Below, piece after piece: positions 1 through 64,000 of a stretch of DNA of 64,000 nucleotides (position 1 is the stretch's first letter; each line of letters starts with the position of its first letter). The notes under the pieces are model-generated. The model was given only the letters and a program-made list of their open reading frames with translations, was not told where the DNA came from and did not search any database. Position numbers and translations under genes: made by a program. Source of the stretch: a virus; the IMG/VR virus record IMGVR_UViG_3300042878_002532, positions 32,001 to 96,000 of that record; one strand, given 5' to 3'.

Positions 1-222
1 GTAGTAGAAGAATTCCAAATCGAGACTGAAGAAGGTCAAGGTGATGAAGAAGGTCAAGAAGACGTTCAAGGATTTGACGAATTTGGTCAAGACGAAGAAG
101 AAGATTTTGGTCAAGATGACGAAGAAGGTCAGGATGACGAAGATGAAGATGAAGAAGAAGGTCAAAACGAAATGGAAGGAAAATTAGAGTCTTTTCAAGC
201 TTTCATCAACAAAAAAAAATAA
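1..222 (+). CDS. 3' end of acidic E/D/G/Q-rich protein (5'-truncated by window edge)
   Basis: Frame 1 open from base 1: VVEEFQIETEEGQGDEEGQED...EMEGKLESFQAFINKKK, TAA at 220-222; not in ORF track. Confidence 0.8.
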   Translation, partial: VVEEFQIETEEGQGDEEGQEDVQGFDEFGQDEEEDFGQDDEEGQDDEDEDEEEGQNEMEGKLESFQAFINKKK

Positions 223-234
223 TATAATCCAAAA

Positions 235-1290
235 ATGATTAAAAAGTTTAATCAATACATAAAGGAGGACGTTGCAGGAGAAAAACAACTTCTGTATTAT
301 GCGTTTGACTGGGATGACAATATATTGAGCATGCCAACGGTTATACACATGGACCATCTTATCGATGGTGACTGGGTTCCTGAGGATGTTTCTACCGCAG
401 ACTTTGCAAAAGTAAGAGGTGATAGTGAGAACTGGAGAGTAATCAACGGTGATCCTGCTGCAGCTTTTTCTGAATTTAGAGATAGTGGACCAAGAGGTGA
501 TGTTGCTTTCTTGGAAGATACTAAAAATGCAGTCTCTGCACAAAGATTTTCTCCAGCGTGGGAAGATTTCGTAGAGTGTTTAGTAAACGGATCTCTTTTC
601 GCTATAATAACGGCGAGAGGACATGAAGCACCATCAATGAAAAAAGGAGTTGAGTGGATAATAGACAATGTTCTTTCTGAAGAACAACTATACGAAATGT
701 ATAACAACCTATTGAAGTTTGCTTATTTATTCAGACATAACAAAGAGTATGATAGAATATTAAAAGGGCAACCATCTGCACATTCACTTGTTCAACTTTA
801 TTTAGAAAATTGTGAGTTCGTGGGTGTTTCTGCACCATCAAGAGGTGGTTCACCATCTGATCCAGAACAAGCTAAAGAAGATGCACTTCTTCTTTTCATG
901 GATAGAGTAAACAAATTTGCGGCAAGTGTTGGATATAAAGCCAAAGTTGGATTCTCAGATGATGACTTAGGTAATGTTAGTCATATAGAAAACCTTGCAG
1001 ACAACTTACACCACGAGCAGTTTCCAAACTTATTATTATTTGTGGTTAAAGGTACAAAATATCCTGAAGACATTACTAAGAAAGTAGTTACTTTTGACGA
1101 GTTCAGAGGTGAAATGAAAGAAAGTCAAGATCCTATGACGACAAGCACTATGTCTATGCAAACTCCTAACGCTGCTATGTCGGCTGGTTTAAATAGTAAA
1201 GACCCTTTTGTGACTAGAGCCATTGGTCAGTCAAAACTTTTAACAAAAATGTCTAAAAACACTTTTGGAAAAAGTAAAAAAAAAGATTAG
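235..1290 (+). CDS. HAD-superfamily phosphatase-like protein with N-terminal tag
   Basis: Motif I FDWDDN, motif II ITARGH, acidic motif IV GFSDDDLGN; starts MIKKFNQYIKE. Confidence 0.6.
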   Translation: MIKKFNQYIKEDVAGEKQLLYYAFDWDDNILSMPTVIHMDHLIDGDWVPEDVSTADFAKVRGDSENWRVINGDPAAAFSEFRDSGPRGDVAFLEDTKNAVSAQRFSPAWEDFVECLVNGSLFAIITARGHEAPSMKKGVEWIIDNVLSEEQLYEMYNNLLKFAYLFRHNKEYDRILKGQPSAHSLVQLYLENCEFVGVSAPSRGGSPSDPEQAKEDALLLFMDRVNKFAASVGYKAKVGFSDDDLGNVSHIENLADNLHHEQFPNLLLFVVKGTKYPEDITKKVVTFDEFRGEMKESQDPMTTSTMSMQTPNAAMSAGLNSKDPFVTRAIGQSKLLTKMSKNTFGKSKKKD

Positions 1291-1320
1291 CCCGAAAGAA
1301 AAAGATTCAGGCAACAAATG

Positions 1321-1349
1321 ATCCGCTTAGTTTTTAAGCGGATTTTTTT
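1321..1349 (+). terminator. Intrinsic terminator
   Basis: ATCCGCTTA-gtttt-TAAGCGGAT followed by T-run. Confidence 0.75.
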
Positions 1350-1357
1350 AATATATA
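1349..1357 (+). promoter_or_regulatory. Putative late promoter TAATATATA
   Basis: Motif recurs shortly upstream of many starts; here 4 nt before ATG 1362. Confidence 0.6.
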
Positions 1358-1361
1358 GAAT

Positions 1362-3212
1362 ATGAAACTAAACAGATACTTAGACTTTATATCAGAAGGT
1401 ACCGGTAGTGGTAAAATGATGATATTCTACTCGGATGACCTGAGAGAGCTTTTCACACACATAGCGATGAGCGAGAGTTCCGCAAAAAATGTGGCAAGAG
1501 TACTTTTGGAAGTTGAAGACAACGACACCGTGAAAGACACTTATACTTTGATAGACAAAACCGACAAGAACGACATGATTTCGTATGTTCAGACAAGTAG
1601 GTTCTACAGAGAGTATCCTAACGGAATCTCGAGTCCGGATTTGGAAAAAGAAAGAGGTTACTCCATGAAGAGTAGCAAGTTCTGGAAAAGTGGAAGAACT
1701 CCTAACTACGGAATAGGAAGATGGGTAAGACACATATTCAACGACGTTCGTCAGACTCCTATAAAGAACGAAGATCTTGAGAGTTTTGTGAACGCCTACA
1801 AGTCTACCTACGATACAATGGCCAAACGTTCTGAAAAATTTAAATTGGTAAAAGGTGAGGATATAAGATACTGGTATTTAGAAGACAGATACGAAGAAGT
1901 GAGTGGACAGCTTGGAAACTCTTGTATGAGATACAAAAGATGTCAGTCATATCTGGATATCTATGTCGAGAATCCGGAATCGTGTAGTCTGCTTATATTG
2001 AAAGGTAATGATCCAGACAAGATAGCAGGACGTGCACTTATCTGGACTATACACGAAGGTCCAGGTGTTGCTGGAAGAAGGTTCATGGACAGGATCTACA
2101 CGATAAAGGACAGCGACAAGATTCTTTTTGAGGCATACGCGAAAGAGAACGATATTCTTAGATCACAATCTTATACGTACAAAATAAAGGTTAAGGAAGG
2201 TAGGTACGACTACTATCCTTATATGGACACGCTTACGTGCTATGATTATGAAAAAGGGATTCTATCTTCTTCTCTTGATGGCGAAGATATTTTAGGTCTA
2301 CAAAACACGGATGGAACCGCATCGGACAACGAAGGAAGAGTTTGGAGTGAGTATCACGGTGAGTATATAGACGAGGATGACGCCAGATATTGTGAAGACG
2401 TTGACGGTCCCGTGCACTATGAGAGCACGGTTTGGTTAGAATATTTAGACATATATGTTACCGATAATGCAGATACGGTTTATAGCGAATATTTTGATGG
2501 AAGCTACTATAGTGAAGATGCCGTTCGTTCGGAATGTATGGATGACTATCTAAAAGCAAACGATAGTGATGTTATAGAGATTAAAACTAGTGCGGATGGA
2601 GACACCGATTATTGTGTTTTAGATCGTAAGGACCTATATATTGAGGTAGATGACGAATATTACTATAGAAAGAATTATATATTAGATCCTTACACAGGTG
2701 AATATCATTTCGGTGATGAGAAGGTTGATGGTGTGAAATATATCAAATATTTAGAGAATAAGTTAGAAGAAGAACTTGAAGTAAAAGAGAAATATACTCT
2801 AGCAGGTGGAAAGTTTGATTTAGAAAAATATAGAACCGATCTTAAAAAGATGTTTGTCGAATATGTTCCTACCGATGACTTCATAAAAGAAGTGAAGACA
2901 AAGGGTGGTGATAATAGTTATTACTATCATTTACCTGGACTATATGCTTGGATAATAAGAGACCAGATGAATTATGGAACCATAAATGCAGGTTATCAAT
3001 CAAGTGCAGCATTGTCTAGCTACAAGAAACTTTTATTTGATATTTTGGAAGAGATGTCTGAAGAATTTGATAAAGAAAATATTAAATTATGGTACGATGA
3101 TAAGTTTTCACGCTCTTGGAATCTAAGATCCGTATTTAAAATATTTGACAATATAGACATCACTAAATTTCCTACGGAAATATACAAAAGAATATTCTTT
3201 TTTAACATATGA
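1362..3212 (+). CDS. Conserved phage protein (NSCMRY/GRALIW/MDRIY/YPYMDT family) with aromatic-acidic repeats
   Basis: 616 aa ORF; motif set typical of an uncharacterised phage family; N-terminal tag MKLNRYLDFISE. Confidence 0.55.
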   Translation: MKLNRYLDFISEGTGSGKMMIFYSDDLRELFTHIAMSESSAKNVARVLLEVEDNDTVKDTYTLIDKTDKNDMISYVQTSRFYREYPNGISSPDLEKERGYSMKSSKFWKSGRTPNYGIGRWVRHIFNDVRQTPIKNEDLESFVNAYKSTYDTMAKRSEKFKLVKGEDIRYWYLEDRYEEVSGQLGNSCMRYKRCQSYLDIYVENPESCSLLILKGNDPDKIAGRALIWTIHEGPGVAGRRFMDRIYTIKDSDKILFEAYAKENDILRSQSYTYKIKVKEGRYDYYPYMDTLTCYDYEKGILSSSLDGEDILGLQNTDGTASDNEGRVWSEYHGEYIDEDDARYCEDVDGPVHYESTVWLEYLDIYVTDNADTVYSEYFDGSYYSEDAVRSECMDDYLKANDSDVIEIKTSADGDTDYCVLDRKDLYIEVDDEYYYRKNYILDPYTGEYHFGDEKVDGVKYIKYLENKLEEELEVKEKYTLAGGKFDLEKYRTDLKKMFVEYVPTDDFIKEVKTKGGDNSYYYHLPGLYAWIIRDQMNYGTINAGYQSSAALSSYKKLLFDILEEMSEEFDKENIKLWYDDKFSRSWNLRSVFKIFDNIDITKFPTEIYKRIFFFNI

Positions 3213-3772
3213 AAAACGTAAAGACATATGAAGGATTCCTAGACTTCTTCAAAAGAAAACCAAAAAGTACAGAACCAGTTTATATGGATGATATAAAAGA
3301 GTGTGGGTACGACTTTTTACATGACAACAGAATAGCCACTTACGTCGATGGATCAACTCCAGGTGGTATTGGTCATGACTTTGATGATATTTTTGGAATA
3401 AAAAGAGGAATAGATTTGACACACGACTATGAAGATTTAATGAACGATACTATGAATCTACCACGTAACGTAAGAGGAAACATGATGATTATACAATTTC
3501 GATATTCTTTATACGAAGAAACTACAAGTAGAGAAAATTATAAATACGTTTCGAGAAATGAAATGTCTGAGATGTTGAAAGACTTCGCAGATAAGTTAGA
3601 GACATTGGATTGTAAGGCGAGTTTTTATCTTGCTTGGGGTTATGACGAAGGACGTACAGATGACAAAGAATACAAAAACATTGATAAAGTTATAGACGTT
3701 ATATACAAAACTGATAGAACTCCATTGGTAACGATGAAAATAACTGCACCTTCTGATATAATAGTCGATTAA
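3209..3772 (+). CDS. Hypothetical protein with N-terminal tag
   Basis: ATGA overlap with upstream gene; starts MKNVKTYEGFLDFF. Confidence 0.75.
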   Translation: MKNVKTYEGFLDFFKRKPKSTEPVYMDDIKECGYDFLHDNRIATYVDGSTPGGIGHDFDDIFGIKRGIDLTHDYEDLMNDTMNLPRNVRGNMMIIQFRYSLYEETTSRENYKYVSRNEMSEMLKDFADKLETLDCKASFYLAWGYDEGRTDDKEYKNIDKVIDVIYKTDRTPLVTMKITAPSDIIVD

Positions 3773-3778
3773 TTTCCT

Positions 3779-3786
3779 TATCTTTG
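3779..3786 (+). promoter_or_regulatory. Bacteroidota-type -7 promoter element TAnnTTTG (TATCTTTG)
   Basis: Matches the Bacteroidota primary sigma -7 consensus; 4 nt before ATG 3791 (near-leaderless). Confidence 0.5.
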
Positions 3787-3790
3787 TTAA

Positions 3791-4243
3791 ATGAATAGAA
3801 TTTATTTAGACGATATAAGAACTCCATTAGAGCAAGACTGGATTGTAGTAAGAAACTTAGAAGAGTTTTCCAAAAAGATTCAAGAGATTGGACTTGAAAA
3901 TATTTCGCACATATCTCTCGACCACGACCTTGATAAGTCTGCGATGGATGAATACTTCAATAACGTAGCAAAGAACTACACAATCGATTACAGCAAGATT
4001 ATAGAGCCAACCGGTCTCGACTGTGTGAAGTGGATTGTAGACCATTTCTATAAGATGAATCCAAAGAGAAGAAAGATGTCTCGATTTGAGAAGAAATCTT
4101 ATCCTATAAAATTCCCTTATATCACTATACATTCACATAACCCTATCGGTTCTGCAAACATGCAAGGCTACATCAACAACTTCTACAAGAACGAAGGTCA
4201 GGAAGAAGATTGTGTTCGAGGTAAGATACCATACAAAGACTAA
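3791..4243 (+). CDS. Cyclic-phosphate-processing receiver (cREC-like) domain protein
   Basis: IYLDDIRTP...ISLDHDL...TGLDCVKW...IHSHNPIG signature. Confidence 0.75.
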   Translation: MNRIYLDDIRTPLEQDWIVVRNLEEFSKKIQEIGLENISHISLDHDLDKSAMDEYFNNVAKNYTIDYSKIIEPTGLDCVKWIVDHFYKMNPKRRKMSRFEKKSYPIKFPYITIHSHNPIGSANMQGYINNFYKNEGQEEDCVRGKIPYKD

Positions 4244-4266
4244 ACTTAGAATATGATTTTCTATAT
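4241..4266 (+). promoter_or_regulatory. Putative middle-type promoter TAAAC-N16-TATAT
   Basis: Same bipartite motif found before clamp, UvsY operon, gp47, M42 peptidase and lipoprotein. Confidence 0.5.
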
Positions 4267-4274
4267 CATGTGAT

Positions 4275-5465
4275 ATGGATAAGGAATACATAAAAGGATT
4301 GGTTCAGAAGATACTCAACAAAGAGTTCGCCAACATAAACAAGAGAAAGATTGTCGACTATGTTGATCGATTTAATATCGCGTGTCCCTATTGCGGTGAT
4401 AGTAAGAACGTCTATAAGAAAAGAGGAAATCTTTATCTGAATAGGTTGATGTTTGTTTGCTTTAACTGCGACAAACATACAAATCTTGATAGGATGTGTA
4501 AGGACTTCAACGAAATGGTTGATCCTGATAAGAAGCTTGAAATGATTGAGCATCTTAATAGTGTAATGACATATTCCGACTATGAAGCAAATATGTCTGA
4601 TGCCAAATTCGAAAACCTTATCGAATTAAGCGAGTTAGAGAGAGTTTTTAGCTCTAACCTTACTCAGATAACAGATTTCAAACCAATCATCACCAACGGC
4701 GGTATATATAAGTATTTAATAGGTCGTGGTATTCCAGAAGAGTATCATAAAAACATATATCAAGCAAAATTCTGGAAGAACGAAGATGAAGCAGAATGGA
4801 TAATCGTGATGCTCAATAGAAGAGACACGAAAGTTCTGGGTATGCAAGTTCGTAATCTAAAAGAAGGTAAAAAACGTATGTTTAAGATTTATAACTATGA
4901 GAATCTTTTAGAATGGATAAACATTGGAAAAGAAGAACCTATAGAGATTGACATGAACGAGATGGTTATCTACAACAAGCTTTCATACTACTTCAATATA
5001 TTGAACGTAGATTTAGGAAAAACCATAACGGTCTTTGAAGGGTATTTAGATTCGCTATTTTATCCAAACTCTATAGGGTTGGTAGGAGTCAACACAGACT
5101 ATAAGTTGATTGAAAACAATGGGTTAGATATTCAATATTTCTTTGACAACGATGATGCCGGATTCAGTAAGAGTGAGGAAAAAATAAAGATAGAATATCC
5201 TGTCTTTCTATGGCAAAAACTTTTTGAAGATATTGTTGAGAAGAAAAAGTCTGCGGACCCAGGTGCACTTCTACATAGGATAAGTAAGGTAAAAGATATA
5301 AACAAACTGGCGACACTTGTACCAAATCCTTATAAGACTTTAAAATTAGAAGATTTTTTTAGTAAAGATGTACTCGATTTAAAATGGATACCTAAAAAGA
5401 AGAAGTATTCTAAGAAACAAGATACCGACTACAACAGAAAGTTCGACAACATCAAATATCTATGA
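4275..5465 (+). CDS. DNA primase (T4 gp61-like)
   Basis: Zn finger CPYCGDS...CFNC; TOPRIM motifs VFEGYLDS and FFDNDDAG. Confidence 0.9.
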   Translation: MDKEYIKGLVQKILNKEFANINKRKIVDYVDRFNIACPYCGDSKNVYKKRGNLYLNRLMFVCFNCDKHTNLDRMCKDFNEMVDPDKKLEMIEHLNSVMTYSDYEANMSDAKFENLIELSELERVFSSNLTQITDFKPIITNGGIYKYLIGRGIPEEYHKNIYQAKFWKNEDEAEWIIVMLNRRDTKVLGMQVRNLKEGKKRMFKIYNYENLLEWINIGKEEPIEIDMNEMVIYNKLSYYFNILNVDLGKTITVFEGYLDSLFYPNSIGLVGVNTDYKLIENNGLDIQYFFDNDDAGFSKSEEKIKIEYPVFLWQKLFEDIVEKKKSADPGALLHRISKVKDINKLATLVPNPYKTLKLEDFFSKDVLDLKWIPKKKKYSKKQDTDYNRKFDNIKYL

Positions 5466-5506
5466 TTTCATTTTCTCCGTTTAATATATAAAAGAAAAAT
5501 ATTAAA

Positions 5507-5827
5507 ATGGAAAAAGAACAAAAAAAGGTAGCCAATGTGGTAGCACCTAAAAAGAATTATTTTTTTGGTTGGTCAAACATAAAATGGGGATTAAAAGAAT
5601 TAATTAACGTATATTCATCTAAAAACTCTTATTTCTCTAAAAAGAGAGTAGAGTCAGGATTGGCATTCATCATTGCACAATGGGGTATGATATTCTTTTT
5701 GTTAGAAAAACATTCTACTTTGACTATGGGAGAATTCTTATTATGGGCTGCTGCTGAGTTTGCAGTATCTGGATATATAATCAATAAAATACAAAAAGAA
5801 AAGAAACCAACTGAATCAGAAGAATAA
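5507..5827 (+). CDS. Small two-TM membrane protein (holin-like candidate)
   Basis: Two hydrophobic segments, charged C-terminus, TAATATATA at 5482-5490. Confidence 0.45.
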   Translation: MEKEQKKVANVVAPKKNYFFGWSNIKWGLKELINVYSSKNSYFSKKRVESGLAFIIAQWGMIFFLLEKHSTLTMGEFLLWAAAEFAVSGYIINKIQKEKKPTESEE

Positions 5828-6258
5828 TGAGATACGGAGTAATCTATATAAAAATATGTCCTAAAGAAGGAACACCAGGTGATTGGATAAAGTATTGTCA
5901 TTTCCTTTCGGAAACTCCTAAATCTTTCCAACAAAACGTTGAGATTATAGCAAATGACATCAATAGTAAGCATTCAGATGATATAGTTATCCCAATGGAT
6001 ATAGATGTTCATCCAGGTTGTACGACAACACCTGAAGGTGTAAAGGCAGTTGCGGAGGATATGTATAAACAGTATTCTGAGTTGTGTGAAAGACAAGGAA
6101 TTCCAAACTCTGTAAGATGTGTTTATTCTATCGGTGAACTTAGAAATATTAATGTTGATTCTACACATCATTTGAGTAATGATGAACTTATGGTAAAGGT
6201 CGGTAGATTTTTAGATGAATCTGACGAACCAGGCATATTTGAATTAGATGAAATATAA
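5827..6258 (+). CDS. Hypothetical protein
   Basis: 143 aa ORF, TAATG overlap with upstream stop. Confidence 0.7.
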   Translation: MRYGVIYIKICPKEGTPGDWIKYCHFLSETPKSFQQNVEIIANDINSKHSDDIVIPMDIDVHPGCTTTPEGVKAVAEDMYKQYSELCERQGIPNSVRCVYSIGELRNINVDSTHHLSNDELMVKVGRFLDESDEPGIFELDEI

Positions 6259-6262
6259 AACT

Positions 6263-6291
6263 AAAAAGCCACTCAAATGAGTGGCTTTTTT
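6263..6291. terminator. Bidirectional terminator, CCACTC/GAGTGG family
   Basis: AAAAAGCCACTCA-aa-TGAGTGGCTTTTT between convergent genes. Confidence 0.85.
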
Positions 6292-6303
6292 ATTTAGTGT
6301 TTA

Positions 6304-6891
6304 TTAAAACTTTCTTTTGAATGTTCTGTTTTTGTAGCTTTTAGACTCTCCAATCTGGTCGATATCTACTGCTTGAGCTTTAAGAGCTTGAGCTTCTGGA
6401 TCTAAACCTGTTTCAGTTTTATCAGAACCTCTTTCAAACTCACCTTGAGCTTGTGCTCTTTTTTGAGCTTGTGCTTGTACTCTTCTTTCTTTTTTACCTT
6501 GAGCTTCTGCTTGAGCTTGTGGGTTGTTAAGGTAATCAACAACTTTTTCAACGTCGTCAGTTTTCAAATCGATTCCGTCTACTCTAAATTGTCCTGTTTC
6601 AGATGGTTGATCAATCTCATGTCCATCATGATTGATAACATTTCTTTCAACTGAAGCACCTAACAATTCTGCTAATCCTTCTAATCCACCTTCTACTGCG
6701 TCTACGTCTCCATATGCTAATGGATTGTCTCTTACACCTGGTTCTTCTGTAGGAATAACAGATGGTCTAGCCGGTCTTGGCGTTGTATCTGGTCTTGTTG
6801 GTGCTGGAATCGTCTCAGGAGAAACGCCTGGTCTTGACGGTGCCGGAGCATTTTCATTTGTTTTTACAAATTGATTATATTTTTTAATCAT
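6304..6891 (-). CDS. Pro-rich, QA-rich hypothetical protein with N-terminal tag
   Basis: MIKKYNQFVKTNE; PAPSRP/PAPTRP repeats; TAATATATA on minus strand at 6914-6922. Confidence 0.75.
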   Translation of the reverse strand: MIKKYNQFVKTNENAPAPSRPGVSPETIPAPTRPDTTPRPARPSVIPTEEPGVRDNPLAYGDVDAVEGGLEGLAELLGASVERNVINHDGHEIDQPSETGQFRVDGIDLKTDDVEKVVDYLNNPQAQAEAQGKKERRVQAQAQKRAQAQGEFERGSDKTETGLDPEAQALKAQAVDIDQIGESKSYKNRTFKRKF

Positions 6892-6940
6892 CTTTTTAGA
6901 CTTATTTTTTTAGTATATATTAAAATATTTTTTTCTTTTT

Positions 6941-7435
6941 TTACTCTTCATCTTGATTTTCTAACTCACTAACTACATAGTCGATAAAACTATCAAGTTC
7001 ATATTCATAACCTGAACAAAAGTCAAAGACATCAAAATCTTTTCCGTTTATCTGAACTCCAAAGTCTGGAGATGTGAATGTTGTTTCTGGATAGTAAACG
7101 ATTCTTCCTTCAAGTCTTCCACTTATTGTTTTCCCGTTTTCTATAAGATCTGGACAAGTAAGTGTTCCTAAGTAATGTATCTCATCTCCATATTCTTCTA
7201 TAGAGTCAAATTCAAACTTGAACATTCCAGCATAGTCTTCGAAGACCTTTTCACTTTCTTCTTTAGTAAGTGCATTATGTACTGCTTCTTCACCGCCGGA
7301 TTTATGTGCATCCAAAAACTCTTTCTCTAATGAAGTCAATGATTTCATACCATACTTAGATATTTTGTCTAGTATGTCGTCGACTCGTTGTGCGGTCGAA
7401 TAACCTTCGTATCTCATTAGATGTCTCATAATCAC
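6941..7435 (-). CDS. Hypothetical protein with N-terminal tag and DUF6576-like motif
   Basis: MRHLMRYEGY then VDDILDKISKYGMKSLTSLEKEFL; TAATATATA at 7440-7448 (minus). Confidence 0.75.
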   Translation of the reverse strand: MIMRHLMRYEGYSTAQRVDDILDKISKYGMKSLTSLEKEFLDAHKSGGEEAVHNALTKEESEKVFEDYAGMFKFEFDSIEEYGDEIHYLGTLTCPDLIENGKTISGRLEGRIVYYPETTFTSPDFGVQINGKDFDVFDFCSGYEYELDSFIDYVVSELENQDEE

Positions 7436-7464
7436 AATGTATATATTAAATTAGACACTCGTTT

Positions 7465-7827
7465 TTATACAGAACCTTTGATTTCCCACGGATTCCAGTC
7501 TTTTATAGGTTCCATTAGTTTCTTTTTAATAGTTTCATATACGGGTATTAGATTGCCTGATGTCTGGTATATAGCTATGTAATTATTTTGATACTTTTCG
7601 GAATCAAAGTCTTCTATTTCTTTATCTTCTAAAACTGAATCTAATCGACTTTGTCTTTCCCATGCTTTTACTGAGTTTATATAGCTATCTACAAAGAATA
7701 TAAGAAATCCATTCTCTTCTTTGTGATTACGGATCATATCAAAGTCTATTCCATCATAGAAAAAGACATTGGTTCCGTTTATTTCTATATTTTCAATCAA
7801 AGTCAAAGCCATCGAATAAGTCGTCAA
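7465..7827 (-). CDS. Hypothetical protein
   Basis: 120 aa ORF; contains RQSRLDSVL motif. Confidence 0.65.
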   Translation of the reverse strand: MTTYSMALTLIENIEINGTNVFFYDGIDFDMIRNHKEENGFLIFFVDSYINSVKAWERQSRLDSVLEDKEIEDFDSEKYQNNYIAIYQTSGNLIPVYETIKKKLMEPIKDWNPWEIKGSV

Positions 7828-8016
7828 TCTTTTTATCTCTAAAAGATCCTATTTGTTTTCCTTCAAATTGTTCATTTTTTTCGACTTTATTTTTGAACTC
7901 TTCAAATGCCGCTCTTGATATTTTAGAAAGTGCCATTGCACCTGCTGATATCTTTCCTTCGTTTAATCTATCTGATAGATAACTTACGAACATTGGGTAT
8001 AGTCTTTCGTTTTTCA
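7793..8016 (-). CDS. Hypothetical protein
   Basis: Probable start MKNERLY; ends FRDKKIDDLFDGFDFD. Confidence 0.6.
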
Positions 8017-8070
8017 TAAAAATATATATCAAATAACACCTTTCCGAATCGTGGAAAATATATATACTTT

Positions 8071-8802
8071 ATGGAAAAAGATTTAAGCTTAGGACCAGTC
8101 CTTACAAGCAAATATGGTGAAACGAATTCAATCGCTTGGTTGAATCAAATGATAATAAAATACATAACAAGTATTTATGGTCCTTTTGGATATTCTTATA
8201 GAGCAGGAAACAAAGACATCAATGTAAACGGAAAGCTGATAAACACAGAGTACATCGACAAAATGGTGAACAACTACACAGTTTTCAAAGGAATAATAAA
8301 CGATCAGGAAATAAACACAGAGGAAGGATTCTACAACTATATGGTTGCAAACTTATTCGATGTGTATAACTACGGTGGTTCTCATTTTGATAAGATAACC
8401 TTACCGGTTCTTATTGCAACCTCTAGACGAGGGAACATTGGTGAACAAAAGGCTTTAGCGTTTTTTAAAAACGAACTTATGAAAAGAAACGTTGAGTGTG
8501 TTATAATACCACCAACTCTTTTAGAAGATGGTCAAGGAATAGATGGTAAGTTTATGTGGAATGGTAAAGAACTTACTATTCAAGTAAAACCTTATGATAG
8601 TATAATGAAAAGAGATGGAATGGTAAATGTTTTTTCTCAAGGATCATTATCTCTTCAAATAATAGGTGCTGGTAAAAATGTAGACTATCTTGTTCTTTAC
8701 AATCTTGAAAAGAAAGGATTTGTAATAGTAAGAGCAAGTAATGTTACTATACAAGGAAATCAGTTTATATTTCCAGAAGACAAACTCATCGCAATGATAT
8801 AA
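8071..8802 (+). CDS. PD-(D/E)XK nuclease-like protein
   Basis: GNIGEQ...EDGQGIDG...TIQVKPY pattern typical of the restriction-endonuclease fold. Confidence 0.55.
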   Translation: MEKDLSLGPVLTSKYGETNSIAWLNQMIIKYITSIYGPFGYSYRAGNKDINVNGKLINTEYIDKMVNNYTVFKGIINDQEINTEEGFYNYMVANLFDVYNYGGSHFDKITLPVLIATSRRGNIGEQKALAFFKNELMKRNVECVIIPPTLLEDGQGIDGKFMWNGKELTIQVKPYDSIMKRDGMVNVFSQGSLSLQIIGAGKNVDYLVLYNLEKKGFVIVRASNVTIQGNQFIFPEDKLIAMI

Positions 8803-8803
8803 C

Positions 8804-8835
8804 AAAAAACCCACTCATTTTGAGTGGGTTTTTTT
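8804..8835. terminator. Bidirectional terminator, CCACTC/GAGTGG family
   Basis: AAAAAACCCACTCA-ttt-TGAGTGGGTTTTTT. Confidence 0.85.
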
Positions 8836-10258
8836 ATTTTCCAAAGCCGCCGAATATATCCATTACAACAGATAATCTTTCAGTTATCTCAGGCATTCCC
8901 AATGGTTCGATAATCTTGTTTATCGGTGCCAAAATACATTTCGCAAACTGAATGTCATAATCAATCGCTGGTGCAATCTCAATCGGATAAGAACCTCTAA
9001 TATAAGCAAAGATATCTCCATTGTTATTGTTTTTACAATAGTAGTATTTAATCTTAGTTCCAGACTTTACAAATTCGTACTTAGTCTGTAAATACTTGTT
9101 CTGATGTAAAAGATAGTTATGATAAGCACTTGCTTTTACTGCGAAGTGAGCACCATTTACGAACTGAAGTGGTAAAGATTTATCATCTATTACTTTGACA
9201 TCGTAGTTTGAACAAGAAGACTGCATAGCAATGTCGTCAATATCAGCCAACTCAAACTCTTTACGTAGAGCTTTGATTAGTTTAAGTAAATCCTTTATGT
9301 TGAATGTGTTCGAATGTTCAAAAAGATACTTCACAATGTTGATAATCTTCTCTCTAGCGAACAATGGAGTCGAAGATCTTACTAACTCTACTCCTTTAGG
9401 GAATAAGTATGTCAATCTATCATAAGGAATTCCATCTTCAAAAGAAACATGTTGAATATATTTCTTCTTAGCCAATGAGATAATAGATTCAGAAATTCTT
9501 TCAAGCTCGAAATCTTCTTTGTTTTCTACTCCAAATGTTGCTGCGTAGTCTTCTAAACATTGTTTAAAGTATCCACCATATCTAAAATGGTCCATTCCGT
9601 GAATGTAATCTACTTCTCTCGACCAGTTCCATTCTACTTCACAAGTAAGTGCTCCACTTCCAATAAGTTTCATGAATCCTCTGTCCTTAATGAAAAGTCC
9701 GTCAGAGATTATCATCTCATAGTCTGTTGTAAGAAGTTCTTCAAATTCTGCAAGATTCGCAGCAGTTCCTAAATGATTAGGGTTGTCTGTTTTTATGTTG
9801 TTCTGTGAAAGAACTATAAATTTCTTATCAATCGATTTTAGATTTTCAGTACCTAAAAGAATATCTCTCCAATCAGAGTGGTTTATTGCAGGAAGAAAAG
9901 AAACGAATAGTGAATCGGTATCTGCATAGATTGAAACCGGTTCACTTCTATCTATTGCAGTTACGTTTCTAACACAAAGTCTTTTGTGTAACTCAAAGTC
10001 AAAGTGCCATTGGTTGTACCAATAGTCTTCGTTGACTCTATCCATAGTTTGTGTAAGGTCTCTTCCTTGAGCGGTGATTGTTCCTGCAACGTGGTTGTTG
10101 TACAATATGAAGTATGCTGTTGCGAAGGCTCCATAAGATCCATTCAGAACTAATTTTAGAGCGGTTTGCATCGCATTGTAGTATTCGACGGTCTTCTTAA
10201 CCTCGATTGCTTGCCTTTTCAGTTCTTCTATCTTTTTAAGCTTTTCTTCCTTTGTCAT
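8834..10258 (-). CDS. Family B DNA polymerase, C-terminal half (split gp43B-like)
   Basis: Motif B KLVLNGSYG, TITAQGR, motif C YADTDS, KKKY, KGVELVRSSTP; no exonuclease domain or motif A. Confidence 0.9.
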   Translation of the reverse strand: MTKEEKLKKIEELKRQAIEVKKTVEYYNAMQTALKLVLNGSYGAFATAYFILYNNHVAGTITAQGRDLTQTMDRVNEDYWYNQWHFDFELHKRLCVRNVTAIDRSEPVSIYADTDSLFVSFLPAINHSDWRDILLGTENLKSIDKKFIVLSQNNIKTDNPNHLGTAANLAEFEELLTTDYEMIISDGLFIKDRGFMKLIGSGALTCEVEWNWSREVDYIHGMDHFRYGGYFKQCLEDYAATFGVENKEDFELERISESIISLAKKKYIQHVSFEDGIPYDRLTYLFPKGVELVRSSTPLFAREKIINIVKYLFEHSNTFNIKDLLKLIKALRKEFELADIDDIAMQSSCSNYDVKVIDDKSLPLQFVNGAHFAVKASAYHNYLLHQNKYLQTKYEFVKSGTKIKYYYCKNNNNGDIFAYIRGSYPIEIAPAIDYDIQFAKCILAPINKIIEPLGMPEITERLSVVMDIFGGFGK

Positions 10259-10259
10259 A

Positions 10260-10640
10260 TCATTTTATTATTTTTGTCGTGTCTATTGCTATTACTTTTG
10301 TTTCCTTTATTTCTATAATATCTACCTTTGTCTTTGTTGTGTCTTTTATCGGTCTTCTGAATACCTTCTTAGGTATTATCTCTACAATAGGTACTATCTT
10401 TCTACTTTCTTCTAATATCTTTGATATTGAGTCTACTTTGTGTACAAGCTCTATGTTTTCGGATTTCAACATTTGTTTTTCATCAGATATTTGACTTATA
10501 TCAGATTTTAGACTTACTATCCAAAAAATTAGAACGATTGTTATAAATACCAGTGTTACTATCGAAGATGCACCGTTTGTTGTTTTGTCTCTACTTCCGT
10601 AGTTTCTTCTTCTGTTGTCGTATTTGTATCTATTATTCAT
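10260..10640 (-). CDS. Single-TM coiled-coil protein
   Basis: TM IVTLVFITIVLIFWIV followed by heptad region and DTT repeats. Confidence 0.7.
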   Translation of the reverse strand: MNNRYKYDNRRRNYGSRDKTTNGASSIVTLVFITIVLIFWIVSLKSDISQISDEKQMLKSENIELVHKVDSISKILEESRKIVPIVEIIPKKVFRRPIKDTTKTKVDIIEIKETKVIAIDTTKIIK

Positions 10641-11421
10641 CTTCTTCTGAAAAATCTTGTTCGAATGAAAGCATTAGGTTTGAGTCTTCGTGTTTAACAA
10701 GCATAAAGTTGTCAAATATGTGAAACTGAATATCATCACTATCATTCACACATCCTAAGAACTTTTTGTTTAGTATTAAGTTAGAACTTCTGTCCGCGTC
10801 GATATTGTCTATCTCCAGCTCCCATGCTGCAGTTTCTGATATCACTACCTTTCCTGCGTTTACTCCAATCTGAAGTATTTTTTCTCCGTTTATAGAAGAA
10901 AGTTTTTTGATATCAGAGAAATCGTTTTTCGCAATCGTAAAAGACCATCTACTGTTTTTCAGGTGAAGACCTTGTTCTAATTTTTGTTTGTTCATGTCTT
11001 TTATCTCGTAGTGTTCACCACCGATCCAGTTCACTTTAAGTTTACCACCAACAATCTGCAATGCTCTTGCATCCATTATACTATCATCTTCCTGAGACTC
11101 TTTGTGAGTTATCTCTATAGTCACCTTATCACTTTCCTTTAGAAAGTTTAGATTCTTCACGAACTTCTTCGCGTTTAGAATGATGATATCTATACCATAT
11201 TCCAAGTCATCTTTCATCTCGAAGAGCTCACTTGTAGGTATATTGTAGTTTTTAAATGCAAGTACGGTAGCCTTACCTAAGATAGAGTACATCATCGTGT
11301 TTCCACTTTCTATCTTAATCTTTATGTTGTCGGATATCTTAGTCAGGTCTTCTAACTTAGATATAAACTCTGGAAGCTTTTCTGATTTTATTCTGAATTT
11401 GTCTTTTCCTGTTTTTGCCAT
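10633..11421 (-). CDS. Sliding clamp (gp45/PCNA-like)
   Basis: About 262 aa from MAKTGK, two-domain alpha/beta pattern, co-oriented upstream of the polymerase. Confidence 0.6.
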   Translation of the reverse strand: MAKTGKDKFRIKSEKLPEFISKLEDLTKISDNIKIKIESGNTMMYSILGKATVLAFKNYNIPTSELFEMKDDLEYGIDIIILNAKKFVKNLNFLKESDKVTIEITHKESQEDDSIMDARALQIVGGKLKVNWIGGEHYEIKDMNKQKLEQGLHLKNSRWSFTIAKNDFSDIKKLSSINGEKILQIGVNAGKVVISETAAWELEIDNIDADRSSNLILNKKFLGCVNDSDDIQFHIFDNFMLVKHEDSNLMLSFEQDFSEEDE

Positions 11422-11492
11422 AATCAATTTTATTTCTATACATGATATAGAAAAAGTCAAATTTTGTTTATTTGTTTTTAATATATAAAGTC

Positions 11493-12020
11493 ATGATAAA
11501 TAAATGGAATGAATTCATAAGAGAGTTTGTTGAATCAACTGGATTGATTGATGCAAAAATGCAAGAGCTCAAAGATTTGATAGATGGTATGTCCGATGGA
11601 CAGAACCTTATATACGAATGGGAGAACAAAGACGACCATCAGTTATTGGTTAATTTTACTAGCGGTGATCTTTCTCTTAGATATGAGTTTGACATTGATG
11701 ATTTACACGTTACAAAAATTGCTGGTGATACTGTAGACTATAAGACTGATGTTGAGTCTATGGAAGAAGGATTAGATCTTATTGAAAAGGATATTCAATC
11801 CATCTTAGGTATTGATGAAAAAAAGACAAATAATATGAAATATTTGAAAAAATTTGAGTCTTATAATTTTGAAGACTTTACACATTCCGATATGGAAGAT
11901 GTAAAAGATTTATTAGAAGAAGGGTTAACTGCCGAAGAAATCGCAAATGAATTAGACTTTGATGTAAACAAAGTTAAACAAATAATCTCTTCTATTAGAA
12001 AGAGTGAAAAATTTAATTAA
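11493..12020 (+). CDS. Hypothetical protein with two tags and C-terminal HTH-like segment
   Basis: Start MINKWNEFIRE after TAATATATA (11479-11487); internal MKYLKKFESY at 11835; GLTAEEIANELDFDVNKVKQII. Confidence 0.7.
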   Translation: MINKWNEFIREFVESTGLIDAKMQELKDLIDGMSDGQNLIYEWENKDDHQLLVNFTSGDLSLRYEFDIDDLHVTKIAGDTVDYKTDVESMEEGLDLIEKDIQSILGIDEKKTNNMKYLKKFESYNFEDFTHSDMEDVKDLLEEGLTAEEIANELDFDVNKVKQIISSIRKSEKFN

Positions 12021-12029
12021 AAAAAAGTT

Positions 12030-12239
12030 ATGAAAAATTTATTACTATTTGAAGACTACAATGAAGTTCTTATATTAGAAAAAAATATCCCGACTAACCC
12101 AGAACTATGGGCAAAGTGCAAAGCTTCTGCCAAATCAAAATATGATGTTTGGCCATCAGCATATGCATGTGGTTTTGCTGCTAAAAAATATAAAGCAGAA
12201 GGTGGTAAATGGAAAAAAGAAAAGAAAAAGAAGAAATAA
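12030..12239 (+). CDS. Small basic protein (DUF5872-like N-half) with tag
   Basis: MKNLLLFEDY; PTNPELW...KYDVWPSAYA...YKAEGG. Confidence 0.6.
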   Translation: MKNLLLFEDYNEVLILEKNIPTNPELWAKCKASAKSKYDVWPSAYACGFAAKKYKAEGGKWKKEKKKKK

Positions 12240-12532
12240 TGGAATATTTATTATTATTTGAACAATTCATATTAGAAGAAAAGAAACCAAAAGGTGGTCT
12301 TGATAAATGGTTCAAAGAAAAGTGGGTTGATATATCTAAGACTAATGCTGATGGAACACATCCACCATGTGGTAGAGATGATGCTGATAAAGGATCTTAT
12401 CCAAAGTGTAGAAAGGTAAGAGTAGCTGCAAGGATGACTGATAAAGAGAAAAAAGCTTCAACTAGAAGAAAAAGAAAAGTTGAAAAAGAAGGCTCTAAAG
12501 GAAGTGGTAGAAAACCAAATTACGCTAAATAA
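12239..12532 (+). CDS. Small basic protein (DUF5872-like C-half) with tag
   Basis: Start MEYLLLFEQF overlapping upstream stop (TAATG); GLDKWFKEKWVD...CGR...YPKCR. Confidence 0.6.
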   Translation: MEYLLLFEQFILEEKKPKGGLDKWFKEKWVDISKTNADGTHPPCGRDDADKGSYPKCRKVRVAARMTDKEKKASTRRKRKVEKEGSKGSGRKPNYAK

Positions 12533-12552
12533 AATTTGATAAAAATAAAATA

Positions 12553-12581
12553 AAAAACCACTCATTTGAGTGGCTTTTTTT
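12553..12581. terminator. Bidirectional terminator, CCACTC/GAGTGG family
   Basis: AAAAAACCACTCA-tt-TGAGTGGCTTTTTT. Confidence 0.8.
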
Positions 12582-13650
12582 ATGCGTTATATTTGAAGTT
12601 GTGATTCTCTTCTATATTTAGAAGTGTTTGGTAAATCAACTTAACAATACTCTTAACATCGTCTTTGTGAACAGTTTCACAAGTTGTATGCATGTATTTC
12701 AAAGGAAGTGAAATCAATACAGAAGGAACTCCACCATTTGAATAAGCGAATGCATCTGTATCTGTTCCCGTCGATGTTGAACTTGCTGCCAACTGAACAG
12801 GAATATCTTTTTTATCAGCAACATCCAATACTAACTTTCTCAATTTGTTGTGTACTGCAGGTGCTCTTGTGATAACACCACCTTGACCAGCAACGTGTTC
12901 ACCTTCTTTGCTTGCGGTATAACAAGGTGATGATGTTTCATGACACACGTCTGTTATGATTGCTACATTTGGTTTGATTGTTTGAGTAACCATTTGAGCA
13001 CCTCTCAATCCAATCTCTTCCTGAACAGAGTTCACGATATAAAGTTTGAAAGGAAGTTTTTTACCTTTCTCTGATAATTTTCTAGCAACTTCTGCAATCA
13101 TGAATCCACCGATTCTGTTGTCCAATGCTCTTCCTGTGTAATAGTCTGTTCCAAGTTTCATAAACTCATCTTTAAAAGTGATTACAGTTCCAACATTAAT
13201 ACCCATTTGAAGAACTTCTTCTTTACTTGCAGCACCCACGTCGATAAAGATAGAATCTAAATCTGCTTCTTTCTTTCTATAAGAAATGTGAATAGCTGGA
13301 TGTCCAAAGATTCCGTCTATTGGTCCATTATCTCCCCAAAGTGTTACTCTCATAGAAGGAGCGATTGTAGTATCAGACCCACCGTTTCTGATTACTTTGA
13401 TATACCCTTTTGAATCGATGTGGTTTACAAACCAACTAATTTCGTCGGCATGTGCCTCAATAACTACTTTAAAGTCTGAGTCCATGTTTCCCATAATACC
13501 ATAAGCAGTACCATAGTTGTCAAGTTCTACTTTATCGACATACTTAGAGATATAGTCCATCCAAACTTTTTGACCACCTAATTCATATTCGAATCCTGTT
13601 GGTGCATTGCTGTTTAAATAGCTTTCTAAAAATTTTTCGTCTAATTTCAT
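12580..13650 (-). CDS. M42 family metallo-aminopeptidase (host-like)
   Basis: AHADEI, ALDNRIG, VQEEIGLRGA, TDVCH, TGTDTD, YMHT metal-ligand motifs. Confidence 0.92.
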   Translation of the reverse strand: MKLDEKFLESYLNSNAPTGFEYELGGQKVWMDYISKYVDKVELDNYGTAYGIMGNMDSDFKVVIEAHADEISWFVNHIDSKGYIKVIRNGGSDTTIAPSMRVTLWGDNGPIDGIFGHPAIHISYRKKEADLDSIFIDVGAASKEEVLQMGINVGTVITFKDEFMKLGTDYYTGRALDNRIGGFMIAEVARKLSEKGKKLPFKLYIVNSVQEEIGLRGAQMVTQTIKPNVAIITDVCHETSSPCYTASKEGEHVAGQGGVITRAPAVHNKLRKLVLDVADKKDIPVQLAASSTSTGTDTDAFAYSNGGVPSVLISLPLKYMHTTCETVHKDDVKSIVKLIYQTLLNIEENHNFKYNA

Positions 13651-13752
13651 TTATTTAAGTTTTTGTTTATATCTTTTTTATATGTTTTTTTTGATTATTG
13701 TTTAGAGAACAAAGGTCAATTGGTAATATATAAACAGAGTAAAACTAATAAA

Positions 13753-14109
13753 ATGATTAAATTTAGACTAAAAGAAGATTGGTATTTAGAGGATTTCTTT
13801 GATAAAGTAAAGATATACGACGCTGGTCATATCTTCTCACCAAAAGAAGACGGCAAATACATAATCAATGGACTCAATGGTGGCAAGATGTTGATGTCTT
13901 TTGATGATATGTTGAAAGCAACTAACAATGATGTGCTTCTTTTTGAGACAATAAACGAACAAGAAATAGAGCTTACTATAGAGGAAGTTCCAGAGGATAA
14001 AGATAATGAAGTAAAGAACTGGAGAATTCAGTTGGATGTAAAGACATCTCTAAAAAATCTTAAAAAAATAGAAGTTTTCATAAAAGAAAACATACAGGAA
14101 ATGCTATGA
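13753..14109 (+). CDS. Hypothetical protein
   Basis: Probable start MIKFRLKE after TAATATATA at 13724-13732. Confidence 0.7.
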   Translation: MIKFRLKEDWYLEDFFDKVKIYDAGHIFSPKEDGKYIINGLNGGKMLMSFDDMLKATNNDVLLFETINEQEIELTIEEVPEDKDNEVKNWRIQLDVKTSLKNLKKIEVFIKENIQEML

Positions 14110-15191
14110 AGATAAATACAGCAAACGTAACTTATTCTTCTATCGTTCAGATAGGAGAAAACATCAACAAAATAGAGAAGGAGACTGGTGATAAATATTT
14201 GAAACTACACCGAGGTGTGATGGATGTCACTACATTAGATATCGATTCTTTGAATTTGAATCTTGACCTTAATAATGGAAAGACTCAACAATATAGTGGT
14301 AATGATGGAAGTCCTGAATTGATTGAGACTATAAAAGAAGAGTTTGGATTAGAAGGACATGTTATTATAACACCTGGTGGAATGGCGGGATTGGATTTAC
14401 TAATCAACTCTTTAGGTGATGAAACAATCTGGATTCCAAACTATCACTGGGGATCTTGGAATAAGATACTTACTACACACGGAAAAGAAATAAAAACTTT
14501 TGATGATTTTAAAATTGATGAATTCTCACCAAGGTCAGGTACGGTTATGCTTTGTTATCCATCAAACCCAACTGGATATTGTCCTGATGTGGAAGTAATC
14601 AAAAACTTTTTGGCTAGGTCTAAAGATGTTGGGGTTACTGTTGTGTTGGATCTTCCATATTACTATTTGTTTAGTGATATGAATGATAATCTATCTGATT
14701 TCTTTTTTGATAACGTGATTGTTGTTTCATCTTTTTCAAAATCTATTGGTCTTTCAGGATACAGAGTTGGATATATCTCTACTAAAAACGAGGCGTTGTA
14801 TCAAACATTAAGAATAAGATCGTTGTACAAATACAATTCTATTTCTACTCTTCCACAGTATATAGTAAACGAACTTCTTAAAGAAAAAGTAGCAATAACT
14901 GAATATAGAAAAAAAACGGTAGATAGTATCAAAAAGAATATAATGGTTCTTGAAATGAATGGTCTATTATTCGATGAGTATCCACAGATACCTACTGGAC
15001 CTTTCGCGGTTGTGAACATTTCTTATGACGAACTTTTGAAGAATAAGATTTCAAGTGTTCCTTTAAGTAAGTTTACTTTGAACAAACAACTAAAACATGA
15101 AAATTGTAGTAGGATATCGGTGGCGGTCGACCATAAAGTCTTTTGGGAGTATTTTGAAAAGATGCTTGTAAACGAAAAAATCACTCTTTAA
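14106..15191 (+). CDS. PLP-dependent aminotransferase class I/II
   Basis: PSNPTG, DLPY, SSFSKSIGLSGYRVGY (PLP lysine), C-terminal RIS. Confidence 0.88.
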   Translation: MKINTANVTYSSIVQIGENINKIEKETGDKYLKLHRGVMDVTTLDIDSLNLNLDLNNGKTQQYSGNDGSPELIETIKEEFGLEGHVIITPGGMAGLDLLINSLGDETIWIPNYHWGSWNKILTTHGKEIKTFDDFKIDEFSPRSGTVMLCYPSNPTGYCPDVEVIKNFLARSKDVGVTVVLDLPYYYLFSDMNDNLSDFFFDNVIVVSSFSKSIGLSGYRVGYISTKNEALYQTLRIRSLYKYNSISTLPQYIVNELLKEKVAITEYRKKTVDSIKKNIMVLEMNGLLFDEYPQIPTGPFAVVNISYDELLKNKISSVPLSKFTLNKQLKHENCSRISVAVDHKVFWEYFEKMLVNEKITL

Positions 15192-15203
15192 GAGTGATTT
15201 TTT
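15175..15203. terminator. Bidirectional terminator (CACTC/GAGTG family)
   Basis: AAAAAATCACTCT-ta-AGAGTGATTTTTT overlapping convergent stops. Confidence 0.75.
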
Positions 15204-15469
15204 TATTTGAATTTAGTTATCATTTTTATCGTTCTGGTCGGAACTGTTATGCGAGGATAGCCAGTATTCTCCGGCTTTCTTATATAGGTCATTCCGTCTC
15301 TTCTTGAATCCGCCTCCACGCATAGGTATACGGTTCCGTCTTCTAGCTCTACTTTCGTGTCCACTACATTGAGATCGTAGTTTATTTCACGTACCCATAT
15401 CCATACGAGCGCCGCGAATATGCACGCACCTATTGTTGCACCTATTGTTCTAAATATATCATTTTCCAT
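15203..15469 (-). CDS. Small membrane-anchored protein
   Basis: N-terminal TM segment, 88 aa. Confidence 0.65.
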   Translation of the reverse strand: MENDIFRTIGATIGACIFAALVWIWVREINYDLNVVDTKVELEDGTVYLCVEADSRRDGMTYIRKPENTGYPRITVPTRTIKMITKFK

Positions 15470-15470
15470 A

Positions 15471-15965
15471 TTATCTTCCTAAGTAGTTCATTAGTTCAAT
15501 CATATTCTTTATAGAATATCCGAATGCTTCTAAGTTTTTTACAGTATCTCTAAGAAAAGTAATGTAGGATTCAATCAACTCAATACATCTATCATTTTCT
15601 GCGATGTGTGCATCGATAAGTATTGCTTTCTCTCCCATATTAGTCTTTACTTGAAATCCGATTGCGTAGAATACAAACTTATCTTGTCTCAACTTTTTAA
15701 TCTTTGTTGTTTCCTTACTTCTTTTGTTTAAGAAGAAATTTATATTTTCGTTTATTTGTTGTCTAAACGATAAAGCAGTAGATTGTGCCTCTAATATGTA
15801 TTTAGAATTGGATGGATTTGAAAGATCCGTAGTAAGAGCCTTGAAAAGTGGCTCTACTTGTTTATTCCATTCTGCTCTTTTGTCATTGAAAAGTTCTTCC
15901 AATCTTTCATTGGTTTCTTTTGTCTTTTGTATTCTGTCTAGTTCTTCTTGATTATAAAGATTCAT
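15471..15965 (-). CDS. uvsY: UvsY-like recombination mediator
   Basis: Helical 164 aa protein ending FLRDTVKNLEAFGYSIKNMIEL, like the UvsY C-terminus. Confidence 0.6.
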   Translation of the reverse strand: MNLYNQEELDRIQKTKETNERLEELFNDKRAEWNKQVEPLFKALTTDLSNPSNSKYILEAQSTALSFRQQINENINFFLNKRSKETTKIKKLRQDKFVFYAIGFQVKTNMGEKAILIDAHIAENDRCIELIESYITFLRDTVKNLEAFGYSIKNMIELMNYLGR

Positions 15966-16380
15966 CTTCGTCTGGTAATATTTTTCTCATCTTCCATTCT
16001 CTATGGATGTTTTTGTTGAAGCAGCTTGACAAAGAGTTTTCAATCATCTCTCTGAAATTAGTCTTTAAGTTATTACTTATATATTCTTCTATGATGTCAC
16101 ACCATTTATCTAAAAGTTCTTTGTCTTCTATGGCTATTGTTGATACATCGGTATTTTCGGAAGAAAAGAATATACATTCGTTTCTTCTATCAAAATGTAT
16201 TGAAAGCCTTCCTGATATAGTTCCCCAATGGTTATTTGTTTGTGACTTTGGTTCTGTATCTATGTCGAAGCTTATCCAATAGTTTTTATGGCCGTATTTT
16301 ATGTCTTTTTGTATCGTCACACGCTCATCATCTTTATGTTTCATCATAAAAGTAATGAACTCATCTATTTCTTCTCTCAT
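15952..16380 (-). CDS. Hypothetical protein
   Basis: 142 aa ORF; TAAAC-N16-TATAC upstream on minus strand (16410-16435). Confidence 0.7.
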   Translation of the reverse strand: MREEIDEFITFMMKHKDDERVTIQKDIKYGHKNYWISFDIDTEPKSQTNNHWGTISGRLSIHFDRRNECIFFSSENTDVSTIAIEDKELLDKWCDIIEEYISNNLKTNFREMIENSLSSCFNKNIHREWKMRKILPDEDESL

Positions 16381-16436
16381 CGTTCAGATATTTGTTTTTG
16401 TACCTTATTGTATAGAAATATATAGTGATTGTTTAC

Positions 16437-16465
16437 AAAAAAACCTCTCGATTTGAGAGGTTTTG
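16437..16465. terminator. Intrinsic terminator
   Basis: AAAACCTCTC-gattt-GAGAGGTTTT. Confidence 0.75.
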
Positions 16466-16466
16466 A

Positions 16467-17195
16467 TTATTTGTAGGCTAAATTTATTGTCTCACCTGCG
16501 TATTTTCCGGTGAGTGCATTTTGGTACTCTACTATTTTATAGCTCACCATCTTCGAACCCTGTTCTGCTAGATTTAACAAATATTGTATTGATTGATTTC
16601 TTTCTTCACCAGGTGTCATATTCTTTATCTCTTCTGCGTTCTGCTGAACAACTTTCATCGCTGAGTTTGCCAAGTCTGTCACTTGTTTTCCAAAGATTGG
16701 ATTGTCTACCGATCCTCCTTTTTTCAATTGAAACAAATATGCTTGTGCTTTCATAAGAAGACCATCATCGTATTTTCCGGATCCTTCGGACTGAAGTCTT
16801 TTCAGGAATCCAATTGCGGCATCCATTACTCCTTCCGGTGGTGTAGCTTGTTTAGTCGCTGCTGCAGAACATAGAACAAAGAATAAAACTATTAGAATAA
16901 GTGTTATGATTATAGTTCTAAATAAGGCAGGGTGCTTTTCTTTGAAACTTTTTATCTTATCCAGTACCTTGTCGAAGAACTTTTTGACGAGACTAAGTGC
17001 CATCAATCCTTTCTCCATCAGTGTCAACATAAGATTTCTTATAGAATCGTTTATCTTTTCAAAGAAGTCTCCTATCTTTTTCATCCAATCCGTAAATCCT
17101 TCGTTTATAGAATCAAAATTACATAACTCATCAAGAGCTGCAAAAGTTCTTTGTTCATTTATCGAAAAGGATTCAAAATTGTTTAGATGTTTCAT
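16467..17195 (-). CDS. TM-containing hypothetical protein with N-terminal tag
   Basis: MKHLNNFESFSINE; central TM IIITLILIVLFFVLC. Confidence 0.75.
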   Translation of the reverse strand: MKHLNNFESFSINEQRTFAALDELCNFDSINEGFTDWMKKIGDFFEKINDSIRNLMLTLMEKGLMALSLVKKFFDKVLDKIKSFKEKHPALFRTIIITLILIVLFFVLCSAAATKQATPPEGVMDAAIGFLKRLQSEGSGKYDDGLLMKAQAYLFQLKKGGSVDNPIFGKQVTDLANSAMKVVQQNAEEIKNMTPGEERNQSIQYLLNLAEQGSKMVSYKIVEYQNALTGKYAGETINLAYK

Positions 17196-17791
17196 TATTT
17201 AATATCTTTTGATTCTATTAAAGTATATGTAAATGAGTTACCATGAAGTTTCGCTGCTTTCTTACAGATTTTCATAAACTCATCAAAGTCTTTAACTCTT
17301 TTGAATACTTGACAACCTTCTGACCAGTTTTCAACCCATGTTGAATCTTGTCCAGCTTTATGAATGTTGATACCATATAAACCTTCTGTGATTTTGTTTT
17401 CATCGTAGTTTAAGTCTTTGTTTGCATCTCTGTAAACTTTAACATTTTTAGCTTGACCTAATGCTTCGTATTTACCTTGGTGTAATCTGATTGTATGTGA
17501 ACCTCTATATTGATTTGGTACTAATCTAGCTACTCCGTCTTTGTTATGAAATTCCATAACTCCTTTTTTACCTGGATCTGTTGTTGCTGCCCAAATAAAA
17601 AACTTCCATTCACCATTTTCTTTAAATGATATTGTAAGATTATCATCAAATACATTTGTTACTTTTGTTCCTGTAGATGAGTTTCTTACTCCAACGATAT
17701 TTACATCGTATCCTTTGTTTGCCGCATCGTCGAACCATACATATCCTTTTGATTTAACTGCAGCCTCGATTTGTTCTCTTGTATAAGACAT
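17195..17791 (-). CDS. L,D-transpeptidase-like (YkuD-type) cell-wall enzyme
   Basis: GINIHKAG...NWSEGCQV resembles the Hx(n)SxGC catalytic motif. Confidence 0.55.
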   Translation of the reverse strand: MSYTREQIEAAVKSKGYVWFDDAANKGYDVNIVGVRNSSTGTKVTNVFDDNLTISFKENGEWKFFIWAATTDPGKKGVMEFHNKDGVARLVPNQYRGSHTIRLHQGKYEALGQAKNVKVYRDANKDLNYDENKITEGLYGINIHKAGQDSTWVENWSEGCQVFKRVKDFDEFMKICKKAAKLHGNSFTYTLIESKDIK

Positions 17792-17808
17792 TTTTTAAAT
17801 GTTATTTT

Positions 17809-18168
17809 TTATAGGCTAAAATCTTCAAAGCCTTTTATGTTTTCATCATCTCTATGTCTAGCATCATGTTCTGAGTGAGATGATTCTGGTCCACCTAATA
17901 GTGGTTTTTCTTCGTGATGTTCTTCTTCATGCTCTTCTGAATGACCTGCAAGAAAGTTGAATACTTCTTCTACATCATCCTTAGATGTTGCAATGTGGTC
18001 TAATGCCCAGTTGTGGCCGTTTGTAAGCATAGCGTCAACTTCTGCTTCATCCATTTCTAACATCTCATCAACTAATCTTTTGATTGTTTTAAGATTACCA
18101 AAGAACATATAATTTTGAGGACCACCATCATGGTCTTCTTTAAATAGTTTAAATTTTTTGATTTCCAT
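17809..18168 (-). CDS. Hypothetical protein with tag at both ends
   Basis: Probable start MEIKKFKLFKE; ends IKGFEDFSL; His/Glu-rich tract. Confidence 0.7.
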   Translation of the reverse strand: MEIKKFKLFKEDHDGGPQNYMFFGNLKTIKRLVDEMLEMDEAEVDAMLTNGHNWALDHIATSKDDVEEVFNFLAGHSEEHEEEHHEEKPLLGGPESSHSEHDARHRDDENIKGFEDFSL

Positions 18169-18179
18169 ATCGTTTACTT

Positions 18180-19340
18180 TTATTTTAGAATGTTTACTAC
18201 TTCTGGGTAGTATTTGCATATATTTTGATTCTTTCCTTCATAAGGAATGGCTGAAAGTGCGTATCTCATAGCATTTAATCTTCCAATCTTTTTGTCGTTT
18301 GAGTTTATTATAACCCAAGGTGTAGTCCTACTTGATGTAAGGTTGAACATCTGATTTTTGTAGTGTCCGATTATCTCCCATTTATCAACAACTTTGGCGT
18401 CATTCGGTGAGAACTTCCAGTATTTCAAAGGACTTTGTTGTCTTAAATCGAATCTTTTTAGTTGTTTTTCTTTGGTAATAGAGAACCAGAACTTAATAAG
18501 GTGAAGACCTTGTTTCTTTATCATTTTCTCTTCCCAATCTACCACTTTTTCCATGAAGTCTTTGTACTGATCTTCTGTACAATAACCCATTGCTGGTTCT
18601 ACTACTGCTCTGTTGTACCAAGATCTATCAAAGAATACTATTTCTCCTTCTTTAGGCATGTGTGCCTCATATCTAGCGAACCAGTTTTCTTTCTCTTCTG
18701 GAGTTGGAAGTCCTAAAGCAACTACTCTGAATCCTTTTGGATTTAAGTATTCGACGAATCTTTTTATTGTAGAACCTTTTCCTGCAGAGTCTCGTCCTTC
18801 GAATACTATAGCTATTCTCTTACCGTTCTTCAGAACCCATTCTTGAAGTTTCATAAGCTCTACTTGTATCTGATATTTCTCTGATTCGTATTCTTTTCTA
18901 GTAAGTATAGATCTCTCACCTTCGAACTCATCAAAGTGTTGAGCCTGAGCACCAGTTTTAATAACTGATATCCTGTTATCTATAGATTTGGCGAAGTCAT
19001 CAAACTGTTTTCTTATGTTACTTTTGGTATCTCTTCTTTTGAGTTCCATAAGTTGATTTATCTTCCTAAGAAGTGTGTCGATGTTTAAGTCTTGTACGAC
19101 CTCTGGAGTGAACTCGTTGTTAAGTTCTCTCATTATTATATCTACTTCGATTTTTTCAAAGGATTTGTATTCTACTTTGTTTGTTTGAAAGTTGTAGACA
19201 ATATTGTCCAATATAGAACTTTTATACTCTCCAAGTCTTGTCAGTATGTTCCTTTTTATCTGTTCGATATTTTCGGGATCCATCTTGTCAATCCTAAGCT
19301 CTTCTTTTATAAAATCCAAGAATTTACGTAAATTCTTCAT
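18180..19340 (-). CDS. ppk2: Polyphosphate kinase 2 with N-terminal extension
   Basis: FEGRDSAGKG Walker A, FDRSWYNRA, PLKYWKFSPND; start MKNLRKFLDFIKEE after TAATATATA (19361-19369, minus). Confidence 0.92.
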   Translation of the reverse strand: MKNLRKFLDFIKEELRIDKMDPENIEQIKRNILTRLGEYKSSILDNIVYNFQTNKVEYKSFEKIEVDIIMRELNNEFTPEVVQDLNIDTLLRKINQLMELKRRDTKSNIRKQFDDFAKSIDNRISVIKTGAQAQHFDEFEGERSILTRKEYESEKYQIQVELMKLQEWVLKNGKRIAIVFEGRDSAGKGSTIKRFVEYLNPKGFRVVALGLPTPEEKENWFARYEAHMPKEGEIVFFDRSWYNRAVVEPAMGYCTEDQYKDFMEKVVDWEEKMIKKQGLHLIKFWFSITKEKQLKRFDLRQQSPLKYWKFSPNDAKVVDKWEIIGHYKNQMFNLTSSRTTPWVIINSNDKKIGRLNAMRYALSAIPYEGKNQNICKYYPEVVNILK

Positions 19341-19380
19341 ATATTTAGAATATTTTCTTTTATATATTAAAAGTGAAAAG

Positions 19381-20283
19381 CTAAAGTTTTTTCTCAAATA
19401 GATAAAGGTCGTATAAAGTATTTCCTTTTACGTTCTTTATACTTTTAAGAACTTGTCCGGTAACAGAATCAAGCACTTTGAATACTCCTATTTGTTGATT
19501 TTTATCAGTCTGAATTTTCACAGTATTTCCTGGTTGACCCAAAGCCCCTAATACTGCAACATATTTGTTTCCATATACACTTTTTAAAAACGATACTCTT
19601 AAAGTATTTGTATCTTTAATGTTGTTTATATAAGCGTTATCCATTACTTTTGTTAAATCTAACTGACTTTCAGTTTCTTTTACTACTATGGTCGCGAATT
19701 TTCTTTCTTCACCACCTAAAGTAATTTCTTCTCTGTTCTGAATTTTGTTTTGGTTTACAAGGTTTTGTTGGTTTCTTCTAATCTCACTAAAATCTGCTTT
19801 AGCTATTATACCACCTCTCATACCTTTATCATTCATATTATAACCTGCAGGGGCTAATCTGTAGAACGATCCAGTAAAAGTCATAGAAAGTATTCTATCT
19901 GTTCTAAAAAGTCTCCAGATCTTGTTTATGTGTCTTTTCTGAGACACCGACCATCCGTTTAGATGCCAACCTCTCAATAAAGTTTTGCCTTTTGAAGACC
20001 TCCCAATCACCATTGGGTATATAACTCGCTCATGGCCAGCAAAATGCGTATCTTCTTCTCCTTTGTAGTTGAGTAGGAAGATCATTCCGTATTTGATTGC
20101 CTTTATCATAGTCTGCTCGTTGTACTTGATAGGTTCGTTGATAGGTATATTGGCGATGTCTTTTACATTCTTCAATGAAAATCTAGGTATGAACTCATTG
20201 TCCTCTATAAGTTCGTATCGTTCTTTAACGACGAATTCTACAGGCTTTGTATTGTAATATGCTTTTGTTTGCGCTAGGTTCAT
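19381..20283 (-). CDS. WYL-domain-containing protein
   Basis: Y-x-G...ERVIYP...LLRGW...WRLFRTDRI is the WYL signature. Confidence 0.65.
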   Translation of the reverse strand: MNLAQTKAYYNTKPVEFVVKERYELIEDNEFIPRFSLKNVKDIANIPINEPIKYNEQTMIKAIKYGMIFLLNYKGEEDTHFAGHERVIYPMVIGRSSKGKTLLRGWHLNGWSVSQKRHINKIWRLFRTDRILSMTFTGSFYRLAPAGYNMNDKGMRGGIIAKADFSEIRRNQQNLVNQNKIQNREEITLGGEERKFATIVVKETESQLDLTKVMDNAYINNIKDTNTLRVSFLKSVYGNKYVAVLGALGQPGNTVKIQTDKNQQIGVFKVLDSVTGQVLKSIKNVKGNTLYDLYLFEKKL

Positions 20284-20334
20284 AAAGTATATATTTAATT
20301 ATATTCTATATATTAAATGTGAATGACGCAAAAT

Positions 20335-20370
20335 AAAAAAGCGAGGTCACATTTGATGTGCCTCGCTTTT
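20335..20370. terminator. Intrinsic terminator
   Basis: AAAAGCGAGG-tcacatttgatgtg-CCTCGCTTTT. Confidence 0.7.
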
Positions 20371-20400
20371 CCAACATTCTGTTGTAACCTTCTGTGGTGA

Positions 20401-20571
20401 TTACTTAACTACAGTAGTATCTACTGAAACGGTAGATGCCGGAACAGCTGTAGTATCTACAGCAGCCTCAACGGCAGTCGTGTCAGTATTTGCAGCTTCT
20501 CCCTCAGGAGTCTTGCCACCGCAAGATGCAAGTACCACAGATGTGATTACTAAAAACAATGCTTTTTTCAT
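20401..20571 (-). CDS. Small lipoprotein
   Basis: MKKALFLVITSVVLASC lipobox; DTTAV repeats. Confidence 0.8.
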   Translation of the reverse strand: MKKALFLVITSVVLASCGGKTPEGEAANTDTTAVEAAVDTTAVPASTVSVDTTVVK

Positions 20572-20683
20572 AATTTTCTGTCTTGTTATTTTTTGTGAGA
20601 TGTATATATCCAATTGAAGATTTTGTTTAGAAAAAGAAAAAATATATTTAATATATACATATACAAGAAAATAATTCTAAGAA

Positions 20684-21394
20684 ATGTCAATAAAAAGTAG
20701 AGAAGATGCAAACAAATATTATCAAATCGTAAACGAGTTGGTAGACGAATACATGTCAAAGGGTAAAATCAGACCTTCTAATCTTAAAAGATACCTTCAA
20801 CCAGGTAGTGAGAGATTCAAAAAGTTTTTAATAAGAAACAAGTTGAACGAGATAACAGGAATAGACAGAGTTCTTTCTGATGTGATTGAAGATAGAGCCA
20901 ATATGGAATCTGACGGAGTTCTTACATTTGAAAACTTCAAATTCTTTGAATCTGATGAGTTCAAAATTGCTTCTATGAAACAATGTCTTTATAAAGGTAT
21001 TGAAAAAGCGGATCTAAATATGGAAAAAGTATTGGCAGACGTTTTTGATACTAACTTAGGATCGATAGATATAGTAGATCCTGAAAAACATTGTTTTAAA
21101 ATAGAGGATGAAGAAGAAGTTTTCATTTATTCAAAAGAAGACATTGATATAATAGGATTAAATATAATAGATCATCTATATGATGAGCTTTGTAAAAAAG
21201 ATGTTGTACTTGCAGACGACATATCTATGAATCTTTCTGATTTGGTGGGAAAAGAAGCTTTTGAGAAAAAGATGCACGATTTTTTCACAGAAGAATTTTT
21301 ACTAAAACTGATTGGAAAGTTACTTGATTCTGAATACTACAAAGAAGGTGAAAGTGTCGGAAAAGGAAACTACTTTGTTTGGAAAAAACTCTAA
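20684..21394 (+). CDS. Hypothetical protein
   Basis: 236 aa; TAATATATA at 20649-20657; internal VLTFENFKFFE tag-like segment. Confidence 0.75.
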   Translation: MSIKSREDANKYYQIVNELVDEYMSKGKIRPSNLKRYLQPGSERFKKFLIRNKLNEITGIDRVLSDVIEDRANMESDGVLTFENFKFFESDEFKIASMKQCLYKGIEKADLNMEKVLADVFDTNLGSIDIVDPEKHCFKIEDEEEVFIYSKEDIDIIGLNIIDHLYDELCKKDVVLADDISMNLSDLVGKEAFEKKMHDFFTEEFLLKLIGKLLDSEYYKEGESVGKGNYFVWKKL

Positions 21395-21475
21395 AAACAT
21401 GTAACATCATGATATACTAATAACTAATATTTGGTTTTTCTATTTGGATATATAAATCAAAATAAAAATATCAGT

Positions 21476-22291
21476 ATGTTACTAAAAGTAGGATCAAAAG
21501 GAGATGACGTAAAGTCACTTCAGGAAAAGCTGGGACTTACAGCTGACGGCTCGTTCGGACCTGGAACAGAGAAAGCCGTAAAAGAATGGCAAGCAAAAAA
21601 CGGATTGACGGCAGACGGAGTTATCGGTGATAAAAGCTGGCAACTTTTGGCTTTATTCGGAACAAAAAAAGAAGAGGTTGTAATACCTGCAAGTGAATTT
21701 AAGCTTGAGGCATTAAAAGGACATCTTCCGGATTCAGTAATCGCTCAGATTCCTGACACAGCAAAAAAATTCAACATTACAAATGTATTGAGACTATCTC
21801 ACTTCTTGGCACAATGTGGTCATGAGTCTGGTGGATTCAAAGCGGTTTCTGAAAACCTAAACTATTCTTCTGACGGATTGAAAAAAATATTCGGAAAGTA
21901 TTTCCCTGGTGATACTACGGCTTATGCTAGAAACCCGGAAAAGATTGCTTCTAAAGTTTATGCAAACAGAATGGGTAATGGAGACGAAAGTTCTAAAGAA
22001 GGATTCAAATTCAGAGGTAGAGGATATATCCAGTTGACCGGAAAATCAAACTATCAAGGATTCACAAAATTCATTGGAGAGGATTGCGTAGCAAATCCGG
22101 ATTTAGTAGCGACTAAATATCCATTGGCTTCTGCGGCATTCTTTTTTGACTCTAATAAACTATGGTCTATTTGTGATAAAGGTGCAGATGATGCTACCGT
22201 AACTGCAGTTACTAAAAGAGTGAATGGTGGTACTATTGGATTACCGGATAGAATAAAACATTTCAAAGAGTTTTACAACTTACTTAAATAA
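21476..22291 (+). CDS. Endolysin: peptidoglycan-binding domain plus GH19 glycosidase
   Basis: LKVGSKGDDV..LQ..L..ADG.FG..T PG-binding repeat; FLAQCGHESGGF..ENLNYS, FRGRGYIQLTG, TKRVNGG. Confidence 0.92.
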   Translation: MLLKVGSKGDDVKSLQEKLGLTADGSFGPGTEKAVKEWQAKNGLTADGVIGDKSWQLLALFGTKKEEVVIPASEFKLEALKGHLPDSVIAQIPDTAKKFNITNVLRLSHFLAQCGHESGGFKAVSENLNYSSDGLKKIFGKYFPGDTTAYARNPEKIASKVYANRMGNGDESSKEGFKFRGRGYIQLTGKSNYQGFTKFIGEDCVANPDLVATKYPLASAAFFFDSNKLWSICDKGADDATVTAVTKRVNGGTIGLPDRIKHFKEFYNLLK

Positions 22292-22296
22292 AAAAA

Positions 22297-22325
22297 GAAA
22301 AGAGAGCCACAAAGCTCTCTTTTTT
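22297..22325. terminator. Bidirectional terminator
   Basis: AAAAGAGAGC-cacaaa-GCTCTCTTTT. Confidence 0.75.
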
Positions 22326-22987
22326 CATGATAGAATATCTTTTATCTTAGCATCTCTGATTAGAACCTTTGATAGAATTCCTGATTGTTTGTCAATGGCT
22401 TCGAATATCTTTGTTTTTGAAAAGAATCCATTATAGATTGTGTTGAAATCGTCTTTCATATGTATAAGTTTCAAAAAAAGATTAGGTTGTAATCTTATAA
22501 TAAACTTTTCTACATATTTATCTTCTCTCAACTCTAAAATATAAGCTTGTTCCATTTCTGGTCCAAAATTGAACTCTGATGGTTCAAATCCTAAACTCTT
22601 TATAAAATCTAATACGAATGAATACTTTTCATATCGACATTTGAGTTTTGTTTCTGTGTCGTAGTATGAAAATCTCGAAGGCATCTGATTAAAATCCATT
22701 TCGGTTCCTATATGATATGTGTCATTTTCCAATAGTTCCGAAAGATCAGATTCTCTCCTATCTTCTTTGTTTAAGATATTCTTTTTTTTAACAAAGTGAG
22801 ATAGCTTAGTATCAAAAAGAAAATGTGTTTCTCCTGTTTCTTCTGCTCTTTTTTCACATTCGTCGATGAAATATTGATCTATCTCAGATCTTTCATATTC
22901 CCATGAAGATTCTTCTTGTATAAATCCTTCTGGTTTGCTACCATCGTCTATTTCTATAGTACCATCTGGTAATTGTCTAATATTCAT
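22325..22987 (-). CDS. Hypothetical protein
   Basis: 220 aa; RESDLSELL and C-terminal IRDAKIKDIL motifs. Confidence 0.7.
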   Translation of the reverse strand: MNIRQLPDGTIEIDDGSKPEGFIQEESSWEYERSEIDQYFIDECEKRAEETGETHFLFDTKLSHFVKKKNILNKEDRRESDLSELLENDTYHIGTEMDFNQMPSRFSYYDTETKLKCRYEKYSFVLDFIKSLGFEPSEFNFGPEMEQAYILELREDKYVEKFIIRLQPNLFLKLIHMKDDFNTIYNGFFSKTKIFEAIDKQSGILSKVLIRDAKIKDILS

Positions 22988-23211
22988 GCTAAGGCATAGT
23001 TTTTTTCGTGGTCGAACCTTTCTTTTGAAAAGTCCAATAGAACTTTACACTTCTCATACTCTTCTCTTTCTTCGAAGTAGTACATTATTTTTTCGATAAA
23101 ATCTAACGTGTATGGTTTAAAGGATATGTCATAACATTTACCTTTATTGATTCTATCATAAGTGCTATTCATCAAATAGCTGTAGTTGTGCATAACAATT
23201 TTATCAGTCAT
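22984..23211 (-). CDS. Small protein with UVR-like EEYEKC motif
   Basis: YFEEREEYEKCKVL. Confidence 0.6.
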   Translation of the reverse strand: MTDKIVMHNYSYLMNSTYDRINKGKCYDISFKPYTLDFIEKIMYYFEEREEYEKCKVLLDFSKERFDHEKNYALA

Positions 23212-23212
23212 C

Positions 23213-23833
23213 TTATTTATTGCTTTGATTTTTCAAAAAATCTAATTCCTCTTGTGTTATTTTACTCATTCCGTGTTTACTAATCTTATCTAAGATTGAA
23301 TCTACATCGAAACGGTCTTCGTTTTCTTCTACTATTCTTTCAATCTCCGTAGTTTCTTTCTTCATCATTAGGTTGTTCAGTTCCGCTTCTGGGTTTACAC
23401 TTTCAAAATCTTTTAACTTAGATTCTAATTCCTCTCTAGAGATTGTCACACCCAATACTTCTACAACATCATCAATCTGTTTACCATATTGTTCATGTAT
23501 ATTACTTATTATATTTTCATTTAACTTTTTATCGATTGTCTCAGATGTATAGATACATTTATTTTCTTTGAAAATACAAACAATACTTTTATCCATAAGA
23601 TAAACTACGTTTACAATATTGTAGTCTTTCAGTTTGGTATCTAACATTACTGTGTGATTTACCCTACTAACAAATACCGCTTGACCTTTTTTAATATTAG
23701 ATAATATCTCTTCGAATTGTAATATCATATCTTTCAGAAGCTTTTGGTCTTTGAAATGTTCTTTTATTTTGTCTACAATCTTCGCATATAGGAAGCCTAA
23801 TATAAACATAAGTGTTAACGTCATTATACTCAT
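23213..23833 (-). CDS. Membrane-anchored protein with C-terminal DUF6576-like motif
   Basis: N-terminal TM; ends VDSILDKISKHGMSKITQEELDFL. Confidence 0.75.
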   Translation of the reverse strand: MSIMTLTLMFILGFLYAKIVDKIKEHFKDQKLLKDMILQFEEILSNIKKGQAVFVSRVNHTVMLDTKLKDYNIVNVVYLMDKSIVCIFKENKCIYTSETIDKKLNENIISNIHEQYGKQIDDVVEVLGVTISREELESKLKDFESVNPEAELNNLMMKKETTEIERIVEENEDRFDVDSILDKISKHGMSKITQEELDFLKNQSNK

Positions 23834-25020
23834 AGTGTATTATATATATTTTTTCTGATTTTGATTAGTATTTCATTGACAAAAGATTCATCTACTTTGT
23901 CTGGAAGGTTTGAGTTCGCGAACAGCTCGTCGATTTCTACGATTTCTGCCTCTACTTGATCAATAAGAGTCTGTAGGTCAATCTTTCCTTTTCTGATGTC
24001 GATTAGTTCTTGAGCATTTTCTCTACGAACGTTGATACCAAGACCCAATGCGATTTCTCTTGCCATATCCATAAGTCTTCGGGAGTGCATCATGTTCTTA
24101 CCGTCGATTTTTTGACCGTGAGATTTAACATCAACCCATCTTGCATCATTTTTATTTACTAACCAATCTTCATAAGACTTATAATCTTTACAGTGTTCGG
24201 AATAACCATCTTTATTATAAACAATATTACAGATTGGAGTTTCATCTTTTGGAATAGAAGAAAGTCTAAGAGCATTTGACTCAGCAACGTTATCACCTTC
24301 ACCAGTCTTTACAAGTCCTTTATAACCAAATCCCATTGAGTGACCTTCTTCTTTTCTCCATGCTTTAGCTTTTTCCCTCAAGTCTTCTGGAATCCTTTCA
24401 TTAAAACAGTTGTTAGCATCTGTATCAAAATAAACAGCATATGAATCTCTAGCATTTGGTACATTTACAACTCCACAGAACTTTTCTTCAAACCCCTTAT
24501 CAGAGTTCCATTTTTTCCAAGGAATAGATTTTGGTCCTTCAATCACATAAACAAAGTCGAGTACATCTTTACGAGTTACTTTATCTTTTTCCCAGTTTTG
24601 TTTTTTGTTTTGACCTTTTGCTTTTTGGATTTGCATTTTACCATAACCACCAAAAGATTTGGCACACACTTTGGTGATGAATTTATCTCTGTTATCTAAG
24701 ATAAGGTCGAAGATAGGATCTTTATAGATGATACAATCTTCTGGTGTGTTTAGAAGTTCTAATACGGTTGGATTATTGCTAGAAAGTAGTTGTAGAAATC
24801 TTTTGATTTCATAGATTACGGTATCATTTGTATCGTCGTTGATTTGTTCTTTGTAGTTGAATCCAAAGATGTCTTCTTGTGATTGAATGAATACACCTGC
24901 GTAGTCTGTATCGGATGTTTCAATGTTTGTTCCATATGCATGTGATCCTCTAATAACGAGTAGTAGTGGTTTTGCGTTTGGAGACTTTTCTTCGATGAAT
25001 CTAAATAGTTCTTCTTTCAT
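23830..25020 (-). CDS. Pol-beta superfamily nucleotidyltransferase (RlaP/Nuc-transf-like)
   Basis: GSHAYGTN..SDTD, YEIKRFL.LL..NNPTVLELL, DGKNMMHSRRL. Confidence 0.82.
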   Translation of the reverse strand: MKEELFRFIEEKSPNAKPLLLVIRGSHAYGTNIETSDTDYAGVFIQSQEDIFGFNYKEQINDDTNDTVIYEIKRFLQLLSSNNPTVLELLNTPEDCIIYKDPIFDLILDNRDKFITKVCAKSFGGYGKMQIQKAKGQNKKQNWEKDKVTRKDVLDFVYVIEGPKSIPWKKWNSDKGFEEKFCGVVNVPNARDSYAVYFDTDANNCFNERIPEDLREKAKAWRKEEGHSMGFGYKGLVKTGEGDNVAESNALRLSSIPKDETPICNIVYNKDGYSEHCKDYKSYEDWLVNKNDARWVDVKSHGQKIDGKNMMHSRRLMDMAREIALGLGINVRRENAQELIDIRKGKIDLQTLIDQVEAEIVEIDELFANSNLPDKVDESFVNEILIKIRKNIYNTL

Positions 25021-25037
25021 TTTCTTTATTTATTCTA

Positions 25038-25045
25038 CAAATGTA
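25038..25045 (-). promoter_or_regulatory. Bacteroidota-type -7 element TACATTTG
   Basis: TAnnTTTG on the minus strand 17 nt upstream of the nucleotidyltransferase start. Confidence 0.55.
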
Positions 25046-25115
25046 GTGATTAAAACTGAAATAAAAATAAAGCAACATTAAAATTTAATATATACCAAAA
25101 AAGAATAAAACTCAT

Positions 25116-26264
25116 ATGTCTACACAGAGTTATAATACGGGCAACACAATATATGATAGTAATGGTGGTAATCAAAACGTTGTTGCGGACTATGCTTATA
25201 TTTCAGATTTACTTGCCAATATACCTGATAATAATACAAACTTAATTGATGCAAAAGACGTTAGGGATGCGGTTTGGACTTTATGGAATAGAATTGAAGA
25301 TATAAATATAGGTTTATCCTCTTCTGGAATAAACATATATGCAACTGGATCAGGAACATTTTCGGCAGATTTAAGATATGATAGAACACGTCTATCTAGT
25401 GCAGCACCTGTCGGTGGTGTTCCAACTGGATCAACATTTAGTGGAACTCTTCAGGATGTTTTTGATAGAATATTTTATCCATATACAGCACCAACGTGTG
25501 CTTTGAGTGGTGGTAGTACTAGACAATTTGGTTCGAATACTTCGGTAACATTGAGTTTCACTCTTAATAAATTTGAAAAGCCTGTGACTGCAGTATCTAT
25601 ACAACTTCTTTCTGGAACATCACCGATAACACCAATACCTTCTGTGATAACTCAGAACAATACAAATCCTGCTAGTTTTGGTCCAAGTACTTTGTCTACC
25701 ACTCCAGCATCTATTGTTACTTATGCTACACATAGTGCAACACCAACATCACTCAGTGAATCTAATACATACAATCTTACTATAGGTGATGGTCAAGCTT
25801 CCGCTGGTGCGTCAACTACCGTTACTTGGATGAACTATTTATATTATGGTACTTTAAATTTGAGTACACTTTCGGGTAATCCGAATCCTGATTTAACCGT
25901 AAGGCCCGATGGTAGCAATAGTGCAGCCGTTGCATCATCCATAGTGCAGATAACTGCAGCAATAGATAGCAATACCGTTAAGGCGACTGCCAATACGTAT
26001 GATAGAGTTTTGGTATCAAAAGTTTTTGCAACCAGTAGAACACTTAGTTTGGCGGACTATGCTGCCGGTAATAACTATCTTTTCTTTGCTTGGCCTACAT
26101 TGTTTGGAACACCTACTTTTAAAATAAATGGATTGTCGAATAGTGCATTTACTAAAGTTAAAAGTGGTTTTGTATTCACAAATGAAAATGGATTCTCAGG
26201 AGTAAATTATGATGTTTGGATAAGTAATACTGTCTATGGAACATCTACAATAAATATAAGTTAA
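25116..26264 (+). CDS. Virion structural protein (S/T-rich, fibre or baseplate-associated)
   Basis: Ser/Thr/Gly-rich beta-type composition, YPYTAP motif; TAATATATA at 25086-25094. Confidence 0.55.
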   Translation: MSTQSYNTGNTIYDSNGGNQNVVADYAYISDLLANIPDNNTNLIDAKDVRDAVWTLWNRIEDINIGLSSSGINIYATGSGTFSADLRYDRTRLSSAAPVGGVPTGSTFSGTLQDVFDRIFYPYTAPTCALSGGSTRQFGSNTSVTLSFTLNKFEKPVTAVSIQLLSGTSPITPIPSVITQNNTNPASFGPSTLSTTPASIVTYATHSATPTSLSESNTYNLTIGDGQASAGASTTVTWMNYLYYGTLNLSTLSGNPNPDLTVRPDGSNSAAVASSIVQITAAIDSNTVKATANTYDRVLVSKVFATSRTLSLADYAAGNNYLFFAWPTLFGTPTFKINGLSNSAFTKVKSGFVFTNENGFSGVNYDVWISNTVYGTSTINIS

Positions 26265-26283
26265 AAAAATAAGATAAAGATAT

Positions 26284-27627
26284 ATGCCAACTCAAAACGT
26301 AGGTACACTAGTAGGGGCTGCGATAAGGCCAATAGATGATGCAATGCCGATTGCTTCTGCATTTTCTTTTGAAATAAATGGAGGACATCACCAAGTTGCC
26401 ACTTTGGTTGCTAGAGATGCCATAATTGTTCAAAGAAGACAATGGGGGATGTTGTGTACGGTTTATAACGATTCAACTTCTACAAACAATGCAACATACC
26501 AACTTAAATATGGACATAACAATGGTAGTACCAATACTATGGATAACGCAAACTGGGTAGTTTTCTCAGGTGGTGGCGGTGCCGGTGGAAGTGCAAACTG
26601 GGTAGATCCTGTTCTTTCTGTTACAATGAGTACTCCTGGAATTTCGGCAGACGGAGATAGATATTTGGTTGGATTGGATGAGACTGCTTCGTTATCTGGT
26701 AGTTTTGCCACACTTACTAATACTGGATATGTTGGAAACTTAGTTGGTGGATATATTGCTGAATATAACTCTAGTATAAGCAATTGGGTAACTACATTAC
26801 CAACCGATGGGATGACTCTAAGAGTCAATGATCAAGACAACTCATTTTATAGATATGAAGGAACTTATTCTACTGGTCAATGGTACAAAGAAAGAGTCAA
26901 TCAAGTAAGATATCTTTCTGCGATTAGTGCAAATGGTGTTGATTATACTATAACCACTAATGATTTTTTTGAATACTCTACTGAAGTTGTATATTTAGTT
27001 CAGTTTGGAACTGCTAACTCAGGAAGTACAGCTTCATTAAATATAAATGGTTTAGGTCAAACAAACATGAGAAAACAGAACGCACTTGGACTTTCTGATT
27101 TTTCTAAAAACGATTTGAATATTGTTGGAGTTTACAATCTTATATATGATGGAACTATTTTTAGAGTTGATCAACAAGCCGGAGAAGGTGGTGCTTTTAC
27201 TTTAAAGTATAGGATTATCGATTCTGAAAGAATTGAAGTTCCTGCATATTCTGAATATTTACTTTATGGTGATTTAGAAGTAAATGGTATATTAGATATC
27301 AATGCTACTGGAAAAGTTGTTTTGGTAAATGGTGGATTGAATGTAAATGGTGGTACGGTTTCTAACTCAGGAAATATAGAATTTGTAACCGTTCCTCAGG
27401 CAGCATCGACTGGAGTTGCTGGATATGTTCCAAAATGGGCATCTACTACTGCAATATCTGCAACTTCTTCTATACAGGATAGTGGAACAAAAGTTACTTT
27501 GAGCTCTGTTTTGAATTTGACACCAAGTAGTCAACCTGCAACTGCTGCGGCTGGAGATATATACTTTGATAGTGGTACTAATAAGTTAAGAGCATATGAT
27601 GGTTCTGGTTGGAACGATCTTTGGTAA
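26284..27627 (+). CDS. Tail fibre-like structural protein (DUF2793-like segment)
   Basis: GDRYLVG...IAEY...W...P.DG segment; C-terminal GDIYFDS..KLRAYDGSGW. Confidence 0.55.
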   Translation: MPTQNVGTLVGAAIRPIDDAMPIASAFSFEINGGHHQVATLVARDAIIVQRRQWGMLCTVYNDSTSTNNATYQLKYGHNNGSTNTMDNANWVVFSGGGGAGGSANWVDPVLSVTMSTPGISADGDRYLVGLDETASLSGSFATLTNTGYVGNLVGGYIAEYNSSISNWVTTLPTDGMTLRVNDQDNSFYRYEGTYSTGQWYKERVNQVRYLSAISANGVDYTITTNDFFEYSTEVVYLVQFGTANSGSTASLNINGLGQTNMRKQNALGLSDFSKNDLNIVGVYNLIYDGTIFRVDQQAGEGGAFTLKYRIIDSERIEVPAYSEYLLYGDLEVNGILDINATGKVVLVNGGLNVNGGTVSNSGNIEFVTVPQAASTGVAGYVPKWASTTAISATSSIQDSGTKVTLSSVLNLTPSSQPATAAAGDIYFDSGTNKLRAYDGSGWNDLW

Positions 27628-27629
27628 TA

Positions 27630-27660
27630 AAAAAAGTCCTTCATTTGAAGGACTTTTTTT
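27630..27660. terminator. Bidirectional terminator
   Basis: AAAAAAGTCCTTCA-tt-TGAAGGACTTTTTT. Confidence 0.8.
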
Positions 27661-27922
27661 ATGATATTATTTTAATAATATTTTCTAAGGAAAAACCATC
27701 TAATGGTTTGCCACCATTTTTAAGGTAGTCTCCATAGATGTTGTTATAGTCATCTATAGTATAGAACTTTGAATCTAAGTCACAAAATATAACTGTAGTA
27801 TCGTGTGCATTCACCGTTTTATTCTGAAGTCCTGTCTCTCCGTATCCTGGTCCCATAGGTCCAATCAGTTCGGTTCCGTTTACTTCTTCTTTTATGAAAT
27901 CTTCAAATCTTTTAATCATCAT
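27659..27922 (-). CDS. Hypothetical protein with N-terminal tag
   Basis: MMIKRFEDFIKEE. Confidence 0.7.
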   Translation of the reverse strand: MMIKRFEDFIKEEVNGTELIGPMGPGYGETGLQNKTVNAHDTTVIFCDLDSKFYTIDDYNNIYGDYLKNGGKPLDGFSLENIIKIIS

Positions 27923-28397
27923 CCCCATTACTTGCTTCTATTTTTTCAAAGTATTCGTCTTGTTCTTGAAGAGAATATTCGTCTTTTTTGATATTGTATA
28001 TTATGTTGTACAAAAATCTGTCATCTAATCTATGTTTTTCACCACCTTTCATTGTTATGGTACATACATCGTCTTCAAAAACATTTTCAATCTTACTTAT
28101 TTGAAGTCCAAACTTTCCATATTTGTCGTGAAGATTACATATAACTATTCTTTTTTCCTTTAAAAGGTCGTCTATTCTAGAATATGTCGAATTCTTTGAT
28201 AGATACATGAAATCTTTCATGTAGTCCTCTCTTGTATGCTGATAGAGGTTCAGGAAATTTATTTCCTTATCAGAAAGCTTCTTGCTGCTGTTTATCTTAT
28301 CTAAGATACGGTTCAGCTCTATTTCTTTAATAGATTCGCCGAGAAGGTAATACTTTATGAGTTTTTTTATTTTCATGTCGCTATTATTTTCTATCAT
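27912..28397 (-). CDS. Hypothetical protein with DUF6576-like motif
   Basis: LNRILDKINSSKKLSDKEINFL; start may be MKIKK at 28376; TAATATATA at 28397-28405. Confidence 0.7.
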   Translation of the reverse strand: MIENNSDMKIKKLIKYYLLGESIKEIELNRILDKINSSKKLSDKEINFLNLYQHTREDYMKDFMYLSKNSTYSRIDDLLKEKRIVICNLHDKYGKFGLQISKIENVFEDDVCTITMKGGEKHRLDDRFLYNIIYNIKKDEYSLQEQDEYFEKIEASNGDDD

Positions 28398-28456
28398 ATA
28401 TATTAAGAAGTGTAAACGATTTTTATATATAGTTTATACTAAAATTATATAATCTA

Positions 28457-31400
28457 ATGGATCAAAAGTTACTTAGTGCATTAAACAATTTATCCGAAGG
28501 CCTGGAGGCCATCGCAGAGGCACTTAAAGAAAGTGGGGGTAGTGGTAATAAATCTGCCACTACTTCCGCACTACAAGGTGGAAGTTTTACTAAAGAGATT
28601 CAGGAAATAAATGTTGGTGTCAAGCAATTGATGAAAGATTCTAAACAGATTCTGAAGAACCAAGAAACTATAATAAGTTTATCTAAGAAGTCTGCAGGTG
28701 ATAAAAAGAGTGACTTTGAAAAGGCGGGTGGTGATAAGAAGAAAGAAAGCCAGATTAAAAAAGGTATTGGAACTATATTGCTTATTGCAGTTGCTGTACT
28801 TGCCATAGGAATGGCATTTAAACTTGTTGGTAAAATTGATTTTCTATCGGTTGTAGGTTTAGGATTAGCCATGTTGATAATGTCTGAGGCGTTTGTAAAA
28901 ATAGCCAAAACAAAAATGACTATAAAAGAGGCTGCTATTGCATCACTTGCAATGGTTATGATGGCAATTGCCGTTACTCTTTCATCATGGGTATTAAAAA
29001 TGATTAGTCCAATCGGAATAGCACAGTTACTAACGGGTATTGCAATAACTGCAATGTTTTATATTATGGCTCCTAAATTCGCGATGTTATTGAATGCTGT
29101 TAATAATAGCTTCAAAAAAGTGAGTTATGCAGACATAATCAAAGTTACTGTAATCTTAGTTGCTATGTCTGTGGCGATAACTCTTTCATCATGGGTATTG
29201 AGATTAATCACACCATTGAGTCTTGGACAGATTATAACGGGTATTGGTATAACCGTGATGTTCTATGTTGTGTCTAACTTTTTACCTAAGCTTGCCATTT
29301 CGGTAATCGCGGTTAGTAAAATAATGAGTAAAAAAGACTTGGCGTTGTTGCCAATCATGTTGGTTGCATTTTCTATTGCGATAACACTTTCGTCATGGAT
29401 ATTGAGAATGATTGCACCAATGTCGTTTGGACAAATAATAACAGGGATTGCAATAACTGCGATGTTCTGGATTGTATCTAACTTCTTGCCTAAGCTTGCA
29501 CTTGCTGTAATCGCGGTTAGTAAAATAATGAGTAAAAAGGACTTAGTTTTACTACCACTTATGATGGTTGCATTTTCTATCGCGATTATGCTTTCTTCTT
29601 TAATATTAAAATTGATTCAACCACTATCGTTTGGTCAGATAATAACAACAATAGTTGTTACTGCAGTATTTTGGGCAATTTCGATGTTTTTAACAGATAT
29701 CGCAATTGGTGTTATAATGGTTGATAAAATATTGGGTAAAAATAAAATATGGATGATTCCATTGGTTTATGTTGCGATATCTGCTGCCATAATGGTTGCC
29801 GGTTTCCTTTTCTCGATGACTCCAGAATTGGGTTGGAAACAAATGGTTGGTATTCTATTGATTGGTTTGATATTTGCTGGATTGGCTTATGTTATGCCTG
29901 ATATGGCGATTGGTCTTGTTATCATGGAGAAGGCCTTGGGTAAAGGTAAAATGTGGTTGATTCCTTTGGTTTATGTTGCGATTGCTGCTGCCATAATGGT
30001 TTCGTCTCACATTCTTAATGCTAGTGCTGAAATACCTTGGATGAAGCTACTTAACATATTGGTATTCTCTGTTGTATTAGTGATTGCAGTTGCTTTAATC
30101 GGATTACTATCTTTACTTTTAGTCAAAGTTATTGGATTAACCACTATACTAAAAGGATCTCTTTGTATTGTGGCTATAGCCACTTCAATAATGTTGGCAT
30201 CATGGCTTCTTACTAAGGGTAGTTATAAAAAATATCCTGATTGGAAATGGGTACTTTTTGCAGCATTGGCAATTGTGGTATTTGGTTTAATAGGATGGTT
30301 ATTGATGAAGATTGGTAGTCTCAGTACGTATATAAAGGGTGGTATTGCCATATTGGCGGTTGCTACTACTATTATGTTGACTTCGCATATAATAAATGCT
30401 GGAAACTATAAAAAATATCCTAAACTGGCTTGGTCTCTAGGTGTTGGTGCTGCATTGTTGGCATTTGGTTTGGCTGCGGTTGGATTGGGGTTAGTGATGA
30501 TGTTTGATGGTGGTTTATCTCTTTTATTAGGTTCTCTTGGTATTTTAGGAGTATCTGCAACTATAGTTGCTGCCTCACACATACTTGCTCAGGGTAAATA
30601 TGGTAAATTTCCTTCACTTGGATGGTCTGTTTCTGTTGGTTTAGCATTGGCTGCCTTTGGTGGTGGAATGGTTCTTTTGGGTGGTCTTATAATAGCATCT
30701 TTTGGTATTGGTGGTCTTATGCTTGCAGCAGGTGCTAAGGCTGTTTTGAAGGTCGCAGAAACTATAGTAAAGTCATCACACATATTAGCCAAAGGAAATT
30801 GGAAAAAGGGTCCTACGGTTGAATGGGCATCGGGAGTTGCAATTGCACTTGGTGCTTTTGCACCAATCTATAGTATGTTGTTGGAAAACGCACCTGGACT
30901 TTTCAGTGCGGGTGGTGGTGTTGGTCCAGACGATTTTGCAAGGGCCATAGTAACCGTTAGTAAGGGTATAATGACTGCAGCGGCTGAATTCGCCTCTCCT
31001 AAGAATAAAAGTGTTTGGAAAGGTGGACCTACACAAGCTTGGGCGACTGGTGTTGGTATAGCATTAGGTGCATTCGCCCCAGTTTATATGATGTTGCTTA
31101 ACAATGCACCTGGTATATTCAGTAAGGGTGGTGGTGTCGGACCTGAAGATTTTGCAAAGGCAGTTATGACGGTTTCTAGAGGTATAATAGCAGCTGCTGG
31201 AGTATTTGCGTTAAATACCGCACAATTCGAAGAAGGTAAATATCCTTCTGTTAAATGGGGTCAAGGTGTAGGTGCTGCACTTAATGCCTTTGCTCCTGTA
31301 TTTACCGCGTTGAGTAAAGATACTGGTTGGTTTACATCGGGTGATGAGGTTATAACCAACATGGTAAGTGGTGTCATTAGACTAGCGGGTGCCATCGTCA

Positions 31401-32623
31401 CAGTTGCACAAATATTCGAATGGGCTAAGATGAAGTGGGATTCAGCTCCTAGTAAAAATTGGTCATGGAATGTCGGAGTTGCCGTTAGGTCATATGCAAA
31501 ATTGGCTTCTGATATAAGTAAAAATACGGACTTTTTTGGTATAGGATTGTCTTTGCCTGTTAAAATCGTATCTTCAATTATTTCTGTAGGACATATTATA
31601 CAAAAAAACAAAAAGGCACTAACAAGTTATTTGAATCCTGCATTTGTGCCTATTTTGGCAGTAAGTGTTAGGGGTTATGTTAGGTTAACTGACTTTGTTG
31701 CAAAAAGTGCTGGTATGTTAATGAACGAAAGTGGTGTTAGAACCGTTGCTGTTCAGATGGCCACTACTGCCAAAATATTAGAAAAAAACAAAAAGTATTT
31801 CTCTTATTTGATTCCGAGAAACTTTATAGCCAATTTGGCACCTAACTTATTAGGGTATGCTACAATGGCAAGGGCTTTGGAGAAGATGATGACGATTACC
31901 GAAAAGAAATTCATACCTTTAAGTGCATTGGGTGGAACCGACGTTAGTTATAAGACTACTAGACCTGCAGATATTTCTATTGTCAATAGAGTTGCTGCAC
32001 AGATGTCTTTGACTGCAGCTATTATTGGTAAGAATGCTAAATATTTCAATACTAAAATAGATCCTAACTTCATGAAATCGGTAGGGTCAAATCTTTTCTA
32101 TTATATGACTATTGCTAAAAAACTACAATCACAACAAAGTTTTGGATCTATGATAAAAAGTGCTTTTGGTCTTGATCCTATGAGTCAAATGGCAAATGGT
32201 ATGATTAAACTTGCCAAAGGATATGATAGTCTTGCATCTTCCATAAAAAAGATGGGTTCTGCAATGAGCCAAATCAACGACAAGAAGCTTTCACAGATGG
32301 AAAGAATGGCTAGACTGGGTAGAAGTCAGAACCAAAGTAAAGGATTCTTAGGTTCTCTTGGTGAGGCTGCTGGTTCTGTTGTTGGTGCTGTGGGTGGACT
32401 TGTTGGTGGTGCTCTCAATATGGTTACTCCTGGTGGTGGTCCTGGATCTAAATCAAGTAGTAGAGAAAAGGAAAAAGTTGGTAAATATGGTAATGTTAAC
32501 AAACAGAATGATATGATTATAGAACTACTTATGGAATTGAATAGTAAGATTGGTGCAGGTTCAAATATCGATACTGCTATGTTGAAAAAGTTGAACGAGA
32601 AAAAAGATTCTAAACTTCAGTAA
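28457..32623 (+). CDS. Probable tail tape-measure protein (hydrophobic repeats)
   Basis: 1388 aa, Ala/Gly/Ile-rich, about 68-aa hydrophobic repeats (ITLSSWVL..I.P....QIITGI), W..GV..AL.AFAP repeats. Confidence 0.55.
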   Translation: MDQKLLSALNNLSEGLEAIAEALKESGGSGNKSATTSALQGGSFTKEIQEINVGVKQLMKDSKQILKNQETIISLSKKSAGDKKSDFEKAGGDKKKESQIKKGIGTILLIAVAVLAIGMAFKLVGKIDFLSVVGLGLAMLIMSEAFVKIAKTKMTIKEAAIASLAMVMMAIAVTLSSWVLKMISPIGIAQLLTGIAITAMFYIMAPKFAMLLNAVNNSFKKVSYADIIKVTVILVAMSVAITLSSWVLRLITPLSLGQIITGIGITVMFYVVSNFLPKLAISVIAVSKIMSKKDLALLPIMLVAFSIAITLSSWILRMIAPMSFGQIITGIAITAMFWIVSNFLPKLALAVIAVSKIMSKKDLVLLPLMMVAFSIAIMLSSLILKLIQPLSFGQIITTIVVTAVFWAISMFLTDIAIGVIMVDKILGKNKIWMIPLVYVAISAAIMVAGFLFSMTPELGWKQMVGILLIGLIFAGLAYVMPDMAIGLVIMEKALGKGKMWLIPLVYVAIAAAIMVSSHILNASAEIPWMKLLNILVFSVVLVIAVALIGLLSLLLVKVIGLTTILKGSLCIVAIATSIMLASWLLTKGSYKKYPDWKWVLFAALAIVVFGLIGWLLMKIGSLSTYIKGGIAILAVATTIMLTSHIINAGNYKKYPKLAWSLGVGAALLAFGLAAVGLGLVMMFDGGLSLLLGSLGILGVSATIVAASHILAQGKYGKFPSLGWSVSVGLALAAFGGGMVLLGGLIIASFGIGGLMLAAGAKAVLKVAETIVKSSHILAKGNWKKGPTVEWASGVAIALGAFAPIYSMLLENAPGLFSAGGGVGPDDFARAIVTVSKGIMTAAAEFASPKNKSVWKGGPTQAWATGVGIALGAFAPVYMMLLNNAPGIFSKGGGVGPEDFAKAVMTVSRGIIAAAGVFALNTAQFEEGKYPSVKWGQGVGAALNAFAPVFTALSKDTGWFTSGDEVITNMVSGVIRLAGAIVTVAQIFEWAKMKWDSAPSKNWSWNVGVAVRSYAKLASDISKNTDFFGIGLSLPVKIVSSIISVGHIIQKNKKALTSYLNPAFVPILAVSVRGYVRLTDFVAKSAGMLMNESGVRTVAVQMATTAKILEKNKKYFSYLIPRNFIANLAPNLLGYATMARALEKMMTITEKKFIPLSALGGTDVSYKTTRPADISIVNRVAAQMSLTAAIIGKNAKYFNTKIDPNFMKSVGSNLFYYMTIAKKLQSQQSFGSMIKSAFGLDPMSQMANGMIKLAKGYDSLASSIKKMGSAMSQINDKKLSQMERMARLGRSQNQSKGFLGSLGEAAGSVVGAVGGLVGGALNMVTPGGGPGSKSSSREKEKVGKYGNVNKQNDMIIELLMELNSKIGAGSNIDTAMLKKLNEKKDSKLQ

Positions 32624-32652
32624 ACAATTTGATTGTTATTCATATAATAGAT

Positions 32653-33087
32653 ATGAATAAAAATGTTTCCATCTTTAAAAAGATTAGACTTTTCTCTTTT
32701 TATAAAAAAGTTATCAAAGAAAATAGTGAAGAGCTTGAGAGAAACTTTGGCCTTAGAGTTGATAAGGCACAAAGGTTATATACCGTTCTAAACATTCCTG
32801 AAGAAATAATAGGAGAGTCTTTTTCTCTTAAAAAATCTGATATCGATCGTATATCAGAAAACTATATAAAAGAGTATAACACCGAAGTAAACCGTATATT
32901 AAATGCAAAGGGACTTGGAGAGCTTTTTGGTCTTTATGAGGTTAAAAAGGTTGATAAGTACTCATATTTGGTGGTTATCGGATATTCACTTTTCAAAAGT
33001 AATGAGTATTATAATAAACTATATTGGAGAGTATATCCTATTATTGGGATAGTATCAATCATTACTACAATTTTACTACTTGTTTAG
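32653..33087 (+). CDS. Hypothetical protein with C-terminal TM
   Basis: Probable start MNKNVS; TAAAC-N17-TATAA upstream at 32621. Confidence 0.7.
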   Translation: MNKNVSIFKKIRLFSFYKKVIKENSEELERNFGLRVDKAQRLYTVLNIPEEIIGESFSLKKSDIDRISENYIKEYNTEVNRILNAKGLGELFGLYEVKKVDKYSYLVVIGYSLFKSNEYYNKLYWRVYPIIGIVSIITTILLLV

Positions 33088-33139
33088 TAAACTTTTAATC
33101 AAAAATGTATTATAAATAAAAATTCAAAATATAAAAATT

Positions 33140-33586
33140 ATGGCAAAAGAAACAGCAGAAGCATTCTATGAGTTAGATGAGACAACAGAAGAGCTTTTTA
33201 TGGATGTCTTCAACAAGAAGTCGTTTCCGGTTAATGTTAACTTTCAATTTATTGGGAGCTCTAAACAAAAGCAATTGATAAAAGTAGCTAAAATCGCGGA
33301 TGATTTTGCCTTTGTTCTTAAAAAAGAACTTAAAGTTATCATCAATGAAGATCTTTTAAACGTATTTGATGAAGAGTCTATAACTATTCTTATCGAGCAA
33401 GAGATTGATAAAATCAATATCAATATGGAAAGTGGTAAGATTAAGTTGGTAGGAACAGATTTAAACACATTTTCTTCTATTGTAAACAAATATGGTGTTG
33501 AGAAAGTAGCAAGAGCTAACAAAGTTGAAGAACTTTATAGTGAACAACAAAAAGATGCTAAGACAGACGAAGAATTTATTATCTAA
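33140..33586 (+). CDS. Hypothetical protein
   Basis: 148 aa ORF with A-rich leader. Confidence 0.75.
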   Translation: MAKETAEAFYELDETTEELFMDVFNKKSFPVNVNFQFIGSSKQKQLIKVAKIADDFAFVLKKELKVIINEDLLNVFDEESITILIEQEIDKININMESGKIKLVGTDLNTFSSIVNKYGVEKVARANKVEELYSEQQKDAKTDEEFII

Positions 33587-33588
33587 TC

Positions 33589-33846
33589 ATGAGTATTATA
33601 ACTAAAAAATACGTATCTGCGCTTCAAAAAAGATACGAAGCTGAGATGGCTGAGGCAGAAGCAAACATAGCACTTTATCTATCTGGTCATAATCTTGCAG
33701 CAATCGGAGAGCACTCTGATTTGATGGAAGAACAAGATAAGTGGATCGAAAAATATACGAATGCTAAAGATAAATTGGAAACTTTAAAATCTTTGGATTT
33801 GAATGATTCGGATTTAGATAAAAAGTCGGAAAGAATTAACAGCTAG
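33589..33846 (+). CDS. Small conserved phage coiled-coil protein (xIGEH motif)
   Basis: EAEANIALYL...AIGEHSDL...KDKLETL. Confidence 0.65.
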   Translation: MSIITKKYVSALQKRYEAEMAEAEANIALYLSGHNLAAIGEHSDLMEEQDKWIEKYTNAKDKLETLKSLDLNDSDLDKKSERINS

Positions 33847-33871
33847 GCTGTACAAAAATAAAAACAAAAAT

Positions 33872-34558
33872 ATGTCAAATATTGAAACAAACGTAGTAAA
33901 ACCAGAGATTAAATTCTTTGAAAATAACACTGAGAATTTAGTTATTGATCCTATCAATGAAGTTATTTTAGATAGTAAAATCAAATCTATCGAAGACTAT
34001 ATGGTCAACAATGATGGAACTAATAAAAGTGATGAAGAAAAAGATAATCTTTATAAAGTATCACAAGGATTTTGGAAAGAGTATACTGATGCTTTAAGAG
34101 ATGCTAAATACAACTTCCATCTTAATAGAGTTCAATGGAAATTCTTAACAGATTTAATCTTACAAAAATTAGAGTATGATGTAAACACTGTTTTCTTCGC
34201 AATCGAATTAACTGAGTTATTGGGAACAATGAGAGATGTTAAATATACAAACGATGATGAGTTAATCGCTTTCCCTGTTAATGCAACAGAAATCACTTAC
34301 ATCTACCATTTAATATCAAAACATAAAGTTAAAGGTCTTACTAAAGATTCTTATACATTCTCTAAAGTTTTGATGAGAATAGGAACTATTAGTAAACTTT
34401 TCAACTATTACGATTCTTATGCAAAAAGTTTATCTACAGATATCCAGGATTGGGTTGCTTCTTTTGAAGAAGGTATCATTGCAGAAGGTGTTGAGAAAAA
34501 GAAAAGAAAATCAGAAACAGTTGAAGCTACGGTAATCGAACCAAGTTCAAACAACTAA
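33872..34558 (+). CDS. Hypothetical protein
   Basis: 228 aa ORF in operon. Confidence 0.75.
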   Translation: MSNIETNVVKPEIKFFENNTENLVIDPINEVILDSKIKSIEDYMVNNDGTNKSDEEKDNLYKVSQGFWKEYTDALRDAKYNFHLNRVQWKFLTDLILQKLEYDVNTVFFAIELTELLGTMRDVKYTNDDELIAFPVNATEITYIYHLISKHKVKGLTKDSYTFSKVLMRIGTISKLFNYYDSYAKSLSTDIQDWVASFEEGIIAEGVEKKKRKSETVEATVIEPSSNN

Positions 34559-34576
34559 TCATTGATTTAGTTTAAT

Positions 34577-34607
34577 AAAAAAGCCTTTAGATTTTCTAAA
34601 GGCTTTT
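34577..34607. terminator. Bidirectional terminator
   Basis: AAAAGCCTTTAGA-ttt-TCTAAAGGCTTTT. Confidence 0.8.
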
Positions 34608-34610
34608 CTT

Positions 34611-37600
34611 TTAATATACTGGCTCAATCGGAGTAAATGGTCCGATTATGTCTCTCATTCCTGAAGAATCAACTAAATCTTTTATTCCACGTATTTCGTA
34701 GTTTTTTCTGTCTCTATAAACTGCCCCATATCCATTTTCTGAAGATATCTCTATTACAATGAATGGATCTATGTTAGAATCTAACGCAAAGTTGAATGGT
34801 GCTATTATTGGTGTTTTATGTGGACCATTTTCTTTCATAGAAATAATAGAATGTGTTGCACCGACTTTTGGTGGTGGAAGTATTCTTCTATATTCGTCTA
34901 TTGTCTGTACCGGTTCTAAATCTATTTCTAACCACTCTGTTATATTCAACCAATTTTGGTCATCTCCTTGGTCTAATACCGGTGGTATTGCAGAATAAGT
35001 TGCACCAAGTCCACTATAAACAAACATCTCTCTATTATATTTTACTATGTTTGTTACTCCATATGTTCCATTTGCATCCCAATCTTCCACATCTTCATTT
35101 TTTCTTGGACTTTTAACCTTATTGTTGTCTTGTGCAGACTCATATATCTTTCCATAATAAGTTACTTTATCACCTTTCATATAGTTTGTAAATGGTGCCC
35201 ATTCTTTATATGTTTTATATGTTCTAATCTTTATAGTAAAGTATTCTGGTAGAACCATATTTTCTTTAAACTCATAATATGGTCTTGGTGGTGGAACTAA
35301 ACCTGTTGGATTTTTGTCTGCACCTACTCCATCTACTATAGTATAGAAGTCTAATACACAGTTGTAGACGGTAGATCCACTATTAACCGGCATCAAATAA
35401 GCTTCGTTTAGTTTAAATGATATTGGTGTCATACTTTCTCTTATGTTGACTATTCTCATATCATGAACTCTATGAGTAATCTGTGTACCACCTGTAAAGT
35501 AAGCTCTTCCTGTTATGTCTAGTATTTTGTGAGTTAGTGGAATTATATTACTTTTCAACCAGAATTTTAATCCTTGTAGTTTTATCGTTATATCATCTAT
35601 ACTATATCCAAGTAAATTGTTTCCTTCTTTGTCTGTTATAAAGTATGTTAGATTGAATAGGTTTGTCTCTTCAAAGTTCTCGTTTGGAAAAGTATGCTTT
35701 ACAAAGTCGTTTTCTGTCCATCCTTCCACAGAGTTGTCAAATATATCTGGTATTTCTACTTTGAATAGTTTTAAAAAGTTTTCTGAAGTAGTATTTATAT
35801 TTCTATAGTATTCGTTTAGTTGTAAATCGTTGTATCCAAAGAAGTTTATTGCGTTTATTATGGATTTGTATGATCCAATATAAGGATATATCAAATGCTT
35901 CATCATCAAAAGTTCTTTTCTCTTCATGTTTAAGAAGTTCCAATCTACACCACCTTCTAATATGTCATAATCTTTAAATATGAATATCTCATTATGACCT
36001 ATATTTTTTCCTACATTTCCTAATTCTATTTTGAATCTTGGATCTTCTATTTCAGTCTGTCCTATTGTTTTAAATCTAGCAATCTCTCTATCTGTAACAA
36101 ATAAAGTTGTTTTTAGGTATGTAGTTGTTCCTGATTTTGGATAGTCGGTTATTACAGTTTTTTCACTTTCAAAGAAGTCTAAATCTATGTTAAAGAAATC
36201 TACTATTATAGTTTTGTTGTAGATTTCTGATATCTTAACTACATATCCACTATTTGTTGATATGTACTGATTTTTAGTATTTGTTATATCCTTTATTTCG
36301 ATTCCTAAATATTGTCCTACTTTCAAACCTTTACCTATAAAAGTCTCTTCTGACATCATGTTGAGTTTTATTTGTCCTCTTTTGTATCCGTCTGAAGTAA
36401 GTGTGTCAAATGATATAATAGTGTCATTTGTAGGAGTACTGGTGATACTAAACTCTACTTCTTCTCTTTTATAAAGTTGTAAAAATGAACTATATGCACC
36501 TTCTTCGGGTGCTTTAAATCCTAAGAATAGTTGAAGTGGTGTTGGCTCTGTAGAAACATCATCTTGGTCATCTATGTAACTAAGTTCATATTCAACACTA
36601 TCAAAAACGATTTGTTGATATTCAGGTAAATCCACTTTGTTTATGTCTCTGTTAGGATATTTGTTTAAAGGAACATCTTTGAATGGTTTTGGTCCTTTAT
36701 ATGTATAAGGACCTGTCTTTTCAAGTTGCTCTCCGCTCAAATCATATATGAAGAATTCTGGATTTTCATCTGTCAACCATCTCCAATAGTATTTTACTGC
36801 AACATCACCTTCAAAGTTTTCTCTTGGTCTTCTGACACATTCATATGCCTTTACCCAAAGTTCTGTTGGTTTTACGTAATTTGGATTTAAAGTACCAAAT
36901 TGTCCTTCGTCTATCGAACTTCCTGTTACTCCAATTATGTCAACTATACTATTTACGGTTGGTTTTATTACAAAAACATTTGCCATCGATGGTTGTAAAG
37001 TCCATATAGATTTGTCTTCTGGGTTGTATAGTATTCTTTTACTTATGGCTGGCGTCGTTTCTGTATGAACCACTACTCCATTTGCAGAATCCACAACACA
37101 AACTGTGCTTGTTGTATCCGATGCTAAATATACACCACCATCATATTGGTTTAGTGCCATTCTACCATATATTGATGGATTTCTATCTATGTTTATGGTA
37201 TTGTCTGTAAGATTCAAAGATCTGAATCTAAAAGTCTTGTCAGAAACGTTCATCTCGCCTGTAAGGTTGTTGTAAATTACATCCACAAACTCACTCATGG
37301 TCATTCCTGGTACTGATGCAGTCAGTCCATTATCTATTCTCCAAAGTTGTGCATCTGCATAAACATATACAGATTCGTTTACTGGTTCATAGAATATAGA
37401 AGATTGTGCAAGATCAGGAATATTGTAAGATGTTTGTATATCTCTCGTTGCACCATTTACTCTAATCAATAAATCTGCGTCGGTAGTTATGTATATGTCT
37501 TTTTCAAACTCGTTGTATACCATTTTCCCTGTTTTTGTGTCTGTAGGTGATGGTGTTGTGAGATTTGTTATTAAAACGTTTTTATAACTGAATATTGATA

Positions 37601-40600
37601 TTGTCGGGCTATTTTCGTAAGTAACGTAGATATCACCGTTGTCTGTGTTTATCAACATGTCCGCTGCCGTGTTGGTTAATGTTATAGATGTTACTATTAT
37701 GTTTAATACAGGATCGACAACCCATAATTTGGTTTTTGATAGACAATATAGGAAGCTATTGAAAGTATTGAATTCTATCTCTATACTATCAGTGTTTCCT
37801 GTAAGATATATTGTAGATAGATATACTCCGGTATATGCATCCATTGCACTAAGATTGTCTCCTAACACAAAAACAGAGTTGGATAGCTGTATGTATTTCA
37901 TATCAATAAGATTTGAAACTCCAGGCTGTCCACTTATGTTATAGTTTATTGTTTCGTAGTCGTTGAAGTTATAGTTTACACCAAACATCTCTTGATTATG
38001 TTGTATAGGGTTGAATGGCCCTCCTTGTCCTGTTGGTCCTACCGCAGGATCACACGTAGTCTGTCCAAATCCTATAGTGAATGCTAAAGTTATGAATCCA
38101 GATGATCTACAAGGTGCACTTTCTAATCCCCAGAAAGGTCCTTGGTAGTTAAGACTCATAATCTTTGGATCAACACTAAGAAGATTATATTTTACGTCTT
38201 GTAAAGGATGAGGTGTACTATTTACACCAATTACTCTTCCTGTTCCAAACCCCGCATCTTCAAAAGATGAATTTGCATCGGATTTTATTAGTCTTACTTC
38301 ATTTCCAGTAACAATAGTTCCTTTGTTTCCTTTAATCTTTTTAGTTATCACATAGTCTGTCTGACCAGGTAGCATAATCTTACCGGTCTTTATGGTATAG
38401 TCAAGTCTTCTGTCTGTTCTTTTGACATCAAACTTCAATAGATTATTTATACTTTTAACTATTATTCCGTATGTTTCTAATACTGGAGCATGTTCTTCTG
38501 TCCATGCTACCAATGTTGCGGGAATATCCGGTAATTTCACGGTTGCGGTTGATGATGTTGATGATACGGTCGCACCTGTGTTGTCAAGGAAGGTTCCGTA
38601 TATTGTCTGCATCTCATATGGTTTGCTGTTTATTGTAAACGATAGATTTCCACCTATTTCATTGAATAAAACTTTAGAGTGTTCTATATGATAATCTGCG
38701 GTTGTTCCTACTTCTATTCGATTTATTTCTATAGGTATGTTAGGATATTCCGATCTTATTACAATGGCGTTGTAGAATGGTGAAACATAACTTCCTAAGT
38801 ATTCTAAATCTGCTGTGATTCCTAATGCACGAAGTCTGACAAAGTTTCTAGATAACCAGTTTCTTAGAGTTCTATCTATAGTTCTTTGCATATCTGGTGC
38901 CGCACCTGAATATATCCAAGCCACTTCTTCTTCATATACTTGTTTGTTGATTACTAACTTTATTCCAAACTCATCTATATCTGTAAAGACTATATTATAT
39001 TTGTAGTTTTCTGAGTAGTCGTAGTTTAACTCTTGTGTGAACTTTTCTTTTATCTCAATAAGTCTTTCATTAGTTTGAAATTGCTTACCTATCAAATAAG
39101 AGCTACAATTTGCGACCTCTGTATCGTATAGATTTGATAGAAACAAATAGTTATTTGATGGTATAGAACTCGATGATGATAAATCTGGTGGCATCGAAAA
39201 AAGTTCTATTGCTTTTCTAATGATGAATGCTTCTCTATCTCCTAAATTTGCCAAACATGTACTTACGGTCTCTGTGTGGTAGAAATTAACTTCTGCATAC
39301 TTACTTGGATACATCAAATCTGCTTTCAGTACTCCCTTATTTAAGTATAAATCTATATTTAATGAACTAAAATCGTCTTTATATTTTTCTGCAGCCATTG
39401 CTAATGTAACAGAACTACTTTGTGTATATCCCTGTTCAAAATATAGTCTATCTGTTGTTAAATAGATTTGACAATTGTTTACTATTTCATCAGTAAGTAC
39501 TTGATCAACTGAAATATATGTTGGTTTTCCCCAATACTCTTTTGAGTTGGCGGGAGTGACAAATTGTGTGTTTACATTTGAATAGTCTTGTGTGTATGCC
39601 TTTATACATTGGTATACGTTGTTGTTATATAAAACCTGAGACTTTTCTGTATACACAACAAGTTCTGTTATGTTAGCAAAGTTGGGTACGTTACTAACTG
39701 TAAGAAAGTTTGTATTTAATGTAGATCCAATTATTTTAAACTCTCTACCCGATTTTAATATTTTTGGAAATGCATTCAGATTTTTGAATGTTATTCTACC
39801 ATTTGCAATGGTTATTCCTCCGTCGTATATTTTAGGAACATCGGTTTTAGATATAAGTTCAATAAGAAGATTTTTATCAGTCTCAATATTTTTAAGGTAG
39901 TATTCAAAATGTACTGCATCAGTCACTTCGTTTTCTTTAACTGTATAGACACCATCATTTTTTTCACTATTTACTATATTTAGTTTTTTACCTGCGTAGT
40001 ATTTGTCGTAAAAGTTTGGTTCGTTCCATTCCGAAAGGTTGTTTTTGTAGTCTGCGTCTATATAGTTGTATATTCCTAAGAGATTTGAACCTCTAAGTGT
40101 TACATCTTTTATCGATCCATTTGTGTATTCGACATAGTACATTGATTCAAACGTCGCGTTATCTACGTCTGTTAGTATCATTACTGCACCTTTTTTAGAA
40201 CCGATTACTGCATAAGTCTTTTTAGTATCTTGAAACTCCAAAAACTCACTATCAAACATTATAAAAGTTCCAATAGGGAAAAATCTTTCAAAATCCACAC
40301 CGTATATCCATTTAGAATAGAAGCTTGGATCATTATTTACAGGTTCTATTGCAGCCATAGAAAATGTTCCTAATCTTGCTCCATAGAAGTGCATTCCCCA
40401 TTCGTTGAATATCTGAAACTTACTTAGAGTTAAATCTCCAGAAACTGCATATTCAAATGCCGGAAGATATTCCATTGTATATAGACCAATTGTCTTATAG
40501 ATGTCTGATGAACTTTGGTGAAAAAGTAAATCTCCTTCGAATCTATCGACAGTGTTGTTGTACTTTATGTTTAGGTAATCGCCTTCCTTATTGAAGAAAA

Positions 40601-40622
40601 CTAAGCTTTTATGGTTAGACAT
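34611..40622 (-). CDS. Large baseplate or structural protein with beta-propeller region
   Basis: 2003 aa; YncE/YVTN-like repeats (IYVT..NSPTISIF, VYLAS..TSTVCVVD); PYIGSYKSIINAINFFGY wedge-like segment; carbohydrate-binding-like Y..GDKVTY.GKIYES; TAATATATA at 40643-40651. Confidence 0.65.
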   Translation of the reverse strand: MSNHKSLVFFNKEGDYLNIKYNNTVDRFEGDLLFHQSSSDIYKTIGLYTMEYLPAFEYAVSGDLTLSKFQIFNEWGMHFYGARLGTFSMAAIEPVNNDPSFYSKWIYGVDFERFFPIGTFIMFDSEFLEFQDTKKTYAVIGSKKGAVMILTDVDNATFESMYYVEYTNGSIKDVTLRGSNLLGIYNYIDADYKNNLSEWNEPNFYDKYYAGKKLNIVNSEKNDGVYTVKENEVTDAVHFEYYLKNIETDKNLLIELISKTDVPKIYDGGITIANGRITFKNLNAFPKILKSGREFKIIGSTLNTNFLTVSNVPNFANITELVVYTEKSQVLYNNNVYQCIKAYTQDYSNVNTQFVTPANSKEYWGKPTYISVDQVLTDEIVNNCQIYLTTDRLYFEQGYTQSSSVTLAMAAEKYKDDFSSLNIDLYLNKGVLKADLMYPSKYAEVNFYHTETVSTCLANLGDREAFIIRKAIELFSMPPDLSSSSSIPSNNYLFLSNLYDTEVANCSSYLIGKQFQTNERLIEIKEKFTQELNYDYSENYKYNIVFTDIDEFGIKLVINKQVYEEEVAWIYSGAAPDMQRTIDRTLRNWLSRNFVRLRALGITADLEYLGSYVSPFYNAIVIRSEYPNIPIEINRIEVGTTADYHIEHSKVLFNEIGGNLSFTINSKPYEMQTIYGTFLDNTGATVSSTSSTATVKLPDIPATLVAWTEEHAPVLETYGIIVKSINNLLKFDVKRTDRRLDYTIKTGKIMLPGQTDYVITKKIKGNKGTIVTGNEVRLIKSDANSSFEDAGFGTGRVIGVNSTPHPLQDVKYNLLSVDPKIMSLNYQGPFWGLESAPCRSSGFITLAFTIGFGQTTCDPAVGPTGQGGPFNPIQHNQEMFGVNYNFNDYETINYNISGQPGVSNLIDMKYIQLSNSVFVLGDNLSAMDAYTGVYLSTIYLTGNTDSIEIEFNTFNSFLYCLSKTKLWVVDPVLNIIVTSITLTNTAADMLINTDNGDIYVTYENSPTISIFSYKNVLITNLTTPSPTDTKTGKMVYNEFEKDIYITTDADLLIRVNGATRDIQTSYNIPDLAQSSIFYEPVNESVYVYADAQLWRIDNGLTASVPGMTMSEFVDVIYNNLTGEMNVSDKTFRFRSLNLTDNTINIDRNPSIYGRMALNQYDGGVYLASDTTSTVCVVDSANGVVVHTETTPAISKRILYNPEDKSIWTLQPSMANVFVIKPTVNSIVDIIGVTGSSIDEGQFGTLNPNYVKPTELWVKAYECVRRPRENFEGDVAVKYYWRWLTDENPEFFIYDLSGEQLEKTGPYTYKGPKPFKDVPLNKYPNRDINKVDLPEYQQIVFDSVEYELSYIDDQDDVSTEPTPLQLFLGFKAPEEGAYSSFLQLYKREEVEFSITSTPTNDTIISFDTLTSDGYKRGQIKLNMMSEETFIGKGLKVGQYLGIEIKDITNTKNQYISTNSGYVVKISEIYNKTIIVDFFNIDLDFFESEKTVITDYPKSGTTTYLKTTLFVTDREIARFKTIGQTEIEDPRFKIELGNVGKNIGHNEIFIFKDYDILEGGVDWNFLNMKRKELLMMKHLIYPYIGSYKSIINAINFFGYNDLQLNEYYRNINTTSENFLKLFKVEIPDIFDNSVEGWTENDFVKHTFPNENFEETNLFNLTYFITDKEGNNLLGYSIDDITIKLQGLKFWLKSNIIPLTHKILDITGRAYFTGGTQITHRVHDMRIVNIRESMTPISFKLNEAYLMPVNSGSTVYNCVLDFYTIVDGVGADKNPTGLVPPPRPYYEFKENMVLPEYFTIKIRTYKTYKEWAPFTNYMKGDKVTYYGKIYESAQDNNKVKSPRKNEDVEDWDANGTYGVTNIVKYNREMFVYSGLGATYSAIPPVLDQGDDQNWLNITEWLEIDLEPVQTIDEYRRILPPPKVGATHSIISMKENGPHKTPIIAPFNFALDSNIDPFIVIEISSENGYGAVYRDRKNYEIRGIKDLVDSSGMRDIIGPFTPIEPVY

Positions 40623-40703
40623 TTATATTGAATACTTTTTGATATATATTAAAAATGTGTTTCTTGATAATAATATATAGAGTATAAAAATCTTAAATAA
40701 ATT

Positions 40704-41687
40704 ATGGCCAAAATAGATAAAGTGGAAAAATTCTTAAAAGAAGAAAAACCAAAGAAAATAAAAAATCTTGAAGTAGGTTTTGACATAGATTCTTTTGAAA
40801 AAGAAGAAGATACGGATACTCTTGGATTTAGATCAGAGTTTGAACCAATCGCTAAAGGTAAAGAAAAAACTCTTAAAAAAGAAATACAAGTTACTACACC
40901 AGGATTAAAAAAATCTATCAAAAAGTTTGAGGATTTCAAGATTTCTATTTCTATTGATGAAGTAGAACCAGAAGAAGGTGTTCTTATGGGTGGTTTAACA
41001 CCTAATGATGATGAAACTTGTTCAGATTGTGAATCTAATCCATGTGGGTGTGGATGTTCTGATTGTGATTGTGATCCTTGCGAATGTGGTGTTGGTGAAG
41101 AAGATGTTGCAAAGTTTTCTAACTTTAATGATGTCATTGGAGACTTATTTTCAGAGAGTTTAAAGTATCATTTGAAAAATAATAAACCAATCACTGAAAA
41201 CATATTTAGACCAGGTTCTGAGGCTTTCTATGATGTTCTTAAAGAAGCTAGAACACATTTTGATTCTAATAGAGTAAATCTAACGGGATTGGATAAAGAT
41301 TTGTTTGAGTCTACTGAAATAGGAAAGTTTGCTAAGTTCAATGGTGAGATAGTTCCTTTGGATCTTCCAATGGAAACGATTGAAGAAATGAATGAGGCCG
41401 AATACAAAGGTAGAGAAGTTGAGTTGAATCATCCAATGAGAGGTGGTACTAAGAAGTATCATGTTTATGTTAAGAATCCTAAAACAGGTAATGTTAAAAA
41501 GATTGCGTTTGGTGATGTTCACGGTGGATTGACCGCAAAGGTTAGTGATCCTAAGGCTAGAAAGTCTTTTGCTGCTAGGCACAAATGTGATATGAAGAAA
41601 GATAAGACTAAGGCCGGATATTGGGCTTGTAGAATAAACAAATACGGACATCTTTGGGGTGGAAAAACTTATCCTGGATACTGGTAA
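40704..41687 (+). CDS. Multi-domain protein: tag repeats, Cys-rich cluster, basic C-terminal domain (DUF6321-like)
   Basis: IKKFEDF, VAKFSNF; CSDCESNPCGCGCSDCDCDPCEC; KKYHVYVKN..GNVKKIAFG...ARKSFAARHKC...AGYWAC. Confidence 0.65.
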   Translation: MAKIDKVEKFLKEEKPKKIKNLEVGFDIDSFEKEEDTDTLGFRSEFEPIAKGKEKTLKKEIQVTTPGLKKSIKKFEDFKISISIDEVEPEEGVLMGGLTPNDDETCSDCESNPCGCGCSDCDCDPCECGVGEEDVAKFSNFNDVIGDLFSESLKYHLKNNKPITENIFRPGSEAFYDVLKEARTHFDSNRVNLTGLDKDLFESTEIGKFAKFNGEIVPLDLPMETIEEMNEAEYKGREVELNHPMRGGTKKYHVYVKNPKTGNVKKIAFGDVHGGLTAKVSDPKARKSFAARHKCDMKKDKTKAGYWACRINKYGHLWGGKTYPGYW

Positions 41688-41690
41688 AAT

Positions 41691-41960
41691 ATGACACTTC
41701 CATATAAAGAAACTAAAATAAGTGATAATACATTTATCAGAGAATTTAGTCAAGATACTGACTCTGGTGAGTTTATGTGGCATCGTGATAGGGAAGATAG
41801 AATAATCGAATCTATCGACGAAACTGATTGGATGGTGCAGATAGACAACGAACTACCAAAGAAGATAGAAGGTGAAGTTTTTATACCGATGGGTATTTAT
41901 CATCGGTTGATAAAGGGAACTAACAATCTTAAAGTAAAGGTAATAAAGTTAAAAAAATGA
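41691..41960 (+). CDS. Small cupin-like protein
   Basis: WHRDREDR...FIPMGIYHRLIKG. Confidence 0.55.
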   Translation: MTLPYKETKISDNTFIREFSQDTDSGEFMWHRDREDRIIESIDETDWMVQIDNELPKKIEGEVFIPMGIYHRLIKGTNNLKVKVIKLKK

Positions 41961-41999
41961 TTTTTTTTTTAATATATACTCTATAAAAAAATACTAAAT

Positions 42000-42383
42000 A
42001 TGAAACACTTAAAAAAATTTAATGAAGGATTCTTTTCGAATCTTTTTAAAGGAAAAGAAGATGAAACACCAGTAACTCCTGAAGAAGTTAAATCAAAATC
42101 AACATCAGGTTCGGCTTTTGATAGAGATGAATTAAAAATTGAAGCGGAAGAAAAATTTAATTCTCTAGTAAAAGAATTAGATAGTAAGTTAAGAAATACA
42201 ACTGAAAATTATATTGAAGTAAAACAAAATCCTGCCTTTAAAACCAAAAGTACAAAATCGGTAAACTCTTTTTTATTGAAAATGATTGAAGATCATTATA
42301 CACAAAGAGGATTTATAACCAATAGATCGTATGATGGTAGAGATAATGCTAAACATGATTGGTTTAGAATAATCGCTGACTAA
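42000..42383 (+). CDS. Hypothetical protein with N-terminal tag
   Basis: MKHLKKFNEGFF; TAATATATA at 41970-41978. Confidence 0.75.
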   Translation: MKHLKKFNEGFFSNLFKGKEDETPVTPEEVKSKSTSGSAFDRDELKIEAEEKFNSLVKELDSKLRNTTENYIEVKQNPAFKTKSTKSVNSFLLKMIEDHYTQRGFITNRSYDGRDNAKHDWFRIIAD

Positions 42384-42404
42384 ACAATACTAAAATAAAG
42401 TAAT

Positions 42405-42432
42405 AAAAAAACCACTCTAATGAGTGGTTTTC
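42405..42432. terminator. Bidirectional terminator, CCACTC/GAGTGG family
   Basis: AAAACCACTC-taat-GAGTGGTTTT. Confidence 0.8.
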
Positions 42433-42436
42433 TTTT

Positions 42437-43561
42437 TTAGTCAATCTTTGACTTATAGTTTTCGTTGTAGAGTCTGATTACTTCGTCATACTCGCTTAGT
42501 ATTCCATCTTTGAAATCAGAGTTCTCATATTTCTGTCTATCAATATATTCTCTGATATAAGTTTCATATTCAAGCTTTATAGAGATGTCCATAGATTCTT
42601 CATCTATCTCAACTGCTTCTGAGATAATATCTTCTCCATCTTCATTCTTTTGTACTATGTCGTCTATATACTCAACAGATGCGAAATTACCTTTCTCTAA
42701 CATCATTTCAAGCTTTCTACGAAGCTTTCTATTATTGATAAGTAGATTGTTTGATATGGCTAAATCTATGTAGTCCTTCGTGTCCTTAATCTCATCTAAT
42801 CTATCAATATCCTCTTCAGTTATTACTCTGAACTTTCTGAATACTGGTGAGTAGTTGTTTGCATGAAAAGATACTTCATTTGTATCTAAATCTAATATAG
42901 TGATTCCTTTTTGGTCTCCCGTATCGTTTCTATCCATTTGGTACAAAGACCCTATGAATCTAAAATTTTTGTTCTGTTGAACAAGATGAATATGGCCCGA
43001 AAATACATCTTTGTATCCACTAAAGTTCTCTACATCAATCTTATCTGCGTTTCTATGTGCAACAGAGTTTAGGTGCATTTTACAACCATTTAAGTCTGAG
43101 TGGCAAAATAGATAGTCTCCTGGATTACTACCAAGTTCTTTAATCATATCGAGTCTTTTCTCTACCCATGGTATTAGAACAAGCTTTTGATTGTTTACTT
43201 CGATTGTGGTAGTTTTTTCATATACGGTTATGTTTTTGTTCATATAACTGAACAATCTAACAGAGTTGACTTCGTTTGATCCTTTGTTAAATAAATCGTG
43301 GTTTCCAACCATTATATGAATTGGTATAATATCAGAGATATCTTTAAGTATTTTTTCCACTTTATTTGATATGTTTATAGGAATGGATGTTCTATTATCG
43401 AATAAATCACCTAAGTGAATCAGTATGTCACCAGGCTTCGCGTTTTCTTTTAGATAGGGGATTACATAGTTATAGAATGTTGATTCCATCATATTCATCC
43501 ATTTATCTAGGTTGTTTAGATAGATACCAAAATGGGTATCTGTTATCATATATACTTTCAT
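42437..43561 (-). CDS. Recombination endonuclease subunit (T4 gp47/SbcD/Mre11-like)
   Basis: TDTHFG, HLGDLFDNR, VGNHD, FSGHIH metallophosphoesterase motifs. Confidence 0.9.
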   Translation of the reverse strand: MKVYMITDTHFGIYLNNLDKWMNMMESTFYNYVIPYLKENAKPGDILIHLGDLFDNRTSIPINISNKVEKILKDISDIIPIHIMVGNHDLFNKGSNEVNSVRLFSYMNKNITVYEKTTTIEVNNQKLVLIPWVEKRLDMIKELGSNPGDYLFCHSDLNGCKMHLNSVAHRNADKIDVENFSGYKDVFSGHIHLVQQNKNFRFIGSLYQMDRNDTGDQKGITILDLDTNEVSFHANNYSPVFRKFRVITEEDIDRLDEIKDTKDYIDLAISNNLLINNRKLRRKLEMMLEKGNFASVEYIDDIVQKNEDGEDIISEAVEIDEESMDISIKLEYETYIREYIDRQKYENSDFKDGILSEYDEVIRLYNENYKSKID

Positions 43562-43650
43562 TGAAAATGATAATTTTTTGTATGATTTATATGATTTTTA
43601 TGTATTTAAGTTTAAATAAGTGAAAATGGAAAAAAATTGCTTTTTTAATA

Positions 43651-43718
43651 TAATATATACATTATAGTTAAGCCTTTAAAAAAACAGAAGGTAAAAAAAT
43701 ATTAATATATACATTATA
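43651..43718 (+). promoter_or_regulatory. Tandem late promoters (16-bp direct repeat TAATATATACATTATA)
   Basis: Exact copies at 43651-43666 and 43703-43718 upstream of the tail tube gene. Confidence 0.6.
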
Positions 43719-43756
43719 ATTGTTTACCAATTACATAAAAAATAAATAAAAAAAAT

Positions 43757-44380
43757 ATGCCATTACCACATTATACGCAGATTTCCAATGTTGGTTCTCC
43801 AGGTGGACCTGGAACACTACCAGATGAAGTAGTATACCTAAACTTGTTTGAGGTAACATTCGTGTTACCAGTTATCTTACAGGCACAAAAAAGAGATGCT
43901 CTTTTATTGTTAGAAAACGCTACTAAAATAAGTTTAGCAAACTTAACAGAGTTTGATACTGCTGCCAAAGAGCAAAGATTCAAATACTCTACAAGAGTTT
44001 TTCAAACAACTCCTACTAAGACTAGTGGTACGTTGGCAATACCTTTCCAGGTAAATGTTAATAACAATGGTTCTATGGAAGTTTGGAATACTTTGAAAGC
44101 TTGGTATGACTTACTTTTTAACTCTCAAAATGGTTCTCTTCACTACAAAAGTGATATGATTGGAACTATTATCGTAAATCAACATGATAAAAAGGGTGTT
44201 GTATTGAGAAGGGTTACTTTCCAAAACTGTCAAATGTCGAAACTTGCAGGTTACGAACTTGATTGGGCATCAAATGATATCATTCCAACAGTTAGTGCTG
44301 ATTTTGTATATGATTACTTCATTGATGAATACATTGACTCAGGATTCTCTATTAATCCTCCACTTATTTCAGGATATTAA
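43757..44380 (+). CDS. Tail tube protein (gp19-like)
   Basis: NLFEVTF, LKAWYDL.FN.QNG...KSD, ELDW, ADFVYDYF; 207 aa. Confidence 0.75.
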   Translation: MPLPHYTQISNVGSPGGPGTLPDEVVYLNLFEVTFVLPVILQAQKRDALLLLENATKISLANLTEFDTAAKEQRFKYSTRVFQTTPTKTSGTLAIPFQVNVNNNGSMEVWNTLKAWYDLLFNSQNGSLHYKSDMIGTIIVNQHDKKGVVLRRVTFQNCQMSKLAGYELDWASNDIIPTVSADFVYDYFIDEYIDSGFSINPPLISGY

Positions 44381-44390
44381 TACTAAATAT

Positions 44391-44471
44391 AAAAACCCAC
44401 TCAATCGAGTGGGTTTTTTTATGTCTATTTTTATAACTAAAAAACCCACTCAAAATTTGAGTGGGTTTTTC
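44391..44471. terminator. Two tandem CCCACTC/GAGTGGG terminators
   Basis: AAAACCCACTC-aatc-GAGTGGGTTTT and AAAAACCCACTCAAA-a-TTTGAGTGGGTTTTT. Confidence 0.85.
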
Positions 44472-44473
44472 TA

Positions 44474-44728
44474 TTAGAATTTTGGCATGCTTATATTGCT
44501 TGTCATACTCGATGCGTTCTTCATCATCGAACCTGTATCTGGCATTCCTTTTTGTTGCTCTCCTTCGTCTTTCTTTCTTTGATTGTCTTCTTCTTCGACA
44601 ATTTCGTTAACAAGTTTGATGTTTTCTTCAAACATCCAGAAAGGCCAATCATCCATTGACACTTCCTGTGTGTGAAAGTGTTTTTGGAGCATTAATTTAT
44701 TCTTTAATATATGCTTCAAAGGCATCAT
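44474..44728 (-). CDS. gp51-like baseplate hub or tail assembly chaperone C-part
   Basis: LQKHFH...MDDWPFWMFEENIKLVNEIVEEE resembles the gp51-like family; overlaps upstream gene in +1 frame. Confidence 0.55.
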   Translation of the reverse strand: MMPLKHILKNKLMLQKHFHTQEVSMDDWPFWMFEENIKLVNEIVEEEDNQRKKDEGEQQKGMPDTGSMMKNASSMTSNISMPKF

Positions 44729-45638
44729 GAATAACGAAAATACTTGAGGCTCCGTTGGGAAATTGCATATCTGTGTGGACCTCCTCACCACACTGGCATA
44801 ACTTTTTAAGTTCTTTTATTCCAAATGTCATCTTGCCCACAGCTGCATTCAAAAATTGAAATGAGATATCATCCATTTCTTCAAATTCTTTAACTTTTGC
44901 TTTTACTCCGTCATATGTTATAGAAGTTCTACCATTCATCATAAAAGGAATGATTTTTAAGAAAGCTAAATTAGGATTTCTTTTTTCATTATTTTCTTTC
45001 ATAATGTATTCTGTGAAAGCCTTTTGAAGTCCAATGTTAGGTGGAGTCAATTCAAAGGCTTTACCATTAACTGTTTTGAAATGATATGATCCTGAATTTC
45101 TGTTGTAGAATCTTTCAAGTTTTTCATCTATTTCATGGAAAACAAAGTTTTCTTTGTTTAGTGAGATTGCCACTTCTTCGCCACAACTACATTTTGCATT
45201 TACTGATAATGAATTTCCTGATTGGAAAGTAAGTTCTCTGATAAGAAAAACTAAGAATAGTCTATCTTGATCTTTGATATCTAAATAAGATCCTATTTTA
45301 CCATCAGAATATTTAACTCTAACACATGATTGTAAAATATCATTCATTTTTTCCACTATGTCGTAGAAGTTCTGGTCGTCTACCATAGAGTATGCTTGAA
45401 TCTCTTTTACTTGTGCTGGTCTTACCATGAAAAGAGTTCCTGTTGGATAGAATTGTCCACAAGGTAATTCTCTGATATCGAAGTTGAAGTATTGTAAGTC
45501 ACTTACTCTAGTTCCCTCTACTACAGGTTTTTGTGCGGTTGTATTGTCATTAAAGTTGTTCTGATTCTTACTTGGATCGATATCGTTTAGATGTCTCTTT
45601 AGGTAGTCCTCTTCACTCATTTCTTGTTCTTTAGACAT
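44697..45638 (-). CDS. gp26-like baseplate hub or tail assembly protein
   Basis: LPCGQFYP...VRPAQVKE, DRLFL.F.IRELT, two CxC Zn-knuckles; TAATATATA at 45662-45670. Confidence 0.65.
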   Translation of the reverse strand: MSKEQEMSEEDYLKRHLNDIDPSKNQNNFNDNTTAQKPVVEGTRVSDLQYFNFDIRELPCGQFYPTGTLFMVRPAQVKEIQAYSMVDDQNFYDIVEKMNDILQSCVRVKYSDGKIGSYLDIKDQDRLFLVFLIRELTFQSGNSLSVNAKCSCGEEVAISLNKENFVFHEIDEKLERFYNRNSGSYHFKTVNGKAFELTPPNIGLQKAFTEYIMKENNEKRNPNLAFLKIIPFMMNGRTSITYDGVKAKVKEFEEMDDISFQFLNAAVGKMTFGIKELKKLCQCGEEVHTDMQFPNGASSIFVIHDAFEAYIKE

Positions 45639-45722
45639 AATGTTATTTGTTATTTTTTAAATATATATTAGATATATCTCTCTTCCTTATATCTTCAAAT
45701 AACTATAAAGTTTTCATAAAAC

Positions 45723-45754
45723 AAAAAAACCTCAAATTTCTTTGAGGTTTTTTT
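45723..45754. terminator. Intrinsic terminator
   Basis: AAAAAAACCTCAAA-tttc-TTTGAGGTTTTTTT. Confidence 0.8.
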
Positions 45755-45768
45755 ATTTTTAGTGTATA

Positions 45769-48700
45769 TTATGCGAATCCACCTGCTGCAATAGCTCCTG
45801 TTCTTAGTATAGTTACATTGTTAACAATGATTCCCATACCTTTGATAGGTTCTACGTAAGTATCAAGTACACCGATTTGGTTATCGATAATCTCAGTCGT
45901 ATTGTTTTCCTCATCCATTTTATTGAAGTAGTTGTACAATCCATTTTTACTTACATATGTTTCACAGATTACGTCAGCTCTAAGTTTGATTTCAGCTCTG
46001 ATGTCTGGTGTGTTATATCTCCATTGGAAGTCTAACAACATTCTTGATAACTCTCTTTCAAGCTCGATAAGTACCTCTCTAACGTGAATGTAAGAAAGTG
46101 CCGATTTGTAAAGAGTTTGTGCTGTATTCTCAGTCTCAATAACGTTTCCTCTATTTCTTTTGAAAACGATTGGGTTGATTTGAGCACCATTTAACCACTC
46201 TATGTCAGATGGAGTAAAGTCCATTTCTAATCCAGCGATGTTTGTGATTCTACCGTTAGTAACACCCGCTGCGATTGTCCAAGGAGTAATAGATCCAACA
46301 TTTGATGTATGTTTTCTCATATACGTTGTTGCTGCATGAGATGCTGGTGGCATATCTAATGGTCTTCCATTGTCATTTACTGTTAAGTAAGGCATGAAGT
46401 AACCAACACAAGTTGTACCTGCTCCGTCACCGAATGAGTAAAGGAATGCTGGTCCACTTTCAGGATCTCCACCTTTGGCAATAAACTCTGCTTGAAGAAC
46501 TCCTTCTGCGTTTACGAATGTTGGAGAGCTTGAGTTTTTGAATGACTTCATAGAAGGCATATTCAAGAATCCAAATGCGTCTAATCTATCTCCACAGATG
46601 TCAACTAATTGTTGTTTAGATCTTTCTGTCAATCCTAATCCAAATGAATCGATTAAGTATCTGAAGTCTAAAGCTTCTTTGTTAGTTATTGCTTTGAACA
46701 ATGGTGTTCCTTTTGAAACAAGATTTAATACTGCATTTTGTCTAGCTTCAGTTCCATCAGGTAATGATGCTTCTCTTACTCTGAATCCTTTTAAAGAGAT
46801 TGCTTTGTAAGTTGTTGCATAGTTATCAACAGTTTTGTATCTTGTTGTTTGCCAGTCTCCACTAAAATTAACCTTTTTGATTTCAGAATCACAAGTTATT
46901 TCAACTAAGTCTGCGTTTCCAGTGTATTGTCTTTTTGAAACAATTCTTGTTAGTTTTCTTGGATATTGACCAATGTTTAGTGTTAGTTCATTATACTTAG
47001 CCTCTAAGAAGTCTCCAACTTTTACTTCAGTATATCTAGCTCCCGCTACAAGAACTTTGTTAGGAACTTCAACATATCCAGCAGGATACTCAATCTCTAA
47101 AGATTGTTTGTAGTTTGTTATTGCAGAGTTTATTTCGAATGTTCCTGCTGTTTCGATATCTACATCCTCATATGAATTAAATGTTTCATCCATAAAAGAT
47201 ACATTTAAAACTTCTCCATCAACATACATTTTAAGGTAGTGTTTAGTGTTGAAGTCTGATATTATAGAAACGTTTTGTACTCTTTCGTAAGAAGTTTCTT
47301 CGTTTACTTTATATACGTGTGTGAATATTCCAGCACCATTATCCATAGTACCAAAAAGATTATCTGATATGATTGTGAAAGTTCCTGTGTTTGTAACCGC
47401 ACCTTTTATAGAAATCACGTCGTATAAAGAAAGCTCGTCTAAATCTGCTGCGTTAAATGCGATATAATCGTATCCTGCTGCAGAAGAAGTAGGTCCTACG
47501 TTTACTCCAGCAGTTAATCCAAATACAGTAACTGCAGATTCACCATCAAAGAAGTAAACATCAGATATGTATTCAGCACCCGCTACATAAGGAGTTGCAT
47601 TTGCTTTTTCTAATATTGTTTTAGATGTTTTGTTTGCATAGAAGAAATCTCCAGTGTTTACAACACCATCATAGTATCTTCCGTATAGTTTAGAGTATTT
47701 TCCAACTACACCAAAACTATTTCCATCAGCAACTTCTACTTGTGTTTTTACACCTTTGGCACCTAATATAAATTCGTTATCTACTGTATAGAATACTAAG
47801 AAACCTTTTAAGATGTCTTGTAAATCTGCTAGTTCGAAAGGAAGTTTAAGTTCGAAAGATTTATCTTGTGTAGAAGAAGTAACAATATTTGATATTGAAA
47901 CGTCTGCTAAACTAATCTTATCTCCTTTGTAGTTGTTAAGACCTTTTTTAAAGCTTTTAAGCATTGCCATTTTAACTTTGTTAGGACTATCGATTAGATC
48001 AACAAGTCTGTTAAACATTTTGAATCTTCTGTATTGTGCGTAGTCTTTAACGTTTATAGAAGAGTCTGTATCTGTAAAGGTTACTTTAATAGATCCTGTT
48101 GCTCCAGTTACTGCTTCTATGAAGTAGTCTGCACCTGATGCCGTACCAAATACGAAGTTGTTAAATCCACCTTGTTTAAGGTTTACGTTTGTCCAAACTG
48201 GAGTTCCTGTTATTTGTTGTTCTAATACTCTGAACTTAACAGATGCTAATACAGTATCTGTAGATGCTACTGAAGGATTGTTTGCGTTTGTACTATTTAC
48301 AACTTTAAATTTTCCTGTAGAGTCTACTACGAATGCAGATGAATATGTTGCTGCAGTTGAACTGTATACGTAGTTACTTCCTAATATACTAAGTGTTGCA
48401 GTTCCTGAAATAGGTACTTGTTTGTCTCCAACAACAACAAATGCGTCATAGTCTGGATACATAAGTGAGTAAGTAGCTACGATTGATGCAGTTGAATAAC
48501 TAAATGTTGCAGCAAGTTCTACGTTATAGATATATCCTTCTGAGAAGTATGATGTTCTTTCATCACCATTAGTAACCCATCCTTTTACTTTAGGAGTTTC
48601 ATATGCGTGGTGTGTTCCAGTCTCATATGCCCAAGATGCTGAACCACCTAATAAAGCAGTTACGTTTCCTGGTAAATCTAATGGATTTGAAACGATTTCA

Positions 48701-49701
48701 ATCTCTTCTGATATTACTTCTTGGTAAGAAAGGAAATCAATATTAGTTTCATTTTTACCTGCGATTGTATGGCCGATTAAGTCAAGTCTTCCGTTGAAGA
48801 AGTCTGTTTCTACTAAGTCACTATTAAACGCACAAAATATACCAGTTCTGTCTGTATCTCTATTTACTACTGTTTCGATGAAGACGTTTCTACCGTTTGC
48901 ATCTCTAAAATATGGAATTAAAGAAAGTCCTTCGTAGAATGCTAAAAGCGTAATGTTTCTATCATTTGCGAATTCTCTAACTTTGTCTTTTCTAAGTCCT
49001 GTAGCATTGAAGTAAGCACTCCATCTAGAATCTACTGCTAAAGTTTTGTAGTCTGACCAATCACCACCAACTACAACAACATCAACCATATAGTCAGATG
49101 CGTAATCATTAGTGCTAACATAAGGAGGCATTTTTTCTGCCGAACCATACCATTCGATAAGAGTTCTGTCAAATCCAGCTACTGCTGATTTGAAAACAAA
49201 TACAGTTACGAATTTATCAGATAAGTTTGTTAAACTGAATGCTCTTTCAGAGTATCCTGTGTTATTTTTAGTAAGATTTATGAAAGACTCAGTGTCTCTT
49301 TTCCAGAAACCTGTAGTGTCAAAAAATCTTCTATAAGGACCAGTTCTTTCCACGTCGTTTAAAGTATCTGCAGAAGTAGATAGAGACTTATATTCAATAA
49401 CGTCTAAATTATCGTCTGTAAGAAGCAAGTTTATTGCATAAACTGGGGCTGTCTCCAACATTTTAGAAACTGTTCTATGAAAGAACGAACCCTTTCTCTC
49501 CAATCCTCTATCCAATTGACCGAATATTGCTTCTAAGTCAGTTGTGTTACTAACCATTATCGGTGTATTGACAGGTCCTTTTTTAGACACGCCTATTACC
49601 AAGTTTGTAAGTCCTTCAACAACTGGAGTCGCGATAACGGAGTTATCATATTCCTCTAGGAATATTCCTGGTCTTTTGTATTTTCCAATTTGAATTGCCA
49701 T
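45769..49701 (-). CDS. Tail sheath protein (gp18-like) with large insertions
   Basis: N-terminal RPGIFLEE.D, GVSKKGPVNTP; C-terminal PWTIAAGVTNG, INPI, SALSYIHVRE.LI, DEENNT.EIID. Confidence 0.9.
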   Translation of the reverse strand: MAIQIGKYKRPGIFLEEYDNSVIATPVVEGLTNLVIGVSKKGPVNTPIMVSNTTDLEAIFGQLDRGLERKGSFFHRTVSKMLETAPVYAINLLLTDDNLDVIEYKSLSTSADTLNDVERTGPYRRFFDTTGFWKRDTESFINLTKNNTGYSERAFSLTNLSDKFVTVFVFKSAVAGFDRTLIEWYGSAEKMPPYVSTNDYASDYMVDVVVVGGDWSDYKTLAVDSRWSAYFNATGLRKDKVREFANDRNITLLAFYEGLSLIPYFRDANGRNVFIETVVNRDTDRTGIFCAFNSDLVETDFFNGRLDLIGHTIAGKNETNIDFLSYQEVISEEIEIVSNPLDLPGNVTALLGGSASWAYETGTHHAYETPKVKGWVTNGDERTSYFSEGYIYNVELAATFSYSTASIVATYSLMYPDYDAFVVVGDKQVPISGTATLSILGSNYVYSSTAATYSSAFVVDSTGKFKVVNSTNANNPSVASTDTVLASVKFRVLEQQITGTPVWTNVNLKQGGFNNFVFGTASGADYFIEAVTGATGSIKVTFTDTDSSINVKDYAQYRRFKMFNRLVDLIDSPNKVKMAMLKSFKKGLNNYKGDKISLADVSISNIVTSSTQDKSFELKLPFELADLQDILKGFLVFYTVDNEFILGAKGVKTQVEVADGNSFGVVGKYSKLYGRYYDGVVNTGDFFYANKTSKTILEKANATPYVAGAEYISDVYFFDGESAVTVFGLTAGVNVGPTSSAAGYDYIAFNAADLDELSLYDVISIKGAVTNTGTFTIISDNLFGTMDNGAGIFTHVYKVNEETSYERVQNVSIISDFNTKHYLKMYVDGEVLNVSFMDETFNSYEDVDIETAGTFEINSAITNYKQSLEIEYPAGYVEVPNKVLVAGARYTEVKVGDFLEAKYNELTLNIGQYPRKLTRIVSKRQYTGNADLVEITCDSEIKKVNFSGDWQTTRYKTVDNYATTYKAISLKGFRVREASLPDGTEARQNAVLNLVSKGTPLFKAITNKEALDFRYLIDSFGLGLTERSKQQLVDICGDRLDAFGFLNMPSMKSFKNSSSPTFVNAEGVLQAEFIAKGGDPESGPAFLYSFGDGAGTTCVGYFMPYLTVNDNGRPLDMPPASHAATTYMRKHTSNVGSITPWTIAAGVTNGRITNIAGLEMDFTPSDIEWLNGAQINPIVFKRNRGNVIETENTAQTLYKSALSYIHVREVLIELERELSRMLLDFQWRYNTPDIRAEIKLRADVICETYVSKNGLYNYFNKMDEENNTTEIIDNQIGVLDTYVEPIKGMGIIVNNVTILRTGAIAAGGFA

Positions 49702-49770
49702 ATTTTTTAGTTTAATTTTTTATAGTTAAAGTATATATAAAATGTAAAAAGCGATATTTTTCTCTTTTTT

Positions 49771-50313
49771 TTAAAAGGAGGTTATTTTTTTAGAAGAATC
49801 TTGCATTTCTTTTTTTATTTCCTCCATTTTCTTTTTTTGTTCTGCGGTTGCAGTCAATAGGGCTTTTTTTAAATCGACAATCTCCTGAGTCTTTATCTTT
49901 TGATTAGATTTTATGTCGTTTACGGTCTTTAATTTGGCGGAAGTGTCTACTTTCTGACTTGATAGTTGCTTTAAATCTTCTTCGTTTTTATAAAGATCAT
50001 CATTGTACTTCATCAACTCATCTTGAACATACTTTATTTTCATTTGAAGGTTCATCATTCGTGTGTACTCTTCTATGAATGGATTATTCAAAAACTTTTT
50101 ATTTATTTCCTCTATCTTTTTATTTAATAACTCATTGTCTTTGTCACTTTTTAGATTCATGAAAGCTTTATCAAGTTCTGCCTTTACTGCAGGAAAATCT
50201 TTTAAACTTTTTTCAAGGTTATTAGTTTCTTCTTTGGCAAGTTTTACGTCAGGCTCATCAGTTATTTCGACTTCCACGTTTTCAAAACGTTTAAAATTCT
50301 TTAGATATTTCAT
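49771..50313 (-). CDS. Coiled-coil protein with N-terminal tag
   Basis: MKYLKNFKRFEN; K/E-rich heptads. Confidence 0.75.
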   Translation of the reverse strand: MKYLKNFKRFENVEVEITDEPDVKLAKEETNNLEKSLKDFPAVKAELDKAFMNLKSDKDNELLNKKIEEINKKFLNNPFIEEYTRMMNLQMKIKYVQDELMKYNDDLYKNEEDLKQLSSQKVDTSAKLKTVNDIKSNQKIKTQEIVDLKKALLTATAEQKKKMEEIKKEMQDSSKKITSF

Positions 50314-50330
50314 TTTTTAAACACTTTTAT

Positions 50331-53300
50331 TTAAGCTCTGGTGATTTCAACTTTGCTCGCGTCACTTCCGTTAATCATATTTACGATCGTGGAAATTCCC
50401 GCCACTTTGGCTATCTGCTTGTTTAGTTTTTCGACCTTCTCTTTGTCTTTACCTATTTCTTTTCCAAATTCTATCGCGTTGAAAAGAACGTTTTTGCCAT
50501 CCACCTCTTTTGTGATCCAATATGCTCCGATCACTTCTATTTTTTCGGTGGTGATTTTTTTCTGACCGTCCGCACTCATCATTCCGACTTCTATAGTACC
50601 TGGTGATAATAACAATTTCAAGAAATCATCTCTTTTAACTTTGGTGAAATGTGAAAGTGCTTTAGATTCTTTTACCTGTAAATCACCACCTACTAAATTA
50701 TTAGCATGTCCTAAAACAGAGGCGTCTAGAAGAGGATTGAATGTGCCAAAGTTTTTACTACACTGCATATATGCATATGCACCATCTATCTCTTGAATGT
50801 AGAATGCTCTCTGTGCCTCGTTGCCATCTTTGTCTTTTATCTTCAATACAAAAAACGTGTATTTTACAGGATAAACGGCTTTTTTACCATCGTCACTAAC
50901 CGCGTTTTCACTTTTTGTGGCCTTTATCTTAGTAGCGCTTGCTTCTATCCCTTCTACAATCTCTTGGTTATTTTCTTCATCTTTTTCCAAAAATGTTCCT
51001 CCTTTGTTGATTGCAGTACCTATCTTCTCGTCCGGTTTTCCAAAGTATTCGTCTAAAAGCTCTGCTTGTTTTCCTCTTCCTGAATCACCATATCCACTTT
51101 TAGATTTGTAAAGACTATCACCATCTAACATATCGGTCATGAACTTTCTCAGATTGGCACCACCGTTTGGTCTGATTTCGTTTCCTACTCTTAGGTTTGT
51201 CTTCGGGTCGAAGATGAATTCGTATTTTCTATCTTTCATTAAATCCAAAACTGCATTTTCCCAAACATCGAATATTTTGTCGTTTCTATAAGGACCTTTG
51301 TCTCCAAACGAAGTATATTCTGCTTCGGTACTTACACCAGGTCCGGTACTTCTTTTTGTTATGTATTTTGCCATATAAAGCTTGTATGCTCTGTTGAACA
51401 ATTTCAATATCTCGATTATTGGATCGTATCCGTCTATTATGAATCCGTCTTTGTCTTTTTCTAACTTTTCGAAGTTTGCTCTAACTTTCTCAAACTCTGT
51501 TTTATCCATTGTGTAGTCTTTTACATTTCTACACTTTCTCTCAAAGTAGTCTTGTATCCTTTCGACTCTAGACATACTAGATCTTGGATCACTTGCACTT
51601 GTACTTCCTTGAGTTTCTGTTGACTCTGGAGTCTCTTCTGTAGTCACTGGTTCTTCTGCTTCTTTTATGTAAGACATGAATCTGTCGAATTTAAGCAATC
51701 TTCCTACAGGTTTACTACTGCTCTTCAATGCTTCGTTTAATTCCAACATAATAACACGCATTCCAGCTTGTATCTCCATTAATTTTGAGATATAAACACT
51801 TTCGTTTACCGATTCGTCAAGCTTGTCCAGGTCGGCTTTCATTTTATCTATGTTTGCTAGTATCTTCGCTTTTTTTGGGTTATCTTTTTTAAGTTCCAAT
51901 GCTTTTTTAGTCGCACTTTCTATATCTTTTATAAGCTCGTCCTTTTTATATTTGGTCTCTCTTGCCTTTTGGTCTACATAAGGTGAAAGATCTGATTTTG
52001 AAACTCCAAAAGAAATTTTCGAATCGTCGTACACAACAGATAGTGTATCTTCCTTTGGAAGTTTTCCACCTTCTGCGTCGTCTTTAGTTGCCCACTTTTT
52101 ATCATCGCCCATTTTCATTACATGAGTCTTCGAAACCAAAGTCACAACTCTCTTATCGCCTTTTCCGTCTGTGTATATGTATTTTTGACCAACGTTGTAT
52201 TTGCTTTCCTTTTTCTTTTCCTCGCTTTGCTCTGAATACTCTGTCTTAACATTGACAATTGGATTTTTCATCAAAACCTTTAATGTCTCAACAAACTTTT
52301 TAAGCGGATCTGCCAATTCTCCTAAACCACCATAAAGATTCTTCCCATCAAACTGTAAAGCTCTCTTTGCGAATCTTGCGATTTTTTCCGCAACAACTTC
52401 AATCTTACCACCATTTGGATTTTTCTCACTTCTTGGCATTAGATATTCGTAAGACTCTTTATATAAAGAATCTTTTTCTTGAATCGTTTGCTTTTTGTCA
52501 CCTACCAAATACCTATTTATATTGTCGTATAAGGCCATTATGAGTGTATCGTTTTTACCATCTTTATGTTTGGCTAATAGTATTCTGACAAACTCTTCAC
52601 TTATTGGTAGCTTTTGGTCTTTTGTATCTATAAGAGATGTTATATCTTTTGTTAATTTTCCAAATGCTTGAGTCAAATGATCTTCTTCTTTATAGACATT
52701 ATTTCCATCTACACTATTTCCTTGTTTCTCTAATACTAATTCAAGTCCTGCTTTTAAAGTTATCTTTTCCTTTTTAGTGTTAAGTTTCGTAGCAGCAGCG
52801 AGTGTTGCTTTCAATTCTAGTTCGTTTTTGGCAAAAATTTTATCAATATTTGCACTTGAAAAAGTAACTCCTTTGTTTATATCGGAGTTGTTCAGTATCG
52901 ATGTTAATGTGTCACCTGCTACAGTTACATAAGGAACTGGTTTCTTTGCATCTGCCTCTTCTTTTTTGTTGAAGTTTAAAAGATTTACACTTTTGTAATT
53001 TTTTAAGATATAGTAAAGTGCACTTAGATTCTTAATCATGGTTGGAAGGCTTTCTTCTAACTTTGAATATTTATCCTCATTCTCTTCAGAATCTTCTTCA
53101 CTTTGACCCTGTCCTTGACCCTGTCCTTGACCTTGTGCTTGACCCTGTCCTTGACCTTGTGCTTGACCTTGTGCTTGACCTTGTGCTTGACCCTGTGCTT
53201 GACCCTGTGCTTCTATTTTTTTTAGTTCCTCTAAGAAACCCTCAAGTTCTTCAAGTAATTTAGCCTTTACTGTAGTATCAATATCGGTTTCTTTCATCTC

Positions 53301-53756
53301 TTCTGTTGCTGTGATTGCACTTTCTGTAAGATTTATTATAATATTAGTCTCAGAACCATTTTCAACGGCCTCGTTCAATGCAAAAAAGAATGAATACAAA
53401 ATACTTTTTGCATAAAGTTTCTTATCTTCAGGATTCATGTTGTATGCAAATCCAGATGCTGCTATCCTATCAAATTCACCTTCTAGTCTTGAGATTAATG
53501 GCTTTATTCTTCTAAGGTTGTTAGCGACTTTTGCTTTTCTAACAAGGTGATTTAAAAACCTACCTACTAATGAATCATGCCATCCAATATCATTCGCCAT
53601 TGGTCCTGATCCGTGGTTGCTGGCATATTCACTTTCTTTTATAAGTTCTTGATATAGTTCATTTCCTGATATTTTTGCGTCTCTTAGAAATTCAGATTTT
53701 TCGTCTAATCTTTTGGCTTCTCTTAAAAAGTCATTTCTTTTAATAAGATATTTCAT
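50331..53756 (-). CDS. Large protein with tag, QG repeat and LysM-like segment
   Basis: MKYLIKRNDFLRE; (QGQA)n; YVTVAGDTLTSI; internal LLKFDRFMSYIKE; TAATATATA at 53779-53787. Confidence 0.75.
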   Translation of the reverse strand: MKYLIKRNDFLREAKRLDEKSEFLRDAKISGNELYQELIKESEYASNHGSGPMANDIGWHDSLVGRFLNHLVRKAKVANNLRRIKPLISRLEGEFDRIAASGFAYNMNPEDKKLYAKSILYSFFFALNEAVENGSETNIIINLTESAITATEEMKETDIDTTVKAKLLEELEGFLEELKKIEAQGQAQGQAQGQAQGQAQGQGQGQAQGQGQGQGQGQSEEDSEENEDKYSKLEESLPTMIKNLSALYYILKNYKSVNLLNFNKKEEADAKKPVPYVTVAGDTLTSILNNSDINKGVTFSSANIDKIFAKNELELKATLAAATKLNTKKEKITLKAGLELVLEKQGNSVDGNNVYKEEDHLTQAFGKLTKDITSLIDTKDQKLPISEEFVRILLAKHKDGKNDTLIMALYDNINRYLVGDKKQTIQEKDSLYKESYEYLMPRSEKNPNGGKIEVVAEKIARFAKRALQFDGKNLYGGLGELADPLKKFVETLKVLMKNPIVNVKTEYSEQSEEKKKESKYNVGQKYIYTDGKGDKRVVTLVSKTHVMKMGDDKKWATKDDAEGGKLPKEDTLSVVYDDSKISFGVSKSDLSPYVDQKARETKYKKDELIKDIESATKKALELKKDNPKKAKILANIDKMKADLDKLDESVNESVYISKLMEIQAGMRVIMLELNEALKSSSKPVGRLLKFDRFMSYIKEAEEPVTTEETPESTETQGSTSASDPRSSMSRVERIQDYFERKCRNVKDYTMDKTEFEKVRANFEKLEKDKDGFIIDGYDPIIEILKLFNRAYKLYMAKYITKRSTGPGVSTEAEYTSFGDKGPYRNDKIFDVWENAVLDLMKDRKYEFIFDPKTNLRVGNEIRPNGGANLRKFMTDMLDGDSLYKSKSGYGDSGRGKQAELLDEYFGKPDEKIGTAINKGGTFLEKDEENNQEIVEGIEASATKIKATKSENAVSDDGKKAVYPVKYTFFVLKIKDKDGNEAQRAFYIQEIDGAYAYMQCSKNFGTFNPLLDASVLGHANNLVGGDLQVKESKALSHFTKVKRDDFLKLLLSPGTIEVGMMSADGQKKITTEKIEVIGAYWITKEVDGKNVLFNAIEFGKEIGKDKEKVEKLNKQIAKVAGISTIVNMINGSDASKVEITRA
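53102..53211 (-). repeat. 12-bp-period tandem repeat encoding (QGQA/QGQG)n
   Basis: TGACC(C/T)TGT(G/C)CT units on the plus strand. Confidence 0.9.
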
Positions 53757-53861
53757 GTAGTTATGATTATATTTTGTTTATATATTAAAAGTGTAATCTC
53801 TATTTTATTTGTATTTTTGTATCTGAAAGATTGATATTAGTATAAATAAAAGATAGAATAA

Positions 53862-53893
53862 TTTGTGTGAATAGAATAAATGTCTTATATTTG
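53862..53893 (+). promoter_or_regulatory. Bacteroidota primary-sigma promoter (TTTG-N20-TATATTTG)
   Basis: -33 TTTG at 53862-53865 and -7 TAnnTTTG at 53886-53893 with canonical spacing. Confidence 0.7.
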
Positions 53894-53918
53894 TAAAACA
53901 AACAAACAAACAGAAACT

Positions 53919-54455
53919 ATGAAAATCAACTTCGATAAAATAATCTGCATAAACTTGACATCATTGAGCTCTCAACAACTATTTGCAGTATGTGAGACTT
54001 ACTTTATAGGTTTTGAAGAACTTTATAGAAGAAAAACAGAAACAAAAGTATCTATGTACTGGATTTCAGAAGGTAAAATTGTTGCTTTTATTATCGGTGG
54101 TTTCTTTCGTTTAGGTACAGACTTTGCTTCTCTTTCTAAAGAAGATCAAGATAAAATAAAAGCCATCAAACCGGTGAAAACTCCAAAGATGCCAAAAACT
54201 GAACAAACTCTTAGAAACTACAAAGCTTTTTTAGCAGAAGGTTATGACATACGAACTCCATCTATGGATTCAAAGTTGTATAACTTAGAGTCTCGAAAAG
54301 ATTCTGTTTATGTTAAAGATGTTGTTAAAGATGTTGTTGAAGTTAAACAAGATTTACCTGTTGTTTTAGAAGTAGATGCAATCTTAGAAAAAATATTCAA
54401 ATACGGAATAGCTTCTATCACTGCAGAAGAAAAAGATTTATTAGATAATCAATAA
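53919..54455 (+). CDS. Early hypothetical protein with C-terminal DUF6576-like motif
   Basis: Probable start MKINFDK; ends VDAILEKIFKYGIASITAEEKDLL. Confidence 0.75.
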   Translation: MKINFDKIICINLTSLSSQQLFAVCETYFIGFEELYRRKTETKVSMYWISEGKIVAFIIGGFFRLGTDFASLSKEDQDKIKAIKPVKTPKMPKTEQTLRNYKAFLAEGYDIRTPSMDSKLYNLESRKDSVYVKDVVKDVVEVKQDLPVVLEVDAILEKIFKYGIASITAEEKDLLDNQ

Positions 54456-54476
54456 TATAACTTTGTTTGTGTGTGT

Positions 54477-54502
54477 GCCTCGGATAAATCCGAGGCTTTT
54501 TT
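54477..54502 (+). terminator. Intrinsic terminator
   Basis: GCCTCGGAT-aa-ATCCGAGGC followed by TTTTTT. Confidence 0.85.
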
Positions 54503-54654
54503 ATTTAGCAAATATTTAATACCATTTTTCTCTTTAGAATCAACACTTTTAAATTTTATTTTTTTGGTAGTTTAAAAAATCCGCCATTAAATCGATTTCG
54601 GTTTTTTTCCTTACCTAAAATTAAATATATAACGTATAAAAAAAATCTCCAAAC

Positions 54655-54939
54655 ATGAGATACCTAGAGTTGAAACAAAATGGTAAGGTCTTTACCAATG
54701 AAAGAGAAATAAATCAAATATTACTATCTAACAAATTTTACTGGCTTATAGATTCCGAATTTGAGAACGCAGTTCTTGAGTTGAAAAAAGAAACTATAAT
54801 TTGGCATAGTGGTGACTTCTATTCCGGAAATTGGCATTATGGCATATTCAAAGGTGGGTCTTTCCATGGGACCTGGGAAAACGGAATTTTCGAAAACGGA
54901 AACTTCACCGGTGAATGGAAAGACGGCATCAAATTATGA
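54655..54939 (+). CDS. Small protein with W/F-x-x-G pentapeptide-like repeats
   Basis: WHSGDFYSGNWHYGIFKGGSFHGTWENGIFENGNF. Confidence 0.7.
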   Translation: MRYLELKQNGKVFTNEREINQILLSNKFYWLIDSEFENAVLELKKETIIWHSGDFYSGNWHYGIFKGGSFHGTWENGIFENGNFTGEWKDGIKL

Positions 54940-54966
54940 GTGACGACAAAAAATAAAATAACAACT

Positions 54967-55422
54967 ATGAAAAGGAGAAAACTAGCTCTAAAATCAGTAG
55001 GCAAAAACGATGTTTATAACAACGGTATTGTGAGAGTAACAAAAGAAGAAGATTCATACTTCTTTGAAATTGGAAACGAACTAACCAGTGATATCGCCGA
55101 AGCAGTTGCCTTGTTGATGAGAAAAGTGGATTGGAATGATGGAATATGGGATATGGAATTGGAAGATATAAATATAGATAACATCACACCTGAGAAATCA
55201 TTGTTTTGGTTAACTGGTGGATATACAGAATGGAGAACATTAGAAAACTATAACAAGCCTTGGTGTGACTGTTACCTTGATTTTCAAGAAGAGTTTGGAA
55301 TGTTAATATTCAACATAGTAAAAAGAAACAAAAAACTAAAAGAAATAAGAAGCAACTACTATAAATACTTAAACTTACCGATACTTTATGATTTTGCGTT
55401 AAGTAAGAACATGATAAAATAA
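54967..55422 (+). CDS. Hypothetical protein
   Basis: Probable start MKRRKL. Confidence 0.7.
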   Translation: MKRRKLALKSVGKNDVYNNGIVRVTKEEDSYFFEIGNELTSDIAEAVALLMRKVDWNDGIWDMELEDINIDNITPEKSLFWLTGGYTEWRTLENYNKPWCDCYLDFQEEFGMLIFNIVKRNKKLKEIRSNYYKYLNLPILYDFALSKNMIK

Positions 55423-55426
55423 AAAG

Positions 55427-55451
55427 AAAACCCATCATTTGATGGGTTTTC
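55427..55451. terminator. Intrinsic terminator
   Basis: GAAAACCCATCA-tt-TGATGGGTTTTC. Confidence 0.8.
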
Positions 55452-55469
55452 TTTTTTTATATATACTAT

Positions 55470-55709
55470 ATGGAAAAATTAATGAACGTTTGTAAGAGTC
55501 CTTGGTGTAAGGCACATTTCGAATATTTTGAAAATGAGATTACAATTGTTGATGGTAATGGAGTAGTACCCAAAACATGTCCAAAATGTAGAAGCTTTGA
55601 TACAGAGCTTAGTGGTGGTGTCACCTGGACCGACAAAGAATATGAAGGTAGTAGATTTGACGGAAAACCACATGAGATAAAATACAAAATAACGAATTTT
55701 AAACTATGA
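55470..55709 (+). CDS. Small Zn-ribbon protein
   Basis: CKSPWC...CPKC. Confidence 0.65.
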   Translation: MEKLMNVCKSPWCKAHFEYFENEITIVDGNGVVPKTCPKCRSFDTELSGGVTWTDKEYEGSRFDGKPHEIKYKITNFKL

Positions 55710-56551
55710 GAGCACACTTCTTCGATATAGAAACCATTTTAGTCATGGATAGTAAAGTCTGGATAGTAGATAAATCAAATCCAAAAGTACCTATTATGAA
55801 AATATCTAGATCAGATTTTAATCTGATAAAGAGTGGAATATACAAAAGTCAAAATAATTCTATTTATTTTGGTGGTGCCACCTATTGGGTTCCTGAAAAA
55901 CTGATGAACACTCTAAAGATTAAATGTAAGAATCTAAAAATAGATATTACAAAACTTATATTTTCTATGCAGGAATACATGAATCCTGAGATAATAGAAA
56001 CACTTGACTATGATATAAACATAGAAAACTTACAACATCTTAAAAACACGACTGATGACATATACTTTATTTGCTCAAAGAACACTAAAAACAACTATGA
56101 GAAGATAATAAAGAAAATAGAGGAAAAGCTTGAGAAGATAGGATTGACTGTTAAAAAATACTATTTCATATCTGATACTTTTTACAATAGAGACTTAGAT
56201 GAAGTTTCTCATAAAAAAGTAAGACTTCTTCTTCAACATCTTATTGGTATGAAAACAGAAGGTGATAAGTTTATAGAAGAAGAACTTCAAAAATATGATG
56301 AGATTGAATTCTATGAAGATGATGAAAAGACTATTAGTCTTGCAATAGATTGTAATAAACTACTTCAACTTCTTATAGATAATAGTGAGTCTAGTATAAA
56401 GTCTAATCTAAAAAATCTTCTTAAATCAGAAACTCTACTTTATGTAAACTTTGTGAGTCCTAATAAGGTTAAAAGATTTTCTAAAACAAAAGTCGTGGTT
56501 GAATATCACAATCTTATAAAGACTTTTGAAAGATTTAACTTCAAAAAGTAG
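55706..56551 (+). CDS. Degenerate HAD-like protein
   Basis: N-terminal HFFDIET and C-terminal IEFYEDD; ends LIKTFERF. Confidence 0.5.
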   Translation: MRAHFFDIETILVMDSKVWIVDKSNPKVPIMKISRSDFNLIKSGIYKSQNNSIYFGGATYWVPEKLMNTLKIKCKNLKIDITKLIFSMQEYMNPEIIETLDYDINIENLQHLKNTTDDIYFICSKNTKNNYEKIIKKIEEKLEKIGLTVKKYYFISDTFYNRDLDEVSHKKVRLLLQHLIGMKTEGDKFIEEELQKYDEIEFYEDDEKTISLAIDCNKLLQLLIDNSESSIKSNLKNLLKSETLLYVNFVSPNKVKRFSKTKVVVEYHNLIKTFERFNFKK

Positions 56552-56552
56552 T

Positions 56553-57173
56553 TTATTTAATCTTATCCTGAGCTTTGTTCAACATTGCCTGCTTTATCAT
56601 CTCGTTCAATTCTCGATTTGTTGTAACTTCACCTTCTGGACTTTTATTTTCCGATTCAATAGGTAGTGCTTCCTGTTCTATTTCGTTGTATCCTAAGTCT
56701 TTTCTGAGTGTCTTATAGAACTTTTCAAGTTCCGTCTTTTGGCCTGATAAAAATTTAGCATTTTCTCTAATTTGACCGACTGTCTGATTAACTACTTCAT
56801 GCATTCTTGCAGAGTTATCACCATTATCTACCTGTCTCATCTGTGTAAGAAGGTTCTTTCTTGTCATCTTAGTCAGAAATATAGCTTCGGCGTAAACCAT
56901 AGCATCTTCTTTCATCTTGCTTTTTATATAAGGGTGTTCTTTTAACTTAGGTACGTCACCTAGGTATAGATCCACAAGTGGTTCTAATACGTCCATTGCT
57001 TGTTGACTGGCTACAGTTAGATCTGAGTCATAGTCATATATTTCAATCTCACCTAAATCCGGTAAGTCTTCTGGTCTGGCTAGATGTTTAGAAAAATCAA
57101 AGTCTCCGTTTTCCGATTGTATTTCATCGAACTCGTATTTTATTCTGTTTTTTTCGTTTTCTTCTTTAGACAT
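56553..57173 (-). CDS. Probable terminase small subunit (gp16-like)
   Basis: DNSARMHEVVNQTVGQI resembles gp16 SPRHMEVFATLMGQM; close to the large terminase. Confidence 0.55.
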   Translation of the reverse strand: MSKEENEKNRIKYEFDEIQSENGDFDFSKHLARPEDLPDLGEIEIYDYDSDLTVASQQAMDVLEPLVDLYLGDVPKLKEHPYIKSKMKEDAMVYAEAIFLTKMTRKNLLTQMRQVDNGDNSARMHEVVNQTVGQIRENAKFLSGQKTELEKFYKTLRKDLGYNEIEQEALPIESENKSPEGEVTTNRELNEMIKQAMLNKAQDKIK

Positions 57174-57175
57174 GT

Positions 57176-57358
57176 TTAAACATAATTATTTTTGGTAAGT
57201 TTGGCGTCTTCTCTTTCCAAGAAGCCTTTTAATATCTTGTCTATTAGTTTAGACTTGTTTATAGAGTTCTCTTCGCAATACTGCTCGAACTCTTTATAGG
57301 TCTCTATATCAATAGAGAAACCTACTTTTAGCTTGTTGACACCTGATTTCCTTCCCAT
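57176..57358 (-). CDS. Ribbon-helix-helix (CopG-like) DNA-binding protein
   Basis: KVGFSIDIETYKEFEQYCEENSINKSKLIDKIL. Confidence 0.7.
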   Translation of the reverse strand: MGRKSGVNKLKVGFSIDIETYKEFEQYCEENSINKSKLIDKILKGFLEREDAKLTKNNYV

Positions 57359-57437
57359 ATAGTATATATAAATAGAAAAAAATGTATTTTTTCCACTTTT
57401 ACCCTTTTATATATACAAAAAACAAAAAATACTATAT

Positions 57438-59591
57438 ATGGCTGTAAAAGCAAACGAAACCGAAAGGCAGATGATTTTTACCACCAAATTTGTCGATGAG
57501 GCAACTGATAAGATAAACGACGGTATAGTCGTCAAAAGATATCAGAATCCTTGGATGAAGAGCGAAGTCGGTATCAGAAGAGCAGGCGTCTCTTTTAGAA
57601 TGACTCCCGAAGAACAACAAGAATACGTAAGATGTGCATTAGATATACATTACTTTACTGAGAAGTATTGTAAGACAAAAAGAGAAGATGGTTCTGTTGG
57701 TTCGATAACTCTTAGAGATTACCAAAAAGAAATCTTAGACAACTTTGTCAACAACAGATTCAATATACTTATGGCATCGAGACAGGTTGGTAAAACCGTG
57801 TCTTCTGCTATTTTCATACTACATACGATATTATTCAGTAATGATAAGAACTGTATGATTGTTGCCAACAAAGGTGATACTGCAATTGAGATTGTGGATA
57901 AAGTAAAATCGATATACACACTTCTTCCATTCTTCTTAAAACCAGGTGTAAAGACTTGGAATCAAAAATCTCTTACATTTGAGAATGGTTGTAGAATAAA
58001 AACATCTGCAAGATCTAAGACTCCTGCGATTGGTTTTACCATTGACGTTCTTTACTTAGATGAGTTTGCACATATTCCATCGAATATCATCGAACCATAC
58101 TATACCGCTGCGTTTCCGACCGTTTCTGCGGTACAAAACTCAAAGATTATCATTACATCAACACCAAATGGTATGAACTTATTTCATAGGTTATTAACAG
58201 ATGCTGAAAGACCTGATGGTGATCCAATGAAGAATAACTACAAACCTATGAGGGTTTACTGGTATCAGGTTCCTGGTAGGTTTGTGACTTATATAAGATT
58301 GAATCCACACAAACTTTATGAATATGGTGTTACAAAAGACGACATATTTAAATTAGTACAAGATACGTTTGGTGAAGTCACAAAGACAAAGATTGAGTTT
58401 AACTTAGACCAGCAGAAAGATGTTATTCATGTATTTAACAATGAAAAGTGTACAGATGAAGAAGTTAAATCACTTCATTTTATAGACAAAAATGGATTTG
58501 AGACTTCTATATTAGCCATTGCAGAGATGACAACGTGGAAAGACGAAGCTGTGAAGGATATTGGTGGAGAAGATGCGTTCAATCAAGAGTATGGACTTAG
58601 ATTTATTAACTCAAGTAAGTCTCTTTTGAATGAGGCCATAATAGATGAACTTTTAAAATCTAAAAAGAACTATATCTATGAAGAAATATTTGAGTTTAAG
58701 AACAAACTGAGGTTTATGTATGAAGACTTAAAATGGATTGATGATGATGAAGTACATATGCCATTAAAAAGAAAAGAATATAAATATGTTCTTTCTGTCG
58801 ATATATCCGAAGGTTTAGGACAAGATTACTCTATCATAAACATATTTAAAGTTTCTGAAAAACCTGTAGATTTAATAGAAACACAAAAACACAAATACAA
58901 GGCCATTACTGATTTCTTCAGACTTGAACAGGTTGGATTATACAGAAACAACTTTGTTTCTGTCAAACAATTAGCAGAACTTCTTTATCTTCTTGTTTTT
59001 GAATATTTGAATCCTGATAATGTAAGAGTAGTTCTTGAGTTAAACAACTATGGAAACACACTATTGGCGGAGATGCCGCACGTTTTTGATGGTAACAACA
59101 ACTATGGTTCATCGGTGTTTGTTAGGTATAAACATAGAATAGATTCGACTGAAGAAAAACTTGGACTAAAAGTTGGTGAGAATAAAAACATGATGGTTAA
59201 AGACTATCAAGAACTTATGTATAGTAGAGGATTTCATATTACAAATGAGGATAATATTAGAGAAATAACAACTTTTGTTAAGCATGTCACTACCGCAGGT
59301 AACGTAAGATATGCAGCAGACGTAGGACATGATGATACGGTTATGACCGTGGTCAATGCCACTTCTATTTTTGCCAAATCAGAATTCAAAGAGATGGTCG
59401 AAGAGTGGGGTAATAAATATAGTCCTAAAGAGTTTATGGCTTATGTCAACGACTGTATGAAAAACATGGATTATGTACAAGGAATTGACTATAGTCAGGT
59501 TCTTAGTGTTAGAAGACAGGTTATGTCACGAAATAAAGTGTCTAATGTAGGATCTAATCCGAATGGAATAAACTGGTTCAATAGACCTTAA
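57438..59591 (+). CDS. terL: Terminase large subunit (gp17-like)
   Basis: LRDYQ, SRQVGKT Walker A, YLDEFAH Walker B, ITSTPNG, nuclease VDISEGLGQDYS and HDDTVM. Confidence 0.95.
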   Translation: MAVKANETERQMIFTTKFVDEATDKINDGIVVKRYQNPWMKSEVGIRRAGVSFRMTPEEQQEYVRCALDIHYFTEKYCKTKREDGSVGSITLRDYQKEILDNFVNNRFNILMASRQVGKTVSSAIFILHTILFSNDKNCMIVANKGDTAIEIVDKVKSIYTLLPFFLKPGVKTWNQKSLTFENGCRIKTSARSKTPAIGFTIDVLYLDEFAHIPSNIIEPYYTAAFPTVSAVQNSKIIITSTPNGMNLFHRLLTDAERPDGDPMKNNYKPMRVYWYQVPGRFVTYIRLNPHKLYEYGVTKDDIFKLVQDTFGEVTKTKIEFNLDQQKDVIHVFNNEKCTDEEVKSLHFIDKNGFETSILAIAEMTTWKDEAVKDIGGEDAFNQEYGLRFINSSKSLLNEAIIDELLKSKKNYIYEEIFEFKNKLRFMYEDLKWIDDDEVHMPLKRKEYKYVLSVDISEGLGQDYSIINIFKVSEKPVDLIETQKHKYKAITDFFRLEQVGLYRNNFVSVKQLAELLYLLVFEYLNPDNVRVVLELNNYGNTLLAEMPHVFDGNNNYGSSVFVRYKHRIDSTEEKLGLKVGENKNMMVKDYQELMYSRGFHITNEDNIREITTFVKHVTTAGNVRYAADVGHDDTVMTVVNATSIFAKSEFKEMVEEWGNKYSPKEFMAYVNDCMKNMDYVQGIDYSQVLSVRRQVMSRNKVSNVGSNPNGINWFNRP

Positions 59592-59602
59592 TGATTGAAA
59601 AT

Positions 59603-59634
59603 AAAAAATCCACTCATTGAGTGGATTTTTTTTA
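59603..59634. terminator. Bidirectional terminator, CCACTC/GAGTGG family
   Basis: AAAAAATCCACTCA-t-TGAGTGGATTTTTT. Confidence 0.85.
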
Positions 59635-59913
59635 TTAGTTAGCTTCCATTGTTACTGAAAGTCCTGCAGTTTTTAGTTTTTCTTTCATTGTAGAGATTGT
59701 ATCGTAGTCTCCATATTTCACATCACATTTACCTCTAAAGTGAACTATATGTGCACACTGATTTGCTTGTTCCTGCTCATGTTTACATATTTTCATAAGA
59801 CACGTTATTACCCAATCAAACGAGTTGTAGTCATCATTGTGAAGGTCTAATCGATAAGGCTTTGACAGAATTTCTTCAACTTTCGATTCTACTTGTTCTT
59901 TAATTTTACCCAT
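59635..59913 (-). CDS. clpS: ATP-dependent Clp protease adaptor ClpS
   Basis: LHNDDYNSFDWVI..L..IC.H..EQA.QCA.IVH.RGKC.VK.G (Bacteroidota-type ClpS). Confidence 0.88.
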   Translation of the reverse strand: MGKIKEQVESKVEEILSKPYRLDLHNDDYNSFDWVITCLMKICKHEQEQANQCAHIVHFRGKCDVKYGDYDTISTMKEKLKTAGLSVTMEAN

Positions 59914-59942
59914 AGTGTATTATCTTATTTTTTGATTATATA

Positions 59943-60476
59943 TTATATACTAGATCCTTGAATAGTTGTTTCTGTTTTGTTAACAACGTCTACTATTGTA
60001 CTTTTGATATCTTGCTCTTTTGCCCATTCTACGAATTTAGGCAAGTGTGCTTCTCTATCGTCGTAGAACTTCAATTCTTTCACTCCTAATTTTTTGATTG
60101 TTCTTTCTAATAAGTTGCATTTGAAAATAAATGTGTCACTTCCCCAGTTTAAGTGAACTTCATCAAATTCTATGTTGTTGTCTCTTAGAATCTTTTCAAC
60201 GCCTTCTCTCATACCGGGAACTTTGTCTAATCTACCAGTTGCTAAAATTACATAAGCGTCTGGGTCAGCTATTGCTTCCAGATATTTTTGGTAAGTCCAT
60301 TCGTTTCTTGGAATGTTGAATATCTCATCATCGATAGATTCTGGTTTACCCCACCAACCTCTATGTGGCCAATCTGTTCCTGTTTTTTCTTTCCAAACTA
60401 CTTTTCCATCTTCTGGAAGTGGAGTGTGAAATAATGTGTCGTCAAAATCAAAACAGATAAGTCTTTTATACTGCAT
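59943..60476 (-). CDS. HAD phosphatase, Swiss-Army-Knife RNA-repair type (HAD_SAK-like)
   Basis: FDFDDTLFHTP...GWW...ATGR...TFIFK...FYDDREAH; TATATTTG -7 element upstream at 60500-60507 (minus). Confidence 0.7.
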   Translation of the reverse strand: MQYKRLICFDFDDTLFHTPLPEDGKVVWKEKTGTDWPHRGWWGKPESIDDEIFNIPRNEWTYQKYLEAIADPDAYVILATGRLDKVPGMREGVEKILRDNNIEFDEVHLNWGSDTFIFKCNLLERTIKKLGVKELKFYDDREAHLPKFVEWAKEQDIKSTIVDVVNKTETTIQGSSI

Positions 60477-60549
60477 AATGGTTCGTTTTATTTTATGTAC
60501 AAATATATATATAATATTTTGATATATAAATTAAAATAGAAGAAAAATT

Positions 60550-60960
60550 ATGAAAATAGATTTAAAAAAGACACTTTTGTATTTTATCGGTGCTTGTTTA
60601 TTAGTTTCTGTGTTTCTAAACTTCAAAGGTTGTAACAGAGAATCTTTTGATAAATTGGAGGAAAAAAACAGATTGTTAGAGAAGACAAGAGATTCTCTTA
60701 AATATACAAACCAAAATCTTAAAAAAGAATTTGATAATATTCAAGTGATTATTGATAAAAGAGATGCACGTATAGCAGATCTACAGATACAGATAGAAGT
60801 ATCTAAGCAAAATGTTATGGATTATAAGAATCGCGCGGATAAAGCAAACAAAGATTTGATAGAAACGAATAAAAAACTTGAAAATCTTAGAAAGAACCCA
60901 ATCAAAAGAGACGATGATGACCTTATCAACTCTTTCAAAAACAAACTTAAAACCCCATGA
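60550..60960 (+). CDS. Membrane-anchored coiled-coil protein (spanin-like candidate)
   Basis: N-terminal TM followed by a long coiled coil. Confidence 0.5.
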   Translation: MKIDLKKTLLYFIGACLLVSVFLNFKGCNRESFDKLEEKNRLLEKTRDSLKYTNQNLKKEFDNIQVIIDKRDARIADLQIQIEVSKQNVMDYKNRADKANKDLIETNKKLENLRKNPIKRDDDDLINSFKNKLKTP

Positions 60961-61442
60961 AAATAATATTGAGTATAATGCTTGTTCTTATTTCTTTCCT
61001 ATCGTATTCTCAGGAATATCCTAAGATTGAACTAAATCAAAAAGGTGAGAAAGTTGTCATCTTCACTTTAAGTCAGGCACAAAAAATAGACAACGATTTA
61101 GAAATACTAAATATTTTAGAAAAGTCTAAAATACAATGTGATAGTTTAAATGTTTCCTATATTAAGATAGTTGATGCACAGAACCATCAGATAGTATTAC
61201 TTGAAAAAAACGTTTCTGAACTAAATTTACAAGTAAATGATAAAGACTCTCAAATAAACAACCTATCTACTCAGGTAAAAAATCTTGAAGAAAGTAATAA
61301 GATATGTGATGAGCAGAAATGTATAAAAGATAAGCAGATGGATGGTCTCAAAGATGATTTGAAAAAAGAGAAGATTAAAAAGTGGTTATTTGGAGGTGTA
61401 GGTCTCGCGGTCGGAATATTGGCAATCTTAATAGCACATTAA
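60957..61442 (+). CDS. Secreted coiled-coil protein with C-terminal TM (spanin-like candidate)
   Basis: Signal peptide ending SYSQ, coiled coil, C-terminal WLFGGVGLAVGILAILI; ATGA overlap. Confidence 0.5.
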   Translation: MKIILSIMLVLISFLSYSQEYPKIELNQKGEKVVIFTLSQAQKIDNDLEILNILEKSKIQCDSLNVSYIKIVDAQNHQIVLLEKNVSELNLQVNDKDSQINNLSTQVKNLEESNKICDEQKCIKDKQMDGLKDDLKKEKIKKWLFGGVGLAVGILAILIAH

Positions 61443-61502
61443 AAGTGTAAAAAATGATATTTTTTACTTAATATATAACTATATAAAAAATTAAACCAAA
61501 AC

Positions 61503-62201
61503 ATGAAACATATCAGACAATTTGAAAGTTTTAGAGTTCAGAAAAACAGACAAGAAATAATCAGCGAAGCTGTTCTTCAAGTGAACGATATCTATAAGGT
61601 TAAAACTATGATCGATATTCCACAATCTTTAATCAATTCTTATGTTAAGAAAGTTAAAGATACTACAGGAAAAAATCTTCGTCAGTTTTTCGGTGATGTT
61701 GACATCGCGGAAGAGATTGTAAAATACATAACTCTTAACAATACAGACGTTGAGAAGATTCCTGGAAACGCTTTAATGGGCGGTGCACAAGGACAAGTTC
61801 AAGGACAGGGTCAAGGACAGGTTCAAGTTCAAACTGAAGGTGAGGCACAAACTCAAGGACAGGAACAAGCTCAACCACAAGCTCAACCACAGGGTCAAGG
61901 TCAAGAACAAGCTCAACCACAAGGACAGGGTCAAGAACAAGCTCAACCACAAGCACAATCACAAGAAGGTGATTTTGAAGAGCCACAAGCTCAACCACAA
62001 GGACAAGGACAGGAACAAGCTCAACCACAGGCACAAGGACAAGCTCAAACTGGTCAAGGACAAGCTCAAGGACAGGGTCAAGGACAAGCTCAAGGACAGG
62101 GTCAAGGACAAGGACAGGGACAACCACAAGGACAGGGTCAAGCTCAAGGACAAGGACAGGGTCAAGAAGAAGATGAAGATGAAGAAGAACTTCCAGCTTA
62201 A
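61503..62201 (+). CDS. Tagged protein with long Q/G/A/P low-complexity tail
   Basis: MKHIRQFESF; about 125 aa of QGQ/QAQP repeats; acidic end; TAATATATA at 61469-61477. Confidence 0.8.
   Translation: MKHIRQFESFRVQKNRQEIISEAVLQVNDIYKVKTMIDIPQSLINSYVKKVKDTTGKNLRQFFGDVDIAEEIVKYITLNNTDVEKIPGNALMGGAQGQVQGQGQGQVQVQTEGEAQTQGQEQAQPQAQPQGQGQEQAQPQGQGQEQAQPQAQSQEGDFEEPQAQPQGQGQEQAQPQAQGQAQTGQGQAQGQGQGQAQGQGQGQGQGQPQGQGQAQGQGQGQEEDEDEEELPA
61786..62166 (+). repeat. Low-complexity CAAGGACAGGGT/CAAGCTCAACCA repeats (poly QG/QAQP)
   Basis: Directly visible tandem degenerate repeats. Confidence 0.9.
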
Positions 62202-62272
62202 TCAAAAATACTAGTATCTAGAAATTAAAAACCTATCAGAAATGATGGGTTTTTTTATTTAATATATAAAAT

Positions 62273-62920
62273 ATGAAAAAAATCATTACATGGGAAGAGT
62301 TTAATGAATCTTATAATAAACCAAGAGTAGGTGGTAAAAAGAGATGGTCTGTTAAATATAAAAAAACAATAGACTGTAATAATCCTAAAGGTTTTTCACA
62401 AAAACAATATTGTAAGAGAAAAAGAAAAGGTGGTAATTATAAGTCTGTTAAAGAAAACTTTGGTCTATCTGACCAAGAAATAGAAAATAAGATAATGGAA
62501 GTATGGAAAGTAGATCCATATGAGTTTAAAGACTACATTACTTCATCTATGGATCATGGTGACTTATATGGAAGTTGTAATTTGACTTTTGTTCTTTGGT
62601 ATCCTTATCCAGATTCTAATGTCGAACCATGTGCCATATTTATGTTAGAAGATAACGAATGGAAGAAAGGACCTTGGTATGACAATATGGATGCTATATT
62701 GAAAAGTGAAAGATATGAAGTTGGTATAGAAGCTTGGGTTCCGGATGTTGGTGGTAATCATGAAAAGATAGAGAAGTTTTACAACTACGCAAACAGAGTT
62801 CTACAGGAAGCGGATATACCATACATTGCATCTTATCCAGATGTTCGACACGAAGGAAAGATACTTTTAGAGTATGGCTATACCTGGGGTTATAAAACAA
62901 AATTCATTGGCGACGAATAA
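62273..62920 (+). CDS. Tagged protein with WSxKYKxxIDCNNPKGFSQ domain
   Basis: MKKIITWEEFNE; conserved small basic phage domain; TAATATATA at 62260-62268. Confidence 0.7.
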   Translation: MKKIITWEEFNESYNKPRVGGKKRWSVKYKKTIDCNNPKGFSQKQYCKRKRKGGNYKSVKENFGLSDQEIENKIMEVWKVDPYEFKDYITSSMDHGDLYGSCNLTFVLWYPYPDSNVEPCAIFMLEDNEWKKGPWYDNMDAILKSERYEVGIEAWVPDVGGNHEKIEKFYNYANRVLQEADIPYIASYPDVRHEGKILLEYGYTWGYKTKFIGDE

Positions 62921-62948
62921 ATCTAAATGAGAAAATAATATATAGTAA

Positions 62949-63599
62949 ATGAGATACCTAAAAACGTTCGAAAGCCACAGCAGTAAAGACATTCTTATTG
63001 TTGTTGATGTTCAAAAATCATTCAAAAAATTCTTCAATGAGATTTATCTTCATGAGTTGAAAAAGTATTGTAATGAGTTCAGTAAGGTATATCAAATCTG
63101 GGACAACCACGTAGATGGAAAGAACGTCGATAAAGACTATCTATATGATGAAGATCCTGAAATACCTGTTCATAAAGATCTTTATCACTTTCCTAACCAA
63201 ACTGACTTGATTGAGAAAAGATACAACTATGACGTTGATGCAGACTTCTATAAAAAAGTTCTTACACCGGAAACCTATGAAGAAGTTAAGACTAAAGAAG
63301 ATGCAAACGAATTGAAAAAGGGAGATTTCTTTCCTACAGAAGAAGGAACTCTTATTATATATGTCGGAAATAACCACAAATGGTATCATATGCCAAAGAA
63401 ACTTCACGAACTTTTTACAGAAGTTGCAGAGGCACAAAATATGAATGAAGGATTGAGTGAGGTTAAAGATGTGATTCTTGTAGGTGGTGCAGATGGAGAA
63501 TGTCTTACAGATGTTGAAACTGCAGCAGAGGCAATGGGTGTAAAACTGAGACTTAATCACAAATATATCTATAGTGCTAGCCACTGTCCAATAAAATAA
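62949..63599 (+). CDS. Isochorismatase/nicotinamidase-like cysteine hydrolase with tag
   Basis: ILIVVDVQ, WDNH, EKRY, LVGGADGECL; starts MRYLKTFESH; TAATATATA at 62936-62944. Confidence 0.6.
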   Translation: MRYLKTFESHSSKDILIVVDVQKSFKKFFNEIYLHELKKYCNEFSKVYQIWDNHVDGKNVDKDYLYDEDPEIPVHKDLYHFPNQTDLIEKRYNYDVDADFYKKVLTPETYEEVKTKEDANELKKGDFFPTEEGTLIIYVGNNHKWYHMPKKLHELFTEVAEAQNMNEGLSEVKDVILVGGADGECLTDVETAAEAMGVKLRLNHKYIYSASHCPIK

Positions 63600-63608
63600 G
63601 ATTTATAT

Positions 63609-63989
63609 ATGAGACTTATATTAGAGTTTGATAAATATAGTGTTATTGAAGATGTTGTTGCTGAGATGTCTAAGATATTTCCTCATGTGAAAATGAAAGG
63701 AAGTGTTCTATATGCTTCTTCTATTTTAGACAAAGGTGGAAATCCTCTTGTGAGAATAGACTCAAAACAACCATTGATGGCACTTTTGATTCAATTTATT
63801 GGTGATCATATTGTTATAAAATCATTTGTAAACTCTGTAAGAGAACCTAACTTCTCAAAAAGATTTATGGATGGTCTTTCAAATGTTTTAGAACCAAAAT
63901 ATACCATAGTAGTTGATCAAGATGTGAGTCAAGGATATTGGGACCATATAATCGAAAAGTATCCTCAATTTAATTGGATTAAAAAATAG
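63609..63989 (+). CDS. Hypothetical protein with tag (possible GNAT-like fold)
   Basis: MRLILEFDKY; C-terminal DQDVSQGYWDHI. Confidence 0.65.
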   Translation: MRLILEFDKYSVIEDVVAEMSKIFPHVKMKGSVLYASSILDKGGNPLVRIDSKQPLMALLIQFIGDHIVIKSFVNSVREPNFSKRFMDGLSNVLEPKYTIVVDQDVSQGYWDHIIEKYPQFNWIKK

Positions 63990-64000
63990 TTTCATTTCAT

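What the first reader, a model, noticed from the sequence alone, without database searches (positions are those of the whole stretch)
235..63989. About 20 unrelated proteins share one N-terminal tag resembling the T4 capsid-targeting sequence: candidate large virion cargo-loading system
Seen in sequence, N-termini: MIKKFNQYIKE (235), MKLNRYLDFISE (1362), MKNVKTYEGF (3209), MIKKYNQFVKTNE (6891), MRHLMRYEGY (7429), MINKWNEFIRE (11493), MKNLLLFEDY (12030), MEYLLLFEQFILE (12239), MKHLNNFESFSINE (17195), MEIKKFKLFKE (18168), MKNLRKFLDFIKE (19340), MIKRFEDFIKE (27919), MAKIDKVEKFLKE (40704), MKHLKKFNEGFF (42000), MKYLKNFKRFE (50313), MKYLIKRNDFLRE (53756), MKHIRQFESF (61503), MKKIITWEEFNE (62273), MRYLKTFESH (62949), MRLILEFDKY (63609). 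The bodies of these proteins are unrelated. The tag is absent from primase, polymerase, clamp, gp47, terminase, sheath, tube and endolysin. Most tagged genes follow a TAATATATA promoter or lie in an operon behind one. Established: T4 internal proteins carry a 10-aa capsid-targeting sequence (MKTYQEFIAE) removed by the gp21 protease after [LI]-x-E. Inference: this phage uses a related portable address label to package dozens of proteins, including enzymes, into the head for co-injection, far more than the few in T4.
Basis: partly seen in the sequence, partly recalled or inferred. Interest (0 to 1): 0.92.

Follow-up and report, generated by a model that had tools for sequence, protein, structure and literature searches.

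The report
Capsid-address tags on megaphage proteins
A fragment of one of the largest known kinds of phage starts about one gene in five with a short tag resembling the signal phage T4 uses to load proteins into its head, so this phage probably injects dozens of ready-made enzymes with its DNA, though no experiment shows this yet.

Summary
All 20 listed N-termini are at the stated coordinates. A scoring matrix built from them finds a tag at 24 of 126 gene starts on the 113-kb contig.

The enrichment is not chance, composition or host translation. The complete 635-kb relative LR745206 has the tag at about 105 of 936 gene starts, against 7 of 2970 internal Met. A Bacteroides crAss phage has 0 of 105. 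T4 has 4 of 233, two of them ipII and ipIII.

The tagged bodies are unrelated. They include PPK2 and a Pnkp-like HAD phosphatase, plus an adenylate cyclase just outside the window. Conservation is at the peptide level, not the codon level.

New evidence for the capsid-targeting reading:
- The contig encodes a T4-type portal and a gp21-like (S77/S80) head protease.
- The protease is fused to a scaffold of eleven 14-residue repeats, Y-S-E-Y-[LIV]-A-E. This is the core of the tag and of T4's YQEFIAE.
- The capsid-protein propeptide ends with a similar motif.
- Tagged genes share the TAATATATA promoter of virion genes (OR 4.6, p 7e-12 in LR745206).
- Two tag classes swap on one orthologous body.

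Only one class has an adjacent cut site. Packaging and cleavage are untested, because no relative is cultured.

Verdict: a greatly expanded variant of the T4 capsid-targeting system. This scan noted similar tag sets before in other jumbo phages.

The parts
235..1290 (+). Tagged cargo gene, class A tag MIKKFNQYIKE. The body is a HAD phosphatase closest to the T4 Pnkp 3'-phosphatase domain.
   Evidence: Tag. AF2 pLDDT 77, tag residues 1-14 below 60, body starts at aa 18. VIA-align Z 9.1-9.4 to 4xrp, 5uj0 and 1ltq. 108 of 120 homologues are tagged.
1362..3212 (+). Tagged cargo gene (616 aa), class A tag MKLNRYLDFISE. TAATATATA lies 12 nt upstream.
   Evidence: It belongs to a paralogous family with at least 8 members in LR745206, most of them tagged.
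3209..3772 (+). Tagged cargo gene (187 aa), class B-like tag MKNVKTYEGF. Its start overlaps the stop of the previous gene.
   Evidence: This is a weak member (leave-one-out score 2.1).
6304..6891 (-). Tagged cargo gene (195 aa), class A tag MIKKYNQFVKTNE.
6941..7429 (-). Tagged cargo gene (162 aa), tag MRHLMRYEGY; body is DUF6576.
   Evidence: Pfam 2.2e-9. The LR745206 ortholog keeps the tag.
11493..12020 (+). Tagged gene, class A tag MINKWNEFIRE. A second in-frame tag, MKYLKKFESY, starts at 11835.
   Evidence: The LR745206 ortholog of the first part is only 109 aa.
12030..12239 (+). Tagged gene (69 aa), tag MKNLLLFEDY; body is the N-terminal half of DUF5872.
   Evidence: Pfam profile positions 1-46.
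12239..12532 (+). Tagged gene (97 aa), tag MEYLLLFEQFILE; body is the C-terminal half of DUF5872.
   Evidence: Pfam profile positions 48-109. Strict core FEQFILE.
16467..17195 (-). Tagged gene (242 aa), tag MKHLNNFESFSINE. It ends like the capsid-protein propeptide (..FHSINE).
17809..18168 (-). Tagged gene (119 aa), tag MEIKKFKLFKE.
   Evidence: The start lies 12 nt after the PPK2 stop.
18180..19340 (-). Tagged polyphosphate kinase 2, tag MKNLRKFLDFIKE, followed by about 130 extra residues before the enzyme domain.
   Evidence: Pfam PPK2 1.1e-75, aa 147-372. Promoter 28 nt upstream.
27659..27919 (-). Tagged small protein (86 aa), class A tag MIKRFEDFIKE. This is the best PSSM score.
   Evidence: Ortholog 70% identical with the tag kept.
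40704..41687 (+). Tagged gene (327 aa), tag MAKIDKVEKFLKE.
42000..42383 (+). Tagged gene (127 aa), class B tag MKHLKKFNEGFF.
49771..50313 (-). Tagged gene (180 aa), class B tag MKYLKNFKRFE.
50331..53756 (-). Tagged large protein (1141 aa), tag MKYLIKRNDFLRE. It has an internal tag-like site at aa 690-699.
61503..62201 (+). Tagged gene (232 aa), class B tag MKHIRQFESF.
   Evidence: Ortholog 70% identical with the tag kept.
62273..62920 (+). Tagged gene (215 aa), tag MKKIITWEEFNE. TAATATATA lies 12 nt upstream.
62949..63599 (+). Tagged gene (216 aa), class B tag MRYLKTFESH.
   Evidence: Ortholog 62% identical with the tag kept.
63609..63989 (+). Tagged gene (126 aa), tag MRLILEFDKYSVIE. Essential partner features lie outside the window on the same contig and cannot be listed here: portal L003:9969-11681 (+); head protease fused to the repeat scaffold L003:14672-16774 (+) = contig 110172-112274; start of the capsid protein L003:16860-17792 (+).
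   Evidence: a weak member (leave-one-out score 3.2). Partner features.
57438..59591 (+). Large terminase, an untagged virion-assembly gene preceded by the same TAATATATA-type motif. It serves as the in-window reference for the shared late-type promoter.
   Evidence: phrog_5989 2.4e-48. Motif 30 nt upstream. The same holds in LR745206.

Best explanation
The window is part of a 113-kb fragment, about 17% of the genome, of a lake-water megaphage. It belongs to the Bacteroidota-infecting 'Mahaphage' clade, whose complete relatives are 635-735 kb.

About one gene in five begins with a 10-14-residue amphipathic, aromatic tag. There are two classes:
- Class A: M-I-K-K-[FYW]-x-x-[FY]-[ILV]-x-E.
- Class B: M-K-[YH]-[LI]-K-x-[FY]-[EN]-x-[FY].

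I read the tag as an expanded version of the T4 capsid-targeting sequence, working as follows.
1. Tagged proteins are made late, together with the head proteins.
2. The N-terminal helix docks them into the assembling prohead core. That core is built here from a protease-scaffold fusion whose scaffold is itself a tandem array of the tag's core motif.
3. The gp21-type protease then cuts after the Glu of [LIV]-x-E. This dismantles the scaffold, trims the capsid protein and frees the cargo from its tag.
4. The cargo stays in the head and enters the next host with the DNA.

Shown by sequence: the tag and its statistics; the T4-like head machinery; the shared motif in tag, scaffold and capsid propeptide; promoter sharing with virion genes; tag portability.

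Inferred: docking, cleavage, retention in the head and injection.

The cargo includes PPK2, a class III cyclase and a Pnkp-like phosphatase. In the complete relative it also includes RNA ligase, a CCA-adding-type enzyme, NUDIX enzymes, an Acb1-like 2H phosphoesterase, an exonuclease and methyltransferases. This looks like a first-strike RNA-repair and anti-defence kit, but that reading is inference from family names only.
For: 1. The tag is real and lies at gene starts only. It is absent from a Bacteroides crAss phage, and rare in T4, where it marks ipII and ipIII.
2. It is a peptide-level signal. Same-residue columns share a codon in 56.7% of pairs, against 50.7% expected.
3. The head machinery is T4-like.
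   - Portal_T4, 1.8e-57.
   - Protease against T4 gp21: BLASTP E 7e-4, with the catalytic His and Ser motifs aligned; hhalign 89.6%, E 1.9e-6.
   - Pfam S80 above its cut-off and S77 just below. Relatives 53% identical pass both.
4. The motif occurs at bona fide protease targets.
   - Eleven strict cores Y[STG]EY[LIV]AE in the scaffold, where about 0.15 would be expected.
   - 7-12 per protein in 120 relatives, and conserved in LR756501 and LR756504.
   - The capsid propeptide ends EYAEFHSINE|N.
   - In T4 the strict pattern ends exactly at the published cleavage points of ipII/III (E10) and gp23 (E65), and a relaxed hydrophobic form (INELLRE) ends at that of gp24 (E10) (PMC9958956).
5. Late co-expression in LR745206.
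   - The TAATATATA-type motif is upstream of 53 of 100 tagged and 165 of 836 untagged genes (OR 4.6, p 7e-12).
   - It holds for both classes, 55% and 45% against 20%.
   - It precedes sheath, TerL, portal and protease, but not DNA polymerase, gp47, clamp loader or sigma.
   - The host-type TAnnTTTG motif is depleted among tagged genes (p 0.027).
6. The tag is portable.
   - 108 of 120 homologues of the w235 phosphatase are tagged. The same body carries class A or class B tags, and two carry none.
   - The ortholog pair w8071-8802 and LR745206 129820-130575 differs only by the tag.
   - 11 of 12 orthologs keep the tag.
7. Tagged genes are hypervariable like T-even ip loci. Only 12 of 24 have a homologue in LR745206, against 76 of 102 untagged genes. 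They also cluster.
8. In the AF2 model the tag is a flexible segment ahead of the fold.
9. The number is physically feasible. T4 carries about 1000 internal protein molecules (PMC3012670), and SPN3US carries more than 40 MDa of ejection proteins (PMC7411985 abstract).
Against: - There are no virion proteomics, N-terminomics or expression data. The only cultured megaphage is the unrelated phage G (PMC12484599), so targeting and cleavage are untested.
- Class B tags, about 60% of tags in LR745206 and about half of those in the window, have no extended cut motif in the first 12 residues (0 of 63). Downstream [LIV]xE is not significantly enriched either: 54% against 42%.
- Only the 7-residue core is shared with the scaffold repeats. 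The full 11-column tag matrix does not score them.
- The promoter is shared with many untagged genes. Within this contig the association is not significant (p 0.12).
- About 100 different packaged proteins per virion would be unprecedented for a T4-like head.
- The protease's match to the T4 family model itself is below Pfam's threshold (17.9 against 27 bits). The fold could not be checked because the AF2 model reached only pLDDT 40.
Confidence: 0.68

Rival explanations
1. The tag is an N-terminal amphipathic helix that sends late proteins somewhere other than the capsid interior. Possibilities are a common chaperone or hub, another phage-built structure, the membrane, or the outside of the particle. 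Its resemblance to the T4 signal would then be limited to a shared helix pattern.
For: - Class B tags lack an adjacent protease site.
- The full tag matrix does not match the scaffold repeats.
- 11-19% of genes is a very large share for capsid cargo.
- Many cargo families are ordinary cytoplasmic enzymes.
Against: - Class A and class B tags replace each other on one orthologous body. Class A carries the same motif as the scaffold, the capsid propeptide and the T4 cleavage sites.
- Both classes share the virion-gene promoter.
- No other candidate receptor or compartment gene was identified.
Confidence: 0.17
2. Only class A is a capsid-targeting propeptide. Class B (MK[YH]LKxFE..) is a separate signal with another function, and the matrix lumps the two together.
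For: - The classes have different registers and conserved residues, such as Y/H3.
- Class B has 0 of 63 extended cut motifs in the first 12 residues, against 18 of 41 for class A.
Against: - About 12 of 120 homologues of one phosphatase carry class B tags where the rest carry class A, at the same distance from the fold. FNE|N/S aligns with F[IL]xE|N/S.
- Late-promoter enrichment is similar for both.
- T4 ipI is also packaged, although its first cut site lies 19 residues in (sequence; the 19-residue propeptide is from my own knowledge).
Confidence: 0.1
3. The tag is a leader recognised by one modifying enzyme, as in RiPP-like systems. An earlier report of this scan proposed this for a shared 16-17-residue tag in phage RB43, linked to a radical-SAM/SPASM enzyme.
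For: LR745206 has one radical-SAM ORF (54 bits) next to three tagged genes. Earlier finding e1-127136 proposed this for another tag.
Against: - The 113-kb contig, with 26 tags, has no radical-SAM or SPASM domain. LR745206 has no SPASM domain.
- The single radical-SAM ORF is generic, with best NCBIfam scores far below the cut-offs.
- Tagged genes are spread over the whole 635 kb.
- The tag matches protease sites, not a modification motif.
Confidence: 0.03
4. The pattern is a by-product of translation start or of nearly leaderless late mRNAs in an AT-rich Bacteroidota phage. The signal would then be in the nucleotides, not in the peptide.
For: - The promoter often ends only 3-4 nt before the ATG; the commonest spacing is 12-13 nt from the start of the motif.
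- K at positions 2-5 is generally enriched at ORF starts.
Against: - Codons vary freely under conserved residues: 56.7% against 50.7% expected. F, Y and W interchange, although they differ at the second codon base.
- Tags occur at both promoter spacings, and also inside operons.
- crAss001, from the same host phylum and of similar GC content, has 0 of 105.
- Non-start ATGs almost never match.
Confidence: 0.02

Closest known systems
Phage T4 capsid-targeting sequence on the internal proteins IPI, IPII and IPIII (also Alt, and the gp24 propeptide), removed by the gp21 prohead protease (Mullaney and Black 1996; PMC3012670, PMC9958956, PMC12373910)
   Same: - A 10-14-residue N-terminal tag is the only thing shared by otherwise unrelated, hypervariable proteins.
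- The core is aromatic-x-x-aromatic-[LI]-x-E.
- The genome encodes a gp20-type portal and a gp21-like Ser/His protease.
- The same motif lies at the capsid-protein cleavage site.
- The tag matrix built here ranks T4 ipII and ipIII 5th-6th of 2968 ATGs.
   Different: - Scale: at least 26 tagged genes in 113 kb and about 100 in a complete relative, against 3 in T4 and about 10 across the T-evens.
- The tag is one helical turn longer, and comes in two interchangeable classes.
- Cargo includes sizeable enzymes and proteins up to 1141 aa, not only small inhibitors.
- The protease is fused to a scaffold made of tandem copies of the tag core. In T4, gp21 and gp22 are separate, and gp22 has no such motif.
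- The host is Bacteroidota.
Propeptide-bearing head and ejection proteins of phiKZ-like giant phages (phiKZ, 201phi2-1, SPN3US), processed by the S80 protease gp175/gp245 (PMC5694885, PMC7411985, PMC10052503)
   Same: - Many head-internal proteins are processed after Glu by a related prohead protease. The protease here passes Pfam's S80 cut-off.
- A large mass of proteins is co-injected with the DNA.
   Different: - Those propeptides are mostly over 100 residues, have no common short tag, and are cut at [S/A/G]-x-E.
- Here the tag is short and shared, and P3 is L, I or V.
Protease-scaffold fusions: herpesvirus UL26/UL80 assemblin-scaffold precursor and phage P2 gpO (from my own knowledge)
   Same: One polypeptide carries the maturation protease followed by the scaffold, and destroys itself after assembly.
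   Different: Here the scaffold part is a tandem array of eleven 14-residue repeats, each holding a cut-site motif that also heads the cargo proteins.
Encapsulin cargo-loading peptides
   Same: A short portable peptide addresses unrelated enzymes to the interior of an HK97-fold shell. It works alike as an address label.
   Different: Encapsulin peptides are usually C-terminal, bind the shell protein directly, are not removed, and the shell is not a virus. There is no sequence relation.

Membership tests
T4-type capsid-targeting sequence / internal-protein system | A short N-terminal tag shared by otherwise unrelated proteins | tested here: met
   26 tags on the contig; bodies show no BLASTP similarity to each other.
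T4-type capsid-targeting sequence / internal-protein system | Sequence likeness to the T4 tag (MKTYQEFIAE) | tested here: met
   The PSSM from this phage ranks ipII/ipIII 5th-6th and ipI 19th of 2968 T4 ATGs. The strict core [FYW]xx[FYW][LIVM]xE is shared.
T4-type capsid-targeting sequence / internal-protein system | A gp21-type prohead serine protease in the same genome | tested here: met
   phrog_207 1.6e-29. BLASTP against gp21 E 7e-4 with the His and Ser motifs aligned. hhalign 89.6%. Pfam S80 25.1 bits (cut-off 23.4) and S77 17.9 bits (cut-off 27); relatives pass both. The fold was not confirmed, as the AF2 model reached only pLDDT 40.
T4-type capsid-targeting sequence / internal-protein system | The tag ends in, or is followed by, the protease site [LI]-x-E | tested here: inconclusive
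   On the contig, 16 of 26 tags have [LIV]xE ending by residue 16, against 15 of 102 untagged starts (p 4e-6). In LR745206, class A has 18 of 41 with the extended motif in the first 12 residues, and class B has 0 of 63.
T4-type capsid-targeting sequence / internal-protein system | The same site at established protease substrates (scaffold, capsid-protein propeptide) | tested here: met
   Eleven cores in the scaffold. The capsid-protein propeptide ends ..EYAEFHSINE|N, a close variant with one extra residue before I-N-E. Sequence only.
T4-type capsid-targeting sequence / internal-protein system | T4-type head genes (gp20 portal, gp23 capsid protein) | tested here: met
   Portal_T4 1.8e-57. Only the first 311 aa of the capsid protein are on the contig, with a weak N-terminal match to gp23.
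T4-type capsid-targeting sequence / internal-protein system | Late synthesis together with the head proteins | tested here: met
   Shared TAATATATA-type upstream motif, OR 4.6, p 7e-12 in LR745206. That this motif is a late promoter is itself inferred from the genes it precedes. The gp55-like sigma match is weak (E 8e-4).
T4-type capsid-targeting sequence / internal-protein system | Tagged proteins are inside the virion with the tag removed, and the tag suffices to load a foreign protein | not testable with these tools
   No cultured relative and no virion proteome (PMC12484599). RNA-library contigs give no answer.
phiKZ-type propeptide / inner-body system (S80) | Long propeptides (mostly over 100 aa) cut at [S/A/G]-x-E; paralogous inner-body proteins | tested here: not met
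   Tags are 10-14 aa. P3 in the scaffold, the capsid propeptide and class A tags is L, I or V. Bodies are unrelated.
RiPP-like leader for a radical-SAM/SPASM maturase | The maturase gene co-occurs with the tagged genes | tested here: not met
   No radical-SAM or SPASM domain on the contig. LR745206 has one generic radical-SAM ORF and no SPASM domain.

The most novel reading that the evidence does not exclude
The largest known phages devote 10-20% of their genes to a capsid-loaded, injected proteome of about 100 different proteins. This proteome includes an RNA-repair set (kinase-like, Pnkp-like phosphatase, RNA ligase, CCA-adding-type enzyme), Acb1-like and NUDIX enzymes, a cyclase and PPK2.

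These proteins are addressed by two interchangeable N-terminal tags. They load because the tag imitates the repeat unit of a scaffold that is fused to the head protease. In effect the scaffold is a polymer of address tags, and one protease both dismantles it and releases the cargo.
Probability: 0.4. Interest if true: 0.85.

Novelty: new variant of a known kind. Interest (0 to 1): 0.7.

Why it matters
- **Megaphage biology.** If the tags do what the T4 tag does, a simple sequence rule predicts the injected proteome of uncultured megaphages, whose genes are mostly 'hypothetical'. It would also explain part of what very large genomes and heads are for: delivering a ready-made enzyme kit before any phage gene is expressed.
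- **A testable assembly mechanism.** The finding suggests how the scaffold core recruits cargo, through a shared aromatic-x-x-aromatic-[LIV]-x-E unit. This remains unresolved even in T4, where the review PMC9958956 calls the core 'mysterious'.
- **Tools.** It offers new short tags for loading foreign proteins into phage heads.
- **A small T4 lead.** T4 gene 61.1 carries a near-perfect tag.

Tried and rejected
- **AF2 of the protease domain** with a shallow alignment gave pLDDT 40, so no fold search was run.
- **phmmer of the protease against PDB sequences** found nothing. The family profile lists T4 gp21 (5jbl) only at E 0.077.
- **Foldseek of the w235 model against PDB** gave no hit at E 0.001 or better. 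VIA-align was needed.
- **The full 11-column tag matrix** does not score the scaffold repeats. Only the 7-residue core is shared, so 'the tag equals a scaffold repeat' in full was dropped.
- **[LIV]xE downstream of class B tags** is not significantly enriched.
- **Promoter association within the contig alone** is not significant (p 0.12). The complete relative was needed.
- **The radical-SAM leader idea** was tested and set aside.
- **RNA-library contigs.** Three metatranscriptome runs cover the sheath gene and the 5' part of w50331-53756. Because they are contigs, they cannot show transcription, starts or levels, and uncovered parts mean nothing.
- **Pfam, PHROG and NCBIfam** gave nothing for most tagged bodies.
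- **Two crAssphage accessions** were not in the collection.
It was redone from coordinates.
They are given by locus id instead.

Full report
**What the DNA is**

The window is bases 32001-96000 of a 113,293-bp, 33.6% GC virus contig. CheckV rates the contig 17% complete.

- Its genes are syntenic with 98-200 kb of the circular 634,780-bp 'uncultured phage' LR745206. 88 of 126 ORFs have a homologue there, and the protease-scaffold is 83% identical.
- LR745206 and its kin (636-735 kb) are the largest phage genomes of Al-Shayeb et al. 2020. They form the 'Mahaphage' clade, predicted to infect Bacteroidetes (PMC7162821).
- Near-identical DNA occurs in more than 20 lake-water metagenome studies.
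- The contig holds:
  - a T4-type portal (Portal_T4, 1.8e-57);
  - a large terminase, a 1310-aa sheath, a split family-B DNA polymerase and gp47/SbcD;
  - a weak gp55-like sigma (E 8e-4 against T4 gp55);
  - at its very end, a head protease followed by the start of a gp23-like capsid protein.

**The observation**

Six further tags exist:

- w11835, in frame inside ORF w11493-12020;
- contig 356(-), 2397(-), 8658(-), 9629(-) and 30648(-).

Statistics:

- A crude test gives 27 of 126 starts against 6.7% at internal Met (p 6e-8).
- An 11-column matrix aligned on the first aromatic residue scores 8 bits or more at 24 of 126 gene starts. Only about 5 other ATGs of 1967 in all six frames reach that score.
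- In the complete LR745206, which was not used to build the matrix, 104-105 of 936 gene starts reach 8 bits, against 7 of 2970 internal Met.
- An unseeded residue-by-position test on all ORF starts recovers M-K-[YH]-L-K-x-[FY]-x-x-F-E.
- Controls rule out composition and host translation. Bacteroides phage crAss001 (34.8% GC) has 0 of 105. T4 (35.1% GC) has 4 of 233: ipII, ipIII, gene 61.1 and one spurious ORF.
- Codons under identical residues agree no more than genome codon usage predicts (56.7% against 50.7%). Selection is therefore on the peptide.
- The tagged bodies are unrelated by BLASTP.

**Two classes**

In LR745206 the tags fall into two classes:

- Class A, about 40: M-I-K-K-[YFW]-x-x-F-[IL]-x-E.
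- Class B, about 68: M-K-[YH]-[LI]-K-x-[FY]-[EN]-[ES]-[F].

Both occur in the window. The classes are functionally exchangeable. Among 120 homologues (55-96% identity) of the w235-1290 protein, 108 are tagged. Most carry class A (MIKKFNQFISES and similar), about a dozen carry class B (MKYLKKFNEN and similar), and two carry no tag. In each case a 3-6-residue variable linker precedes the conserved fold.

An AF2 model (pLDDT 77) shows residues 1-14 as a low-confidence, detached segment, with the fold starting at residue 18.

**Link to the head machinery (new here)**

- *Protease-scaffold fusion.* The protease ORF (contig 110172-112274 = L003:14672-16774, 700 aa; outside the window) has a gp21-like protease at aa 1-280 (evidence, detailed under Membership tests). 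Its C-terminal part contains eleven 14-residue repeats, NIAYSEY[LIV]AENLDK.
- *Where the strict 7-mer occurs.* [FYW]xx[FYW][LIVM]xE occurs 28 times in the contig's proteome. Eleven are in this scaffold, seven are at positions 5-8 of tagged N-termini (counting the tag start at w12239), and ten are scattered, close to the roughly 8 expected by composition.
- *Conservation.* The repeats number 7-12 in 120 close relatives. LR756501 has 13 and LR756504 has 11.
- *Capsid protein.* Its propeptide ends EYAEFHSINE|N. LR756501 and LR756504 have EYAEMHQMNE|N and EYAEYHQIHE|N. Compare the tag of w17195, MKHLNNFESFSINE.
- *T4.* The same strict pattern occurs at ipII/ipIII residues 4-10 (YQEFIAE), in gene 61.1 (FKEFIKE) and at gp23 residues 59-65 (FGSFLTE). 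A relaxed form occurs at gp24 residues 4-10 (INELLRE). These ends coincide with the published removal of 65 residues from gp23 and 10 from gp24, and with the N-terminal trimming of the Ips (PMC9958956).

Class A tags are thus N-terminal copies of an extended gp21-type cleavage and recognition motif, and the scaffold is a polymer of that motif. The likeness is confined to this core, because the full tag matrix does not score the repeats.

**Expression class**

- Upstream k-mers give one dominant motif, TTAATATATA, with its start either about 13 or about 29 nt before the ATG.
- In LR745206 it precedes sheath, TerL, portal, protease-scaffold and the large structural ORFs. It does not precede DNA polymerase, gp47, clamp loader, sigma or the RNase II-like nuclease.
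- It precedes 53% of tagged genes and 20% of untagged genes (OR 4.6, p 7e-12). Class A is at 55% and class B at 45%.
- A second motif, TAnnTTTG, is the Bacteroidota housekeeping -7 element (identified from my own knowledge). It is depleted among tagged genes, 6% against 14% (p 0.027).
- Within the contig, which is mostly a late region, the association is not significant: 14 of 24 against 41 of 102 (p 0.12). The promoter is shared, not tag-specific.
- That it is 'late' is inferred from the genes it precedes.

**Cargo**

- In the window: PPK2 (1e-75), DUF6576, a DUF5872 split into two ORFs each with its own tag, and a HAD phosphatase. The phosphatase is closest to the 3'-phosphatase domains of T4 Pnkp and Pnkp1 (Z 9.1-9.4), followed by dozens of other HAD enzymes.
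- Just outside the window: a class III nucleotide cyclase (2e-21) and a weak Clp1-like P-loop protein.
- Among 100 tagged proteins of LR745206, Pfam finds Sa_NUDIX, NUDIX, PolyA_pol head (CCA-adding type), RNA_lig_T4_1, 2H/Acb1-like, NFACT-R, RNase_T, Zn_protease, methyltransferases and an HTH domain.
- Most bodies are orphans.
- Tagged genes are more variable than the rest: 50% have a homologue in LR745206, against 75% of untagged genes. They cluster: 47 of 111 have a tagged neighbour, against 24.6 ± 5.7 in shuffles. Orthologs can differ by presence of the tag alone.
- This mirrors the hypervariable ip loci of T-even phages, whose products share only the leader and inhibit host defences (PMC12373910, PMC3012670).

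**Mechanism proposed**

As set out under Best explanation, tagged proteins would be made late, dock into the prohead core, be clipped by the head protease and leave with the DNA.

- The sequence features, the machinery and the promoter sharing are shown.
- Each functional step is inferred from T4.
- Feasibility: T4 holds about 1000 internal-protein molecules, and SPN3US holds more than 40 MDa of ejection proteins. A head for 635 kb could hold about 100 species at tens of copies each. This is my own estimate.

**Weak points**

- Class B tags have no adjacent extended cut motif (0 of 63), and downstream [LIV]xE is not enriched. Alignment with class A suggests F-[NE]-E|[NS] as their site, but that is a guess.
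- The protease is intermediate between MEROPS S77 and S80, and its fold could not be modelled.
- No virion proteome exists for any relative. Phage G, the only cultured megaphage, is unrelated.
- RNA-library contigs cover tagged and structural genes but prove nothing.

**Rivals**

These are: another destination for the helix; class B as a separate signal; a radical-SAM leader (no such enzyme on the contig, one generic one in LR745206); and an mRNA-level artefact (codon and crAss controls). They are weighed in their own section.

**Novelty**

- The T4 capsid-targeting sequence is textbook, and about ten Ips are known across T-evens (PMC12373910). What is new here is listed under Closest known systems; the points are the scale, the two interchangeable tags, the enzyme cargo and the scaffold built of tag cores.
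- Four full-text searches found no paper describing this for megaphages. A 2026 review of jumbo phages found by the last search mentions injected proteins only for phiKZ-like phages.
- Earlier reports of this scan describe similar expanded tag sets in other uncultured T4-like jumbo phages, including a Bacteroidota megaphage. Those are unchecked AI notes, not independent evidence.

Noticed in passing
L004 (T4 AF158101) 18966-19130, minus strand: T4 gene 61.1 (54 aa, hypothetical) starts MKTFKEFIKE. It is the best T4 match to the tag matrix (17.2 bits) and carries the strict core FKEFIKE, so it may be an unrecognised capsid-targeted T4 protein. T4 57B, next to ipI, starts MMEFKDF (7.3 bits).
   Followed up: partly
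window 12030-12532, plus strand: A DUF5872 domain is split into two abutting ORFs (Pfam profile positions 1-46 and 48-109). Each begins with its own tag (MKNLLLFEDY and MEYLLLFEQF). The shared LLLFE suggests that the tag was duplicated when the gene split.
   Followed up: partly
window 11493-12020, plus strand: One ORF holds two tags, at residues 1 and 115 (MKYLKKFESY at 11835). The LR745206 ortholog of the first part is a separate 109-aa gene. This is therefore two tagged genes fused, or a lost stop codon.
   Followed up: partly
window 50331-53756 minus strand (aa 690-699); window 40704-41687 plus strand (aa 72-86): There are internal tag-like sites with a cut motif: ..FDRFMSYIKE|AEEPVTTEETPE.. 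and ..IKKFEDFKISISIDE|V... These large tagged proteins may be cut into modules like polyproteins.
   Followed up: no
window 44697-45638 (-), 19381-20283 (-), 43757-44380 (+); contig 95999-96205 (+): The strict core motif also lies within 25 residues of the C-terminus of four untagged proteins, for example FEAYIKE at aa 307 of 313. This could be chance, since about 8 occurrences are expected overall, or it could be a C-terminal variant of the signal.
   Followed up: no
L007-L019 (LR745206) and the whole contig: There are two upstream motif classes. TTAATATATA starts either about 13 nt or about 29 nt before the ATG; the former would give nearly leaderless mRNAs. A host-type TAnnTTTG lies before other genes, for example the nucleotidyltransferase.
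   Followed up: partly
window 8834-11421, minus strand: The family-B DNA polymerase appears split. The 474-aa ORF matches only the C-terminal half of the phage polymerase profiles. In LR745206 about 7 kb lies between the homologues of window 8834-10258 and 10633-11421. It holds a radical-SAM ORF, a NadR-like NMN adenylyltransferase and three tagged genes.
   Followed up: no
window 45769-49701, minus strand: The tail sheath protein is unusually long (1310 aa). Only the last 370 or so residues match sheath profiles strongly. The gene is 75-77% identical at DNA level to LR745206 and LR756502.
   Followed up: no
L003:14672-16774: Repeat number in the scaffold varies from 7 to 12 among 120 close relatives (88-100% identical in the protease domain; protein lengths 595-731 aa). 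The array therefore expands and contracts within the population.
   Followed up: partly
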